A DNA stretch of 63,014 bases, counting the filler, from Reclinomonas americana ATCC 50394 (Eukaryota): NCBI GenBank assembly GCA_048213135.1. It is 5 parts of 2 records of this genome, joined end to end, with 100 filler letters (N's around TTAATTAATTAA, not from the genome) between each part and the next. Parts side by side here need not be neighbours in the genome. Positions count along the whole stretch, not along the records: positions 1 to 19,655 come from PS015209.1; 4 more parts are not named here. One strand, given 5' to 3'. The notes beneath the pieces were generated by a model that did no database searches, was not told the DNA's origin, and saw only the letters and a list, made by a program, of their open reading frames with translations. Positions within the stretch are counted from its first letter, which is position 1. Each line of letters opens with the position of its first letter. Below are positions 1-63,014 of the stretch, piece after piece. Both the position numbers and the translations under genes were made by a program.

Positions 1-99
1 GGGGGTGGGTGGTGGAGTGAAGCTGTCGAGGTGATAGATTTATGTGGGGTAAAGAGGGGAGAGGCTCTTGTGGTCGCTGGCTTCAATGTGAACGGAGGT

Positions 100-180
100 A
101 GTACGCAATCTGTCGCCGTCACTTTAGACTGTCAGCACGTGGTAAGTGGGAGTTGTGATGGCTCTGTGCGTGTGTGGTGC
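100..180 (+). CDS. WD40-repeat fragment (partial gene or relic)
   Basis: Translation SVAVTLDCQHVVSGSCDGSVRVW matches the WD40 consensus (VAVxxDGxxVVSGSxDGSVRVW). Only one repeat is visible, at the window edge. Confidence 0.45.
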
Positions 181-189
181 GGTGCTGGC

Positions 190-3100
190 TTCTCGTATCG
201 AGATGGCAGAGGCGATGCTCCGGCACTTGCGTCATTGGAAAGATCTGCATCAGCATCTCCACAAGCTCGGCCATATGCTTGTTTTCGTCACCGCCTGCTG
301 GATCGGGTGGCACAGTCTGGTTGGCATGGGAGACAGAATAGAAGGATGAAAGGAGGAAAGAAAGAGGGACAGAGAGGCCAATGGGCAGGCAGAGAGATGA
401 AGCATTTTGTATATGAGCGCAGGAGAGAGAGAGAGAAACGCCTGTCTCGCTTGTTACACGATGGAGATCCCACTTAAGACAGGAGGAGAGAAAGAGAGCG
501 AGACAGACAGGCAAGCATGTAGAGAAACACTTGTCTCGCTTGTCGCATGACAGAGATCTGCCCAAGAAGAAAGGAGAAAGAAAGAAAGAGAGAACGAGAG
601 ACAGGCAGGCAGACACGATTGCAGGAAAGACACGGACAGAGAATCACGTGTCTCGTTTATGACATGACAGAGATCCGCGCAAGAAGAAAAGAAAAAAAGA
701 GAAACAGACAAGCAAGCATGCAGAAGAAGAAGCAGGCCTGTGTATACAAATGCAGGAGAGAGAGAGAGAGAGAGACACCTGTCTCGTTTGTTGCAGGACA
801 GAGATCCGCCCACGAAAAGGAAGAGAGGAAGACAGAAAGAGAGACAGGCAGGCAGACACGATTGCAGGTAGACACGGACAGAGGATCACGTGTCTCTTAT
901 GACATGACGGTGATAAGAAAGAAAGAAAGGAAGATAGAGTGTGTGTGAGAGAGAGAGAGGCAGGAACACGGAAAGCACTCTTGTGCATGTGAGCACCAGA
1001 GAGAGAAAAACACCTTCTCTCTCTTTTGCAACACGGAGACAGATATCGAGAGGGAACACTTGTCTGTTGCCAGACGGAGATCCGCCGAAGTAAGAAGGAA
1101 GAAAGAGAGAGTGAGAGAGAGACAGGCAGACGGTGAGAAAGTGCACTCTGGTGCTGATGTGGGAGAGAGAAAAAACACCTGCTGTCTCGTTTGTTGCGCG
1201 ACGGAGATCCAAAGAATGACAGGAGGAGAGTACGAGAGCGACAGGCAAGCATGCAGAGAAGCAGGCTTGTGGAGAAACACTTGTCTCGTTTGTTGCAAGA
1301 CGGACAAGAAAAGGAAGAGAGGAAGAAAGAAAGAGAGACAGGCAGCCAGACGCGATTGCTGGAAAGAGACGGACAGAGAATCATGTGTCTCGTTTATGAC
1401 ATGACGGTGATAAGAAAGAAAGAAAGGAAGATAGAGTGAGAGAGAGAGAGGCAGGAACAGGGAAAGCACTCTTGTGCATGTGAGCACCAGAGAGAAAAAA
1501 CACCTGCTGTCTCGTTTGTTGCGCGACGGAGATCCAAAGAATGACAGCAGGAGAGTACGAGAGCGACAGGCAAGCATGCAGAGAAGCAAGCTTGTGGAGA
1601 AACACTTGTCTCGTTTGTTGCAAGACGGACAAAGGAAGAAAGAAAGAGAGACAGGCAGCCAGACGCGATTGCAGGAAAGAGACGGACAGAGAATCATGTG
1701 TCTCGTTTGTTACACGACGGAGATCCGCTCAAGAAAGAAAGGAGGAGTAAAAGAGAGAGANNNNNNNNNNNNNNNNNNNNGAGAGAGAGAGAGAGACAGC
1801 AAGCAGGCTGAGAGAAGGCACTCTTGTGCATACGTATACAGCACAGAAGAGAAAGAGACACACTTTGCCTCGTTTGCAACACGACGGAGATCCGCCCGAT
1901 ATCCGTACTCCGAACACGACACCACGACAAAGCCTCTCTCTCTCACTCTCACAGGCCACCGCTCCCACAATGCACAACAACACACTGCAACACCCACGCA
2001 CACAAGCTACAACAACACACGCCTTCACTTATAATACAACAAAAACAACAACAACGAAAAAACACACACACATGCATACGCAGACACACGCTCTCACAAA
2101 CAAGAGCACGCTGCTTCTTTTTCCACACCAGCAAGTCATCACACACTTCAAAGCGCAAGAAGCATGCACACCGAGGCACACTTCAAAAAACGCTACACAC
2201 ACNNNNNNNNNNNNNNNNNNNNNNNNNNNNNNNNNNNNNNNNNNNNNNNNNNNNNNNNNNNNNNNNNNNNNNNNNNNNNNNNNNNNNNNNNNNNNNNNNN
2301 NNNNNNNNNNNNNNNNNNNNNNNNNNNNNNNNNNNNNNNNNNNNNNNNNNNNNNNNNNNNNNNNNNNNNNNNNNNNNNNNNNNNNNNNNNNNNNNNNNNN
2401 NNNNNNNNNNNNNNNNNNNNNNNNNNNNNNNNNNNNNNNNNNNNNNNNNNNNNNNNNNNNNNNNNNNNNNNNNNNNNNNNNNNNNNNNNNNNNNNNNNNN
2501 NNNNNNNNNNNNNNNNNNNNNNNNNNNNACAAAGGATGCTTGCAAGATCGTCACAGTGTTCATCGCCCGCTGAAGCTCGGCCCTGTGCATGTGTGAAGAG
2601 AGAGACGCACACACAGAGAGAGAGAAAGTGGCCAGTGAGTGACTGAAAAAACCAGTGAAATGAGACACACAGACATGACAATGAAGAATATGGCAAGTGG
2701 TGATGCATGCACAAGAGAAGACAGTGTGTGTGTGTGCAAGTGTGTGTGCAGTGTGTGCGTGTGTGTGTGCACTAGTGGGGGTCGAAATGGCGGCCACTTC
2801 TCGCACTCTTTCTGTTTGTGTTTGTTTGTGTGTGTACGCAACAGAGGCGCTGGAGTGGGCGGAAGAAGGAGGGTGGTGAGGAGGGGGAGGTGGAGGGCGA
2901 GTAGGCGTGGTGTTGTATGGGTGAGTCGGCGCCACCAATGACGGTCATGGGTTGTGTGGCGGGGAGGCGACGGGAGGTGGTTTGCAGGTCGAGGACTTCG
3001 GTGGGGGAGGGATAATCATCCATGGTGGAGGGGGAGGGAGAAGGGCGAGAAAACGGGGGGGGGGGGCCACGCGTGCGAAGACAGAGTGATTGAAAACGGG

Positions 3101-3230
3101 CTTGCGTACGGTCCTGCATGCTGTTGTCGTTTATTGGAAGGTGTTGATGGCGTCTGTGGATGCTCTGTGCGTGCTGTTGTGGTGCAGCGCGCTGGGAATG
3201 GGTTTCCTTCTTTTGTTGTGGTGTTGTTCA
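190..3230 (-). CDS. Possible hypothetical multi-exon gene hosting the repeat array
   Basis: Coding-looking segments at ~2930-3230, ~1868-1935 (SEYGYRADLRRVANE) and ~230-316 (TVPPDPAGGDENKHMAELVEMLMQ, after a pyrimidine tract and CAG). No recognisable family. Confidence 0.25.
430..1900. repeat. Degenerate tandem repeat array (~100-120 nt units) in AG-rich, probably intronic sequence
   Basis: The core TGTCTCGTTTGTTGC...ACGGAGATCC recurs more than a dozen times, with GACAGGCAGGCAGACACGATTGCAGG-type spacers. A larger block at ~1170-1395 is repeated at ~1495-1705. Confidence 0.9.
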
Positions 3231-3506
3231 TGTCGACGTCGACGTTGAAATCAAACAAACAACAAATTCAAACAAGCGACAGCAAGCTGCTGTCTTGATG
3301 CAAGTCCTATCCGAACCATCAACATGAACGCAAGTCTTGAGGGCAGCGGGAGGATATCATGTGTGTGTGCGCGCGCGCTCTCGGAGCTTCGAACAATTGC
3401 AAGCCGACAACGCCCTCATCAAAGGTTTCACAGAGCCAAGACACAGCTGTTGCTAATCTATGTTGCTGAACCACACGACTACGTATTCCCGACAGCATGC
3501 ACGTCT

Positions 3507-6500
3507 TTACCAGGCGGTTCCAGATCCCGCACTCACTCTCCCTGAGAATTCCCCGGCATCCGTCGTCAGCCCCGCTCCGCATGTCAGTACAGCGTCGTCC
3601 GCACCTCCGACCGTTGCTACTGCATCGGGCACCGTTCTCCGCGCTGGTGCCTCACACAGGCGCTTGAGTTCATCGTGTACGTACGATGCCGACACACGTG
3701 TTGCTTGCGGCCTCTGTATCGTATACGTACACACAAAATAAGAATGCCGGCTTGTCCCCCCTCCCATGGCGTAGCACGCAACCCAGCACTGCCGAATGAG
3801 ATTCCGAATGTCCGGCGAAACGGTCGCTCGCACTTCGTCATCGTCAAGATTGCCAGGCAAGACACCTTCATGCATGCAGCGCATGATGACCGGCAGAGAC
3901 ACACCACAAAATGGTTCCCTGCGTGTGGCGATGAGCCAGAGCAGAGAACCGAGTCCATACACATCGGCTCTCTCGTCGTACTGTGAACGGCGCAGCAATT
4001 GTGAGCGAATCGCACACTGCAAGAGATGCCAACCGCACGCGCACCTCGGGACCCAACATGGCTTCCGGTGCAGCGTACGCCGCCGTGCCGTGGTTCGATT
4101 GCATTTTCCCGAGCGTACCGTGGATTCTGGCCTCCCCAAAATCGCACACCTTTGCAACAAGTCGGTCCTCGCTGATGAGAATATCTGTCGACAGATGAAA
4201 GGTCATGATCAGTTGGTGGTCCATATTCGCTCACCTGTTCCACTCTCAGCTTTTACGTGCGTGGTGTGGTCTGCCTCACTCACTGTTAGCCAATTTCTCA
4301 ACGACGTAACTCTGTGGCTTGAGATCGCGATGTACCACTCGACGACAGTGCACATGAATCACTGCCGACGCCACTTGTACAAGCAACTTGAGCAACTGTT
4401 GCGTCGGCACACGGCCATCCTTTACCAGGTCGTGCAGCGTCTCTGCATTTCCCTGCGCTTTCTCTTGACCGATGTATTCGAGGACGAGACCAAGTCCGCT
4501 CGGGTCGTCATTGCACACGGCCATGAGTTTCACAATGTGCGGGTGACTGTGTGCAGAAGCAATAAGTGCCAACAATCACATAGCAACACAGCGGAGTGCT
4601 CACAAAGAAACACGCAACTCGAGCTGCATCAGCAACGAGTGTTCGTTCTCGAAGCTCTTGCAAACGCGGTCCCAGTCATCTGCGTTCCTAACCAAGTACC
4701 GCTTGTACGCCACGGTCTGCAATACACCGCCAAGACAGAGAGTGGCTCGAAAGACAGCATTTTGTCCTGTACATGTGATGAGATGAGCACCATGGTATCA
4801 ACTCGTTGTACAGCCGAGAGCAGTCTCACTGGCGCACACCGATGGCAAGCTGCCTCGAGGTCGCCAAGTCAGAGAAAGGCACAACGGGGGCGCGGATTTT
4901 GAATCTGGCCACCTTCTCCTTCAGCATCTCAGCCGTCACGTTGATGCGACTCACGGCTGTGCGGAGAAATGAGAAACGCAGAACCAGACTTACCAGTACA
5001 TGTGCGTGAGTGCTGCGATCGCAACTGTCGTATGATTGAAAGAGAAGACGGATGCATTCGTGTCCGTCGGGGAATAGAGTGTGGAGCGAATCGCGGACCA
5101 AACGCATGACGCTGACATACTCGGCGTCTTCGAGGGCAGAGAGCCGAGCAAGATGAGATACGCGGTGACGCACATCTCTCAAGTTCTTCACGGCTCGGAT
5201 CTGCACGGTAGAGCACTCAGTGTAATGTACACCATAACGTAGAGAGTGCCAACAAGCAAACCTTTGCCGGGTTGGCGAGGAGATGCACAGCACATCGATC
5301 TTGATTCGCGCCGGGGTCGAAACGAACAAGGCTATCCTCCAAATCTTCATCTCGACAATCGGCGGCGCACACAAAAGTGGTGTACAGCAGCAGAGTACTG
5401 AGAAGCGAGACATCCATGCCCGTCGTCACACCAGTCCTCTTGAATGCGCGAACTGCTTCATAGTTGGAAGGATACAGGTTGGCTGAGCGCATGGAAAAAT
5501 TGCCATGCTTGTCACGAGTCATTCGACAATATCTACCAGACGTGGTGATGGATGAGATGCGATGACCAGGAGGCAGCACATAGAAGACAGCGAATCCGCT
5601 CTTTTTCCAAACCTCGGCGGTGGAACCGGGCGGCAGAGTTGCTCAATGTCGAATTCACCAGGGAAGTAACCAGCAATGAGTTGTTCCAGCAGAGAGCCAA
5701 GTGCTAACGGAATGACCTCGTGCACGACTTCGGTGAGCATCAGGATCGGACGGCGGTCACTGTGCATTTGGCCAAAGAGTGAGGCGAGTCACTAAAGCAC
5801 TAACGGCGACCATGGGTTAGAAGAAACCTGAGAAAGTCCATATGGAAGAGTGCGCGCAGCTGATCTTTCGCCTCATCAGCCTTGCGTCGCAATTCCTCGC
5901 ACTCAGCAGCGGCTGCAACAAGCTGCGCACGGAGGGCACTGCATTCCGCGGTGGGGACGTCAGCAGCGAAACCGGCTGCGGCAGATGCCAATTCGAGTCT
6001 GAGCTGATTACGATCGGCGACTAGCGCGTCGGCAGCACGCTGTGCGGCGGCCAAGTCTTCTGAAAGCTGGTGGCGATCTGCTGCGATTGCCTTCACTGTA
6101 GCTCGAGCAGCAGCAAGATCTGCAGTAAGTTGCTGGCGCTCCGCTGCCATGGTCATGACGGCGGCTTGAGCAGCAGCGAGGTTCTCAGCGAGTCGGTCGC
6201 GCTCCGCCGTGACAGTACTGATAATGCTGGTTGACTTGTCGACTGCAGCAGGCGAACATCGAAAGCAAATGAGGCACGCATGTGCAAGCGAGAGCAAAAA
6301 TTAGACTTAACACGACAGGAAGAGACAAGCGCGCACTGAATGCGATGAGCGAGAAGGGAAGCATACGGACCTTGCGCGATCGCAAGGCGGAGATCTTGAC
6401 GCAGCTGAGCAACAAGTTGGTCTCTTTCCTCCAGTTGCCGGTTGACGGCGAACCGAAAGTCGTCCTTCTCGCGCAGAGCTGCAGTAAGCTGAGAGGCGAA

Positions 6501-7602
6501 TACGTCTCGTTCAGCCTGCAGTTTCGAGTCAGATCGCTGCCATTCCGAGTTGACCAGTTGGAGTTGGGTGTTGCTATGCTGCAGCGCTCGTTGTAGTTGT
6601 TCCACGATATCTTCTTGTTCTTGTCGCTGATAGTCAGACTGCCACTGCTGTTGCTCTCGCTCGTGCTGTGCCGCAGCCAGTTCTTTCTGAGCTGCAGCCA
6701 GATCGCGCTGATATTGAGTGAGCTGTCGTATCACGGCATCGTCATCAAAAGGCTGCACAAGATGCGCGAGTGAATGCGAGGCTTCCAAATGCAGACATGC
6801 GAGGGATGATGAGAGTAACAAACTTGCTCACCTGACGTGATGCGGCTGCACGATTCCCCCGAGTAAGAAGAGCAAAAATAACGGCAATGTGAGTGGAGTC
6901 AAAAACATGGCTCGAAGCATAGAGCTCACACCTTGCGGCGATCGTGGTACCGGTGGTTGCGCCGAGACGTAGTCCAGTAGTTCGGCCACCGGCTTCTTAC
7001 CGACGCCACGGGCCCACTGAGCCGCCGTTTCTCCGCCTTTCTTGGTCTTCGGAATGAGGTCGGGGAAGCGAATCGCGAGAAGGAGAGCAATGGCCTCTTC
7101 GCCGTTGACTGCAGCGGTGTGCAACGCAGTGGACTGGGGATTGTCGTCACGGTCGTTGGTTACCGCCCGCACCGTCTCCGGTGGACATCGTCGCTCGTCG
7201 GCGAGCAACCACAGCACAACTTGCAGCCTCCCATTCTCGGCAGCAGTCATAAGCGGCGTCCAGCCGGTATCGCTGACCAGCTGTGCCAGTTGCGGCCCCA
7301 CGCCACTCTCCTCCCACAGATACGTCAGCACAGAGAGATGGCTTCGGTAGGCGGCAATGTGAAAGGCCGAAATGCCAGACGCATTCCTCTCTTCTCTCTG
7401 CAGCAGAGTGCGTGCACCCTCATGCGCCACCAACACTCGCAGTGCCTTGACGTCGCCATCCCACGCCATCTCCCATGCTTTCTTCCTCTGCGGTGCCAGT
7501 GGAGCACTCGCACTGCGCATCAACGCACACACAACATGACAGACAATATAAGCGCGCGAGAGAGTGTGAGAAGAATGCGACTCTTTTAACAACGCACCTC
7601 AT
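3507..7602 (-). CDS. Ankyrin repeat - coiled coil - HEPN(DZIP3-like) - TKL-type protein kinase, multi-exon
   Basis: First coding exon is 5 nt (ATGAG, 7602-7598). ANK repeats (GWTPLMTAAENGRLQVV, TALHTAAVNG) at ~6930-7510; 14-nt micro-exon; coiled coil ~5850-6750. HEPN-like motifs LYP...MDVSLLSTLL...IRAVKNLRDVRHRVSH at ~5030-5760. Kinase motifs VAYK, HPHIVKL, HRDLKPQN, DFG, GTAAYAAPE, DVYGLG, CW. Frame is kept across all inferred GT-AG introns; stop at 3507. Confidence 0.85.
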
Positions 7603-7854
7603 GTTGAAGAAGAACTTGCTTTTAACACACCACACTTCAGCGCGCGCTCTCCGAACCGCTTTCGTTTCCAGTGCCGTGTCGTCCTGTTTCGTTGTCGGGT
7701 TGTCATGACGGACACTGTGACAACTTCAATGATAGATATGCGGCTGCCGTCTGTCAGCAGAGAGCCGGGAAGGTCGGTAAGCTCTCAGTTTCTTCTCTCT
7801 TTCTTTGTCTCTGTGGCAGCTTCCTGTTGACGTCGTAAAACTCAACAAATTCAT

Positions 7855-10336
7855 TTAATCAACAGGCAAATTAATGTGCCCACAAGATTTTCGCACCTTG
7901 CACATAACATCGTGCACCTCCTGTGCCGTCGGCCGCTCGTGACGCATGGTCATGCACCGCATGGCGAGTTCAAACATGGGAACGGCGATGGACGGAGTCC
8001 ACTCGACGCCGCCGTCCTCGTCAACGAGCAGCATTGGGTGCAACGCGGCAGGCGAATCGTCCCACTTCACCGACCACTCCATCACAGCGCACACAGGTTT
8101 GCCGGTGACCAGTTGCGCCAGCACCACGCCTATGCTATACACATCGTGCCTGGGCAGCGGACGACGCTCGCGAAGTGCCATCGGGTCCATATAATTAAGG
8201 GATCCAGCAGCCGCGGTTGACTGGCAACGCAAACGAGTGAAAAAGGGTGAAACAAGGGGAAAAGACGAAAGGCACAAACCCGAGCATCTGCAATATTAAT
8301 CGATCGTGCAATGCCAAAGTCACCGAGGCAAGGCTCGAAACGGTGATCGAGAAGCACGTTGGACGGCTTAATGTCGCGATGCACCACATCGTTCTTCGAT
8401 GGAGGTGTATATATGCGGTTAGTCGAGGTCACCGAAGCAACGCATTCAGAAGCGCACACGCTGCACACCTTGTGTAAGAACGCCACAGCCTCGGACAGTC
8501 CGAGTGCAATTTGCACACGCTGCACAACAGAAAGCGGGGTGCGACCAGAGCTCGGAAGCAGCAACATATCGTCCAGGTTGGGAACTCTTCATGAATGTGA
8601 GAACTGACGGTCAGCGCGATCACTGACGATGGTGGAGAAAGGGCATTGTGTGGGTGGTTACGCACTCCAGGGCCTTGTAAACGAGGCAGCGCGCCCCGTC
8701 GTCGCCTTCAGCATAGCCGACAAGAGGGACGATGTGACGGTTACGCAGGCGGCCGAGGATGGCGACCTGCAAAAGAAACGAAATGCGTGTGAGTCGTAGA
8801 AAAAACAGTACAGGGAGCGAGGATGGTGACAGACTTCGGATCTGAATGAATCCATCGTCCACGGTGCAGCCGTGTCGAGCACCTTGATGGCCACATAGGC
8901 TTCGCGAAGATAGCACATGAAAACAGCTCCTTGGCCACCTTCGCCGACCTTGAGGCGTGGCGAGAAGCAATTGGTGGCGTGCACGATCTCCGGCCATTCG
9001 AAGCATTGCACTACAGTGTCCGCTGTCGAACAGTTAGATGATCGGAGTGAACAGCAGTTCGAAGGACAATACGCACAGCAACTCGCTGATGAGACTTGCC
9101 TTGCGCGGGGGCGAGCCTATGAGCAACTGAGACCTTGTTTTGCAGCTGGGCAGCGAGGGCTTCCTTGTCGCGAAGAGCCTCGGCTAGTTGAGACGTGAGC
9201 TTCTCACACTCGGCGTCTCGCTCCTTAGCGGCTTGCTGCCATCGCGAGACAAGCATCTGGAGCTGGATGTTGCTCTTTAAGAGCTCCTCATTAGATCCCT
9301 GCAGCTGGGCCACGATGTCTTCATGTTCTTCTTGCTGCAATTCCCATGCGTGGCGCTGTAGCTCCCGCGCCTGTTTCGCTGCGAGAATATCGCTCTGCAG
9401 TTGGGCAATGAGCGCGTCCTTGTCTATGACGTAGCGCGCACCGGGAACGTAGTCGAAGCCAGGCGGCACCACCTTTCCAAAGTCGACACCAAGGTTAGAC
9501 GAAAACAAAAAAACACCTGAGACGAACTTGTCAAAGCCTCACCTGACGAGGTTGCACTGCGTGTTACAGAGCACAGGGACCCAGGAACACGTAAGCAAGA
9601 GACACACGAGTTGACTTGGCCTCGACAATCCTATCGCACCTGCTGCCACCAACGGTGGAGGTACCTGCGGTGCCGGTTGCGGTTGTGGCGGTCGTTCGTG
9701 TACACGTGGCGGCTGCGCAGCGAGGCGGTCGAGCAACTCGGCCACTTGCTGCTTGCCCTCGTCACGTGCCCACTGAGCCGCCGTCTTGCCGTCCGAGTCG
9801 ACCATGGGAATGAGGTCGGGAGAGCGAGTGGCGAGGAGCTGCACAATGGCTTCGTGCCCTTTTTCGGCCGCCCAATGCAATGCAGTGGCGCGGTTGTTGG
9901 CCACCGCCCGCACCATCTCCGGTGGGCATCGCCGTGCATCGGCAAACAGCCACTCCACCACTTGCAGCCGCCCATTGTAGGCGGCAGCCATTAGCGGGGT
10001 CCAGCCATCTTTCGTGACAATCTTCGCGAGTTGCTGACAGATATCACTCTCGCCCCACAGCACCTCCAACACAGTGAGGTGGCCATCGCACGCGGCACAA
10101 TAGTACGCCGACCGCCCACCCGACGTCATCTCCTCCTTCTTCAGCAGCATGTGCGCACCCTCACGCACCACCAGCTTGCGAAGCGCCTTCGCGTCACCAT
10201 CTCCTGCCATCTCATGTGCCTTTTTCCTCTCTTGCTGAGGAGCGGCACTGCTGGCAACGAATGAAATCAATAAGATAGACAACCACTTCTCACGCCAACG
10301 TGAGTCTGACAACAACGCATCATGAACGCACATCAT
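7855..10336 (-). CDS. Ankyrin repeat - coiled coil - IRAK/RLK-Pelle-like kinase, paralogue of the adjacent gene
   Basis: Same 5-nt first exon, ANK exon and 14-nt micro-exon as the neighbour. Kinase reads FEWPEIVHATNCFSPRLKVGEGGQGAVF, VAIKVL, HIVPLVGYA, CLVY, RVQIALG, HRDIKPSNVLLD, GDFGIAR, GSLNYMDP, DVYSIGVVL, ERP. Confidence 0.87.
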
Positions 10337-11419
10337 GTTTTCTCGGTCACGAGACCACGCGCGTGAGCAGCGCGCAGTTTGCCACTCCACGCGCACACTT
10401 GTCGCAAATGAATGAATCTCTGTCAAATCCGCGAACGGGCGACACTGACAGGATACTTGATCGGACACATGACGGGGCTTGGTAGTGGCGTGCGACGTCA
10501 ATCAACGTCGTGATTGGTCATGGGAGAGAGAAAGAGAGGGGAGAGGGAGAACGAGCAAGGGGATTAGTGCACACAGCGTTGCCGGAGAGACTGATGCACT
10601 CACGCTGTCGAGGCGATCTGCAGCCGGAGACAGACACAGATGGAGGCTATACCACAGTCCACCAAGCGCCTACACCGTCGTGTAACAGCAATTCAAGACA
10701 AGTCGAACTGGAGAACGCGGCGTTGAAGATGAGACTTTTTCGAGCACACGCCGAGAAAGTTCGTGCACTCAGGAGCGCGATGGTGACGTTCAAAAGCTCA
10801 ATGAGTCGACTGATTGTGCACTTAGCCAGCGTGACCAAATCAGCATGCAGATTGATCCGGACCTCATTGCATCACTCAATCGACTGGTGGTTCCTCTTCA
10901 CACACCTCACCACCATCGAGAGTTCACCAACAGCCCGGCAATACGCTGCGTGCGGGCTGGTGTGGGTTCAATGGATAGCCGCCGCTGCAGAGCAGCGCCC
11001 CCGCGTCACGATGCGCTTACTCCTGGCATGCTGATGGCAAGGCGGTGCAAGAGCGGAGTCTGAGAATTNNNNNNNNNNNNNNNNNNNNNNNNNNNNNNNN
11101 NATTTTGGCAGGTGTTCCGTCACGCACAAACGTGTGTGCTGCTCTGCGCCCGTTCGCACGCTTTGTGCCGCCGTCGCCATGGTCACCGGTGCCAGGTGTC
11201 TGGGGTCGCTTACAGATCGGCTTTCAGCAGCGGCTGTTCATGTCAGCAACTGGTGTGTGTGTGTGTGTGTGCACGTGTGTGTGTGTACATTGACATTATC
11301 TGACAAGTTCCTCTCGCCATCAGCATCTGTCACAGATTCGAGTGAATGTGAGCGCGACCTTTTCCGTGCTGTCGCTGGACTGTGATGTCTCACCGCTGGC
11401 GTGTCATTATTGCCTTGCA

Positions 11420-23290: not shown

Positions 23291-26200
23291 TCACGCTGGC
23301 ATGTGACGCAACGTGTCGCGCAAGGTCTGCGAGATCTCGGTGAAGCTCGGTCGCTCACGCGGCCGCTCGGCCCAGCAGTGGGTGATGAGCGAGCGCAGCG
23401 ACGCCGGTTCGCCCTGTTCGACGACGTGACGTGAGCGAGCAAGAAGGCGAAGTGTGACTGGGTATGTACGCACCGGAAACACTCGAGGTCGCTGCCGCTG
23501 TGTGGTAATCGCTCTGCGCACGGGATATATATCGAGTCAGTGATGTGCGGTATTGTGAGGGAGTCAACGAGGCTTCGTGATATGTGCGTGCGCAACAGAA
23601 TCATGGTAAACACTGGCATGCCACTGAACGGCGCCTCGCCCGTGAGCATCTCATTCTGCGCATATTTTGTGAGAATCATCGGCACACAGTGGTAACACAC
23701 GTGTGCGTGTACGACGCAACAAGAACAATGCCAAACGAGTACACGTCGCTGGCTTGCGAGTGATCGTCGTGACCACGCAGCACTTCAGGGCCAGTGTGCT
23801 GTGTGGAACGGGGAGTGAGTTGACAACTCATACGCAGATCTTATCTTGCGCCGTACCGAAATCGCTCGCATGCGTGACGCCGTCGCCGTCTTGATGTCGG
23901 GCCGTCGCACGCCAAAGTCCTGAGGGTGAAGAAGAACAAGTCACGTGCTGTGGCAGAACGACAATGCACAAATTTGACGCACAAACAGCCGGAGAGCAGG
24001 AACGTCGTGTGCATCGCGACAGGGCGTCGCCAGCAGCACATTCTCCAGATCCAGTCCACGATACAAGACGCCGCTGACCTCGTGCATGTAGGCCATCTGT
24101 ACGGCGCATTCCTTTTCAGTACCAAGCGATGTAAACGACTGCCTCCTCAAGTGCAAACCGTCGAAGCCAGCTGTAATGCGATTTGCACTTTTGTGCGCAG
24201 TGGTGGTCGCCGCTCACGCAGCCAGTCGGCCAGCACCGGACCCGTGGCCATCTCCATGATCATCCACACGCGATCCTGGTCGGTGTCGGTGTCCACGCCG
24301 AGCAGACGAATGACACCTGGCGCGGCAACCAGTTGGTCACAAAATCTTCGTACTCCGGGCAGGATGATGACGACAAACCAGGGTGCTGCGACTTGCCGAG
24401 CGCAGTGCACTCGATCAGCGCTGCCGAGCGCTTCTGCATGTCACCCTCGGGAATGATAAACTCCTTGACTGCAACGGGATAGCCAAACAGCTCGCCGCGA
24501 TGAATGACTCCCGATGTGCCGCGACCGAGCAGCGGCACACTCGGATCCATCTCCACCAGCGCCACCGGCACCTTGGTCCAACTGAACTCGACTTCCACCT
24601 CTTCTGCGCGCATGGCGGGGCCACGAGGAGATGCCGCCTCATCCGGCTGTTTTGGATGTTAGTCGCCACAGGCCTCATCCAAGTTCACCGACAGCTGCGC
24701 AAACCTTTTCTGTCGCATTCGACTCATTCCACTGCCGTCCGTCTTCCTCATCAACAGTCAGTGTGTTCCACTTGGCACGGTTCAGCAGATCCTTCAAGTG
24801 CTCCACGACGGCCGAGAACGAGGGACGTGTTCGTCGGTCGTGGTCCAGGCACAGACTGAGAAGGTGACGCACTTCCTTGGGTATGGACTGCGCGCGCAAG
24901 ATGAGAAGTATGCAAACAGAAGTGAGGACTGGCAAAGTGCGCCACTCCACCTCGGGAATCGTTGGTTTCAGGCCGAGAGCAGCGACTGTGCAAGTTAGGC
25001 GAGGGCTAGAATGAATCTCTCTTAAAAGACCAATCGTGTGCACAATGGCGCTCACCTCGATACATGATTGAGTATGGTTCACCGTCGAATGCTTGCTGCC
25101 CAGACAAGACCTCCAGCATCACCAAGCCGAATGAATCTGCACCTCAAGTGGTGAGGCCACAGCGGTGGGGAAATACAGAGCTCCCAACGGAACGCAACAA
25201 ACATCAGCCTCCGATCCGTGACCCGTGCATCTGTGAGACGCTGAATGAGAAGGATGCAAAGATCACACAAGCAGGGCGGTTTCAGCGCACTTGATGATCT
25301 CCGGTGCCATGTACTGCGGAAGACAGTAATGTGAGCCTCGCAAGTACAAGAAGAGTGATGCTAAGCAGGTGCTGCTTACCATCATTGTTCCCGGTGCGTG
25401 TTTGGTACGCATCGTCTGCGGTCGCCCACCAGAGGCCACCTATCGTATCGAGTGTCAGCAGCAGCAACGCCTCTCCACAATGCCTGTCAGCGACGCACTG
25501 ATTGCACTGCAGAGACGCCAAAGTCCATCACATACACATGCGGTGCACCGATATCGGCAGCAGCAATGGCTGTGCTCGCACCCAGTGGCGACGACAAGAC
25601 AGCCGTCGGATCGTCACACAGCACATTCAAAAGTTTCAGCTGTTGTGTTATCGTGAGTGTGCAGTCAACAAGCAGCAGAATAGAGATCGATACGCAACAT
25701 CGCGATGCACAATGTGCATGGAATGCAACTCTGTCATCTGTGTTTCATCTCGGTAAGTGAGAATGCTGACACGATGTCCTTTTGAAACTCTCGCGAGAGG
25801 TACGCAACTGCCGACGCCACCTGGAGGCAAATGTCGAGACGCACCACCAGTGGCACTGCGTCGCGATAGTATGTGGCGCGCTCGCGCAGCTGTGCACTCT
25901 GCGGCAGACCGGGTGTGACTGGCGCCGCTGCCGACCGTCGCCGAATCCAGTCACTGAGATTGCCGCCGACCACCAGCGGAGTGACAATCAAGCACTTGAT
26001 CTGCGGTTGCAATCAGCAAAGAGTGGAGAAGAGGGGGAAAAGACGTAGTGGCTTGCAGCCAACCTGCTTCTGTTGCACTTCCTTGTGGGCGCCGAGCAGC
26101 GGCAGGATGTTGGCATGTCCGCTCGCCTGTGCGTGCAACCTGTGGTGCGTGTCAAGACAAGCACAAGGGGAGAGAGAGAGAGGGCCAGATAGGAGTTCAT

Positions 26201-27890
26201 ACGCAACTGCAGTTCTTGATTGAGGACTTTGTTGTCGGCCAGTGGCACGAAGAGGGTTTTCACGGCCACTTGTCGTCCGTCCATTGTGGCGCGCCAGACC
26301 TGGGAGAAAGAGGGAAAGGGAGAGTGAGGAAAAGGGAAAGGGGAAGAAAGGGGAAGGGGGAGGGAAGGAAAGAGAGAAGGAGAGGGAGGGAGAAAATGAG
26401 TAAGGGAGAGTTTGCATCCTTCCTCCATGATTCCATCTCTGAACGAGGTGCTGCAACAAACGAGAGAGAGAGAGAAAGGATGCAGTGCCCAGTCGTCTCT
26501 GTGTGTTTCAGCATCATGAAAAGAGAGAGAGACTGCAATCTCTCTCAGACGAATGATGTAGTATGTGGAGGCGAAAGAAGGACATGCTAATACTTCATGA
26601 CTCCCTCTGTGCCTCTTCAAACGTGATGCTACACGAAACGAGACAGGAGAGAGTGGGATGGAGAAAGATATAGTGCAAAGGAGTGTCTCTGGTCTCAGTA
26701 GCTTGCAGCATCATGCTCAGAGAGAGAGAGAGAGTTATGGAGAAGGCAGCTACGGCAGGGCGCGTTTTTTGTCTCCACATGGAAGAGGAATGCAGTGGAA
26801 GACTCACTTTCTGTCTCTTCAGACGTGATGCTGCAGCAAAGGCAAGGCTTACACTCTGGACACTGCACTGCATCCTTGCTCCATGTCTCTCTCGCTCTTT
26901 CTCTTTCTCTATTCCAACGTGATACTGCGAGAAACCAGTCAAGGAGTGTCTCTAGCTCTTGCATGTGGCAGCATCATGTTGAGAGAGAGACAAGCTCTTC
27001 CACTGTCAACTTCGTTCTCCTTCTCTCTTTCACACTAGCTGTATCTCTCTCTCTCTCTCTCTCTCTCTCCATTCCAACTTGACGCTGCAAGAAACGAAGA
27101 CAGGAAAGCAGTGTCACTCTGGCCCTTGCATCTTGCAACATCATGCACAGCGAGACACACGAGTTCTTCCACTGCATTCTTCTCTTCTTCTCTCTTTCTC
27201 TATTCCAACGTGATGCTGCGAGAAACGACGGCAGGAAAGAGTGGATGCCGTGTTGAGGGAAAGAACGAGGGACGCCCTGCTTTCTTCTTCCTTATTCTCT
27301 TTCTCTCTCTCTCTCTGTCCAAACGCGATACTGCGACAAACTGAGACAAGAAGCAACAGCAACCTTCCCCTTCGCCTTCCCCTTCGCCTTCCCCTTCGCC
27401 TTCCCATCCTTCCCCTCCTTCCCTTTTCCTCTCACTCAACTTCCCCAAATCCACCCTTGGCAATCGACGACTTCATGCTCAACTGCGCCGGATCCACATC
27501 CGCCACTCCCTCCGGCAACGACGTCGGCGACGACGACGAAGACGACGGACCAGCAGCCGCCGATCTCGCCGACTTGCTTCCACCAGCACCACGTGCACCA
27601 GTTTCAATCTCCACTGCACCAGCACCCGCAGTCACAATCTCCACTGCACGCACACACGCACAGTTGCATTCAGAGAGACAGGGAAGAGCAGATCGCGTCA
27701 ACCGTCAACACACTCTTTCTGCATCTCACCTTCTCTGTCTCTGTCCTTGCCTCTCGCTTTCACTCTACATTGCCTCCATCTCTCCTTTGCTCGCTCCTTT
27801 GCTCTCACTCTCCCTCCTTCTCACTCACTTACACTCACCACGCGGAGTTGGTGCCGAACGCGCACTGGACAGCGCACCCTCGTTGGCGCC
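23291..27890 (-). CDS. Tandem TKL kinase plus C-terminal pseudokinase
   Basis: Domain 1: IAKGGFGEVW, VAVK, HANILPLLG, HRDLKLLN, DFG, GTMMYMAPE, DVYSFG, RPSF. Domain 2: LGRGTSGVI, VAVKE, HPGVIRLLG, YRGLDLEN (no catalytic Asp), DFG, HTGPE, DVYSFG, CWAERPRERPSF. Start codon uncertain. Confidence 0.85.
26400..27350. repeat. Intronic degenerate repeat array
   Basis: Recurring ACGTGATGCTGC...GAAACG...GAGTGTCTC...GCAGCATCATG units inside the ~1.1 kb intron between GGFGE and VWRA. Confidence 0.75.
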
Positions 27891-28264
27891 CCTGCACACA
27901 CACGCACAAGTAAATAACATGCACACATGCGAGGAAAGAGAGAGAGAGGGCATCAATCACCGCTTGCTGGCACCTCCGCCCATATCTCTCTCTCACACTT
28001 TGCAAGAAAACGGTCACGCACACACAGAAAAGTGCGGGAGAGTAAAATCGAACACCGAACACCGCACTTCTCGCGTTGCTCTTTGTGGTGCGTGACACCA
28101 CACTGCTCACACTCTGCTCACCCTCTCAACTCTCCCTCTCTCGCTATCTCCTCTCTCACTGCTGCACACATGTTTGTGTTTTCGGACGCAATGGCCGTGT
28201 TTTCCACTCACACACTCCCTCTCTCACTCTCACAGTGCCCAGCACCTCTTACCCTCCATCCAAC

Positions 28265-28416
28265 ATGAGCGACACCATCACTGTGATTATCATCGAAGGC
28301 TGGTCGTACCGCCAGGAGGCCTCCTCTCCCGATAACACCATGACTGGAGCACCGACTTCCTCCTCCACTCTGCAGACGCCCTCCACGGGCTTTGGTGGAC
28401 TCAGTGCGCTCACTGG
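28265..28416 (+). CDS. First exon of a hypothetical gene
   Basis: ATG at 28265 (MSDTITVIIIEGWSY...) ending at G|GTGAGT. It probably continues in ~30030-30420 once that contig is reoriented. Confidence 0.4.
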
Positions 28417-29259
28417 TGAGTGAGAGAGAGAGAGAGAAGAGAGAAGAAGAGGAGANNNNNNNNNNNNNNNNNNNNNNNNNNNNNNNNNNNNNNNNNNNNN
28501 NNNNNNNNNNNNNNNNNNNNNNNNNNNNNNNNNNNNNNNNNNNNNNNNNNNNNNNNNNNNNNNNNNNNNNNNNNNNNNNNNNNNNNNNNNNNNNNNNNNN
28601 NNNNNNNNNNNNNNNNNNNNNNNNNNNNNNNNNNNNNNNNNNNNNNNNNNNNNNNNNNNNNNNNNNNNNNNNNNNNNNNNNNNNNNNNNNNNNNNNNNNN
28701 NNNNNNNNNNNNNNNNNNNNNNNNNNNNNNNNNNNNNNNNNNNNNNNNNNNNNNNNNNNNNNNNNNNNNNNNNNNNNNNNNNNNNNNNNNNNNNNNNNNN
28801 NNNNNNNNNNNNNNNNNNNNNNNNNNNNNNNNNNNNNNNNNNNNNNNNNNNNNNNNNNNNNNNNNNNNNNNNNNNNNNNNNNNNNNNNNNNNNNNNNNNN
28901 NNNNNNNNNNNNNNNNNNNNNNNNNNNNNNNNNNNNNNNNNNNNNNNNNNNNNNNNNNNNNNNNNNNNNNNNNNNNNNNNNNNNNNNNNNNNNNNNNNNN
29001 NNNNNNNNNNNNNCTTTGCTCTCCCCCATGCTCTTCCCTCGTGCTCTCCCTCATCACTTCCCCCCTTGCTCTTCCTCGTCGCTCTCCTCCCCCTGCTCTC
29101 CTCCCCCTGCTCTTCCCCCATGCTCTTCCCCCGCGCTCGTCCCTTGCTCATCTTCCCCCTCCCTATCTCTTTCTCTCCCTCTCTCCTTCCCCTCATCCCC
29201 CTCCCTTCCCCCTTATTCCCCTTTCCCCTCATCCTTTCCCTTTCCCTCGTTTGCCGCAG

Positions 29260-29878
29260 AACTTCGAGTTCCTCGACAGCCGAGTGGCCGACCTGGCCAT
29301 CGACGTGCGCGTCGCCGTCATCACCGTGTCGCACTGCCCACACCTCATCCGCCTATCGATTGTGCCTCCACGTGTCGGCGTGCCGGACGCCCTGTGCTCT
29401 CTCCGCATTCTGCACTGCCCGCAGTTGCACCAGGTGCGTGCGTCTCGACTTGTCGTGTCGTGGTGTGCGTGACACTGACTTTGTGTGCTTAACAGATTGT
29501 GATTCAGGAACCAGTGGCGTGCCCGAGTTCACTGGTGCTCATGGAGTTGCCGTGCCTGGAAGACCTCAGTGTGGCCTCTTTCGCGTCGCCCACCAGTCCC
29601 ATATCTCTCACACCGCCCTCGCGTGCCATTCTGCCTCTCCGCACGCTCAACATACGAACCGGTGTGCCGCATGCGGATGTTGCGTGCCTTGCGGCAGAGA
29701 GTGTTTTTCATTGCCTTCTCATTTTTGCTCGATGCAGGCCATTATCCACGCGGTGGCGTCGCTCAGCTTTGCTCGCATCCAGCGTGTAGACGATCGCCAC
29801 ATCAATTCGGCGGTTGGCACGTCGTCGGCCAGCGTCGTGGTGGCAATGCCGCCAGACTCGAGACTTCGAACATCATGA
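29260..29878 (+). CDS. Cys-type LRR exons, probably the 3' end of the F-box/LRR gene on an inverted contig
   Basis: ITVSHCPHLIRLSI, LRILHCPQLHQ, LMELPCLEDL. The preceding intron repeat (CTCCCCCATGCTCTTCCC) matches that at 31413-31500 read on the minus strand. Confidence 0.6.
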
Positions 29879-31544
29879 TGTCGAATACAAAATCGACGAC
29901 TTGCAAAATCCGACAGTCTCATGACAGGCATCGACGTCCATGCAACAACAACCCCAACAAGCAACAGCAACAGCAGCAGCAGCAGCCTTGATGGTCTCCA
30001 AAGCATCCACAGACACGTGCACTTGCATGACCGATTAATATTTGCGCCATGAATTCGAAGTTCTGCACGTGCACCACACCAGCCAGCTCGACCGTCGCGT
30101 TTGCTTGGCTTTGCCGTGCTGCAAGAGAGGATGACTGTTTGGAGAGGATCGTGTATGTTCGTGCCGTGGTCATTGTCGGCAAGGGATTTGTGCATGTCAT
30201 GAACGAAGTGTCTTGTGTTTTTCTTCTCAGTGGCTCTGCGTTCTCCTCTGTGGCACCTACATCTGTGCGCGACCCGCTGGACTGTTCTAAATATGGACTA
30301 TCACGCCGTGCCCTTCGCCGCAGGCAGCGCACGTCACAGAAGAACATATCGTCCGTCGCGCCTGTCCTGTTTCGTACCAAATTATTCTCATCTGACGGGA
30401 GAGCGTAGACAACTCCCTCCTCCNNNNNNNNNNNNNNNNNNNNNNNNNNNNNNNNNNNNNNNNNNNNNNNNNNNNNNNNNNNNNNNNNNNNNNNNNNNNN
30501 NNNNNNNNNNNNNNNNNNNNNNNNNNNNNNNNNNNNNNNNNNNNNNNNNNNNNNNNNNNNNNNNNNNNNNNNNNNNNNNNNNNNNNNNNNNNNNNNNNNN
30601 NNNNNNNNNNNNNNNNNNNNNNNNNNNNNNNNNNNNNNNNNNNNNNNNNNNNNNNNNNNNNNNNNNNNNNNNNNNNNNNNNNNNNNNNNNNNNNNNNNNN
30701 NNNNNNNNNNNNNNNNNNNNNNNNNNNNNNNNNNNNNNNNNNNNNNNNNNNNNNNNNNNNNNNNNNNNNNNNNNNNNNNNNNNNNNNNNNNNNNNNNNNN
30801 NNNNNNNNNNNNNNNNNNNNNNNNNNNNNNNNNNNNNNNNNNNNNNNNNNNNNNNNNNNNNNNNNNNNNNNNNNNNNNNNNNNNNNNNNNNNNNNNNNNN
30901 NNNNNNNNNNNNNNNNNNNNNNNNNNNNNNNNNNNNNNNNNNNNNNNNNNNNNNNNNNNNNNNNNNNNNNNNNNNNNNNNNNNNNNNNNNNNNNNNNNNN
31001 NNNNNNNNNNNNNNNNNNNNNNNNNNNNNNNNNNNNNNNNNNNNNNNNNNNNNNNNNNNNNNNNNNNNNNNNNNNNNNNNNNNNNNNNNNNNNNNNNNNN
31101 NNNNNNNNNNNNNNNNNNNNNNNNNNNNNNNNNNNNNNNNNNNNNNNNNNNNNNNNNNNNNNNNNNNNNNNNNNNNNNNNNNNNNNNNNNNNNNNNNNNN
31201 NNNNNNNNNNNNNNNNNNNNNNNNNNNNNNNNNNNNNNNNNNNNNNNNNNNNNNNNNNNNNNNNNNNNNNNNNNNNNNNNNNNNNNNNNNNNNNNNNNNN
31301 NNNNNNNNNNNNNNNNNNNNNNNNNNNNNNNNNNNNNNNNNNNNNNNNNNNNNNNNNNNNNNNNNNNNNNNNNNNNNNNNNNNNNNNNNNNNNNNNNNNN
31401 NNNNNNNNNNNNNGGGGGGAGAGCATGGGGGGAGAGCATGGGGGAGAGCAAAGGGGGAAGAGCATGGGGGAAGAGCATGGGGGAAGAGCATGGGGGAAGA
31501 ACAAGGTACAAATGAGAAGTAAGAGAAGCAGAAAGAGAAAGGCG

Positions 31545-34500
31545 AACAGTGCAGAGGAGGCAAGTATTGTGAAGCGTGAAGAGCACATCTCTGTTGCTCT
31601 GAGTTGGCAAATGACAAGTGATTCTTGTCCACTTCGAAGCAGCAAGATTGGAGAGGTGGCCTATGACACGACAACAGAGACACACACCTCGAGATTGGGT
31701 GTGTCGGTAAAAATACGTGACAGCAAGTGCTCGGTGATGCCGTCGCATTTGCGCAGTTGCAACTTTCGCAAACTCGGTGCCGTGATGAGCAGGGCGCGGA
31801 GGAGAGGGCAGTCGGCCACCACCAGGACTCTGAAGAAGGGGGAAGGTGTCAGAGGGGAAGGGTGATCTAAGAGAGAAAAGATGGGGGAGGTAGAGAGAGC
31901 ATGGAACATTGAGAGAGAAAGTGCAACGATGCTTTTTCCATTTCTTCTTGTTTTCGAAGAAGAGCGATACAGAGCTGAGGTGTGATAGAGACAGATTTCG
32001 AGAGAGAGAACTGAGAGAGAGAGGAAGAGAAAAAAGGGGGAGAGAAGAGAAGTAACAGAGACAGACGGCGTGCGAGAGAAGCGGAAGACACAAGCTCACT
32101 AGTTGTTGTTCTTGCTGTTGTGCTGGCGAGAGAGAGAGAGATAAAAAAGAGATAGAGAGCGAAACACCTCTTTATACTTCTTGTAGAGAGAGAAAGAGAG
32201 CACATGGCGCACTATGTCCTCCTCAGTATGTATTTGTTCTACGATCTCTCTCCCTCCCTCTCCATCTCCCTCTCTTCCTTCCTCCCTCCCTTCCCTTCCT
32301 ACTCCCTCCCTCCCCTTCTCTCGCAACTGCAATGACCGCGAGTGCACAGTGAGATGCGAGATGCCGGCACACTCGGAGAGCGCCAACGCTCCCAACCCGA
32401 CAGCGGAGCGCAGCAGCGCCTCGAGTGATGTGTCGCCAAGACTCTGACATCGATCGAAGACGGCCTCCTGCGATGAAGAGAGTCAATCCTCTGTCCACCG
32501 TGCACTTCCCTTGACACTTCATACCGCCAGCACAGGCACGGCATCCAACACGGACACCGTGCCGAGAGCCGAGCAATCGCGACAGATCAATTGCTCCAGA
32601 AACGGCGTGTCGAGCACCAGGGACCGCTGTGCACACATCGTTGGTAACCCTTCACACAGAAATTGCACTTGCTGCACGCACCACAGAATGACAGCCAATC
32701 CACGACAAGCGTGACAGCGTGCTGCTGCGTACCATGGCTGCCGATGCAGCCAGGGCACAGTCGGTGACCTCCAACTCGCGCAACGCACTGCAGCACTCTG
32801 GCATGGCCTGCGACAACATGCGCAGTGAACATTCCCTTGCTCAGCGTGAAGTAAAACATGAGTGAAGGACACACACACGCACCAACAGTGGTCTCTCCAG
32901 TGTCAACAGCGGGCATCCCTCCACAATGATCTTTTTCGTTTGCGGCACTCGCAGCCACACCGAGTGCAGCACTGGACAGTTGCGAATTTGCAAGCCCTGC
33001 AGCCTGCACAACGTGTGGGTACAAAGGCTCTCCCCCCCGCAGCAACTCATGCACATAAAACGCGCAACTGTGCACTGGTGCACGTCAGCATCTCCAATCC
33101 CTCGCAGCCGTCGAGAATGAGCGCACGCAAGGTGTGCATCCAGTCCTGCAACACGGCCTCCAAACCGGCGCTGTCTATCGAGCAACGCGATCCAAACTTG
33201 CACATCTCCACCGAGGCGAACCGCTTGGAGAACGCCGAGGCGTTGATGCCAAAGTTCTTGCCGCCGACAAACACGCGGCGCACGGAACGACATGATCCCT
33301 ATCGACACACACACGTCAGCGCCTCTCGCAACTCACACACGTTCGCACACATACGCACCACGGAGCGTGACCAATCGAGGTGCCGACAATTGAGCGTGTT
33401 GAGACTCTCCAGCACCGACGTGTCGAGAGTCAGTGACATTAGCTCGGAGCACGTATTGACGTCCAACTCGCACAGCACAGTGCTGCGCACTTCCAGTGAC
33501 TCGAGTGCCGGCGCGGTGGTGTTGGGCAACTGGAACAGCTGCAGCGACTGCAGTTGCGGGCACACGAGAAACAGGCTGGTCAACTTTGGGCACATGTCCA
33601 CGTTGACCGATTGCAGCAGCACATCGTGCACGTCCAGCGAGATGAGGTCCTGCGTGCCGCAGTCGTGTGAACGCCAACCAAAGCACGAGCATTGGTAAAA
33701 TATCGCACACCACTCACCGCACACGACAGTACCTCCAGCGACGAGGCAATGGTCGAGCGCAGGATCATGCGCCGAATCCCCGACGCACCGTGAATCACAA
33801 CGGCACGCGCCGAGCGCGCCAGCGGATTCAGGTCGCATTTTTCGGCAAACCTGCGAGGCGGAAGGGGGAGGTGGGAAAGGGGGAAGGGGAAGGGGGAAGG
33901 GGAGGGAAGGGGAAGGGGGAAANNNNNNNNNNNNNNNNNNNNNNNNNNNNNNNNNNNNNNNNNNNNNNNNNNNNNNNNNNNNNNNNNNNNNNNNNNNNNN
34001 NNNNNNNNNNNNNNNNNNNNNNNNNNNNNNNNNNNNNNNNNNNNNNNNNNNNNNNNNNNNNNNNNNNNNNNNNNNNNNNNNNNNNNNNNNNNNNNNNNNN
34101 NNNNNNNNNNNNNNNNNNNNNNNNNNNNNNNNNNNNNNNNNNNNNNNNNNNNNNNNNNNNNNNNNNNNNNNNNNNNNNNNNNNNNNNNNNNNNNNNNNNN
34201 NNNNNNNNNNNNNNNNNNNNNNNNNNNNNNNNNNNNNNNNNNNNNNNNNNNNNNNNNNNNNNNNNNNNNNNNNNNNNNNNNNNNNNNNNNNNNNNNNNNN
34301 NNNNNNNNNNNNNNNNNNNNNNNNNNNNNNNNNNNNNNNNNNNNNNNNNNNNNNNNNNNNNNNNNNNNNNNNNNNNNNNNNNNNNNNNNNNNNNNNNNNN
34401 NNNNNNNNNNNNNNNNNNNNNNNNNNNNNNNNNNNNNNNNNNNNNNNNNNNNNNNNNNNNNNNNNNNNNNNNNNNNNNNNNNNNNNNNNNNNNNNNNNNN

Positions 34501-37500
34501 NNNNNNNNNNNNNNNNNNNNNNNNNNNNNNNNNNNNNNNNNNNNNNNNNNNNNNAAGGGAAGGAGGAAGGGGAAATGGAATGGGGAGACGGAAGGGGGAG
34601 ACGGAAAGGGGAGACGGAAGGGGAAGAGGGAAGGGGGAGACGGAAGGGGGAGACGGAAGGGGGAGACGGAAGGGGGAGACGGAAGGGGGGACGGAAGGGG
34701 AAGGAGGAAAGGGGGACAGGGAGAAGGGGAAGGAAGCGGGGAAAGGGGGCAGTGGAAGGCGCGAAGGGGAAGGGGAAGGGGAGACGGAAGGGGGAGACGG
34801 AAGGGAAAATAGAATGGGAAGATGGTAGAGGGGAAGAAGAGGTGGAAAGGGAGAAGAACAGGATTCGTGATACACAATGCAATCAGTTGCCCAACTCACC
34901 GGCAGTCGCGTGTGCGCAACAGCGCCAGTTTGTCGCATCCCTCGCACGACAGCTCTTCCACACCCGCGCAGCTGTTGATCTCCAACTGTTCCAGCACGTC
35001 TGTTCGACGGCGCGTGTGGGAAAACACAAGAAGGCGACTGCCACGACCAGGAATGTGCAGACAAACCGCAGCGAAACAAGATGCGTGCCACTTGCTGGAA
35101 CCCGTGAAAACCAATGTGTGTGACCGACGGTGATAATAGCGTAAGGTCGCGCAGCAGCGAGTGTGGACACACGAGTTCGATCTCGCGCAGTTGCAAGCAC
35201 TGCGGTGACACGCAAATAGAAGTGAGGGGCCGACTGGCTACTTTCGCACAACCGTCGCAGCGTACCAGTTCAAATATCAACTGCGCCATTGGCGGCGTGA
35301 AGGTGGGCCAGTTGCGAATGTGCAAGTTGGTCAGCAGCTGACACTCTTCCTGCACCGGTGGATGATGGGGAACGCCATCATTCAGCATGCAAGGTACAGA
35401 GAGCAAGCCTTGCGCTCGACTCACCAGAAACCGATGCAAACAGTCAAACGACACCTCGCCAAAGTCGGCGCGCAACACGCGCAGCTCACGACAGGCCATG
35501 AGACCCACCAGTTCGACGTCGCCAATCGCCACATTTCCCATGCCATCCAGTCGCACCGAGGTGAGTTTCTGCGAGGTCACTTGTCAGTGATCCACCTCAC
35601 CAACACAGCGAGAGAGTTGAGGGGAGGAGACGCACCGGGCACGAGGAGGCCAGGATGTGCACTGCGCGCTGCGTCAGTCCGCGACAGAACTCAATGTTCA
35701 GTTCCTGTGGGCGAGTGTCGTCAGCGATCACCGAGGAAATCACCGTCACGGGGTCAAGAGTAACCTCGATGGACCACAGACTCGACAGGAACTCCTGCAA
35801 GCCCTGATCGGTGATGCGCTGCTGGCCAGAGAGTGTGGCCGAGCGCAGGTGTGTCAGACGGCCCAGTTCACGCAGCGACGCGTCGTTGATCAAGAACGAG
35901 TTGGCCGCCGAGTTGCTGGGAGTGGCGGTGGCAGTGGCGGCGGCGGCTGCAGCAGCAGCGGCTTGGACAGCACCGTCGTCGACACCGGTGGTCTCGGAGG
36001 GGTGGGAGGCCGCTTGCAGCAGCAGCTTCTCCACTGATCCGCAGAGCTCCGTGAAGAGCCGGAACTGAGAAGGGGAAGGGGGGAAGGGAGAAGGGGGAAG
36101 GGGGAAAGGGGATAAGGGGAAGGGATGGGGGAGAGAAGGGGGAAGGCAAGGGGGAAGACAAGGAAGAAGACACAATGGGGAAGATGAAAAGGGGCAGGGC
36201 GGAAGGAAGGAATACAAGTGAAGAGAGAACGGGAGTGAGTGGGAGACGAGCGATGGCGAGGAAGAAAACAAGAGAAGACGGACACACAAAGAACAACGAG
36301 AAGAATTGAAGACCGGAGAACAATACATGCATGAGGAATAAGAAATGGGGAGGAGGAGAGGGAAGTGGTAGCGCAAGGTGAAGGACAACTAAGAAGAGAA
36401 GAACAAGAAAACAAGAGGAGACGAAGAAGAACAAGGGAGGACGAGGGGAGGAAGAGAAGAAGGACCGACAGCTCCCTTTCTTTGTCATGCACGTACATTC
36501 TGTGGAGTCAAATCCCGACAATCACGCGGGAACACCACACTGCGCAGTCGCTCCCGTTCATGCAACGCACGCAGCAGCTGTGAACAAACAAAGATCGTGA
36601 GAGATGCACAGAGAGAAAATGAAAGAGAGAACAACATGCATCGCGATCGACTTGTCTCTTGTGAAAGGGAAAGAGACACTCACAGAGACAGAGACTGAGA
36701 ATCAGGATGAAGAAAGGCACAGAGCCTCATGCATCGCGCTCAACTTGTTAGAGAGAACGACGGCATACACAGACAGAGACAGAGAATGAGAAAGAGAGGC
36801 ACAGAGAGCTTCATGTATCACTCAACTTGTCTTACTTGTTAAGAACGACGGGCTCTCTTTCTCCCTCTCACACTCACAAACAGAGAATGAGAAAGAGAAA
36901 GAGGAGAAGGAAAGAGAGCTTCATGCATCGCGCTCAACTTGTCTCTCTCATGAGAGAAGGAGACACCCGCACACACAACAGACAGACAGGGCAAAGAATG
37001 CGGAAGAAGAGAAAGAGGAAGAGAAGGATAGCACAATGCATCGAGCTCAACTTGTCTCTTGTAATAGAGAAGGAGACACCCGCACACTTTCTCTCTCTTT
37101 CTCCCAGGCAGACAGAGAATGAGAATGAGAATGAAAGAGGAAGAGGAAGAGAAAGAGAAGGAAACAGTCATCTCTCTTGTGTGCGTTTGAGAGAAAGAGG
37201 CTCTCTCTCCCTCTCCCTCTCCCTCCTCTCTCCCTCTCTTCTCTCTCCCCTCTCCCCTCCCTCTCCCTCTCTCTCTCTCACACACACACATGCGCGCAAC
37301 AGCAAGAATGTTCCTCATGGAAGGCGGCAGATAACCTGTCTCCATCAGCAACTGCAGATTGAGAGCGGCTGGTGCGCGTCGAGCCACATAGTGTAAGCGA
37401 CGCGACACGAGACAGAGCGAGAGGAATCGCTCGGAGAGTGGGAGGAACTGTATGTGAGAGAGAGTGAGTGAGGCAGAGAGTGTGTGTGCATATGGGGTGT

Positions 37501-37555
37501 TCATCGCAACCTGCAGTACATGCGAGAGGACCTCTGTGGGCAGAGTGCCGAGCAT
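31545..37555 (-). CDS. F-box/LRR-repeat protein (FBXL-like)
   Basis: N-terminal F-box MLGTLPTEVLSHVLQFLPLSERFLSLCLVSRRLH, then many LxxLxLxxCxx(I/L)TD repeats (QRITDQGL, FCRGLT, LILDGCEGL, LRKCDGITE). Confidence 0.85.
36590..37100. repeat. Intronic tandem repeat resembling the adjacent exon start
   Basis: About five copies of (TT)CATGCATCGCGCTCAACTTGT. Confidence 0.8.
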
Positions 37556-37704
37556 GCATGCCCCTCTCGGATTTGTGATTGGTGTGATTGGATTGGTTGA
37601 TTGTAGGACAGGCAAGCGTTTTCATTGGTCCCTTTTCTCCCATTTTTGATACAGATTCGTGCAGCCAGAGCCTCCGGCAGCAGCGTTGTTCCGTGGCGGA
37701 TTGC

Positions 37705-38259
37705 TTAGGTGCGGATGATGACCGACTGTAGGTGGAGGTGAGCAAGAGAATGAGCTACAAGTGACTTGGAAAACGAACACACACCTTGATCTCCGTGTAC
37801 AGCCTGCAGTAATGCAGCACAAAAGAGTGTGGAGTGAGTGACAAGTTAAACACGTAGAGAAAGACAAAAGGTGGAAACGAAACTGTTGCATCGGAACCGC
37901 AGCGAGAAGCACAGACGAATCGGTGTGAGCAACAACAGTGTGATGCGTGTCAGCAGCACGCAAAACGACGCACCTCGAGAGCGTACTCGCCGTTATCGCG
38001 GCCGACACCCGACTCCTTGAAGCCGCCGAACGGCATGTCGCTCAGGAACTCGTTGTAGCTGTGCGGAATAATGAGGGGAAGAGAGGGGGAAGAGACGGAA
38101 AAGAGATAGACGCACCAGTTGACCCACACCGTGCCGGCGCGGACCTCGTCGATGAAGCGGAAGGCCTTGCCAATGTCTGTGATGGGTGATAAGGGAAGGA
38201 AAGGGAAAGGGGAAGGAGAAATGACGGGGAAGGGAAAAGGAACGATTCAAAGTGTGTAT

Positions 38260-38294
<35 letters not shown>

Positions 38295-40941
38295 TGGAAC
38301 AGAGAGTCAGAAAGAGACAATGCGTGGTGGGAGTGAGAGGTTGAGCGACAGACAGAGTCGTGCGCGCGCGTGTGTGAGAGAGAGAGAGAGAGGCGGGGAA
38401 AGGGTGGAACACAGAGTCAGAAAGAGACGATGCGTGGTGGGAGTGAGAGCAGAGCCAGGATTGAAGGGTGGACCAGAGAGACAAGGAGGGGGGCAGAACA
38501 GAGAGAGAAAGAGAGAGATTGAGTGGAACGAAAAACAGGGAGAGACAGAAAGCACAAAGGGCACAAACGCGAAGAGAAAAGAGCGAGCGCAAAAGACAGA
38601 AATCGTGGACAGGAGAGTTCTCCCGTGTGCGAGAAGCGCACGAAGAATGACGTGATAATCAACAATTGTCGACACTGACCCTTGGTGAGCACGGCAGCAG
38701 CCAGGCCTGCGACGAATCAACAGTGAGTGAATCATCCCACTGCAACAGAAGAGAGATTAATGGGGGACGAACCAAAGTTGCCGCTGTTGGCGCGGTGAAT
38801 GACCTGCGTAGCCACAATAAAGAGTGAGCGCACTGCAATACGAGGGGGGAGCACATGGGAAGACAGGATCGCACCTCGTCAACGTCCGTGAAGCGCATGA
38901 CGCACACGACCGGGCTGTACAGGGAAGAGCGGGTATGAGAAGCAGAGGAGGGCAAAAAAGGACACGGCCAGACGCACCCGAAGATCTCCTCCTTGGCAAT
39001 GGTCATGTCGTCGCTCACCTCGGTAAAGATGGTCGGCTGTCACCCGAAAGAGCTCAATGAGTGGAGGGAAAGGAGGGTTGAGGGGGTATAGTGAAGGAAA
39101 GAGGAAAGAGGAAGGGAAGTGTGTGAAGGGAAGCGAGGAGAGGACACAGTAAAACGCGCACTTTCACTCGCTCGCATTCTCACTCACAAACTGATTCACG
39201 CAGGCACATACACACACAATGCACACACGTCGCTCACATGCACTATAAAAAGGGAAGGGCGAACAGAGAGAGAGAGAGAGAACAGAGACGGAGAGGGCAA
39301 GTGAGACTGAGGAAGGGAGGGAGAATGGAACGGTAGGGATAATGAGCGAGATTGAGACAGGGAAAATGAGAGGCTAGTGCACAAGACACTCACCCACTCA
39401 CAGAAACACATATTCTTCCGTATCAGTAACTTCGCTCATGTCGCTCATACATACACTTGCAAACTATCACACTCACTCCGTATCACTCTTGTCTCTCATT
39501 CACGTCGCTCACTCGTGCACCCAGGCATTTGCAACCTAACACACACCCTCTCCCTCTCTATTCTCTCTCTCTCACGCACCTCGACAAAGTAGCCACGATC
39601 GCCGACACGCTTGCCACCGCACGCCAGGGTGGCACCCTCGGCCTTGCCCTTCTCTGCGACGTGGGGAGGTGGTAAGTGGTCGACGCTCGCACTTTTCTGG
39701 AAAGTCGACAACTCACCGATGTAGCCCATGACGCGGTCAAACTGCTCGTCGCTGACCTGCGGGCCCTGACTGCACGGACGGATGAGTCGCCACGACTCCA
39801 CACAGCACTCCGCGCATGCACAGACGCAACTCGGTCTCATGGTGGGTGGGGTCGCCGACCTTGCGGGTCTTCGCGAGGGCAACACTGCGTGCCACAAACT
39901 CGTCGTAGATGGCGTCCTCCACGTAGACTCGTGACGAGGCCGTGCACACCTGACCGGCGTTGAAGAAGATGCCCTGGTGGGCAGTCTCCACAGCGTGGTC
40001 GAGGTCCGCGTCCTTGAAGATGACCAGGGGGCTGAGGAAAGGGGAGGGGAAAAGACAAGAGTGACCACCAAGGAAAATAGAGAAGAAAACGGCAGCAAAG
40101 ACAGCAAGGGGCAAAAGACACAGATTCAACGAGACAAGAGGAAAAAATGTAGTTGGGGAAGCAACACACCTCTTGCCGCCGAGCTCCAGGCTGCAACGTT
40201 TCAGGCTGGCCTGCGCAAGAAGAGTGTCAAGGGTCTGTAGAAAGCGACACAAGCACAGGGTGATTGAATACCTTGGCTATGCGGTGGAAGTGATGGAAGA
40301 GGAGGAAGAGGAGACTGGTGAGTGAAATCGCTTGGGCATTTCGGGCGTGTGGAAAACAAACCGCAAGCTGTGCAGCGAGAGAATGAAATGAGTGAAATCG
40401 CCGAGTGAAAACAACGAAAGAGCATGGAAACGCACCTTGCTGAATGATCTTGCCGACCTCCAGCGAGCCAGTGAACGTGACTGGCAGACACATGAAGTCA
40501 GTCGCGTGATTTGTCATCGAATCACACCAAGGCGTGTACGCAACCCTTGTCAACGCCCGGGTGGGCAGTGATGGCGCCGCCAGCAGTCGGGCCGTAGCCT
40601 GCATTGGTATATTTAGCAGGCGGGATAATTACAGAGCACGACTGAGACGCGGCTCACCGGGGACGACGTTGAAGACTCCCGGCGGGAAGCCAGCCTCGCG
40701 CACAAGCTCAGCCATGCGCAACGCCGTCAAGGGGGTCTGCTCCGCAGGCCTGTGGGAAAGAGGTGAGCGACGGGAGATGACAAGTCAGCATGCGGTGTTG
40801 ACGCACTTCAGCACTGCGAAGATGAGAAGTCAGTCAGACAATTACAAAGGAGACAGAGAGGTAACATAGCACGAACCAATGGTGCAGCCCATGCAGAGAG
40901 CGGGGGCCATCTTCCACGTGGCCATCAGCAGCGGGAAGTTC
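37705..40941 (-). CDS. Aldehyde dehydrogenase, ALDH1/2 family, 5' partial
   Basis: [39 protein letters not shown] (catalytic Cys), [31 protein letters not shown]. Confidence 0.95.
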
Positions 40942-41117
40942 CTGCGCAACCCACAGTGAGCGAAGGGAGAAAGAAAAAGGAGAGAGAGGGGGAGGAGGGA
41001 GAGCGAGGAGAGGGAGAGGGAGAGAGAGAGTGGGAGAGGGAGAGACAAGACAGACGGAGACGGAGAGACGAAAGACAGGAGGAGAGAAAGAGAGATAGAG
41101 AGAAAGAGAGAGGGAGG

Positions 41118-41176
<59 letters not shown>

Positions 41177-41320
41177 GAAGAAGAAGAAGAAGAGTAGTAG
41201 AGAAAGACGACGAGACGAGAGAGGAGAGAGAGAGAGAGAGAGAGACGACGACGAGAGAGGAGGAGGAGACGACGACNNNNNNNNNNNNNNNNNNNNNNNN
41301 NNNNNNNNNNNNNNNNNNNN

Positions 41321-41332
41321 TTAATTAATTAA
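41321..41332. other. Artificial scaffold linker
   Basis: TTAATTAATTAA flanked by Ns. Confidence 0.97.
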
Positions 41333-41376
41333 NNNNNNNNNNNNNNNNNNNNNNNNNNNNNNNNNNNNNNNNNNNN

Positions 41377-42203
41377 CCCCCTTCGCCCCCCCTCGCCACG
41401 CAACATGGAAGAGCAACGTGCACGACCACTTGGCACGGAACTCACTCCACGCATTCGGTCTTCTCCAGCAGTAGAAGCCCAGGAGAATGCACATGCCGCC
41501 GCTGCCAATCATCAATCGCAATGCCACCATGGTCATCTGATCCACACACACAATCAGTCACAGAGAGAGAGAGAGAGAGAGAGAGAGCAGTGTGAGTGTG
41601 TATAACGCACTGGAGGGAACTCATCATCGGCCAGCTGCGTTACAAACAAAAAAAGCGACAACGTGAGGATAATGAGAAANNNNNNNNNNNNNNNNNNNNN
41701 NNNNNNNNNNNNNNNNNNNNNNNNNNNNNNNNNNNNNNNNNNNNNNNNNNNNNNNNNNNNNNNNNNNNNNNCAGTCTGTTTCGTAAGTCATGTGCTCACC
41801 TTGATGAATGTGAATGCAGACTGCAATCACGCACACACAGCACAGCACACACTGCATGAGTGACAAGAACAAGAGGAGGAGCGTGCCCTCACACACGCGC
41901 GTGCGTGCGGAACAACAAACATGATGGCCATCTCCCTCTCTCTCTCTCTCTCTCCACGCAACCTCCCCAGATGAGGCCGAGCAGCAGGAAAGCGCCAAAC
42001 GACTTCCACGTAAAGTTCTGCGGCTTGGCGTGGCCGGCCTGGGAGCCTGTTTTCAACGAGGAGGAGATCTGGGAGGAGCTGAGAGGCTTCCGCTCGTCGC
42101 TGGCGGGCACACTGGAGCCGCGAGCGAAGTTGTCGGTGAAGACGACGTTGCCGGAGGCGTTGCTTCCGAGGCCGTTGGCACCTCGCACTGCGCCGGCGCT
42201 CAT
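41377..42203 (-). CDS. Small hypothetical membrane protein
   Basis: MSAGAVRG... followed by a hydrophobic segment SFGAFLLLGLIWG-GTLLLLFLSL across a GTTGCG intron. No recognisable family. Confidence 0.35.
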
Positions 42204-43401
42204 AGATCTTACAATGTGTGCGACAACGTCTGTCTTTTGGACAGGGATTTGGACGGTGAAGTGGTGGTGTGTGGTGCTGCGGATGAGGGTACGGGAGTGT
42301 GGTTTGCGTGCTGGGTTGGAGAAAGATAAATGGGAAGGATACTTGACAACTTTTCTTCCAGTGTCCTGCCAGGGGTCACGAGTCAAGGGAAGAGGATGCA
42401 AGGGCCATGGGCCGAGAATTTAAAGCTTGAGATTGCAATTGAAAGGTAGAGGGCTCACTGACCGGGCAAGCGCTCGCGGAAAAGATTCAGGCCATTTGCA
42501 ACCTTTGCAAATTTGCCTCTTGCGTCGACGTCCTGCATGCACAGCTGCCAGAGGCGCAGTTATAAATCCAAAGCTACGGGGTCAAGAGTACGAAGGTCTA
42601 GATTGAAGGAAACACTGATCGGGCTTGCGGAAAGCACTTGCCTCTCGCTCGCCATTCGAATTCTGGGCCCGGGCTTGCGGACCGGATAAATAGGCTGACT
42701 GCAACCTTTGCCTCTCGCTCAGAGTCAAGAATAGGAGAGTATAGAGTTCAAGGGTAGGATCGCGTAGATGCACGTATGAGGCGAACGACCAATATGCGCC
42801 GGAGTCCACCGCTGTCCGCCGATTTGATCAATCATTTTCTTGAAGAGGTGCGCGGGGAGACAACTTGTCTGCGTTTTTCGGTTGCTTGTTTCGCTCCACG
42901 CCCTGTGTGCGTGCACGTGTGTGGTCTCTCTCTCTCTCTNNNNNNNNNNNNNNNNNNNNNNNNNNNNNNNNNNNNNNNNNNNNNNNNNNNNNNNNNNNNN
43001 NNNNNNNNNNNNNNNNNNNNNNNNNNNNNNNNNNNNNNNNNNNNNNNNNNNNNNNNNNNNNNNNNNNNNNNNNNNNNNNNNNNNNNNNNNNNNNNNNNNN
43101 NNNNNNNNNNNNNNNNNNNNNNNNNNNNNNNNNNNNNNNNNNNNNNNNNNNNNNNNNNNNNNNNNNNNNNNNNNNNNNNNNNNNNNNNNNNNNNNNNNNN
43201 NNNNNNNNNNNNNNNNNNNNNNNNNNNNNNNNNNNNNNNNNNNNNNNNNNNNNNNNNNNNNNNNNNNNNNNNNNNNNNNNNNNNNNNNNNNNNNNNNNNN
43301 NNNNNNNNNNNNNNNNNNNNNNNNNNNNNNNNNNNNNNNNNNNNNNNNNNNNNNNNNNNNNNNNNNNNNNNNNNNNNNNNNNNNNNNNNNNNNNNNNNNN
43401 N

Positions 43402-43430
43402 NCACACACACACACACACACACTCTCTCT

Positions 43431-43506
<76 letters not shown>
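43402..43506. repeat. (CA)n microsatellite
   Basis: Near-pure CA run. Confidence 0.95.
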
Positions 43507-43509
<3 letters not shown>

Positions 43510-43590
43510 TCATCTTTTTGTGCGGCGACCGTTACACTTTTTTCGCGCGCATCGGAATTGCGTACATTTACCCTCCCTTCCTTCTTGCAG

Positions 43591-46069
43591 CTTCTCCCAG
43601 CACCGTCTACCTGCGTGCGGGTAACACCAAGACCACTCAGGAGGCCATCACCTTCACCGGCATCTCCCCGGCTGTGACCGCCTCTTCGGTGTTCACCATC
43701 CGCAGCGCCGCCGACTGCAGCGGTGCCGACTCGCCCACCACCACTCTCGGTGCCGTCACTCTGACGGCCGGTGCCTCGCAGGCCCTGACTATCATCTCCA
43801 CTGCCGAAACCGCTGCAGCGACTCGCTACCTGTGCCACGATCCCGATGGCGCCGGTGCTGCCGCCAACCAGTCGATTTCCAAGATCCAGATCTGTTGCGT
43901 CAACTCACGCTCTCTTTTCACGATGCCTCTCTGACTGACACCCACCACCACAGTCTCCACGTCCTCGGCCTCGCCGTCGTCGCTGCCGTCGGGCTCTGCC
44001 TCGCTTACGCTGACGGTCCTTGGCTCCAACCTGGCGGCTCCATCGTCGGCCAACTTCTACCTCACTGCCACCGATCCGGGAGCAGCCACCAACGCTTGCA
44101 GTGCCACTGCCGTGACGGGAACTTCTGTGACCTTTGCTCGCGCCTCGGCCACCACCGTTGTGTTCACGGTGGCCACGGCGACCACCTTCGCGGGGTCCAG
44201 TGCGCAGGCTGTGACCACACCGACCGCCACCCAGTTCTGCACTGCTCCGGCTGCCGCAACCTACTACCTCTGCGGCTCGTTGCGTTTCCGTTTGTGTGTG
44301 TGCCACAAGACTGCATCATTCGGCTCTTCTCAACACTGCTTCTTTGCCTGCGCAGGTTCCAGAACTCCGGCACCAACAACCTCATCAGTGCTGTGGGCAT
44401 TGTCGATCCGTCGGCCATGCAGATCGCCTTCGCCAACCCGACCGTGCTCAACTACAACGCCGCCAACACCATCACCATCTCTGACGCGGCCAAGTCGCTG
44501 AACAGCTGCACTCGCTTCAAGATCATTCGCCCCGACCAGACTTGCGCCGACGATGTCAGTTTCGTACGCGCACACACCCTCAAGCCGTTGCCCGGCTGTG
44601 TGCGCCGCTGTGAAACTCATTCATCTTTCTCTGTCTCTGCACAGCCGCCTCGTCAGCCACGGCCAACACGAACAACGCCACTGGCGCCCTGGGCACCGTC
44701 AACACCTACACGCCCGGCAGCTTTGACGCTTCGAGCTGCTTCGACTCGTCCACTGGCTGCAACTTCTTCAAGATCTCGTTCACCCCGCAGCAGCCGGGCA
44801 CTTTCCGCTTGTGCGCCAGCCGCAACAATTCGGCATTTGCAGCCATTCCGGGCGAGCAGTTTGTCTCCGGCATGCAGCAGGCGCAGGGTTCCCCCGCAGC
44901 CATTGCCACAGTTGAGACAAACACGTTTGGAGAAAATGGGTTGAGTCCTTCTCACCAGTGTTGCTTCGACTATTGATTGCAGTTCGGCACTCCGGGTACG
45001 GTGCGCACCGCCGTCGCCTCCGCCACCTTCCCGGTCACCTTCCCCGCGATTCCGCGCATCCTCGTTGGCTTCACGGCATACGCTGGCAGCACGGCGGTGG
45101 ACACTGGCGTGTCGTGCGGTACCCCCTCGGTGACTGCGACTGGCTTCAGCACCACCTGCACCGCCCTCCGCGCTGCCACTGCCACCAGTCTCCAGCTTGG
45201 TGAGAGCAATCCCCCACGCCTGTGTCGTCTCTCGTTGTGCCTCACTCCTGCTGTGATGCCAGCGTACTTTGCGTTCTACGCGCACTCCTCCAAGGCATTC
45301 TCGTTCGATGGTCAGCGCATGCTCAGCAACGGCGCCTCCTGGAACAGTGTCGCCACTGCCAAGTCGTCATCGACTGTTGCGTATACTCGGCACCACGGAT
45401 GAGTGAGCGGTGTGGCGCGATGAGTGCCAACACGTGCGTGTCATGTGCAGAACACCAGCGTGTCGAACATTTACGCGTTCGGCACTGCGCCTTCGGTCGC
45501 TGTTGCGTTGATGGGTGCTGCCACTCGTCGCTTCGGAACCACCAATCTAGACTTCCGCAACGACGTTTTCTACGGCTCGATCGCTTCCGTGTCGTCGATG
45601 GCCTTCACCCTGCGCGGTGTGGTGTCTGGCAACGCGCGTGTGGACTCGTTCGGCACACGCTACATTGCTGGCCCGGCGGTCGCGGACTCGAAGAACACGA
45701 GCGGCTTTGTTGTGCTGACTGGCGGTGAGTATCATGCTCCCTTTTGTATTTGGTCACCCACGTACTCACATTCCGCTGCGTGTTATTGTTGTTGTTGCAG
45801 AGGGCGAGGCCACGAGTGCTTCCGCGGTGAACCTTACTTTCGCCAACAGCCGCCGCCTGTTGCAGACCAACTTCCGCGCTCAGCAGTTCATCCGCGGCCT
45901 GGACAACACCGGTGGCGCTGGAGGCACTGCCAATGTTTCCGTGAGCGCCATTGCCGGCTACGACACCAACGGCAGCGCCACCGACTGGGAGGGTGTGACG
46001 ATCACCATTGCCAACGTTGGCAACAAGGTGCAAGTGTCGTACATTGCACTCGGCACCCCGGCTCCGTAA
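43591..46069 (+). CDS. Ser/Thr/Ala-rich, probably secreted protein with about three C-terminal H-type-lectin-like repeats (5' end in gap)
   Basis: Beta-rich Cys-paired N-terminal repeats (YLC, FRLC), then VTFPAIPRILVGF...SVTATGFS, FGTAPSVAVAL...VSSMAFTL...RYIA and FIRGLD...VSYIALG, resembling the H-type lectin FxxxPxVxV...TxxGF...xYIA pattern. Stop at 46069. Confidence 0.6.
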
Positions 46070-46730
46070 GAGAGAAAAAAGATCCACAGCAAGTGGCACG
46101 CCCCGCTCTGTCTGCGCCTGCCTATTCGCATCCTTTCTTCTGTTTTCCTCTCCTCCTCCTCCTCTTCCTCCATTGCATACGCACTCGAACAGTTGTTGTC
46201 ACTGGCAGCGACTCAATCATTGAAGTGCGAAGTGCTTGCTGGCATGCATCTGCTTCCCAGGAGGCATCGTGCGAAGGCGAAAGAACGTTCACAACTATTC
46301 GAGCATGCTCTTCTCCGACACCGCAAGCCGGGCCCAGCGAATGCATGGACTGCGGGTCAATAACATAAGTGTTGAAGCGCCGCGGCAGAGCGTCCAGGAC
46401 CCGACCTGCATGGACACTTGTCGCATCTGATCATGAAAGGCCGACGCAGATATCGAAGTTGTCCTGCGTCCAAAAAAATCGTCACCACGCGCGCTTCCTT
46501 TTAATACCTACTTCCAGCGCAGAGTCTGTGCACACCGTATTCATCGCTGCACGCGTGGTTACGGGGCTTGTACGTGAGAATCAGTCGGACAATTGCGTCC
46601 CACCACCGACTCCCGACGTCGCCCAGCAGTTTACAGTGCAAAGTCGCGCAATCATGGCGACGATGCTGGGGTTCGTCTCTTCTCCTNNNNNNNNNNNNNN
46701 NNNNNNNNNNNNNNNNNNNNNNNNNNNNNN

Positions 46731-46742
46731 TTAATTAATTAA
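46731..46742. other. Artificial scaffold linker
   Basis: TTAATTAATTAA flanked by Ns. Confidence 0.97.
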
Positions 46743-46786
46743 NNNNNNNNNNNNNNNNNNNNNNNNNNNNNNNNNNNNNNNNNNNN

Positions 46787-47183
46787 GCGCCACCGCCTTG
46801 GGCCACCATGAGTGCCGGCTACGACGTCGACATGGCGCCGCCGGGCCTCGAACCCACCCCGCCTGGTCTCGGGCACGCATACGCACACCACGCGCACCAT
46901 GCTGCTGCTGGTGCAGGTGCGTACGGCGCCATGCCCCCTCCCCCGCCGCCTCCACCGGAGGAAGAGGAGGATCCGTCACTGGCCAATGCGCCCTGGTTGA
47001 ACCCCAATGCCCCAATTCGCGACAGCCGAGATGTGCGTGTGTCTGTGTCGGTGCTGGTGTGGCCAGATGGACATGGCCACACTCACTCTCTTCTCTGTGT
47101 GTGTGCGCAGGATAAGCCACTCATGGGCGACCCATTTGCACCGGGATTCCTCGCCGAGCCCGCAGTGCCACTCGCACCAAAGA
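46787..47183 (+). CDS. Proline-rich protein fragment
   Basis: PPPPPPPPEEEEDPSLANAPWLNP, intron GTGCGT...GCAG, then DKPLMGDPFAPG. Confidence 0.45.
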
Positions 47184-47479
47184 NNNNNNNNNNNNNNNNN
47201 NNNTGCCATTCTGCAAGTGTGTGTGATTTGATGTGACAATCGCTGTGTCCCATGCGTCGTCCTTTTTGTCGCGACGTCGGCGATGTGTGCCAGAACGAGT
47301 GTGGTGCGCTGGTGCGCTTGTGTGTACGTGCCGTCGGCTACAAGCTGCGCATGGGAGAAGGAGCGAGAGTGTGCGACGACGTCCTTGCTGTCGGATCGAC
47401 AGAATTTTCCGATCAAATTTGTTCTTTGTATACGATGTGGAGCGAGAATTGCAGGGAGCAGGCAGTGAACGGCAGTGAA

Positions 47480-48913
47480 ATGGACGTCACGGAAGTCGGG
47501 ATGGTGCGTTGACTGCTGTTTGTGCGTGTGAGTGCAGCAGTTTGTACCGCAACGCATGCATGCGTACGCGTTTCGCGATCGCGTGGCGAAGTTCTTGTGT
47601 AAACGACGATTTACTTGCTCATTGGTGCACTTACACACATTTTTTCTTGTCGTCGCGGTGTGGGCAGTCGTCGGTGTCGGTGAGTGTGGGTGGTGGGAGT
47701 GCACGTGCGCAGCGTTTTCACTGCAGCTGTAGACCCCCTTTTGTGTGAGTTTCTCCTTCTCCCTCCTCGTCTCCTTCTTCCGCCATCCTCGGTGTCGACT
47801 GGTTTGCTTCTGACACGGCCCACTCTGTGTACATGCAGGAGGACCTCCTGGAGTCGGTTAGTGAACGCAGAGAGCTCGAGAGACAGAGCAGAAATGCTTG
47901 CGCATGCGCTTGTTGTCGCTGCGCGATCGCTGCGTACGCGTCGTGACGTGCGCTATGATGAAGCCTCATGAAAGCTTTGTGTGCAGTTGATCATGGACGC
48001 CGCCAAAGAGGATATGAAGGTACAGAGAAGCAAAACGAATTCGAAGCGATTCTTCGCGAGCGATCTCACTTTTGTTTTTTCGTGCTTGCAGGAGGTACAG
48101 TGGACGTCGACGTGCTATTCGCATAACTGTGCGCCCACGCGTGCTACTGACCCGTACTGCAGCGCATACGCATGTTGGAGGCGCAGCTGCGGGAGACCGA
48201 AGCGCGTGAACACGAGCGAGAGCGCCGACTGCTCTTCTGGCGACAAAAGGCCAAAGCACGCAAGCAGCAGCTTCGCAAGGCAGAGGAACGGGAGCGACGT
48301 ATGGTGGCCAACTTGCAAGAACAGCTGCTGCTGCACCAGCTGGAGGCCGACGCCCGTGAGCATCAACTGCAGGCCGAACTGTACGAGTTGCAGCAGTGCA
48401 TGAGGATGCAGCAGGTTTGTGCTGGCAAGCAACTTCTCAACTCCACTGCTGTTGGCTGACCGTGAACGGTCCGGATCCTACCCTCTCCCCTCCTCCTCCC
48501 TCTCTCCCTCTCCTGCGTAGCGCAATTCACTGTGCGAGCGGATCGAGGAAACCCTCCAGCGAGTGGCCGAGCGCCGCTTGCAGGCGGAAGTGCTGCAGTC
48601 GCGCAACGACGAGGAGTCGGCGATCGAGCTGACACGCGTGACGCAGGAGCTTCACCAATGTGAGGCCAAGCTTGACCAGTTGTACGCCACGCTCGCCGAT
48701 CTCGACGATCGCGAATGGGTCGCCGGAGATGTCGACAGTGATTGCGACGACCTCGAATGCAGTTCGTTTCCGGATCCAGCACCAGTCGACGACTATCACG
48801 CGCACTGTGGCGACAGCGAAGACGACGAGTGCGTACATGCTGGCACACGCGTGCAGCACAGTGCAGCATGTCAATGCGAACCCCTTGGGCTCGTTTCTTG
48901 CGATCCACTTTGA
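47480..48913 (+). CDS. Coiled-coil hypothetical protein
   Basis: Spliced E/Q/R/L-rich heptads (LEAQLRETEAREHERE..., LTRVTQELHQCEAKLDQL). Stop at 48913; start uncertain. Confidence 0.55.
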
Positions 48914-50282
48914 GATTTTTCCTGCTCCAGCAATTGAGGACAACAGCTCTCAGTAAACGAACAGCAAGGCGTCGTGTTGCACCGCAAGATGAGTCACTGT
49001 CGTAACCTCCTCACTCACTGCCGGCGCGACCCGGTGCGCTTGTAGTTGCTCGACCAGCTCATCGTTCGCGATGTACACACCATCCAATGCACCGTTTTGT
49101 CCCGCAGTTCATCCTCTGCAAACCAACTCTGCTGTCGCCCAGTGAAGACTCCTCCCCTTCTTTGTCCATCACACCTCGCCACGGTCGTGATCAGACGTGC
49201 ACGCTCGAGTTCTGCCAGTGACGATTCTGCGAAATATTCACATCGCATTGCCAAAACAGGACGGTGCTGTTTTCGTCATTTTTCTCTCCCCCACTCGCCT
49301 CACCTTGACTGCCGCACCCACACCCCCACTCTCTCATATCAGCTCAACACCTCACTCGCAGTCACATTCGTGCCGGTGCGCGCGTGCGCGTGCATGTGTC
49401 CGCAAAGTTTGCGGAATGAAAAAAGTGACCGTTGCAAAATTTCGCTCACCTCACGCACTCCTCATCGCGTGTCTGTGTGTTTGTGTGTGCGCGCGCGTTG
49501 CTGTATANNNNNNNNNNNNNNNNNNNNNNNNNNNNNNNNNNNNNCATGTGTGTGAGTGAGTGGGGCAGGGGAGGGGGAGGGGCGAAGGAGTGTTACCTTA
49601 TCGCCAGGACCCATAGCAAAAGTGTTGGAAGTGTGGAGCGCACTGCCGAGTGCACACGTCGCGAAGGCATTATCGCTGTGCACAGAACGTATGCACGCAT
49701 AAGCAACGTGTAGCGAGGAGGGTGGGGGGTGGGAATCACGTGTGGTGCACTAACTCGTCTTCTCTCCACCCAACAGTGCAAAATCACCAATCACGCGCGC
49801 CTTCACCAAGATGCACACACACGCACACACAGAGAGATGCGCAGAGCTCTCTTCTACGCCAAAGCGACTGGTGTTTCGCACGAAAGGAACCGGCAGAAGA
49901 GAGCACTCTTTTCTTTCACACACACACACACACTGCAAACGTGCGCACACTCACGCGTACTCACACACGCGCGCTCACACACCAGTGCTGAAAGCAGCGA
50001 GCAGTAACAGCCAGCAGCACACAAGCGACACAAGCGACGCCCTTCTCACAGTTCTCTCCAAAAAGAACAACACAGAAAAATACGTTGGGGAATGTCGTCT
50101 TCGCGCTCGTTTTCCCCACTCACCGGGTGGCTGCAGGCTGCTTGCTGTCTCTCTCTGTCTCTCTCTGTGAGTGTCTCTCTGTTCCACACAGTCGCGAGGT
50201 GGGGGCGACCAGGTTTGCGNNNNNNNNNNNNNNNNNNNNCATACACTCTTTCTTCTTCACGACACACAGCTGTGCAGTCGCC

Positions 50283-53200
50283 ATGGCGCGAGCCTTCAAC
50301 GCCAGCGCTCCCTTATCTGGTGACACCGCCATGATGGGAGCAGATGGTACGCTGGTGACCGCCGTCAAGACCAACGCTGCCACACCCATTTGCACGACGG
50401 CCGCCGATTGCAACAATGGCGGCACGTGTGTTGGTGGTCTGTGCTCATGCTTCCCCGGCCTCGGCGGCACACGCTGCGAGTGCCGCCCAGTCGAGACATG
50501 CAAGTTTCGTTGGCACTGCCAGCAGTTGTCTCGTGTTTTCGATCCCCCTTCTTTTGTTCTCACGCCCGCTCCCTCCACACAGTGGTTACGGCGAGTGCGA
50601 CGACACCGGCAAGTGCATCTGCCACACCGGTCGCACCGGCGACAATTGCCAGTGCACCAACGGCATGGTGGGACCGAACTGTGATCAGCAGCCTCGTTGC
50701 GTCTACTTGCAGAGTGTGCGCCTGCCTCTACCTGTTTGCTCAAGCAAAAGTATCTCTTCATTTTTCACGTGGCACAGCTCCGCAACCTCCTTCACAGCTC
50801 ATCTTCACGCGACCGAACAGCGCGCTGCCGCTGCCGCTGCCAGTCGCGCCCGGCGTGACCGTGGCCTCGCTTGACGCTCGTGACCCAAACCCTACCGACA
50901 CGTTTACCTTTTCATTGGTCGCCGGTGACGGAGATCGTGACAATGGGTTGTTCAAGATCAACACGCGCAATCTGGACTTGCCCGCCACGGGCACTGGCTT
51001 GCCGAATCTCAGTGTTAAGAACCCACCGCTGCAGATCCGCTTGCGCGTCACCGATCAGACAGGCTTGTTCCTGGAAAAGGCAGTGACGATTCCCGTCAAC
51101 AACTCGCCCTCCGACCTCAAGGTGTGTGTGGCCGCCCTCCTTCTTCTTCTTCTTCTTCCTCCTCCTCCAGATCTTGTTCACTCACGGTTCTCTCCCTCAT
51201 CCCCCTTGCTCTCTTTCATGTGGATCAGGCCGACACCACGTTCTACCGCAGTCCGGCGGTGAGCGGGGCGTGGGTGGCCAACATTGCCTCCACGGACGAC
51301 GCCGGAGATGTGAGTGTGTATAGCATCACCTCACAGACGCCTCTGCGGGCGTTCAAGGTCTCCAACTCCACGCTGGTGATTGACACGCCACCCACGGGTG
51401 ACGTGACCATCCGCCTTCGTGTGACGGACCCCGGCAACAGCATGTACCTGGAGCGCGTGTTCACCTTTTTCGAGGCCGTGCCACCCAGCAACATCACCCT
51501 CAGCAACAATCGGTACCCCTACCCTTCCACGGCTGGCGACCTCATTGGCTCACTGACCACGGTCGACACTCGCCCCGGCAACCACACGTTCTCGATCTTG
51601 GCGTGCACGCCGGCCAATGCCGTTGTACTTGCCGGCACACAGAACGACCAGCTGCGCGTTGGAGCCGCACCCATTTCCGGAACGGTTACGGTGCGCGTAC
51701 GCACCCTCAACACGTTCAGTCAGCTGTGGCTCGACATGGATCTGGCGCTGCTGGAGACCAACGTGGCGCCCACTGGCATGTCACTGGCCATTCTCTCCGA
51801 CCCGTACCCGCTGCCGCTGCCGGTGGCGAATGGCACACTGATTGGCACGCTGGCGACAACGGATCCGAACATGGTCGACAAGTTCACATACTCGCTGGTG
51901 GCAGGCACCGGCGACACCGACAACGCCTTCTTCAACATCACCGGCAACGGCCTGTACACGAAGAACACGTCGACCATTCCCTCCAATTTCTCGCGCTCGC
52001 TACAGGNNNNNNNNNNNNNNNNNNNNNNNNNNNNNNNNNNNNNNNNNNNNNNNNNNNNNNNNNNNNNNNNNNNNNNNNNNNNNNNNNNNNNNNNNNNNNN
52101 NNNNNNNNNNNNNNNNNNNNNNNNNNNNNNNNNNNNNNNNNNNNNNNNNNNNNNNNNNNNNNNNNNNNNNNNNNNNNNNNNNNNNNNNNNNNNNNNNNNN
52201 NNNNNNNNNNNNNNNNNNNNNNNNNNNNNNNNNNNNNNNNNNNNNNNNNNNNNNNNNNNNNNNNNNNNNNNNNNNNNNNNNNNNNNNNNNNNNNNNNNNN
52301 NNNNNNNNNNNTGCGCCTGCAGACCACCGACTCGGGCGGTCTGACGTTTGCGCAACGCTTCTTCCTGCCAAGTTTCGTCCACATCTCTCTCTCTCTATCT
52401 CTTTCCACTGCTCCCACTCTCTGCTCACTCATTCCTACTTGTGCATCCACCAGCCAACATGGCGCCGCAAGACATTGTGATCACGTCCAACCGCTACGCA
52501 CTGCCACCAACAGTCGGCGCCACTATTGGCACGCTGTCGGCAGTCGACGCGGCTGGTGACACACACAAGTTTGAGCTGCTGGCCATGCAGCCGTCGGGAG
52601 CCTTTTCACTGAACGTGGACAAGCTGCTGGTGAACTCGGCCACCATCTCTGGCAACAACCTCAACGTCACTGTGCGAGCCACCGACAAGATCAATGGTCG
52701 TTTTGTGGAGAAGACCCTGACGATTGCGGAAGGTGCGTGTGTTTGTTGGCCTGCAACCCTCTAGCGTCTTTGCACCATTATCGCTTACCACACTTTACCC
52801 CCTTCATAGCGTCCATGCCGCCCACCAACATTACGCTGCGTTTCGACTATCTCGGCAAGCTGGCCCTGCCGGTTGTTGGTAACACCGTGATTGGTGCGCT
52901 GACGGCCACGGACCCCAACACGGCGGACACGGTAACATTTTCGATGACTACCGGCGCCAACGCCACCGACAGCGACAACGCCTACTTTTACATCTCTGGC
53001 ACTGCGACACTGCGTGTCGTGCCGGCCGGCATCCCGAATCAGCAGCGCACGCCCATGATTGCAATGGTGCGCGCCACAGATTCGAGTGGTCTGTTCGTCG
53101 ACGTGCGCCTCGAAGTGCCGGTGAACAACGCCCCGAGCAACATCGCCGTCGATTACCCGTACTACACCGTGCCGCCGGTTGCCACCATGATTGTCGGCAA

Positions 53201-56079
53201 CGTGGTGGTGGCCGACGACGTTGGCGACACGGCGCTGCTGTTCATCAACTCGCAGTCGCCGGCTGGCATTTTCACGCTGAGCGGCTCGCAGCTGGTGATG
53301 GCCTCGGTGCCGACACCGACCGCCGGTGTTTACCCGACCATCACCCTCTCGCTGCGTGCCACCGACTCGGTGACCAGTCGGTTCATCGACAAGAGTTTTG
53401 TTGTGCAGCCGGATCTGCCAACCACCGTCAAGGTCGACCCCGGCGTGCCGGTGCCGCCGTACCGAGTGGTGCCGACGCTCTCCTCGGCCCCGCTGCCACT
53501 GGCTCTGCCGCTCTCTGGCAGCACCGTGGTGGCCACTCTGCAGGCGCTGGACCTCAATGTGGGCGACACATTCAACTACACGCTGGTTGCCGGTACCGGC
53601 GACACCGACAATGCCAACTTTGCGCTGGCCTCCGCCACTGGCGTGCTGTCAACCAAGGCGGGCGTCTCAGTGGCTGGCGGACGCAGCACGCCGCTGCGCA
53701 TTCGGGTCCGCGCCACTGACCGCTCTGGCCAGTCGCTGGACACGGCTCTGCAGCTGCCCATCAACAACCCGCCGAGCGACGTTGTGTTGTCGACGACTTC
53801 CATTGCCTCGGCCGCGCTGTCGGGTGCGGTGGCTGCCAACATCTCTGCCATTGACGATGTCGGCGACACGCACACCTTCTCCATCCGCTCACAACAGCCG
53901 ATCGATGCCTTCTTCTTGTCCGGCAATCAGCTGATGATTGGCACGCGATACAGCGGAAACCTGTTGGTGACCCTGCGCGCCGCTGACACCAAGAACGGCG
54001 TGTTCCTCGACAAGGCCTTCACCATCACCTCGGCCGGTGGTGTCGCGCAGCCAAGTCCAGCTGATGCCTACTACTCGTCCACCTGCTCGGCTGGTTTCAA
54101 GGGCGACTGCACCGTGCGCTGCGTGGCTACCGACACTTGCGTTGCGTAAAAATCCTCTTTCATTCTCCTTCTTCTTTGCTCGTGTGGACTGCTTGCTGAC
54201 ATGCCGCCTTTTCTTCTTTTTTCTTTTTCGCAGACTGGTGGCTGCACCACCAAGGCCACAGTCACCCAGCAGGTGGCGCAAGATGGCAACGGGCGGCGGC
54301 GATGGACTCTGTCGCGCTGCTCACGCCAGATGCGTATCCGCGGCGGCACCAGTGTGGTCACGCAGTCCGACATGCAGTTCCTGCGCTCGATTGGCGGCAA
54401 CACGGTCTACCTCTACGGATTGGACCAGTTGAACTCACCGTTCCTCGACAACTTGTACCAGCTCGGCATGAACGCCATTGTTGGCTTCAAGCTCCAGGCG
54501 GAAAAGGCCACTGGTCGTTTCGACCCCTTCACTTGTTGCGTCTGTTTCAAATTTTTTGCACCCCGTTTCGGTTACGCTGACATTGTGTTGATCGTCTACG
54601 TAGATGGCGCGTCCAGCGATGCCGAGGCGGCGCAAGTTGCCTTCTTGGTCAGCGTGGTGAATCTCTACAAGGACCACCCCGCGCTGCTGGCGTGGAGCAT
54701 TGGAGACAATTTCGCTTCGACATTTGCCGCTGGCGACCGACTGCGCATTTACCAGTCGATCAACACGATTGCGACGGCCATCAAGGTCGCCGACAGCAAC
54801 CACCCAGTTATCATGCCGATTCTGGATTCGGAGTCGATTGCTAGCGGTGCGGCTGCCGCCATCTCTGCCGTCGACATGCTGCTCGTGTCGACATCGTCGT
54901 CGGCCACCAAGCTGCCGAGCACATTTNNNNNNNNNNNNNNNNNNNNNNNNNNNNNNNNNNNNNNNNNNNNNNNNNNNNNNNNNNNNNNNNNNNNNNNNNN
55001 NNNNNNNNNNNNNNNNNNNNNNNNNNNNNNNNNNNNNNNNNNNNNNNNNNNNNNNNNNNNNNNNNNNNNNNNNNNNNNNNNNNNNNNNNNNNNNNNNNNN
55101 NNNNNNNNNNNNNNNNNNNNNNNNNNNNNNNNNNNNNNNNNNNNNNNNNNNNNNNNNNNNNNNNNNNNNNNNNNNNNNNNNNNNNNNNNNNNNNNNNNNN
55201 NNNNNNNNNNNNNNNNNNNNNNNNNNNNNNNNNNNNNNNNNNNNNNNNNNNNNNNNNNNNNNNNNNNNNNNNNNNNNNNNNNNNNNNNNNNNNNNNNNNN
55301 NNNNNNNNNNNNNNNNNNNNNNNNNNNNNNNNNNNNNNNNNNNNNNNNNNNNNNNNNNNNNNNNNNNNNNNNNNNNNNNNGACGCTCTCAACTCCACTCT
55401 GCCGTACATACTAGCGTACGGAGTGCCGAGCCCGGCCGACTCCACCAAGACGGCGTGGGGCGCCCCGATCGAGATGACCACAGCCAGCGCGGCTGACTGG
55501 CAGCTCGCTGTCCAGTCGGCAGCGCGCAGCGACGGCCGTGTCATTGGCTCCATGGTCGACTTCAGCTTCCGCATGTCGTCGGCCACTGTAGCCGCCGGCA
55601 GCACCCTGACATGGAACAGTCTGTTTGTGCCTCCGCAGTTGGCGAGTGGCATGCCACGCACCGCCGCTCTCGACCAGCTGCGTTCGCAGTGGTTGGGCGA
55701 GATTGGCGGTGCGGCCGACGCCTCGTACAAGCCAGCACCACAGCTGCCGACCACCAACGCTCTCACCACCAGCATCAGCCTGTCGTCGGTGAAGCGCGGT
55801 GTGGCGGCCAGCGCGGACGTGTACGTCAGCTCGGTGACCACTGGCTGCGCGCCACTCAAGTTCGCCCTTCAGATCCGCACGGACGGCTCACTCACCACCG
55901 ACGCCCTGGCTATTGTCGGCGACGAGTTTGCCGTGGCGCCCGATCTCAACAACAGTTTGCACTACCGTGTGACGTTCCAAGTACCCGTGGTCAACGGCCC
56001 GTACAGGCTGTTTGCTGTGGTTACAGATCAGTGCGGAGGCGCAGCAACGGCGAACACGCCGTTCCAAGTCACAAGCTAG
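50283..56079 (+). CDS. Large extracellular protein: EGF-like repeats, bacterial-type cadherin-like repeats, GH-A (GH2/GH158-like) TIM barrel lacking catalytic Glu, C-terminal beta domain
   Basis: CNNGGTC..CSC..GLGGTRC EGF motifs. Repeated DPN..D.FTYSLVAGTGDTDN..F.I and IRVRATD..G cadherin motifs at ~50780-54030. GGNTVYLYG, YKDHPALLAWSIGDN, KTAWGAPIE, GPYRLFAVVTD..GGAATANTPF. Stop at 56079. Confidence 0.8.
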
Positions 56080-56408
56080 AGCGTGTCTGTGGGATGTGGG
56101 AGTGTGGGGTGTGCGTGTGTGTGTGTCGCAACTAATCTTCCGCGACTCTGCGAGGGTAAGAGAGGGAGAAAAACAGATGGGGAATTGTGGGTGCCCTTGA
56201 TTCTCTTTCAGTAGTGTGGTGGTGGTAGTGGTGGTGGATGGCTCTTGCAGAGAGATGTAACCTGTGTGGTGTTTCCGTTTTTTGTCTTGAGAAAACCAAA
56301 TGTATGCAAAACAAGGAGATTTCGTTACATTTTTGTTTCTTGTGTATACGTCATTGGTGATTATNNNNNNNNNNNNNNNNNNNNNNNNNNNNNNNNNNNN
56401 NNNNNNNN

Positions 56409-56420
56409 TTAATTAATTAA
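56409..56420. other. Artificial scaffold linker
   Basis: TTAATTAATTAA flanked by Ns. Confidence 0.97.
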
Positions 56421-56560
56421 NNNNNNNNNNNNNNNNNNNNNNNNNNNNNNNNNNNNNNNNNNNNAATACAGGGGAGCTCTGAAATGCACACGGGAGCAGA
56501 TGAGGATACCAATGGAGAGCAATGTGACTTGCAAAGGGAAAAAACAACAACGCACCGTCA

Positions 56561-59500
56561 TCATCTAACGACATTTTGCGGTGTGTTGAAACCCGACGGT
56601 GCACGGAAGCCACCCTCGATGCCGGCGAACAGATCGTCGCTGTCGTTCTCACCCTCCTCAAAATCCTGGTTCGTTGATGATAAGGACGAGATAGACAGAC
56701 AGAGGGAGAGAGAGAAGCAGCATTGGGTTCAAGTCAGCACGCAACAGTACCCAGGAATTCCAGCTGTGGTGCGCGTGGTGGAGGCGCCTGCACCACTGCC
56801 ACCGGACTGCTCTCAAAGTCTTGTGTCGCTTGTTCCACTGGCGCTGCAACTGGTGACGGTCTTTGTGGTGGCGGTGGTGGTGGTGCGACAGCGTTGACAG
56901 GTGTCGCGGGACCAAGAGGTACGGGGGGACGGAAGCCGCCTTGCATATTGGCAAACAGATCACCGTCGTCGCCGTCGCCATCGTGCTCGTCACCGCCCTG
57001 CATACACACACACCATCATCATGAGAACCAGTGACTGGGAATTGCAATAGCGAGGCTGCTGCACACGAAACATCGTCGTCGTACTCAAACGATGGTCCCT
57101 GCAGGGCGCCCACTTCAATGGGCGGCGGTGGGGCAGCGGCGGAACTCGCCATGTGTGGATTGTCATGCTGCACACAACACACAAAGTTAGATAATGGGCG
57201 AAAGACACACAGTGGTCATGGAGGACGCACCGTGACGCTTTCCATGTGCAATCGCGCCTCGCCCATTGGTGCCGCCGAGAGCGCAGCTTGTAACTGCCCA
57301 CCACCGACCTCATGAGGAACGAGCAAAATGAGGAACAAATGCATGCAAGTGACGTACTCTTGGCGGAGCGCGGTTGGCCGATGGAGGGCTGGCGGGCGGA
57401 ATCGGCTGTCGGCCATGGTGTTGCATCTGTACCAAGAGATTTAGTACGTGGAAAGCGTGCGACGACACACGACAGTGGCCGCAACTTTCTCTTCATATGC
57501 CGCGTCACCGGCACCATATTCCGAGTCGGCAAGCGCCGGCTGTGCATCAGCGAGTGTGAATTGCTGTCGACGGGAACACCAGTGCCATCTCATTCACACA
57601 ACTTGCACGGAGGATGGACTCGTCAACTGCGACGGCGACATGCGTCGAGCCCCGTTGACGTAGCCTTGCTCGTTTGCCTCAATGTCCTGTGTGCAGCGAC
57701 AGCATGTGAGACCGCTGGGCACCAGAAGGAGGAGGAGGGTTTCTCTTTGCACACACACAGACCTTTCCATCGGCGGCCACGGGCTACGCGAGAATGCAAC
57801 GACAAGAGCGGAGTGAGCACACGATCAACTTACAAAGACCACGTGTTGGAGTAAAACGTACTGGATTCTGCACAGGGGAGCCCGGGAGCACAACGCCACC
57901 GGCCGCCTGCATGTTTAGCGCCGGCTGGAGTTGCGGAGGACCACGACCGAGGACGACCGACGGAACACGGTGAGCCATCTGGTCGCCCTCCGCCATTGGC
58001 TGCATTGCAATGGCCACTGCCGCGGCGGCACTTCCGCTATTGTTGTTGTTGTTGTCGGCCAGCGCAATCGGGCCGCCAGGCGTCACTCCGCTGCCGGAGG
58101 CGTTGTTCAGCTGGCCGGCACCACCACCGCTGCCGCCGTACTGCTCAGCGTACGGATCACTGGCCATGCGCACAACCTCAGGGGCGGCGGGCGTGGTTCG
58201 GTTGCGGAACAGCAGAAGACACAGCTCGAGAGGCTGCACGCACAGTNNNNNNNNNNNNNNNNNNNNGGTCAAGCTGCGCGTCAACTGCTACTACGAGTCG
58301 TACTCGGGGCAGCTGGCGAACAACTACTTTTGTGGACTGGCCACGTGGGCCGATCGCGTCTTTTACGCGCTGCTCGGCATGATCTGGCTCAACTTTTCGC
58401 AAAAGATCTTCGAGGTTGGCAAGTCGCGATCGAGTCTCGTCCGCAAGCTCAACATTGCTCTCATTGCCTCGTTGCTGGTACGTGCGTGCACTCGCCGTTG
58501 AGAAAGAGCGGAAGTGCCTTGTGTGCTCACTGTGGCCTTCTGTAAACGAAAAAGGTGCTGCTGACGGTTGACCTCGGACTGGAGTTGTACATGCCTGTCA
58601 CGAATCCTCCGAACCGGCCAACGTACTACGTGCTGCTGTCGGTGAGAGGGCGCTCTGTGTGTGTGCCATGATCTTTCGCGCATCACAATGGCTGAATCAC
58701 TGCAGATCGGCACCGTCACCATTGTATTCTTCCTGGGTGCGCTGACCGTGGTCTTGATTGCTGTCGCCTGCCACTGCAGCACGGTGCGCAAGATGCCACT
58801 GCGTACGCGATGGACCATGATCAAGGTGCGGTGATTTGTTTCTCTCCGACTCCTCTGACCATTGTCGCCACTGACGCGGTGACGCAGATTGCCAGCCTCT
58901 TGCTGATTTACGTGGCCGGTGCAATTGTTCGACTGTACTTTACCACCCGCCAAGTGCTCTCCAATTACGAGTCCCCAGAGGCGTGGTACGAAGGTGCATC
59001 ACGTCTGCCCGTGCGCCTGCCCTCTGCCTCCGTTGTCCTCACTCTCCGCATCGGCACAGCCACACTCGGCATCATTCTCTGCCAGTGGCTAGTTGCGTGT
59101 GTGCAGTCTCCGTCACATGGTGAACAATAGTAACCCTTTTNNNNNNNNNNNNNNNNNNNNNNNNNNNNNNNNNNNNNNNNNNNNNNNNNNNNNNNNNNNN
59201 NNNNNNNNNNNNNNNNNNNNNNNNNNNNNNNNNNNNNNNNNNNNNNNNNNNNNNNNNNNNNNNNNNNNNNNNNNNNNNNNNNNNNNNNNNNNNNNNNNNN
59301 NNNNNNNNNNNNNNNNNNNNNNNNNNNNNNNNNNNNNNNNNNNNNNNNNNNNNNNNNNNNNNNNNNNNNNNNNNNNNNNNNNNNNNNNNNNNNNNNNNNN
59401 NNNNNNNNNNNNNNNNNNNNNNNNNNNNNNNNNNNNNNNNNNNNNNNNNNNNNNNNNNNNNNNNNNNNNNNNNNNNNNNNNNNNNNNNNNNNNNNNNNNN

Positions 59501-60322
59501 NNNNNNNNNNNNNNNNNNNNNNNNNNNNNNNNNNNNNNNNNNNNNNNNNNNNNNNNNNNNNNNNNNNNNNNNNNNNNNNNNNNNNNNNNNNNNNNNNNNN
59601 NNNNNNNNNNNNNNNNNNNNNNNNNNNNNNNNNNNNNNNNNNNNNNNNNNNNNNNNNNNNNNNNNNNNNNNNNNNNNNNNNNNNNNNNNNNNNNNNNNNN
59701 NNNNNNNNNNNNNNNNNNNNNNNNNNNNNNNNNNNTTGAGGAACACACAGATGGTGACAACTGTGACCGCAAAGAGAATGAGGCGCATGCGGGAGGCGAA
59801 CAAGCAAGCAAGGAGAGCCCCCACACGCAACAGGCGCTCTCCACGGCCGCGCCCACGCGAATGATCGACGCACGAGTCCAGAATCGCAACGGAGGTCCAC
59901 CAGTGCTCTCCGGCGCACCCGGAGTCGACGCAGCAGCCAGTCGCCTCTTTCTCCACGCCGATCGCGGTCCACACCACATCGAGTACAAGTCGTACCCGAT
60001 GAGGAGCATGGCGTGCGCAAACGTCACGGCAAAGAGGATTCCCGACACCACATCGATCTGATCACTCACTCACTCATTAAGTGACTCTGTCTGTGTGTAT
60101 GCGACTGTGCATAAGAGGGAGAGCGCGCACCTGTTGGCAGCCGACGGGTGGCGGTGGCTTGGGCTTTGGAGGCGCCGGCGCAGGTGGTGGCGCCACCTCC
60201 ATCATCATCACCACCTGCTGCATCATCTGCATCACGGTGCCCATGGCAGCAGCGGCACCACTTCCACCTGTGCTCCCACTGCCTCCACTCATCGCAGCAC
60301 CTCCGCCATTCGTTCCGCTCAT
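56561..60322 (-). CDS. Seven-transmembrane (GPCR-like) protein with a long disordered C-tail; TM3-7 exons lie on an inverted contig (58268-59091, +)
   Basis: Minus strand: TM1 (VVSGILFAVTFAHAMLLI) and TM2 (LILFAVTVVTICVFL). Plus strand: five hydrophobic segments ending ILCQWL. Minus strand resumes with PLELCLLLF in matching phase, followed by a Pro/acidic tail to the stop at 56561. Confidence 0.65.
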
Positions 60323-60960
60323 TCAACGCGTGCCTCTTGTCTCTTCACGTGCGCGCTGAACGACGATGAAATTTTGGTGGCACGAAGAGGGGACTCTCTT
60401 GAGTGGTGACTCTGTCTCGCTCGCTCCCTCACGCACTCTCTTTCTCTCGCGCGCGTAAATAAAACGACGGGTGAGAGCGTCGCGGAGACGCGGGATTATA
60501 ATACGAAAATTGAAAACCAGACCGCAAATTGAGGACGGCCGTCGACTGGAATGGGCTGGTGGAAAAGCACTTGTTTGCGTGCGAGGTGAGCTGCGTGTGC
60601 ATGCGTGCCTGGCTCTCTTTCACTATGTGTTCCACGTGTGCACGGGGGGCCTCTACGGCGCCGCGTCTCGTTTCTGTTTGTTTGTGCGGAACACAAGGAT
60701 GGGCCATCTCTCCCTCACGCGCTTGCTCTCCCTCTCTGTTTCAATCGCTTCATTGCTGGGCACGTGCACATGTGCGGGTATCTCTCTTTCTTATTCCCGA
60801 ACAGCTCCTCTGTCTACCCCACCGCGCGCTTTGATAAGTGCGCGAACAATATAGCGTCACTCCAACTCCGAGAGTGTCGTCAGCCGTGTTCACTCAATCT
60901 CTCTCTCCCCCCCTCTCTCTCACACACACAGAGAGACAGGTTCATCGCGCACCACGCACC

Positions 60961-62746
60961 ATGAGCGTGCAAGACGCCGCGCCACTGCAGCTAGCGCTGA
61001 CAGGCGACGACGGTGTTTCCACGACTGCTGCCACTGATGTGGGCGGAGGCGGAGGAGGTGACGACGACGACGATAGTGGAGACGCGAGCGGAGACGACTG
61101 GCGCACCGCACTGCGCATGTCGCTGGATCTGGTGGCCGAGCGCAAGGGCAAGGCCGCAGCGGCTGCAGCAGCGGCGGCGGCATCGGCCACGTACTCGTCG
61201 TCCAGTGGTGCGCTGTCGCCCACGGCCGCGGCTGCAGTGGCCGCCTTCCAGTCGCCCACGGCGTCGTTTGTGGCCGCGTCTCATCCTCCGCCCTCTCCAC
61301 CGGCGCTGTCGCCGACTTCGTCCATGTCGTCCACGGCGGCATCGTCGCTGTCGTCGACCAATGCGCACGGAGCACCGCCTCCGCCGCCACCGCGTGTCTC
61401 CATGTCCATGCCGACTGGCGTCGGGCAGCTGCTGCTCGGTGCGTTGGGAGCCACGGGCGAAGGCAGTGGGTCGACGACGGCACTCGATGGGAGTGCGTCG
61501 GGCCTGGTGGCTGCCATTTCAAGCTCAACGCCGAATATCGAATCGCCGCTGTCGGCCGCGGCCGCCGCGGCCAATGCTGTTCCGACGCATCATCATGGCA
61601 GCCTCGGCTCGACGGCCACGCTATCGTCGTCGCCGGTGGCTGTGACGGGTCCCGACGGCGTCATGCGACTCATCCCGTCGACGGCGCTGGTGGGCGGTCA
61701 TTCGCCGTCGGCACGCGGCTCGGCCTCCACGGCCTCCAGCAAGAGTCGGAGGCGACGAAAGAAGAAGAAGGTATTGGTTCGATGTCTGCACTCTGTGTCT
61801 TGTCTGGCGAAGCTCATGCGTGCCTGCAGGGTGAGGACGGAACGGATGAGGGCGACGACAGTGAGGAGTCCACGCGCCGACGTCGCGTCGATCCTTTGGT
61901 TTGTTTTTTCGTCGTCGTCGTCGTCCGCATTTGTCCGGTGTGCTGATAGTCGGTACAGAAGAATCACATCAGCGAGGAATGGTTGTGGACGGGAACTGGA
62001 GGCGTACCCCCTGATCCTGACATGTCACAGGTGGGTGATTGTTTTTGAGGAGGGGAGGCAGTGAGAATGCGTGGGCACACGCAGGTCGGTTTCGACGCTG
62101 AATGTGTTTTTCCCGTGAGAGGAGCGATTGGGGAATCGTTGATCGGGCGCTCGCGTTTGCGGGTCGACCGATATCGTGGGGGAAAGGGAGAGAGAGTGAG
62201 AGAGGGCCAGCGAAAGAGAGTCTTGCGTTAGAAAGAGAACGTGTGTGTGGCCGACGTGTGAGGCTGATCAGACCCACGATGTTGATGTCACACGCACCCT
62301 TGTCGTTCTGGGGCCAACTTCTTGTGCAACACTGCCACCAGAGAGCACACCGTGATCTGCGCCATGTGGGTTTCCGCATGCTTGTGTGGACAGAGAGCCA
62401 GTCGCTTGACACTTCTGTGTTGCTGACTATGTTGTGTGTGTGCGTCCAGGTGTCACAGTCGGAAGTGTTGCCCGATTATGTGGCCACTGACGAGACGCTG
62501 GCCGAGGTGAGTCCAGTCGCACGGCTGTGGGCAGTGACATGGGAAGAGGAGCACTCACATCCCCCCGACTGGCAGATGCGTCGCAAGCTGGAAAAGTACT
62601 ATTTCACACTGAAGGACTGGTTGAATACTCGGAAGCAGCAGATGTTTGAGTGGCCCGCCGATCGGCGTCGTGCCAAGCTGCAGAACGAGATTCTGTCAGA
62701 GATGAAGAAGCTGCGGCGGCGTTGCATGTTTCGAGCGATGCGATGG
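60961..62746 (+). CDS. Hypothetical protein with Ser/Ala/Pro-rich N-terminus, basic NLS-like patch and helical domain (3' partial)
   Basis: ATG at 60961, long low-complexity exon ending RRRRKKKK|GT. Later exons read EEWLWTGTGG and MRRKLEKYYFTLKDWLNTRKQQMFEWP. Confidence 0.6.
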
Positions 62747-62794
62747 TGAGTGCACGCAGTGGGAAAAAATCCGCGATGCGACGTGCTCACCGAT

Positions 62795-62796
<2 letters not shown>

Positions 62797-62888
<92 letters not shown>

Positions 62889-63014
62889 GTCGTACGTACG
62901 TACGTACGTACGTACGTACGTACGTACGACGTACGGTACGGTACGGTACGGTACGGTCGGTACGTACGTACGTACGTAGTACGTACGTACGTACGTACGG
63001 ACGTACGGTCGTCG
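62797..63014. repeat. (GT)n followed by (TACG)n/(GTACG)n microsatellites
   Basis: Directly visible. Confidence 0.95.

Follow-up and report, generated by a model that had tools for sequence, protein, structure and literature searches.

The window, a stretch of 63,014 nucleotides (filler included) joined from five parts of two records of the Reclinomonas americana ATCC 50394 genome (GCA_048213135.1), carries on its minus strand a gene (3507..7602) that we modeled from the three-frame translation of the minus strand between 3300 and 7800. The model, read from 7602 to 3507, has 13 exons and 12 introns of 61–128 nt each, all 12 being bounded by GT..AG, and its coding sequence of 3105 nt forms a single open spliced frame for a predicted protein of 1034 residues. 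In this protein, ankyrin repeats are followed by a coiled coil of ~265 residues, a HEPN-like middle region of ~260 residues that has no assigned family, and a kinase. The GC3 value lies between 0.52 and 0.67 in every exon longer than 100 nt, the introns are uniformly short, and runs of N are absent from the gene, the nearest being located at 2203–2528 and 11069–11101. The basis of the model is the open frames, the splice phases, and a paralogue next door with the same domain order. Exon 1 (7598..7602, minus strand; ATGAG) provides the proposed start codon, its splicing to exon 2 preserving the frame; an ATG lying downstream in the same frame could serve as an alternative start, yielding a slightly shorter N-terminus. 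Exon 3 (6832..6845, minus strand) is a micro-exon of 14 nt, flanked by AG and GT, through which exons 2 and 4 stay in frame. The motifs cited in a sequence-only reading of this locus (LYP, MDVSLLSTLL, Rx4H, VAYK, HRD, and DFG) were all found by script mapping on the minus strand, where that reading had placed them. Judging from the nucleotide sequence, the ankyrin repeats, coiled coil, helical middle region, and kinase are most likely the product of one gene, which is presumably expressed.

The ankyrin repeats (residues 2–195) are encoded by exon 2 (6932..7512, minus strand), which matches Pfam Ank_2 with an E value of 9.9e-18 (64.9 bits) as well as Ank (48 bits), Ank_3 (47.5 bits), Ank_4, and Ank_5, the ankyrin models scoring over cut-off. 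Residues 201–465, with two prolines and one glycine in all 265 residues, make up the predicted coiled coil. Its first segment (residues 201–327; exon 4, 6371..6752, minus strand) is almost devoid of proline and glycine and gives weak matches to coiled-coil families, and its second segment (residues 328–465; exon 5, 5828..6242, minus strand) contains four tandem 21-residue repeats at residues ~339–422. All Pfam matches over the span are sub-threshold ones to coiled-coil families, such as APG6_N on exon 5 (E 9.8e-6, 26.5 bits, below the cut-off of 45).

The kinase occupies exons 9 to 13 (minus strand). The N-lobe is encoded by exon 9 (4619..4766), with the VAYK lysine at 4713–4702 by script mapping, and the part from the hinge to the catalytic loop by exon 10 (4311..4546; HRD at 4332–4324), which matches Pkinase (PF00069) with an E value of 9.9e-12 at 45.2 bits, exceeding the cut-off of 31.7. 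Exon 11 (4045..4184; Pkinase 27.1 bits) extends from DFG at 4143–4135 to APE at 4071–4063, exon 12 (3783..3980) encodes the C-lobe (16.7 bits, Pkinase profile positions 174–244), and exon 13 (3507..3713) the kinase end, a tail of 68 residues, and the stop codon. No Pfam family matches exon 13, and because the 68-residue tail is thus without a family, no KEN-type domain is taken to follow the kinase. The description of the kinase as apparently intact holds in part: the β3 lysine, HRD...N, DFG, and APE are present, but the glycine-rich GxGxxG loop is degenerate, reading IGQNAVF as against GEGGQG in the paralogue, and neither Pfam nor the PDB yields a kinase match for the N-lobe exon 9 alone. For exon 10, a kinase exon of 78 residues, the best PDB matches are AMPK, CDK6, SIK3, and NEK7, and neither IRE1 nor RNase L is found among the 60 PDB sequences listed of the 85 matched.

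The paralogue (~10300–7858, minus strand) presents ankyrin repeats, a coiled coil, and a kinase in the same order, so that the three parts can be regarded as one type of gene. Its ankyrin repeats are 57% identical to those of the present gene over 205 residues and its first coiled coil is 34% identical, whereas the kinases can be aligned over 29 residues alone (52% identity). The paralogous kinase contains HRD and DFG together with the canonical GEGGQG glycine loop. The paralogue lacks both the second coiled-coil segment (exon 5) and the entire HEPN-like region.

The middle region is encoded by exons 6 to 8 (minus strand). Exon 6 (5613..5759; residues 466–514) is hydrophobic and helix-like and may represent HEPN helix 1, and exon 7 (5262..5532; residues 515–605), which contains LYP (residues 534–536; 5477–5469) and MDVSLLSTLL (residues 554–563; 5417–5388), is a candidate for HEPN helix 2 (including Asp555) and an insert after it. 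LYP and D[IV]xLL characterize the DZIP3 family. The first 43 codons of exon 8 (5072..5200; residues 606–648) encode a predicted motif helix, a loop, and the next helix, the Rx4H motif being RHRVSH (residues 616–621, with Arg616, His617, and His621; 5153..5170). The remainder of exon 8 (4840..5071; residues 649–725) encodes two further predicted helices and the linker to the kinase N-lobe, with the degenerate glycine loop at its end; a consensus-looking, intron-like stretch of 37 nt at ~4994–4958 in this exon is treated as coding in the model. R[NDH]x3H occurs only once, as RHRVSH, in the 1034 residues, and fits the motif as defined in the survey of the HEPN superfamily (PMC3710099). The survey describes Rx4-6H with the residue after Arg being "mostly N, D or H" (PMC3710099), and the doubt that had been cast on nuclease activity from the replacement of Asn by His after the Arg was therefore unfounded. 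Since a bare motif of the R[NDH]x3H type is expected by chance in 260 residues at a rate of a few per 100, by a rough estimate from composition, RHRVSH by itself constitutes little proof.

In the AF2 model of exon 8 alone (mean pLDDT 69.5, pTM 0.52), the Rx4H motif, whose Arg is followed by a polar residue, occupies positions 11–16, within a predicted helix (2–20) beyond which come a loop (21–24) and a second helix (25–42). The motif helix extends four residues beyond the His, with pLDDT values of 64–68 there in a fragment folded out of context. Further helices are predicted at 47–56 and 62–99 of the exon 8 piece, with pLDDT below 50 from residue 103 onward, and the model of the exon 7 piece (pLDDT 41) has helices at piece residues 21–32 and 41–57. 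According to the survey, the HEPN motif lies where helix 3 ends, ahead of the loop leading to helix 4, insertions between helices 2 and 3 are frequent, and conservation is poor over the remaining part of the domain (PMC3710099). The superfamily core comprises four helices arranged as two α-hairpins, an acidic residue being conserved in helix 2.

The curated collections did not provide the HEPN profile match that the sequence-only reading had proposed as a check. In Pfam at E ≤ 10, the exon 6 and exon 8 pieces matched no family, and the exon 7 piece matched DUF3234 alone, below threshold (17.4 bits versus a cut-off of 23.7). Neither PF18738 (HEPN_DZIP3) nor PF18731 (HEPN_Swt1) was reported for any of the three exon pieces at this level; we therefore name the domain "HEPN-like" and file it under neither Pfam family. 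These searches used exon pieces, and the HMMER filters conceal weak matches. PADLOC and NCBIfam likewise gave no HEPN family on the middle exons, exon 6 having no Pfam or NCBIfam family and HerA as its sole PADLOC match (E 0.086), and the protein, metagenome, and viral collections searched yielded no homologue.

A targeted comparison was made with a Swt1 HMM built from 30 bacterial HEPN_Swt1 domains, 31 of the 401 genomes searched having a match above the Pfam cut-off. The first 65 residues of exon 8 scored 9.3 bits against this profile (E ~6e-5 for one sequence), with Arg aligned over Arg and His over His (RHRVSH against R-N-x-x-A-H), a score reached by none of 2000 shuffled sequences (maximum 3.8); the reversed sequence gave 0.8 bits. 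Two disjoint sub-profiles, comprising 12 and 18 sequences, both scored the segment (5.8 and 9.4 bits, respectively), and three control profiles derived from regions outside the HEPN domain in these bacterial proteins gave −1.0, −1.8, and −1.5 bits. Of the window's 330 stop-to-stop ORFs, the one containing exon 8 also scored highest, at 6.6 bits, the runner-up reaching 2.9; a score of ~6 bits can nevertheless be due to chance, because best-domain scores of 5.9 and 5.4 bits were obtained for two unrelated members of a set of ~700 null ORFs. As a yardstick, the best of 30 HepT members scored 3.2 bits with the Swt1 HMM, and the best of 30 Swt1 members 8.3 bits with a HepT HMM; thus, two accepted HEPN families recognize each other no better than the Swt1 HMM recognizes exon 8. 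The HepT-type HEPN profile gave −1.1 bits on the segment, a value reached by 779 of 2000 shuffles.

The measurable HEPN similarity is confined to ~40 residues around RHRVSH (residues 606–648), and since these include the very motif by which the region was picked, the profile test is not independent of that selection. Exons 6 and 7 did not match the Swt1 profile, so that the upstream LYP and D-V-x-L-L, which had been put forward as HEPN signals, contributed no measurable gain. Alignment of the spliced domain with the Swt1 alignment by hhalign gave a P value of 0.011 and a probability of 3.9%, and the reverse search of the 401 genomes with the 65-residue stretch returned noise, none of the ~150 matches listed coinciding, by eye, with HEPN_Swt1 places. 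The profile similarity of the motif is, on this sequence comparison, weak but specific.

The protein language model and the predicted fold point in the same direction. The nearest named clusters for exon 8, among the matches shown, were DUF4559 (0.86), HEPN_DZIP3 (0.84 and 0.80), and HEPN_Swt1 (0.77), and in one cluster of 143 residues, 55% of the members carry HEPN_DZIP3 and 12% DUF4559. All these Atlas scores are below 0.9 and count as a "lead only", with a recognition value of 2090 (below 2300) and four of the ten best family matches in agreement, and the tool's own reading is "family probably wrong"; exon 7 gave no Atlas lead. In the Foldseek look-ups of the exon 8 model, no PDB structure matched at E ≤ 0.001, and HEPN nucleases recurred among the sub-significant matches. 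Of the proposal that the middle region is a HEPN domain, there accordingly stand the Swt1 profile match over ~40 residues, the language-model look-alikes, and the sub-significant fold matches, but not a match to a curated profile or any Swt1 profile similarity in exons 6 and 7. These observations weakly suggest a HEPN identity, and a new HEPN architecture is plausible.

We tentatively prefer, at a confidence somewhat short of probable for the explanation together with its proposed mode of action, to regard the gene as a lineage-specific member of a family of ankyrin/coiled-coil/Ser-Thr kinases, one that has gained a second coiled coil and a divergent HEPN-superfamily domain of ~200 residues. 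Two pieces would have been acquired between the coiled coil and the kinase, namely, the second coiled-coil segment and a helical HEPN domain that is highly divergent and nearest to the Swt1/DZIP3/CXorf38-type clade, the HEPN fold being presumed to extend over the whole domain. In the predicted mechanism, the ankyrin repeats would bind a protein or small-molecule cue, and the coiled coil of ~265 residues would keep at least two chains parallel, so that two HEPN-like domains meet. In such a dimer, Arg616, His617, and His621, with help from Asp555, may form a metal-independent RNase site, as in HEPN dimers. The paired kinase domains, if active, may undergo trans-phosphorylation, thereby licensing the RNase or relaying a signal.

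A quite possible alternative, to which we attach less confidence than to the acquired HEPN domain, is that the middle region has no HEPN ancestry and constitutes a helical spacer or a regulatory domain peculiar to the lineage, for example, a coiled-coil extension or a bundle regulating the kinase from its N-terminal side; in its Arg/His/Leu-rich helical sequence, RHRVSH, LYP, and DVSLL would then be chance look-alikes. This alternative would account for the lack of a curated profile match on the three middle exons, the hhalign probability of 3.9%, the absence of Swt1 profile similarity in exons 6 and 7, and the Atlas scores below the trust line with the family "probably wrong"; the two chance ORFs at ~6 bits in ~700 and the lack of relatives that would show conservation of the motif agree with it as well. 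It is less easily reconciled with the score of 9.3 bits that none of the 2000 shuffles attained, or with the response of two disjoint sub-profiles where three controls and the reversed sequence gave none. Moreover, profile, language model, and fold all indicate HEPN, two of the three indicating the Swt1/DZIP3 clade, and the motif lies close to where a predicted helix ends, with a loop and another helix coming next, in keeping with the survey's description (PMC3710099).

Should the domain be of HEPN descent, it may also have ceased to cut, acting as a dimerization or RNA-binding module that positions the kinases, with phosphorylation as the only output, which we consider improbable. Some HEPN families have indeed lost catalysis and serve as binding domains (PMC3710099), the detectable similarity is limited to the C-terminal hairpin, the catalytic-loop motifs of the kinase are kept, and the paralogue does without the insert. 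Yet, the Arg, the polar residue next to it, and the His are all present at the canonical four-residue spacing, and the survey treats possession of the motif as predictive of RNase activity (PMC3710099). Finally, it is very improbable that the gene model is wrong, with exons 6–8 belonging to another transcript or to a decaying duplicate and an ankyrin/HEPN-like/kinase protein nonexistent: predicted proteins of this genome are missing from the collections searched, the frame requires a 14-nt micro-exon, the 37-nt intron-like stretch is read through, and the glycine loop is degenerate, but the 12 GT..AG junctions have compatible phases and yield an uninterrupted frame of 1034 residues with consistent GC3 (0.52–0.67 in exons above 100 nt) and uniformly short introns, the paralogue groups ankyrin repeats, coiled coil, and kinase as well, and the middle exons lie on the same strand between the flanking parts, without a stop codon or a start-like break.

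Returning to the preferred reading, in which a HEPN domain was acquired, the combination is worth comparing with known systems. To our knowledge, IRE1 and RNase L are the only well-studied proteins in which a HEPN RNase is combined with a kinase fold, and in both the KEN domain comes after the kinase. RNase L resembles the present protein in that a single chain contains N-terminal ankyrin repeats, a kinase fold, and, should the reading hold, an RNase of the HEPN superfamily, and dimerization-dependent activity would be expected by analogy. The order of domains is, however, ankyrin, pseudokinase, and KEN in RNase L but ankyrin, coiled coil, HEPN-like, and kinase here, the HEPN-like stretch being N-terminal to the kinase, which is followed only by the 68-residue tail. 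The HEPN-like part resembles the Swt1/DZIP3 type, Swt1 and HepT being the HEPN profiles compared, and the long coiled coil is the likely dimerizer, in place of ligand-induced kinase dimerization. With no KEN after the kinase and neither IRE1 nor RNase L among the 60 PDB matches listed, the designation "RNase L-like" cannot be retained in the sense of membership or kinship; the resemblance is an analogy. In IRE1, too, a single polypeptide couples a kinase with an RNase of the HEPN superfamily, and activation by oligomerization is the working model, whereas IRE1 has a lumenal sensor, a membrane span, and KEN C-terminal to the kinase; the present protein has no recognizable membrane segment, no KEN domain, and the reversed order.

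The nearest HEPN clade by language-model features is that of the DZIP3/hRUL138, CXorf38, and Swt1 types, Swt1 being near also by profile, although the upstream half of the domain here shows no measurable similarity to the Swt1 profile. In Table 1 of the survey (PMC3710099), DZIP3-type HEPN domains are expanded in animals and Capsaspora and fused to ankyrin, CARD, NACHT, Death, LRR, TPR, and RING, and Naegleria, dictyostelids, and Daphnia have Swt1-type domains as solo proteins; the table includes no protein-kinase fusion of the DZIP3, CXorf38, or Swt1 type. It is conceivable but doubtful that the gene encodes an independently assembled, kinase-coupled HEPN ribonuclease, a Swt1/DZIP3-clade domain and a coiled coil having been inserted after tandem duplication, in which oligomerization gates RNA cleavage. 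Such an enzyme might possibly serve in antiviral defense or cell suicide, working like RNase L and IRE1 with other parts in another order.

If this holds, the protein would represent a second, unrelated joining of a HEPN nuclease to a kinase, in which ankyrin repeats act as the sensor and a coiled coil as an integral dimerizer; the logic of oligomerizing, phosphorylating, and then cutting RNA would have arisen more than once in eukaryotes, and Swt1/DZIP3-type HEPN domains would have gained a new partner beyond the immune-like proteins of animals and the solo proteins of a few protists. As the claim depends at present on ~40 residues, its value is that of a cheap and well-defined test case rather than a result. 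The tandem pair of genes, one with the insert and the other without it, constitutes a natural control for the contribution of the domain.

From the sequence and its three-frame translation, 13 exons can be joined on the minus strand between 3507 and 7602, giving an uninterrupted spliced frame of 3105 nt (1034 codons). The introns are all of the GT..AG type (12/12), 61–128 nt long and of compatible phases, the GC content is 0.505 in the introns vs 0.574 in the coding sequence, GC3 lies at 0.52–0.67 in exons longer than 100 nt, and a 14-nt micro-exon (6845–6832, minus strand) keeps the frame from the ankyrin exon to the first coiled-coil exon. Coordinate mapping by script located every string quoted in the sequence-only reading at its claimed position, namely LYP (5477–5469), MDVSLLSTLL (5417–5388) and RHRVSH (5170–5153), together with VAYK, HRD and DFG in the kinase exons, all on the minus strand. 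The gene model comprising ankyrin repeats, a coiled coil, an orphan helical domain and a kinase is very likely real. Exon 8 also contains a 37-nt intron-like stretch (about 4994–4958, minus strand) in which a consensus-like donor (GTAAGT) is followed by a run of pyrimidines and CAG. Its splicing would place a stop codon directly after it and yield an ankyrin/coiled-coil/HEPN-like product without the kinase, but none of the 12 introns is as short, and the stretch is therefore unlikely to be one.

The ankyrin repeats are encoded by exon 2 (Pfam Ank_2, E 9.9e-18), for which a protein search returned three generic ankyrin proteins (28–35% identity) and no orthologue, and the protein kinase by exons 10–12 (Pfam Pkinase; 45.2, 27.1 and 16.7 bits, respectively). 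Residues 201–465 (265 in all) hold only 2 Pro and 1 Gly, contain a 21-residue (three-heptad) unit four times in tandem, and have Pfam matches to coiled-coil families only, all sub-threshold, so that a long coiled coil is the reasonable reading; a crude heptad count did not distinguish them from the kinase region. The kinase had been described as apparently intact, which holds for the beta-3 lysine, HRD...N, DFG and APE, but not for the glycine-rich loop, which is degenerate (IGQNAVF, vs GEGGQG in the paralogue); the N-lobe exon alone matches no kinase in Pfam or PDB. This kinase may not bind ATP normally.

The tandem paralogue lies directly upstream on the same strand (7858–10300, approximate at its upper end; minus strand) and has its own ankyrin repeats (Pfam Ank_2, E 1.1e-20), which are 57% identical to those of the gene over 205 aa, a first coiled coil of 34% identity, and a kinase with the canonical loop, HRD and DFG. 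The ankyrin, coiled coil and kinase order of this copy supports the view that the three form one gene type. It is without the second coiled-coil exon and the entire middle (HEPN-like) region, and this absence shows the latter to be an insertion in, or loss from, one of the two tandem copies.

The middle region (residues 466–725) is spread over exons 6–8, and because the lengths of the intervening introns are not divisible by three, the curated-library and structure tests were run on contiguous exon pieces, with HMMER filters that hide matches having a per-model P above about 1e-5. Exons 6 and 8 matched no Pfam family at E ≤ 10, exon 7 matched DUF3234 only (17.4 bits, below the cut-off), and PADLOC and NCBIfam gave no HEPN family on the middle exon pieces; the HEPN profile match proposed as a check in the sequence-only reading was thus found on none of the pieces in these three libraries. 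The idea that a death domain or an MLKL-like bundle precedes the kinase was dropped, having no supporting family match on the Pfam pieces. With exon 8 (120 aa) as the query, phmmer against 1.84 billion representatives returned a single match (P0001, E 2e-6, in five stretches), a tandem-repeat protein of 1438 aa in which Pfam finds no HEPN family and which was discarded as a repeat artefact. Word-seeded protein searches with exon 8 gave 238 candidates for longer relatives, none at E ≤ 0.01, and 7 for near relatives, none at E ≤ 10; the pattern matches in metagenome contigs (392 for exon 8 and 196 for exon 7) and in viral contigs (11 for exon 8) contained no confirmed case, and the 12 PDB sequence matches of exon 8 at E ≤ 10, led by an IMP nucleotidase (E 0.24), included no HEPN. 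The middle region is an orphan in all of these searches.

The profile of HEPN_DZIP3 (PF18738) exceeded its cut-off in 0 of 401 Bacteroidota genomes, where one piece reached 17.9 bits, and matched in 0 of 14 control genomes; because HEPN_DZIP3 was not found over the cut-off in prokaryote genomes, HEPN_Swt1, over the cut-off in 31 of the 401, was chosen, and a local HMM was built from 30 of its bacterial domains. This Swt1 HMM gave 9.3 bits (E ~6e-5) on residues 1–65 of exon 8, with 0.8 for the reversed sequence, and 6.5 bits (E 4e-4 for one sequence) on the spliced 280-aa middle region, neither score being reached in 2000 shuffles, although it mainly re-scores the motif and is not independent of selection, because that motif was the ground for picking the region. 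In the alignment, Arg616 and His621 fall on the R and H of the profile R-N-x-x-A-H, and the match extends via a loop into the next helix. Two disjoint half-profiles of the family gave 5.8 and 9.4 bits on the same 65-residue stretch, and three control profiles, derived from regions outside HEPN in the bacterial source proteins, −1.0 to −1.8 bits; the exon 8 ORF ranked first among 330 window ORFs (6.6 bits, the next 2.9). As a yardstick from accepted HEPN families, the Swt1 and HepT profiles give at most 3.2 and 8.3 bits on each other's members. Against the match, two unrelated ORFs of about 700 score 5.4–5.9 bits; a HepT-like profile did not match the stretch (−1.1 bits), hhalign of the middle region with the Swt1 alignment assigned a probability of 3.9% (P 0.011), hmmalign aligned the motif hairpin alone, and the reverse search with the 65-aa stretch in the 401 genomes returned noise only. 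LYP and D[IV]xLL, which we take to be marks of the DZIP3 family, had been counted toward the HEPN assignment, but exons 6 and 7, which carry LYP and MDVSLL, gave no match at all with the Swt1 HMM. In at least 10 Bacteroidota genomes (loci L004–L013), the HEPN_Swt1 domain is N-terminal in open frames of 1114–1222 aa, and that of a further locus (L014) is in a frame of 728 aa; the remainder of these proteins served as control sequence.

In a protein-language-model atlas, exon 8 was nearest to a viral cluster without a name (0.87), followed by DUF4559 (0.86), HEPN_DZIP3 (0.84 and 0.80) and HEPN_Swt1 (0.77), all below the trust line of 0.9, with the family 'probably wrong' by the agreement rule of the atlas; exon 7 had no named cluster. 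The HEPN_DZIP3 and DUF4559 models cover the same domain, because one 143-aa cluster bears both. The AF2 model of exon 8 alone (pLDDT 69.5, pTM 0.52) consists of a helix at 2–20 containing the motif (11–16), a loop, a helix at 25–42 and two further helices, for which Foldseek found no PDB match at E ≤ 0.001, and that of exon 7 alone (pLDDT 41) was too poor for use.

The orphan domain is best described as HEPN-like. Three kinds of weak evidence agree in pointing toward the Swt1/DZIP3 clade, and all of the HEPN evidence comes from one helix-loop-helix of about 40 residues that the curated models do not report. We consider a HEPN fold of the middle domain somewhat probable, and an active HEPN domain a tentative proposal a little short of an even chance. 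The HEPN claim survives in part, carried by the Swt1 profile score, the language-model neighbours and sub-significant fold matches. The silence of the curated models and the unmatched exons 6 and 7 are what a non-HEPN spacer would present, a reading that those scores and neighbours oppose and that we regard as possible but doubtful. An inactive HEPN domain is unlikely. It had been feared that His instead of Asn after Arg weakens the nuclease, but in the relevant passages of a HEPN survey N, D or H is what mostly stands at this position, which makes the His of RHRVSH normal (PMC3710099). That the gene model of 3507–7602 is wrong is very improbable. No N run overlaps the gene in a scan of the window.

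In the same passages of the survey (PMC3710099), the HEPN motif ends helix 3, helices 2 and 3 frequently have an insert between them, and the families are poorly conserved beyond the motifs. In the survey and its Table 1, the DZIP3-type domains of animals and Capsaspora are fused to ankyrin, CARD, NACHT, Death, LRR, TPR and RING, those of Swt1 type stand alone as solo proteins (Naegleria, dictyostelids and Daphnia), and KEN is the kinase-fused family; no kinase fusion of the DZIP3 or Swt1 types is given there, or in the HEPN passages of PMC8195603. No paper was found for HEPN-kinase as a phrase, and the other literature found on the subject concerns animals only. The label RNase L-like describes no more than a functional analogy: RNase L differs from the gene product in its domain order and parts, and ATP binding by the kinase may not be normal. 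The PDB sequences nearest to the 78-aa catalytic exon are AMPK, CDK6, SIK3 and NEK7, with no IRE1 or RNase L among the 60 matches listed.

The Pfam scan of the window covered 150 ORFs, out of 250 that passed a length/complexity filter and 516 in all, and at E ≤ 1e-5 only an aldehyde dehydrogenase, an SLC35F-type transporter, the paralogue ankyrin and two kinase ORFs matched; among these 150, none near the gene showed an immune-type domain. The aldehyde dehydrogenase (38662–40276, minus strand; E 7.8e-23) and the transporter (18805–19704, plus strand; E 7.4e-10) are in exon-sized ORFs. Four long open frames of 408–524 aa on the plus strand (43625–44941, 51019–52341, 52575–54146 and 60838–62061) matched no Pfam family at E ≤ 1e-5, and that at 51019–52341 crosses an N run (52007–52311). 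The window, a scaffold that is gapped or masked, has 26 N runs (e.g., 14911–15787, 16456–17234 and 30424–31413), which are the low-GC, strongly skewed bins of its composition profile. The N run at 14911 has (GA)n on its upstream flank, and tandem repeats occur as (GA)n at 40980–41259 and as a 13-mer array at 34565–34805.

Follow-up and report, generated by a model that had tools for sequence, protein, structure and literature searches.

A frequent class of 5′ splice sites displaced by one base in nuclear DNA of the jakobid Reclinomonas americana

Human 5′ splice sites recognized in a shifted register were reportedly described by Roca and Krainer in 2009 (reference 10 of PMC4856993). These are a handful of atypical GT-AG sites at which the best U1 match lies one base over, with the +1G of the intron in the place of the exonic −1G and cleavage at the GU. 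Another exon–intron dependence is familiar from degenerate U2-type donors, in which −1G and +5G compensate for one another and a weak exon side goes with a strong intron side. According to PMC4856993, U1 has been proven to pair in shifted and in bulged registers at rare human sites; the sum of all validated noncanonical registers is 1.5% of 201,541 sites, and the bulge +2/+3 register, in which an extra U directly follows the GU and exon pairing is kept, is predicted for 68 of these. The donors described here resemble the human shifted-register sites in belonging to GT-AG introns cut at the GU and in having a motif that fits better when moved by one base, with +1G for −1G, but account for 14/74 to 28/113 of called introns (9/31 curated), have a tight consensus of their own and are the preferred form after non-G exon ends. 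They share the extra U after GU with the bulge +2/+3 register, whereas their exon consensus is displaced and −1G is nearly absent; they share the exon–intron dependence of degenerate U2-type donors, but compensate by moving to a second register whose G lies at +6, rather than through +5G in the same register.

We analyzed a 63-kb window of R. americana nuclear DNA (the whole stretch under study), which consists of five scaffolds linked by N44-TTAATTAATTAA-N44 and is the sample for every count given here. The original prediction listed 29 shifted donors, and all 29 strings were found on the strands and at the positions claimed (23 GTTGCG, 3 GTTTCG, 1 GTTACG and 2 GTTGAG). Introns were called with our own gene finder, run in a donor-agnostic form (GT...AG required, no score for +3 to +8) and in a model-assisted version; most introns in the counts are such calls, some missed and some misplaced. 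Of the 18 curated introns in an aldehyde dehydrogenase (ALDH) gene used as reference, 3 were missing from the donor-agnostic run, which also put one donor at 38673 instead of 38679 and substituted other introns for the last two. A reversed-sequence control returned 12 short introns, none with GTTGCG. As short introns the donor-agnostic run recovered 13 of the 29 claimed donors, and the model-assisted run called 19. Overall, GTTGCG(T) starts roughly one-fifth to one-quarter of the introns in this window. Shifted introns occur on all five joined scaffolds; a major intron class across several scaffolds had been proposed, and "major" is shown for the 63-kb window only.

Comparison of the usual donor motif, CAG/GTGCGT, to the shifted motif, CA/GTTGCGT (the slash marks the exon boundary), reveals the whole consensus one base over, the two being the same string apart from the base after the recognized G (T for G). 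The description of the class as the local consensus plus one extra T agrees with donor profiles slid by one base: at the non-defining positions −1, +4, +7 and +8, moving the unshifted profile by one base improves its fit to the shifted donors (n = 14) by 28.6 nats, +1G then standing where −1G would be. T stands at +7 in 10/14 shifted and 12/35 unshifted donors, the latter having T at +6 in 24/35; on the exon side, −1 A (7/14) and −2 C (6/14) correspond to an A at −2 and a C at −3 in the usual motif. The expected association with exons not ending in G was likewise confirmed, −1G preceding 1/14 shifted versus 21/35 unshifted donors (Fisher p = 0.001) and, for the curated set (30 introns, after leaving out one of 31 that belongs to neither class), 2/9 shifted versus 18/21 unshifted (p = 0.0017). 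Shifted donors are tightly constrained at G+4 (12/14) and C+5 (13/14), +3T is strongly linked to G+4, C+5, G+6, T+7 and a non-G at −1, and of 23 donors with G at +6 but not at +5, 14 have T as the additional base. The shifted class exists, is frequent in the window and is displaced as a whole.

Other properties of the shifted introns are those of their neighbors. Their median length is 71.5 nt (68 nt for other introns) with the same base composition, all 22 end in a CAG acceptor, splicing leaves continuous ALDH and kinase reading frames, and they share with other introns a motif resembling a branch site ahead of the 3′ end, aCTSAY by iterative refinement, mostly 12–35 nt from that end (range 12–51 nt over 32 training introns). 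We therefore consider them best explained as ordinary major-type (U2-type) GT-AG introns whose 5′ motif lies one base inward, a reading to which, jointly with the U1 register shift set out below, we give a probability of about 0.55. Two other intron types were rejected. U12-type (minor) introns are marked by an (A/G)TATCCTT donor and a TCCTTAAC-like branch site; the donors here read GTTGCG, GTTTCG, GTTACG or GTTGAG, with the same branch motif as other introns. Introner-like families of some algae and fungi also comprise many short introns with an unusual conserved start in common, but within the shifted class a search for a shared 6-mer excess or for similarity past +7 returned none, and 6-mer Jaccard values were 0.018 within the class, 0.016 between shifted and other introns and 0.019 among the others.

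The standard U1 5′ end, ACUUACCUG, is nearly invariant among eukaryotes. We propose that the U1 5′ end of R. americana would pair alike with both motif forms, the register being moved by one in the shifted class: the intronic +1G would replace the exonic −1G opposite U1 C9, a T would be wanted as the extra base opposite U1 A7, and the cut would be set by later U6/U5 steps at the sole GU, one base upstream, freeing the exon end from G. U1 as the reader, in a shifted rather than a bulged register, appears most likely. Predicted duplexes with a human-type U1 5′ end, which omit snRNP proteins and pseudouridine, nevertheless average −1.6 kcal/mol for 22 shifted donors; this pairing is weaker than that of 400 GT decoys taken from exons (−2.2) and far weaker than that of the unshifted donors (−5.6), so that standard U1 pairing alone would leave unexplained both the G+4/C+5 constraint and the excess of GTTGCG over GTGCG after non-G exon ends (10 versus 3). 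Both features, G+4 and C+5 being positions that standard U1 does not read, would suit a changed or second U1 snRNA with a 5′ end complementary to GUUGCGU (for example, one whose position 8 is A rather than C and whose two pseudouridines are replaced by G and C), to which the shifted donors would be a fully paired class of their own. With a hypothetical end built to match the shifted motif, the energies are −10.7 (shifted), −5.9 (unshifted) and −4.3 kcal/mol (decoys), and with one built to match the unshifted motif they are −9.3, −6.8 and −4.9, but both ends are our own constructs and share the omissions noted above. The near-invariance of U1 also speaks against this reading, as does the preference of unshifted donors for C at +4 (17/35), a preference that occurs in GC-rich genomes with standard U1 too, and we regard a changed or second U1 as doubtful. 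Unlikely as well is a pair of U1-type readers, one for G/GUGCGU and another (a variant, or a lineage-altered end in which position 8 is A) that matches GUUGCGU in full; shifted introns would in that case be recognized separately, with exon ends free of the −1G constraint. A search of the 63-kb window for snRNA genes, even at E ≤ 5, found none.

A bulged U would place the same donors in a different register, keeping the usual pairing (+1G–C8, +2U–A7), bulging one U of +2/+3 and pairing again from +4. The extra T adjoins the +2 T, so the bulge could take either position; the human +2/+3 register supplies a precedent, and for a −1G test oligonucleotide the minimum-energy duplex has +1G–C8 and an internal loop. 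Exon pairing, if kept, would however favor −1G, which shifted donors largely lack, and canonical pairing of both −1G and +1G around a bulged U does not fit the class. Displacement of the exon side, too, favors a shift of the whole register over a bulged U. In minimum-energy duplexes with human-type U1 (R. americana's own may differ), +1G pairs with C9 in 6/22 shifted donors and with C8 in only 1/22. We consider the bulge quite improbable and retain the one-base register shift.

The shifted donors form a distinct class rather than the tail of one degenerate consensus, and here the original prediction stood. Were the consensus simply loose (GT plus a G at either +5 or +6), GTTGCG would be frequent for compositional reasons, and some donors do fit neither form: homology-supported GTACCC (22897) and GTCTCT (23097) have neither +5 nor +6 G, and 25/74 donor-agnostic calls fall outside both classes. 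Yet GTTGCG is the commonest donor hexamer in the donor-agnostic set (11/74 short introns) against 1.23 expected from independent columns (maximum 7 in 5000 shuffles), and a two-component mixture separates G/GTgCGT from n/GTTGCGt unaided. Donors with +3T/+6G number 14 versus 5.4 ± 1.8 expected (largest shuffle 14), and the two strands together hold 65 copies of GTTGCG, compared to 42.8 ± 6.7 (at most 56) over 100 dinucleotide shuffles. Within gene spans, 11/29 sense-strand copies are called donors, compared to a base rate of 74/2746 GT sites (2.7%; binomial p = 1e-10). Together with the linkage of +3T to its neighboring positions, these counts largely refute a loose consensus, which we deem very unlikely.

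That the shifted donors begin real GT-AG introns, as originally predicted, is supported by protein-level continuity across the junctions (Table 1). The spliced ALDH model aligns with two ALDH proteins over 326 and 325 residues with one gap each, and an EST-derived Reclinomonas protein, P0002, matches it at 100% identity over 119 gapless residues that cover six junctions, including that of donor 40544. A frame-shifted tail of P0002 (12 protein letters) equals an other-frame reading across the 39830 junction, where ALDH homologues align without a gap. In the kinase genes, the Pfam Pkinase profile runs from 57 to 127 at the last residue of the exon upstream of donor 4310 and from 129 to 169 from the first residue of the next exon, position 128 being the split codon; kinase motifs are continuous over donors 3782, 4618, 25198, 25698, 25808 and 26207, and also over 23720. 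The EST protein thus supports two GTTGCG donors (40544 and 39830), and Pfam continuity with kinase motifs supports seven more shifted donors. A gene-modeling artefact in which the true sites are other nearby GTs, such as that five bases on in GTTGCGT, is extremely unlikely: 8/22 shifted introns do have another frame-keeping donor within 12 nt, and at 50696 the downstream GT was indeed taken by one run, but 11/22 have no such alternative, the +5 GT is possible in just 1/22 (with a poor acceptor), and the nine donors above are fixed by EST and domain continuity.

Table 1 Genes and shifted donors in the window ("no alternative", no frame-keeping alternative donor within 12 nt; "claimed", donor use uncertain)
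Feature	Position	Strand	Evidence
ALDH gene, 3′ two-thirds, 18 introns	37705..40941	−	Reference set
Protein kinase domain K2, 9 introns, 4 GTTGCG	25056..26299	−	Spliced: continuous VAVK..HRDLK..DFG..APE..DVYSFG
Protein kinase domain K1, 4 introns, 3 shifted	3520..4716	−	Continuous kinase ORF; Pfam Pkinase on single exons
GTTGCG, K1	3777..3782	−	Exon end ..CTGG; spliced to 3714 gives ..IRQCW/RPQATR.. (kinase subdomain XI), continuous ORF; absent from both gene-finder runs
GTTACG, K1	4305..4310	−	Exon end ..CAGA; HRDLKPQ/NIL; Pfam Pkinase continuity
GTTGCG, K1	4613..4618	−	Exon end ..TCGA; ..LLMQLD/HPHIVKL..; next exon begins Pkinase profile 57; model-assisted run; no alternative
GTTGCG	5020..5025	−	Model-assisted run only; no alternative
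GTTGCG	14164..14169	−	Donor-agnostic run; 58-nt intron
GTTGCG, claimed	23591..23596	−	String present; several acceptors with similar scores
GTTGCG	23715..23720	−	Local evaluation: 65-nt intron gives DVYSFGIVL/NEMLTGEAPF, kinase subdomain IX
GTTGCG, K2	25193..25198	−	Exon end ..GTTT; ..SEADV/YSFGLVMLEV..
GTTGCG, K2	25693..25698	−	Exon end ..CGAT; HIVHRD/LKLLNVL (catalytic loop); donor-agnostic run
GTTGCG, K2	25803..25808	−	Exon end ..GGCA; ..QVASA/MTELHSMHIVHRD; donor-agnostic run
GTTGCG, K2	26202..26207	−	Exon end ..TGCA; donor-agnostic run; no alternative; continuous kinase ORF
GTTGAG, claimed	27435..27440	−	String present; fits only long introns with weak acceptors
GTTGCG, outside original list	29679..29684	+	Donor-agnostic run; 59-nt intron; no alternative
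GTTGCG, claimed	32322..32327	−	Called only with 498-nt intron; weak in local evaluation
GTTGCG	33063..33068	−	Donor-agnostic run; 65-nt intron
GTTGCG, claimed	37295..37300	−	Called only with 723-nt intron; weak in local evaluation
GTTGCG, among few after exon ..GCAG	37505..37510	−	Donor-agnostic run; 63-nt intron
GTTGCG, ALDH intron 9	39825..39830	−	Exon end ..CCGA; frame-shifted tail of EST protein; gapless homologue alignment
GTTGCG, ALDH intron 4	40539..40544	−	Exon end ..AAGG; P0002 100% identical over ..GVDK/VTFTGS..
GTTGCG	43894..43899	+	60-nt intron scores best locally (20.2); called in first donor-agnostic pass
GTTGCG	44279..44284	+	Donor-agnostic run; no alternative
GTTTCG	44559..44564	+	Donor-agnostic run
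GTTGAG	44911..44916	+	Donor-agnostic run; no alternative
GTTGCG	45376..45381	+	Donor-agnostic run; GT five bases downstream would require poor acceptor
GTTTCG	50504..50509	+	Model-assisted run; no alternative
GTTGCG, less sure	50696..50701	+	Model-assisted run; donor-agnostic run took GT five bases on
GTTTCG	52372..52377	+	Donor-agnostic run
GTTGCG	54141..54146	+	Donor-agnostic run; 93-nt intron; no alternative
GTTGCG, probable	54535..54540	+	Local evaluation: 69-nt intron, score 12.9; no gene-finder call
GTTGCG, weak, outside original list	56740..56745	−	Union of two gene-finder runs; acceptor scores only 1.0 (weak)
GTTTCG, outside original list	57066..57071	−	Union of two gene-finder runs
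GTTGCG, claimed	59092..59097	+	String present; N run from 59141 where acceptor would fall
GTTGCG, outside original list	59826..59831	−	Union of two gene-finder runs; 71-nt intron; no alternative

If the register shift held genome-wide, a free-living jakobid would carry a one-base-displaced donor motif, a mere curiosity among human sites, in at least a fifth of its introns, the link between U1 register and cleavage site would be loose enough for routine use, and the −1G constraint on coding sequence could be lifted. R. americana would then offer a natural system for the question of what fixes the cut site and a sharp prediction for the 5′ end of U1 in a lineage deep in the eukaryotic tree; its genome is very intron-dense, and gene finders that rely on just one donor matrix would put many of its introns in the wrong place.

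Introns across the window were called with our own Viterbi gene finder, which combines codon usage with a Markov chain for introns, a score for acceptor and branch, and a length prior. In its donor-agnostic mode, any GT was allowed as a donor and intron positions 1–8 were left unscored. This run called 103 introns (mostly our own predictions, and all from one 63-kb window), 74 of them ≤150 nt. The most frequent donor hexamer among the short introns was GTTGCG (11/74, against 8 for GTGCGT); independent column shuffling expects 1.23 and reached a maximum of 7 in 5000 shuffles. The original prediction held that donors with T at +3, G at +6 and no G at +5 (hereafter shifted donors) are commoner than a degenerate consensus would yield, and the counts upheld it (14 versus 5.4 ± 1.8; largest shuffle, 14). 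All 29 donor strings that it had listed were found where it placed them (29/29), and the two strands together carry 65 copies of GTTGCG, compared to 42.8 ± 6.7 in shuffles.

Furthermore, 11 of the 29 sense-strand GTTGCG occurrences within gene spans were called as donors, whereas GT sites in general were called at a rate of 74 in 2746 (p = 1e-10), and the same model applied to the reversed sequence returned 12 short introns, with 0 GTTGCG. A two-component mixture on the 74 donors split G/GTgCGT from n/GTTGCGt unaided (slashes mark the exon–intron junction); log-likelihood rose by 53 nats, but in this small, noisy sample (n = 74) the BIC went against two components (2332 vs 2292 for one). A model-assisted run, into which the mixture was fed back, yielded 113 introns, of which 28 were shifted and 20 began with GTTGCG, counts that depend on the mixture model. 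For the 22 shifted short introns, zero other frame-keeping GT..AG pairs lay within 12 nt in 11, a different frame-keeping donor was possible in 8, and the GT that lies five bases downstream, within GTTGCGT, was usable in one, with a poor acceptor. Compared with the 18 curated introns of the hand-read aldehyde dehydrogenase gene (ALDH), the donor-agnostic run missed 3, put one donor at 38673 instead of 38679 and had other calls in place of the last two.

The last exon base (−1) separates the two classes, as had been proposed. In the donor-agnostic set, G occupies −1 in 21/35 unshifted (+5G) donors and 1/14 shifted donors (Fisher p = 0.001); the curated set, comprising 30 of the 31 introns of ALDH and two protein kinase domain genes (K1 and K2), with the remaining one fitting neither class, gives 18/21 versus 2/9 (Fisher p = 0.0017). 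Read from −2, the shifted consensus is C (6/14), A (7/14)/G, T, T, G (12/14), C (13/14), G, T (10/14), while the unshifted consensus is C or G, A, G/G, T, G (15/35), C (17/35), G, T (24/35). The displacement therefore extends to the exon side: the shifted class is the entire motif moved by one base, with the second G replaced by T. Scored on the unshifted profile at non-defining positions, shifted donors fit 28.6 nats better one base over, and they are more tightly constrained than unshifted donors at the G (p = 0.01) and the C (p = 0.004). Looseness of the intron side when −1 is G is shown by two donors of a histone-deacetylase-like gene (+ strand), GTACCC (22897) and GTCTCT (23097), which both follow an exon −1 G, have no G at +5 or +6 and give ..LILYQ/AGVDP.. 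and ..VVFTM/GGGYSE.., with family fit judged by eye.

Individual genes were examined at the protein level. A search with one exon of ALDH (37705–40941, − strand; 18 introns fixed by coordinate) found P0002, an EST-derived protein (EukProt EP00694, Reclinomonas americana) that is 100% identical to the spliced model over 119 gapless residues, which assigns the DNA to R. americana or a near-identical organism. It spans six junctions, donor 40544 (..GVDK/VTFTGS..) among them, and its frame-shifted tail (a stretch of 12 residues) is the other-frame reading over the 39830 junction; this single protein thus carries two shifted junctions, one by way of the tail. The spliced product aligned with two ALDH proteins over 326 and 325 residues, with 1 gap each. 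K1 (3520..4716, −), spliced at 4618, 4310 and 3782, encodes an unbroken kinase domain (LDHPHIVKL, HRDLKPQNIL, DFG, APE, QCW-RP), as does K2 (25056..26299, −), spliced at 26207, 25808, 25698 and 25198 (including HIVHRD/LKLLNVL and ADV/YSFG); we take these to be the kinase motifs from established family knowledge. In K1, the Pfam Pkinase profile (57–127) reaches the last residue of the exon preceding donor 4310; the next exon opens with profile position 129, and the codon split at 4310 supplies 128. Pfam searches of single short exons left 5 of 9 without a match, and profile continuity is therefore shown only near 4310 and 4044 and where the exon following 4618 begins. Exon 43956–44276 of an H-lectin-domain gene (43.4–46.4 kb), searched against a 1.84-billion representative set, returned no Reclinomonas transcript and one distant match (37% identity). 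In K2, intron 26207–26135 (−) starts with GTTGC, as does the exon that follows; by eye, this repetition is absent from shifted introns 43894, 44279 and 45376.

Three other readings of the shifted introns were considered. A bulged U at the donor predicts that the −1 G stays paired, whereas the data show it lost. U12-type identity was rejected on motif. An introner origin was rejected for want of a sequence family: shifted introns resemble others in length, composition, acceptor and branch motif and share 6-mers no more often than other introns do, and are therefore no repeat family.

The one-base displacement most likely reflects the U1 5′ end pairing one register over, with cleavage then set at the sole GU; a reader whose whole register shifts would be expected to move the exon-side consensus and to leave −1 without its G. 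U1 pairing in a moved register with the cut at GU is proven for rare human sites, and the paper concerned puts the validated human noncanonical registers together at 1.5% of 201,541 sites, with 68 sites in the +2/+3 bulge register (PMC4856993). With a human-type U1 end, which may not be Reclinomonas's own, mean predicted duplex energies (leaving out pseudouridine and proteins) were −1.6 kcal/mol for shifted donors, −2.2 kcal/mol for exonic decoy GT sites and −5.6 kcal/mol for unshifted donors. These predicted values count against a simple U1 register shift. Non-G exon ends precede GTTGCG 10 times and GTGCG 3 times, and this excess together with the weak energies leads to three alternatives: much of recognition may lie with snRNP proteins and later steps, or Reclinomonas may possess a different U1 5′ end, or a second U1. 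Hypothetical U1 ends complementary to either motif (our own constructs, not data) would bind both donor classes well above decoys. An Rfam search of the window gave zero families at gathering scores and, at E ≤ 5, low-complexity sub-threshold matches alone, with no snRNA.

Our literature search turned up no work on nuclear splice signals in Reclinomonas, an organism with partial assemblies (PMC8134430), and no organism, protists included, in which a displaced donor class is described as a major one. A tunicate paper raises a shifted register only as a possibility (PMC13326754). The pairing type is already known; its routine use as a tightly defined class is apparently new as far as this search reaches.

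Micro-exons of the ALDH gene and linkers in the window
Feature	Coordinates	Strand	Remark
ALDH micro-exon, 7 nt	40813-40807	-	spliced model
ALDH micro-exon, 6 nt	40367-40362	-	confirmed by EST protein (..QQACAKASL..)
ALDH micro-exon, 5 nt	40276-40272	-	confirmed by EST protein (..QQACAKASL..)
Linker N44-TTAATTAATTAA-N44	19656-19755, 41277-41376, 46687-46786, 56365-56464		four blocks, six-frame-stop

The intron density of ALDH is extreme (18 introns in 327 codons); the related jakobid Andalucia godoyi is reported to be intron-poor (PMC7050145). Frame and homologue match (..ALE/LYTEIK..) at ALDH intron 17 (37973–37803, −) need one boundary shifted by 1 base, so that it reads GT..GG or GG..AG; this points to an indel in the assembly or else to a non-canonical boundary.

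The window contains 7079 N in 26 runs; its four linkers mark it as five concatenated pieces, and gene order across the linker points carries no meaning. Throughout, (CT)n, (GA)n and (CA)n runs are abundant in introns and spacers, the intron sense strand is pyrimidine-rich (T 0.32–0.34, C 0.29–0.30, A 0.15–0.16), acceptors are nearly always (A/G)CAG and the branch-like motif is aCTSAY. Neighbouring paralogues (5519–10210 −, 13808–14908 −, 15789–16195 +) include a tandem pair of ankyrin-repeat/coiled-coil genes, one with a kinase domain, and in these regions a ..GVGNYDV.. motif is common to two fragments on opposite strands with an N run between them.

Follow-up and report, generated by a model that had tools for sequence, protein, structure and literature searches.

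A tyrosine at the gatekeeper position is a hallmark of IRAK/RLK kinases. In animals the type is represented by IRAK1/IRAK4 and Pelle, which carry a death domain. RNase L and IRE1 join a kinase-like domain to a KEN/HEPN RNase. Plant PUB-VI / RLCK-IXb kinases (PUB33 type) feature a USP domain in front of the kinase and a U-box behind it. In the PUB33 report, the kinase is immediately preceded by a long helical domain that is predicted to homodimerise, and PUB33 self-associates in yeast two-hybrid (bioRxiv 10.64898/2026.02.10.704836). Two ochrophyte proteins, Chrysoparadoxa australica CAM9101020.1 (P0162) and a Tribonema minus 'receptor protein kinase-like protein' (P0263), are made up by ankyrin repeats (ANK), a helical/coiled-coil stretch and an IRAK/RLK-type kinase, and end in a C3HC4 RING finger. 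The best PDB matches of the Chrysoparadoxa kinase are BAK1, Pto, SYMRK and IRAK4. IRAK-like kinases have also been reported in stramenopiles, outside plants and animals: the IRAK-class TKL kinases of Phytophthora infestans are described as having a TM domain in 4/5 cases and as predicted inactive in 5/5, ankyrin repeats being reported there on other TKLs (PMC3019232). That the last eukaryotic common ancestor had an IRAK4-type kinase is likewise in print (bioRxiv 10.1101/2020.01.27.920793).

The locus described here resides in a window (the whole stretch of DNA analysed) of 63,014 nucleotides, filler included, from Reclinomonas americana ATCC 50394 (GCA_048213135.1), of which positions 1 to 19,655 come from PS015209.1. 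Two genes, A and B, are arranged in tandem, head-to-tail, both on the minus strand. Their parts are listed below, a slash marking the splice site.

10336-7855, minus strand: gene A, 9 exons, 629 aa, splices in frame
10336-10332, 10250-9640, 9556-9543, 9472-9100, 9022-8835, minus strand: gene A, exons 1-5
8766-8666, 8586-8469, 8393-8280, 8220-7855, minus strand: gene A, exons 6-9
10332..10336, minus strand: gene A exon 1, ATGAT, the ATG and 2 further nt; donor GTGCGT comes next
9640..10250, minus strand: gene A exon 2, ankyrin repeats (~5 by eye) and Pro/Gln-rich linker
9543..9556, minus strand: gene A exon 3, 14-nt micro-exon, entry phase 1, exit phase 0
9100..9472, minus strand: gene A exon 4, forms the long helix / coiled coil; 3' end GCGCAAG/ in phase 1
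9023..9099, minus strand: gene A intron 4, 77 nt, GC-AG (AAG/GCAAGT ... GACAG/)
7855..9022, minus strand: gene A exons 5-9, kinase of IRAK/RLK-Pelle type by best hits; stop TAA at 7857-7855
7603..7854, minus strand: intergenic spacer, 252 nt from the A stop to the B ATG
7602-3507, minus strand: gene B, 13 exons, 1039 aa, splices in frame
7602-7598, 7512-6932, 6845-6832, 6752-6371, minus strand: gene B exons 1-4, paralogues of gene A exons 1-4
5828..6242, minus strand: gene B exon 5, coiled-coil extension specific to B, with tandem repeats
5759-5613, 5532-5262, 5200-4840, minus strand: gene B exons 6-8, helical region with RHRVSH motif, HEPN candidate only
4766-4604, 4546-4311, 4184-4045, 3980-3783, 3713-3507, minus strand: gene B exons 9-13, second kinase, apparently unrelated to that of A

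The 5-nt ATG exon, the ankyrin exon, the 14-nt micro-exon and the coiled-coil exon are common to A and B. This sharing, claimed by a first-pass annotation of the DNA, is borne out by the introns, 4/4 of which agree in position and phase in the front half (A and B alike enter exons 2-5 in phases 2, 1, 0 and 1), and by a protein alignment covering 349 aa at 47% identity (E 2e-81). The first exon reads ATGAT in A and ATGAG in B. The ANK exon measures 611 nt in A and 581 nt in B, at 61% aa identity; Pfam recognises Ank_2 (2.2e-21) and Ank (5.7e-17) in exon 2 of A, and Ank_2 (2.9e-17) in exons 1-4 of B, which span 6371..7602. For two copies at this identity, saturation of synonymous sites is to be expected. 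The coiled-coil exon measures 373 nt in A and 382 nt in B, and carries GCGCAAG at the 3' end in both genes. Homology ends at this phase-1 donor, the alignment stopping at LAPAQ/AD in A and at LAIAQ/VD in B, with intron 4 of gene A as the boundary. The donor is GC in A (AAG/GCAAGT) and GT in B (GCGCAAG/GTCCGT), at exactly the same position. The complete divergence that the same annotation had claimed past this point is confirmed, only a generic kinase match being found beyond it (29% over 210 aa, E 4e-13, BLASTP). A tblastn search of A against the window found no similarity besides the front module of B and this generic match.

All splice junctions in A and B are placed by reading frame, by splice signals and by what is conserved from one paralogue to the other. 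Introns measure 58-83 nt in gene A and 57-128 nt in gene B, every one of the latter being GT-AG; the exon 6/7 junction of B is uncertain, with 44 candidate junctions. In-frame alternatives exist for both tiny exons. Intron 1 of gene A (81 nt) can be read through stop-free from the same ATG as an unspliced alternative, gene B has an alternative ATG at 7520, and a single intron of 192 nt in A or 198 nt in B, with donor GTACC[T/A], would skip the micro-exon. Yet both tiny exons are supported by conserved splice islands, as the start-exon island AACATGA[T/G]GTGCGTT is the same at 14/15 nt in A and B within diverged surrounding introns, and the micro-exon island CGTCAGGTGAG is identical at 11/11 nt amid diverged intron sequence. 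The breakpoint intron of gene A has 37 in-frame GT/GC-AG alternatives, including GT donors at 9207 and 9072.

In the AlphaFold2 model of gene A exon 4 (mean pLDDT 89.0), residues 18-120 of 124 form one helix, and this exon aligns with exon 4 of B and with the coiled-coil region of the Chrysoparadoxa protein. A complex prediction for the coiled-coil exons of A and B, run without controls, returned a score of 0.00, 'no answer', which speaks neither for nor against an association. When the ANK exon was used in a protein word-index search, generic ankyrin proteins only were retrieved (23-46% identity), the protein of A itself being absent. A first metagenome scan with the A/B ankyrin alignment found no relatives, and a second one yielded 79 loci of generic ankyrin similarity (at most 39% identity), the full module in none.

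The tail of gene A is a protein kinase (Pfam Pkinase, 1.3e-08 in exon 8 and 1.1e-07 in exon 9) with catalytic motifs GEGGQG at residue 361, VAIK at 378, HRDIKPSN at 475 and DFG at 495; DPM is found at the position of APE/DPE. The gatekeeper LVY (residues 425-427) aligns with the LVY of IRAK1, PUB33, LRR-RLK, PERK1 and the Chrysoparadoxa protein. The lead-in FEWPEIVHATNCF before the glycine loop aligns to LYK3, IRAK1 and CERK1 in the PDB search, and the pattern F..EI..ATN.F...GEGG.G.V is aligned with PUB, IRAK1 and RLK kinases by MAFFT as well. A C-lobe motif, (L/V)D..G..W(P/T), is common to A, PUB kinases and the Chrysoparadoxa protein. Animal IRAK1/IRAK4 are the best PDB matches of the N-lobe and C-lobe exons. 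Exon 9 matches 34 PDB sequences at E<=0.01 (26 IRAK4, 7 plant RLK/RLCK, 1 bacterial, PknB). Exon 5 matches 35 at E<=1 (IRAK1, 26 IRAK4, 7 plant RLK/RLCK, 1 bacterial, YabT), of which only the first 7 reach E<=0.01. With exon 9 as query, exhaustive HMMER searching gave 145 matches, the named top matches being streptophytes in 10/10 cases; identity to these database relatives is at most ~53% over matched stretches, and the best E is 4e-13. The 62-aa N-lobe exon, used in a word-index search of proteins, gave 3 candidates, 0 of which scored.

When the exon-9 matches were rescored against the whole spliced kinase of A, plant U-box kinases, belonging to the type PUB-VI / RLCK-IXb (PUB33), and Closterium rank at the top (136-120 bits), followed by the Chrysoparadoxa protein (119 bits); turtle IRAK1, from an added protein set, scores 111 bits, with 35% identity and the LVY gatekeeper in common. 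Identity to the best database relatives is 31-37% in the MAFFT alignment, and kinase A is by these measures very divergent. In a tree of 35 kinase domains (IRAK1, PUB kinases, RLKs and RLCKs, without RIPK, LRRK, MLK, RAF, LISK or STKR sequences), A falls in an unresolved basal polytomy on a branch of 1.58. The Chrysoparadoxa and Tribonema kinases group with plant RLKs (support 91/92), and A is not placed with them; a joint clade of the three lowers the log-likelihood by 4.45 and is not rejected by the AU test (p 0.196). The IRAK/RLK assignment proposed for A by the first-pass annotation is favoured by PDB best hits, lead-in and LVY; the tree, with no other TKL families in it, decides neither for nor against it. 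By best hits kinase A would be of IRAK/RLK-Pelle type, best hits being also what sets it apart from other TKL families.

A death domain was not found in gene A by Pfam, nor was a hydrophobic (TM) segment seen by eye in the 629-aa model, so that A looks like an RLCK rather than a receptor. Its product is apparently a soluble, active kinase, RD-type and with all catalytic motifs. A lacks the death domain of IRAK/Pelle, and a link to the Toll/IL-1 pathway does not follow from the likeness. From the Phytophthora infestans IRAK-class kinases, as described in PMC3019232, A is set apart by the lack of a TM segment (by eye) and the retention of catalytic motifs. Like PUB33-type kinases, as these are presented in bioRxiv 10.64898/2026.02.10.704836, A has a long helix directly before the kinase; in contrast to them, it carries ankyrin repeats in front and nothing behind, and neither U-box nor USP was found in it by Pfam. 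The Chrysoparadoxa protein is collinear with A over coiled coil and kinase (33%, 377 aa, E 4e-38), and both ochrophyte proteins share its domain order, but they extend into the RING finger while gene A ends right after the kinase. No RING match was found near gene A by tblastn with the two ochrophyte proteins, and no RING in A by Pfam.

The tail of gene B is of a different make. Its helical region contains RHRVSH, reminiscent by eye of the HEPN R-x4-6-H motif, and Atlas language-model leads point to HEPN_DZIP3, DUF4559 and HEPN_Swt1 with scores of 0.80-0.87, below the 0.9 mark. Atlas gave no lead on exon 7, HEPN was not found by Pfam on the pieces of gene B at E<=1, and Foldseek found no match at E<=0.001 for a half-domain model of exon 8 (pLDDT 69.5). 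The HEPN domain that had been claimed for B is retained as a candidate, a weak lead. The kinase of B hits Pfam Pkinase at 7.7e-13, and its glycine loop is degenerate. Against PDB, its exons match AMPK, CDK6 and EGFR, another exon RAD53, and the C-lobe exon TAK1, MLKL, IGF1R and RIPK1. The TKL label once given to this kinase fits the C-lobe exon only (TAK1, MLKL, RIPK1), the other exons matching AMPK, CDK6 and RAD53.

The different tails could have arisen without any swap, had the whole ANK-coiled-coil-kinase gene been duplicated; B would later have acquired inserted sequence (its helical region and additional coiled coil), and divergence would have carried its kinase past recognition. Both genes do end in a protein kinase, and the identity at which BLASTP aligns the two (24.7% over 267 columns by MAFFT) is not far under that of A to its best relatives. 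Yet 0 of the introns compared in the kinase region or at its edge, by eye (4 in A, 5 in B), coincide, as opposed to all of those in the front half, and for this reason separate origins of the two kinases are supported. Moreover, A exons match IRAK/RLK chains and B exons AMPK, CDK6, RAD53, TAK1, MLKL and IGF1R, and B has L, not Y, at the gatekeeper-aligned position and is devoid of the ATN lead-in. Duplication without a swap is regarded as unlikely. Equally improbable is a place for kinase A, as a divergent member, in another TKL family (e.g. RIPK-, LRRK-like, or an organism-specific clade), with no more than a resemblance to IRAK/RLK kinases. This would fit its long branch without a supported place, in a tree lacking other TKL families, and its identity of at most 37% to known kinases, but PDB is rich in RIPK, LRRK2, MLK, RAF and LIMK chains, none of which is among the 34 and 35 matches of A or, within the best 60 matches of the Chrysoparadoxa protein, among those that are kinases, and lead-in motif and LVY position fit IRAK/RLK.

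Very unlikely, finally, is that separate transcripts hold the ANK-coiled-coil exons and the kinase exons of A, the fused protein being nonexistent. The intron joining them needs a non-canonical GC donor, and the unspliced frame of exon 4 continues for ~30 codons to a stop (ORF 9011-9538). However, a separate kinase gene would be startless, as no ATG is found in frame upstream of the glycine loop (ORF 8658-9116); AAG/GCAAGT falls exactly at the position of the GT donor of B; and the ochrophyte proteins hold the same domains, in the same order, in one polypeptide.

Partial tandem duplication with a tail swap, A carrying an IRAK/RLK-Pelle-type kinase and B being a chimera, is as a whole a fairly probable explanation. 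An old tandem duplication would have copied only the promoter-proximal part (exons 1-4), giving rise to A and B, and behind the coiled-coil exon, at the phase-1 intron, the copied exons would have acquired another downstream part, in which a coiled coil built from repeats is followed by a helical region (possibly HEPN) and an unrelated kinase. Since stramenopile algae show the order ANK, coiled coil, IRAK-like kinase as well (followed by a RING), A probably represents the older architecture, with B as the chimera; this direction is based on two annotated proteins and 33% identity. A would have lost, or never had, the RING of its ochrophyte relatives. Of the exon shuffling proposed by the first-pass annotation, the common front module and the break at a phase-1 intron are confirmed; A is probably ancestral and not newly shuffled, its order being already present in stramenopile proteins.

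Built as ~5 ankyrin repeats, a ~100-residue helix and an RD-type kinase, as a plant RLCK might be, the product of gene A would most likely work by analogy with PUB33-type kinases, the long helix pairing two molecules and the kinases phosphorylating each other; its ankyrin repeats may, by analogy, bind a partner or ligand. The hetero-oligomers of A and B through their coiled coils, and the likeness to paired immune receptors, that the first-pass annotation put forward are conjectural.

The locus is a case of gene remodelling at an intron and not a new kind of system. The pair is a clean natural example of how one front module comes to serve a second catalytic tail through an intron of compatible phase. 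It adds an apparently active, soluble kinase, putatively of IRAK/RLK-Pelle type, with an ankyrin head, in a lineage hardly covered by the protein databases searched (the best relative of the last exon of A is at E 4e-13), and connects the kinase of A, by way of the unit of long helix and kinase that they have in common, to plant U-box kinases and ochrophyte ANK-kinase-RING proteins. By itself the locus opens no new question, because stramenopile IRAK-like and LECA IRAK4-type kinases are in print (PMC3019232; bioRxiv 10.1101/2020.01.27.920793).

If its helical region is a HEPN domain, gene B would combine ankyrin repeats, HEPN and kinase, the domain set of RNase L. It would differ from RNase L in having the candidate HEPN before the kinase, and a long coiled coil. 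A and B could then form a two-armed protist defence or stress module, in which the ankyrin-coiled-coil platform senses one cue and forms mixed oligomers, A being the IRAK-like and B the RNase L-like arm. This is a highly speculative reading, considered most improbable; if true, one sensor would serve both the IRAK-type and the RNase L-type branches of innate immunity in a unicellular eukaryote.

Exon 5 of gene B, which extends the coiled coil, is made up by ~4-5 tandem repeats of 21 aa. These were not picked up by Tandem Repeats Finder; BLOSUM autocorrelation of the exon peaks at offset 21, and 0/2000 shuffles reach the peak.

Genes A and B lie in tandem on the minus strand within a region (2529-11068) free of runs of N, and thus on one uninterrupted stretch. 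The following models were predicted by in-frame splicing.

10336-10332, 10250-9640, 9556-9543, 9472-9100, 9022-8835, minus strand, gene A exons 1-5
8766-8666, 8586-8469, 8393-8280, 8220-7855, minus strand, gene A exons 6-9
7602-3507, minus strand, gene B, thirteen exons, all introns GT-AG

Predicted gene A encodes 629 residues in nine exons, separated by introns of 58-83 nt; predicted gene B, which starts 252 nt downstream of A, encodes 1039 residues and has introns of 57-128 nt. The exon 6/7 junction, one of 44 possibilities, is the least certain part of the B model. Intron 1 of A (81 nt) is open in frame, offering an alternative to a 5-nt first exon, as does an ATG at 7520 in B. A 14-nt micro-exon may be skipped in both genes by a single intron from a GTACC[T/A] donor (192 nt in A, 198 nt in B), which would exceed every other intron of the two genes.

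The front halves of A and B feature the same exons in the same order: a 5-nt exon carrying the ATG (ATGAT in A, ATGAG in B), an ankyrin exon (Pfam Ank_2, 2.2e-21 in A and 2.9e-17 in B), the micro-exon, and an exon ending in GCGCAAG, exons 2-5 being entered in phases 2, 1, 0 and 1 in both. The ankyrin exon proteins are 61% identical and the whole fronts share 47% identity (349 aligned residues, E 2e-81), with the alignment stopping 1-2 residues beyond the exon 4 boundary. The shared front and diverging tails reported in the first-pass annotation are confirmed. Two islands are conserved in the diverged introns, AACATGA[T/G]GTGCGTT (14/15 nt) and CGTCAGGTGAG, as would be expected of remnants of start codon plus donor, and of micro-exon end plus donor, respectively. 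Exon 4 of A is predicted to form a single helix of 103 residues (pLDDT 89.0), a model which fits a coiled coil.

Homology ends at a phase-1 intron, the donor of which in A is GC (AAG/GCAAGT), not GT. There are 37 in-frame alternatives to this junction, including GT donors at 9207 and 9072, which would give introns of 185 and 50 nt; the GC donor was preferred because it falls at exactly the same position as the GT donor of B, and gives a 77-nt intron. Behind this breakpoint A continues directly into the kinase, B into 138 further coiled-coil residues, which are followed by a helical region and a kinase. The first exon private to B (5828-6242, minus strand) encodes about 4-5 tandem 21-residue repeats, A[ED]R.QL..[DE]LAAA..., of three heptads per unit. 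Their offset-21 score in protein autocorrelation was reached by 0/2000 shuffles; the repeats were not detected at the DNA level by Tandem Repeats Finder. The helical region carries an RHRVSH motif, and its language-model neighbours (HEPN_DZIP3, DUF4559, HEPN_Swt1, at 0.80-0.87) are leads only. HEPN had no Pfam match in B, the preceding exon gave no language-model lead, and no match emerged when the half-domain model (pLDDT 69.5) was searched for similar folds; the HEPN domain initially assigned to B is a candidate.

The kinases of A and B are 29% identical over 210 residues (E 4e-13; 24.7% in the multiple alignment). Compared by eye, introns are found after FRSE, within KALE, after FLHK and after ADAR in A, and in the glycine loop, before HPHIV, within HRDLKPQN, after LGPE and after QCW in B. 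No intron position coincides in the kinases, as opposed to 4/4 in the front, and this is the main argument for separate origins of the tails. The same difference speaks against a full-length duplication after which the tails simply diverged. A tail swap at an intron site is the best reading of the pair: a partial duplication of the 5' half of A would have been joined, at the phase-1 intron, to exons of another gene to give B.

The two kinases differ in their relatives. All PDB chain sequences were searched with the A exons. At E<=0.01 the last exon matched 34 distinct sequences, 26 IRAK4, 7 plant RLK/RLCK (an LRR kinase, BIK1, four FERONIA, a LysM kinase) and one PknB. At E<=1 the first kinase exon matched 35: LYK3, IRAK1, three CERK1, a further LysM kinase, one lectin kinase, BIK1, 26 IRAK4 and one YabT, only the first seven reaching E<=0.01. 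Neither list contains a RIPK, LRRK, MLK, RAF, LIMK or tyrosine kinase. With the last exon as query, an exhaustive HMMER run against 1.84 billion representatives retrieved 145 matches (best E 4e-13); the ten top matches that were identified are all from streptophytes. A Pfam kinase domain is found in 136 of the 145, a U-box in at least 6, ankyrin repeats in at least 3. Scored against these 145, the whole spliced A kinase gave 136-119 bits for the best ten. Nine of these (P0137 left out) and P0215 were identified as U-box kinases of Hevea, Eleusine and Ipomoea (PUB33), and proteins of Corymbia, Closterium (three), Spirogloea, Chrysoparadoxa and a metagenome. The latter, P0215 (JGI, 982 aa), has many ankyrin repeats followed by a kinase that belongs to the relatives of A; ankyrin-headed kinases of this type occur in uncultured organisms too.

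In the alignment A shares with IRAK1, PUB and RLK kinases a lead-in before the glycine loop and LVY at the gatekeeper position, a tyrosine there being an IRAK/RLK hallmark, and with PUB kinases and the Chrysoparadoxa australica protein (P0162) an (L/V)D..G..W(P/T) motif; the B kinase lacks all three. The catalytic motifs GEGGQG, VAIK, HRD and DFG are intact in A, with DPM where APE/DPE is expected. From PDB, the B kinase exons retrieved AMPK, CDK6, EGFR, NEK7 and JAK1, with no IRAK/RLK among the best 60 of that search, and in further searches RAD53, and TAK1, MLKL, IGF1R, RIPK1, CTR1 and PknB. The TKL label given earlier to B is partly supported, as the C-lobe alone looks TKL/TK-like, the other exons matching AMPK, CDK6 and RAD53.

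A tree of 35 kinase domains (IQ-TREE, 302 columns) included A, B, two ochrophyte proteins, PUB, Closterium, Spirogloea, PERK, SERK-like, RKF3 and lectin kinases, turtle IRAK1, a death-domain protein, some unnamed matches and one ANK-TPR kinase. A sits on a long branch (1.58) in a basal polytomy with IRAK1, PUB kinases and P0215, in a tree in which the bootstrap is not fully settled and which, lacking other TKL families, is no test of membership of A versus RIPK, LRRK, MLK or RAF. P0162 and the Tribonema minus protein (P0263) join each other (100/100), then plant RLKs (91/92); a clade of A with both is not rejected (AU p 0.196, log-likelihood 4.45 lower). The IRAK/RLK assignment of A in the first-pass annotation is backed by best hits and motifs, and receives no support from the tree.

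In P0162 (590 aa) ankyrin repeats are combined with a coiled coil, a kinase and a RING finger, and P0263 (613 aa) has the same domains. P0162 is collinear with A from mid-exon 4 to the kinase end (33% over 377 residues, E 4e-38); its kinase matched BAK1 (1.4e-40), Pto, SYMRK, IRAK4 (1e-34) and FERONIA, other kinase families being absent from the best 60 PDB sequences. According to bioRxiv 10.64898/2026.02.10.704836, plant PUB-VI/RLCK-IXb proteins carry a long helical domain and a kinase between a USP domain and a U-box, and PUB33 is a predicted coiled-coil homodimer which self-associates in yeast two-hybrid. Judged from these sequences, a long helix placed immediately ahead of an IRAK/RLK-type kinase forms an old unit, and the ankyrin head is known in ochrophytes. 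An E3 ligase tail is absent from A, whereas the ochrophyte proteins carry a RING and the plant ones a U-box. Since the helix-kinase unit occurs in plants and its ankyrin version in ochrophytes, A is likely the older form and B a chimera, a polarity resting on two annotated proteins. By analogy with PUB33, the long helix of A may dimerise and allow trans-phosphorylation, and the ankyrin repeats may bind a partner; A/B hetero-oligomers would be a guess, and the likeness to paired immune receptors drawn in the first-pass annotation is a possible analogy. PMC3019232 lists five IRAK-class kinases in Phytophthora infestans, with ankyrin repeats on other TKLs, and bioRxiv 10.1101/2020.01.27.920793 places an IRAK4-type kinase in the last eukaryotic common ancestor. 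Open-access word searches returned no article describing an ANK-coiled-coil-IRAK-like kinase or a tandem pair of this kind, which is no proof of absence.

The window is a gapped eukaryotic draft, with 26 N runs (7,079 bases in total) and 56% GC without N. Four identical joints, 44 N + TTAATTAATTAA + 44 N, are found at 19656-19755, 41277-41376, 46687-46786 and 56365-56464. TTAATTAATTAA is a six-frame stop linker for stringing contigs into pseudo-scaffolds, so which contigs adjoin at each joint may be arbitrary; all four fall outside 2529-11068. Close to the gene A region, on its upstream side, is a (TG)n microsatellite (11250-11290, plus strand). A 375-codon open frame (3775-4902, plus strand) antisense to the B kinase exons probably exists only because the coding sequence on the opposite strand is GC-rich. 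An open frame at 18805-19650 (plus strand) resembles solute carrier family 35/EamA-type transporters (Pfam SLC35F, 6.5e-10), the sole other Pfam match among 24 long gap-free frames scanned in the window.
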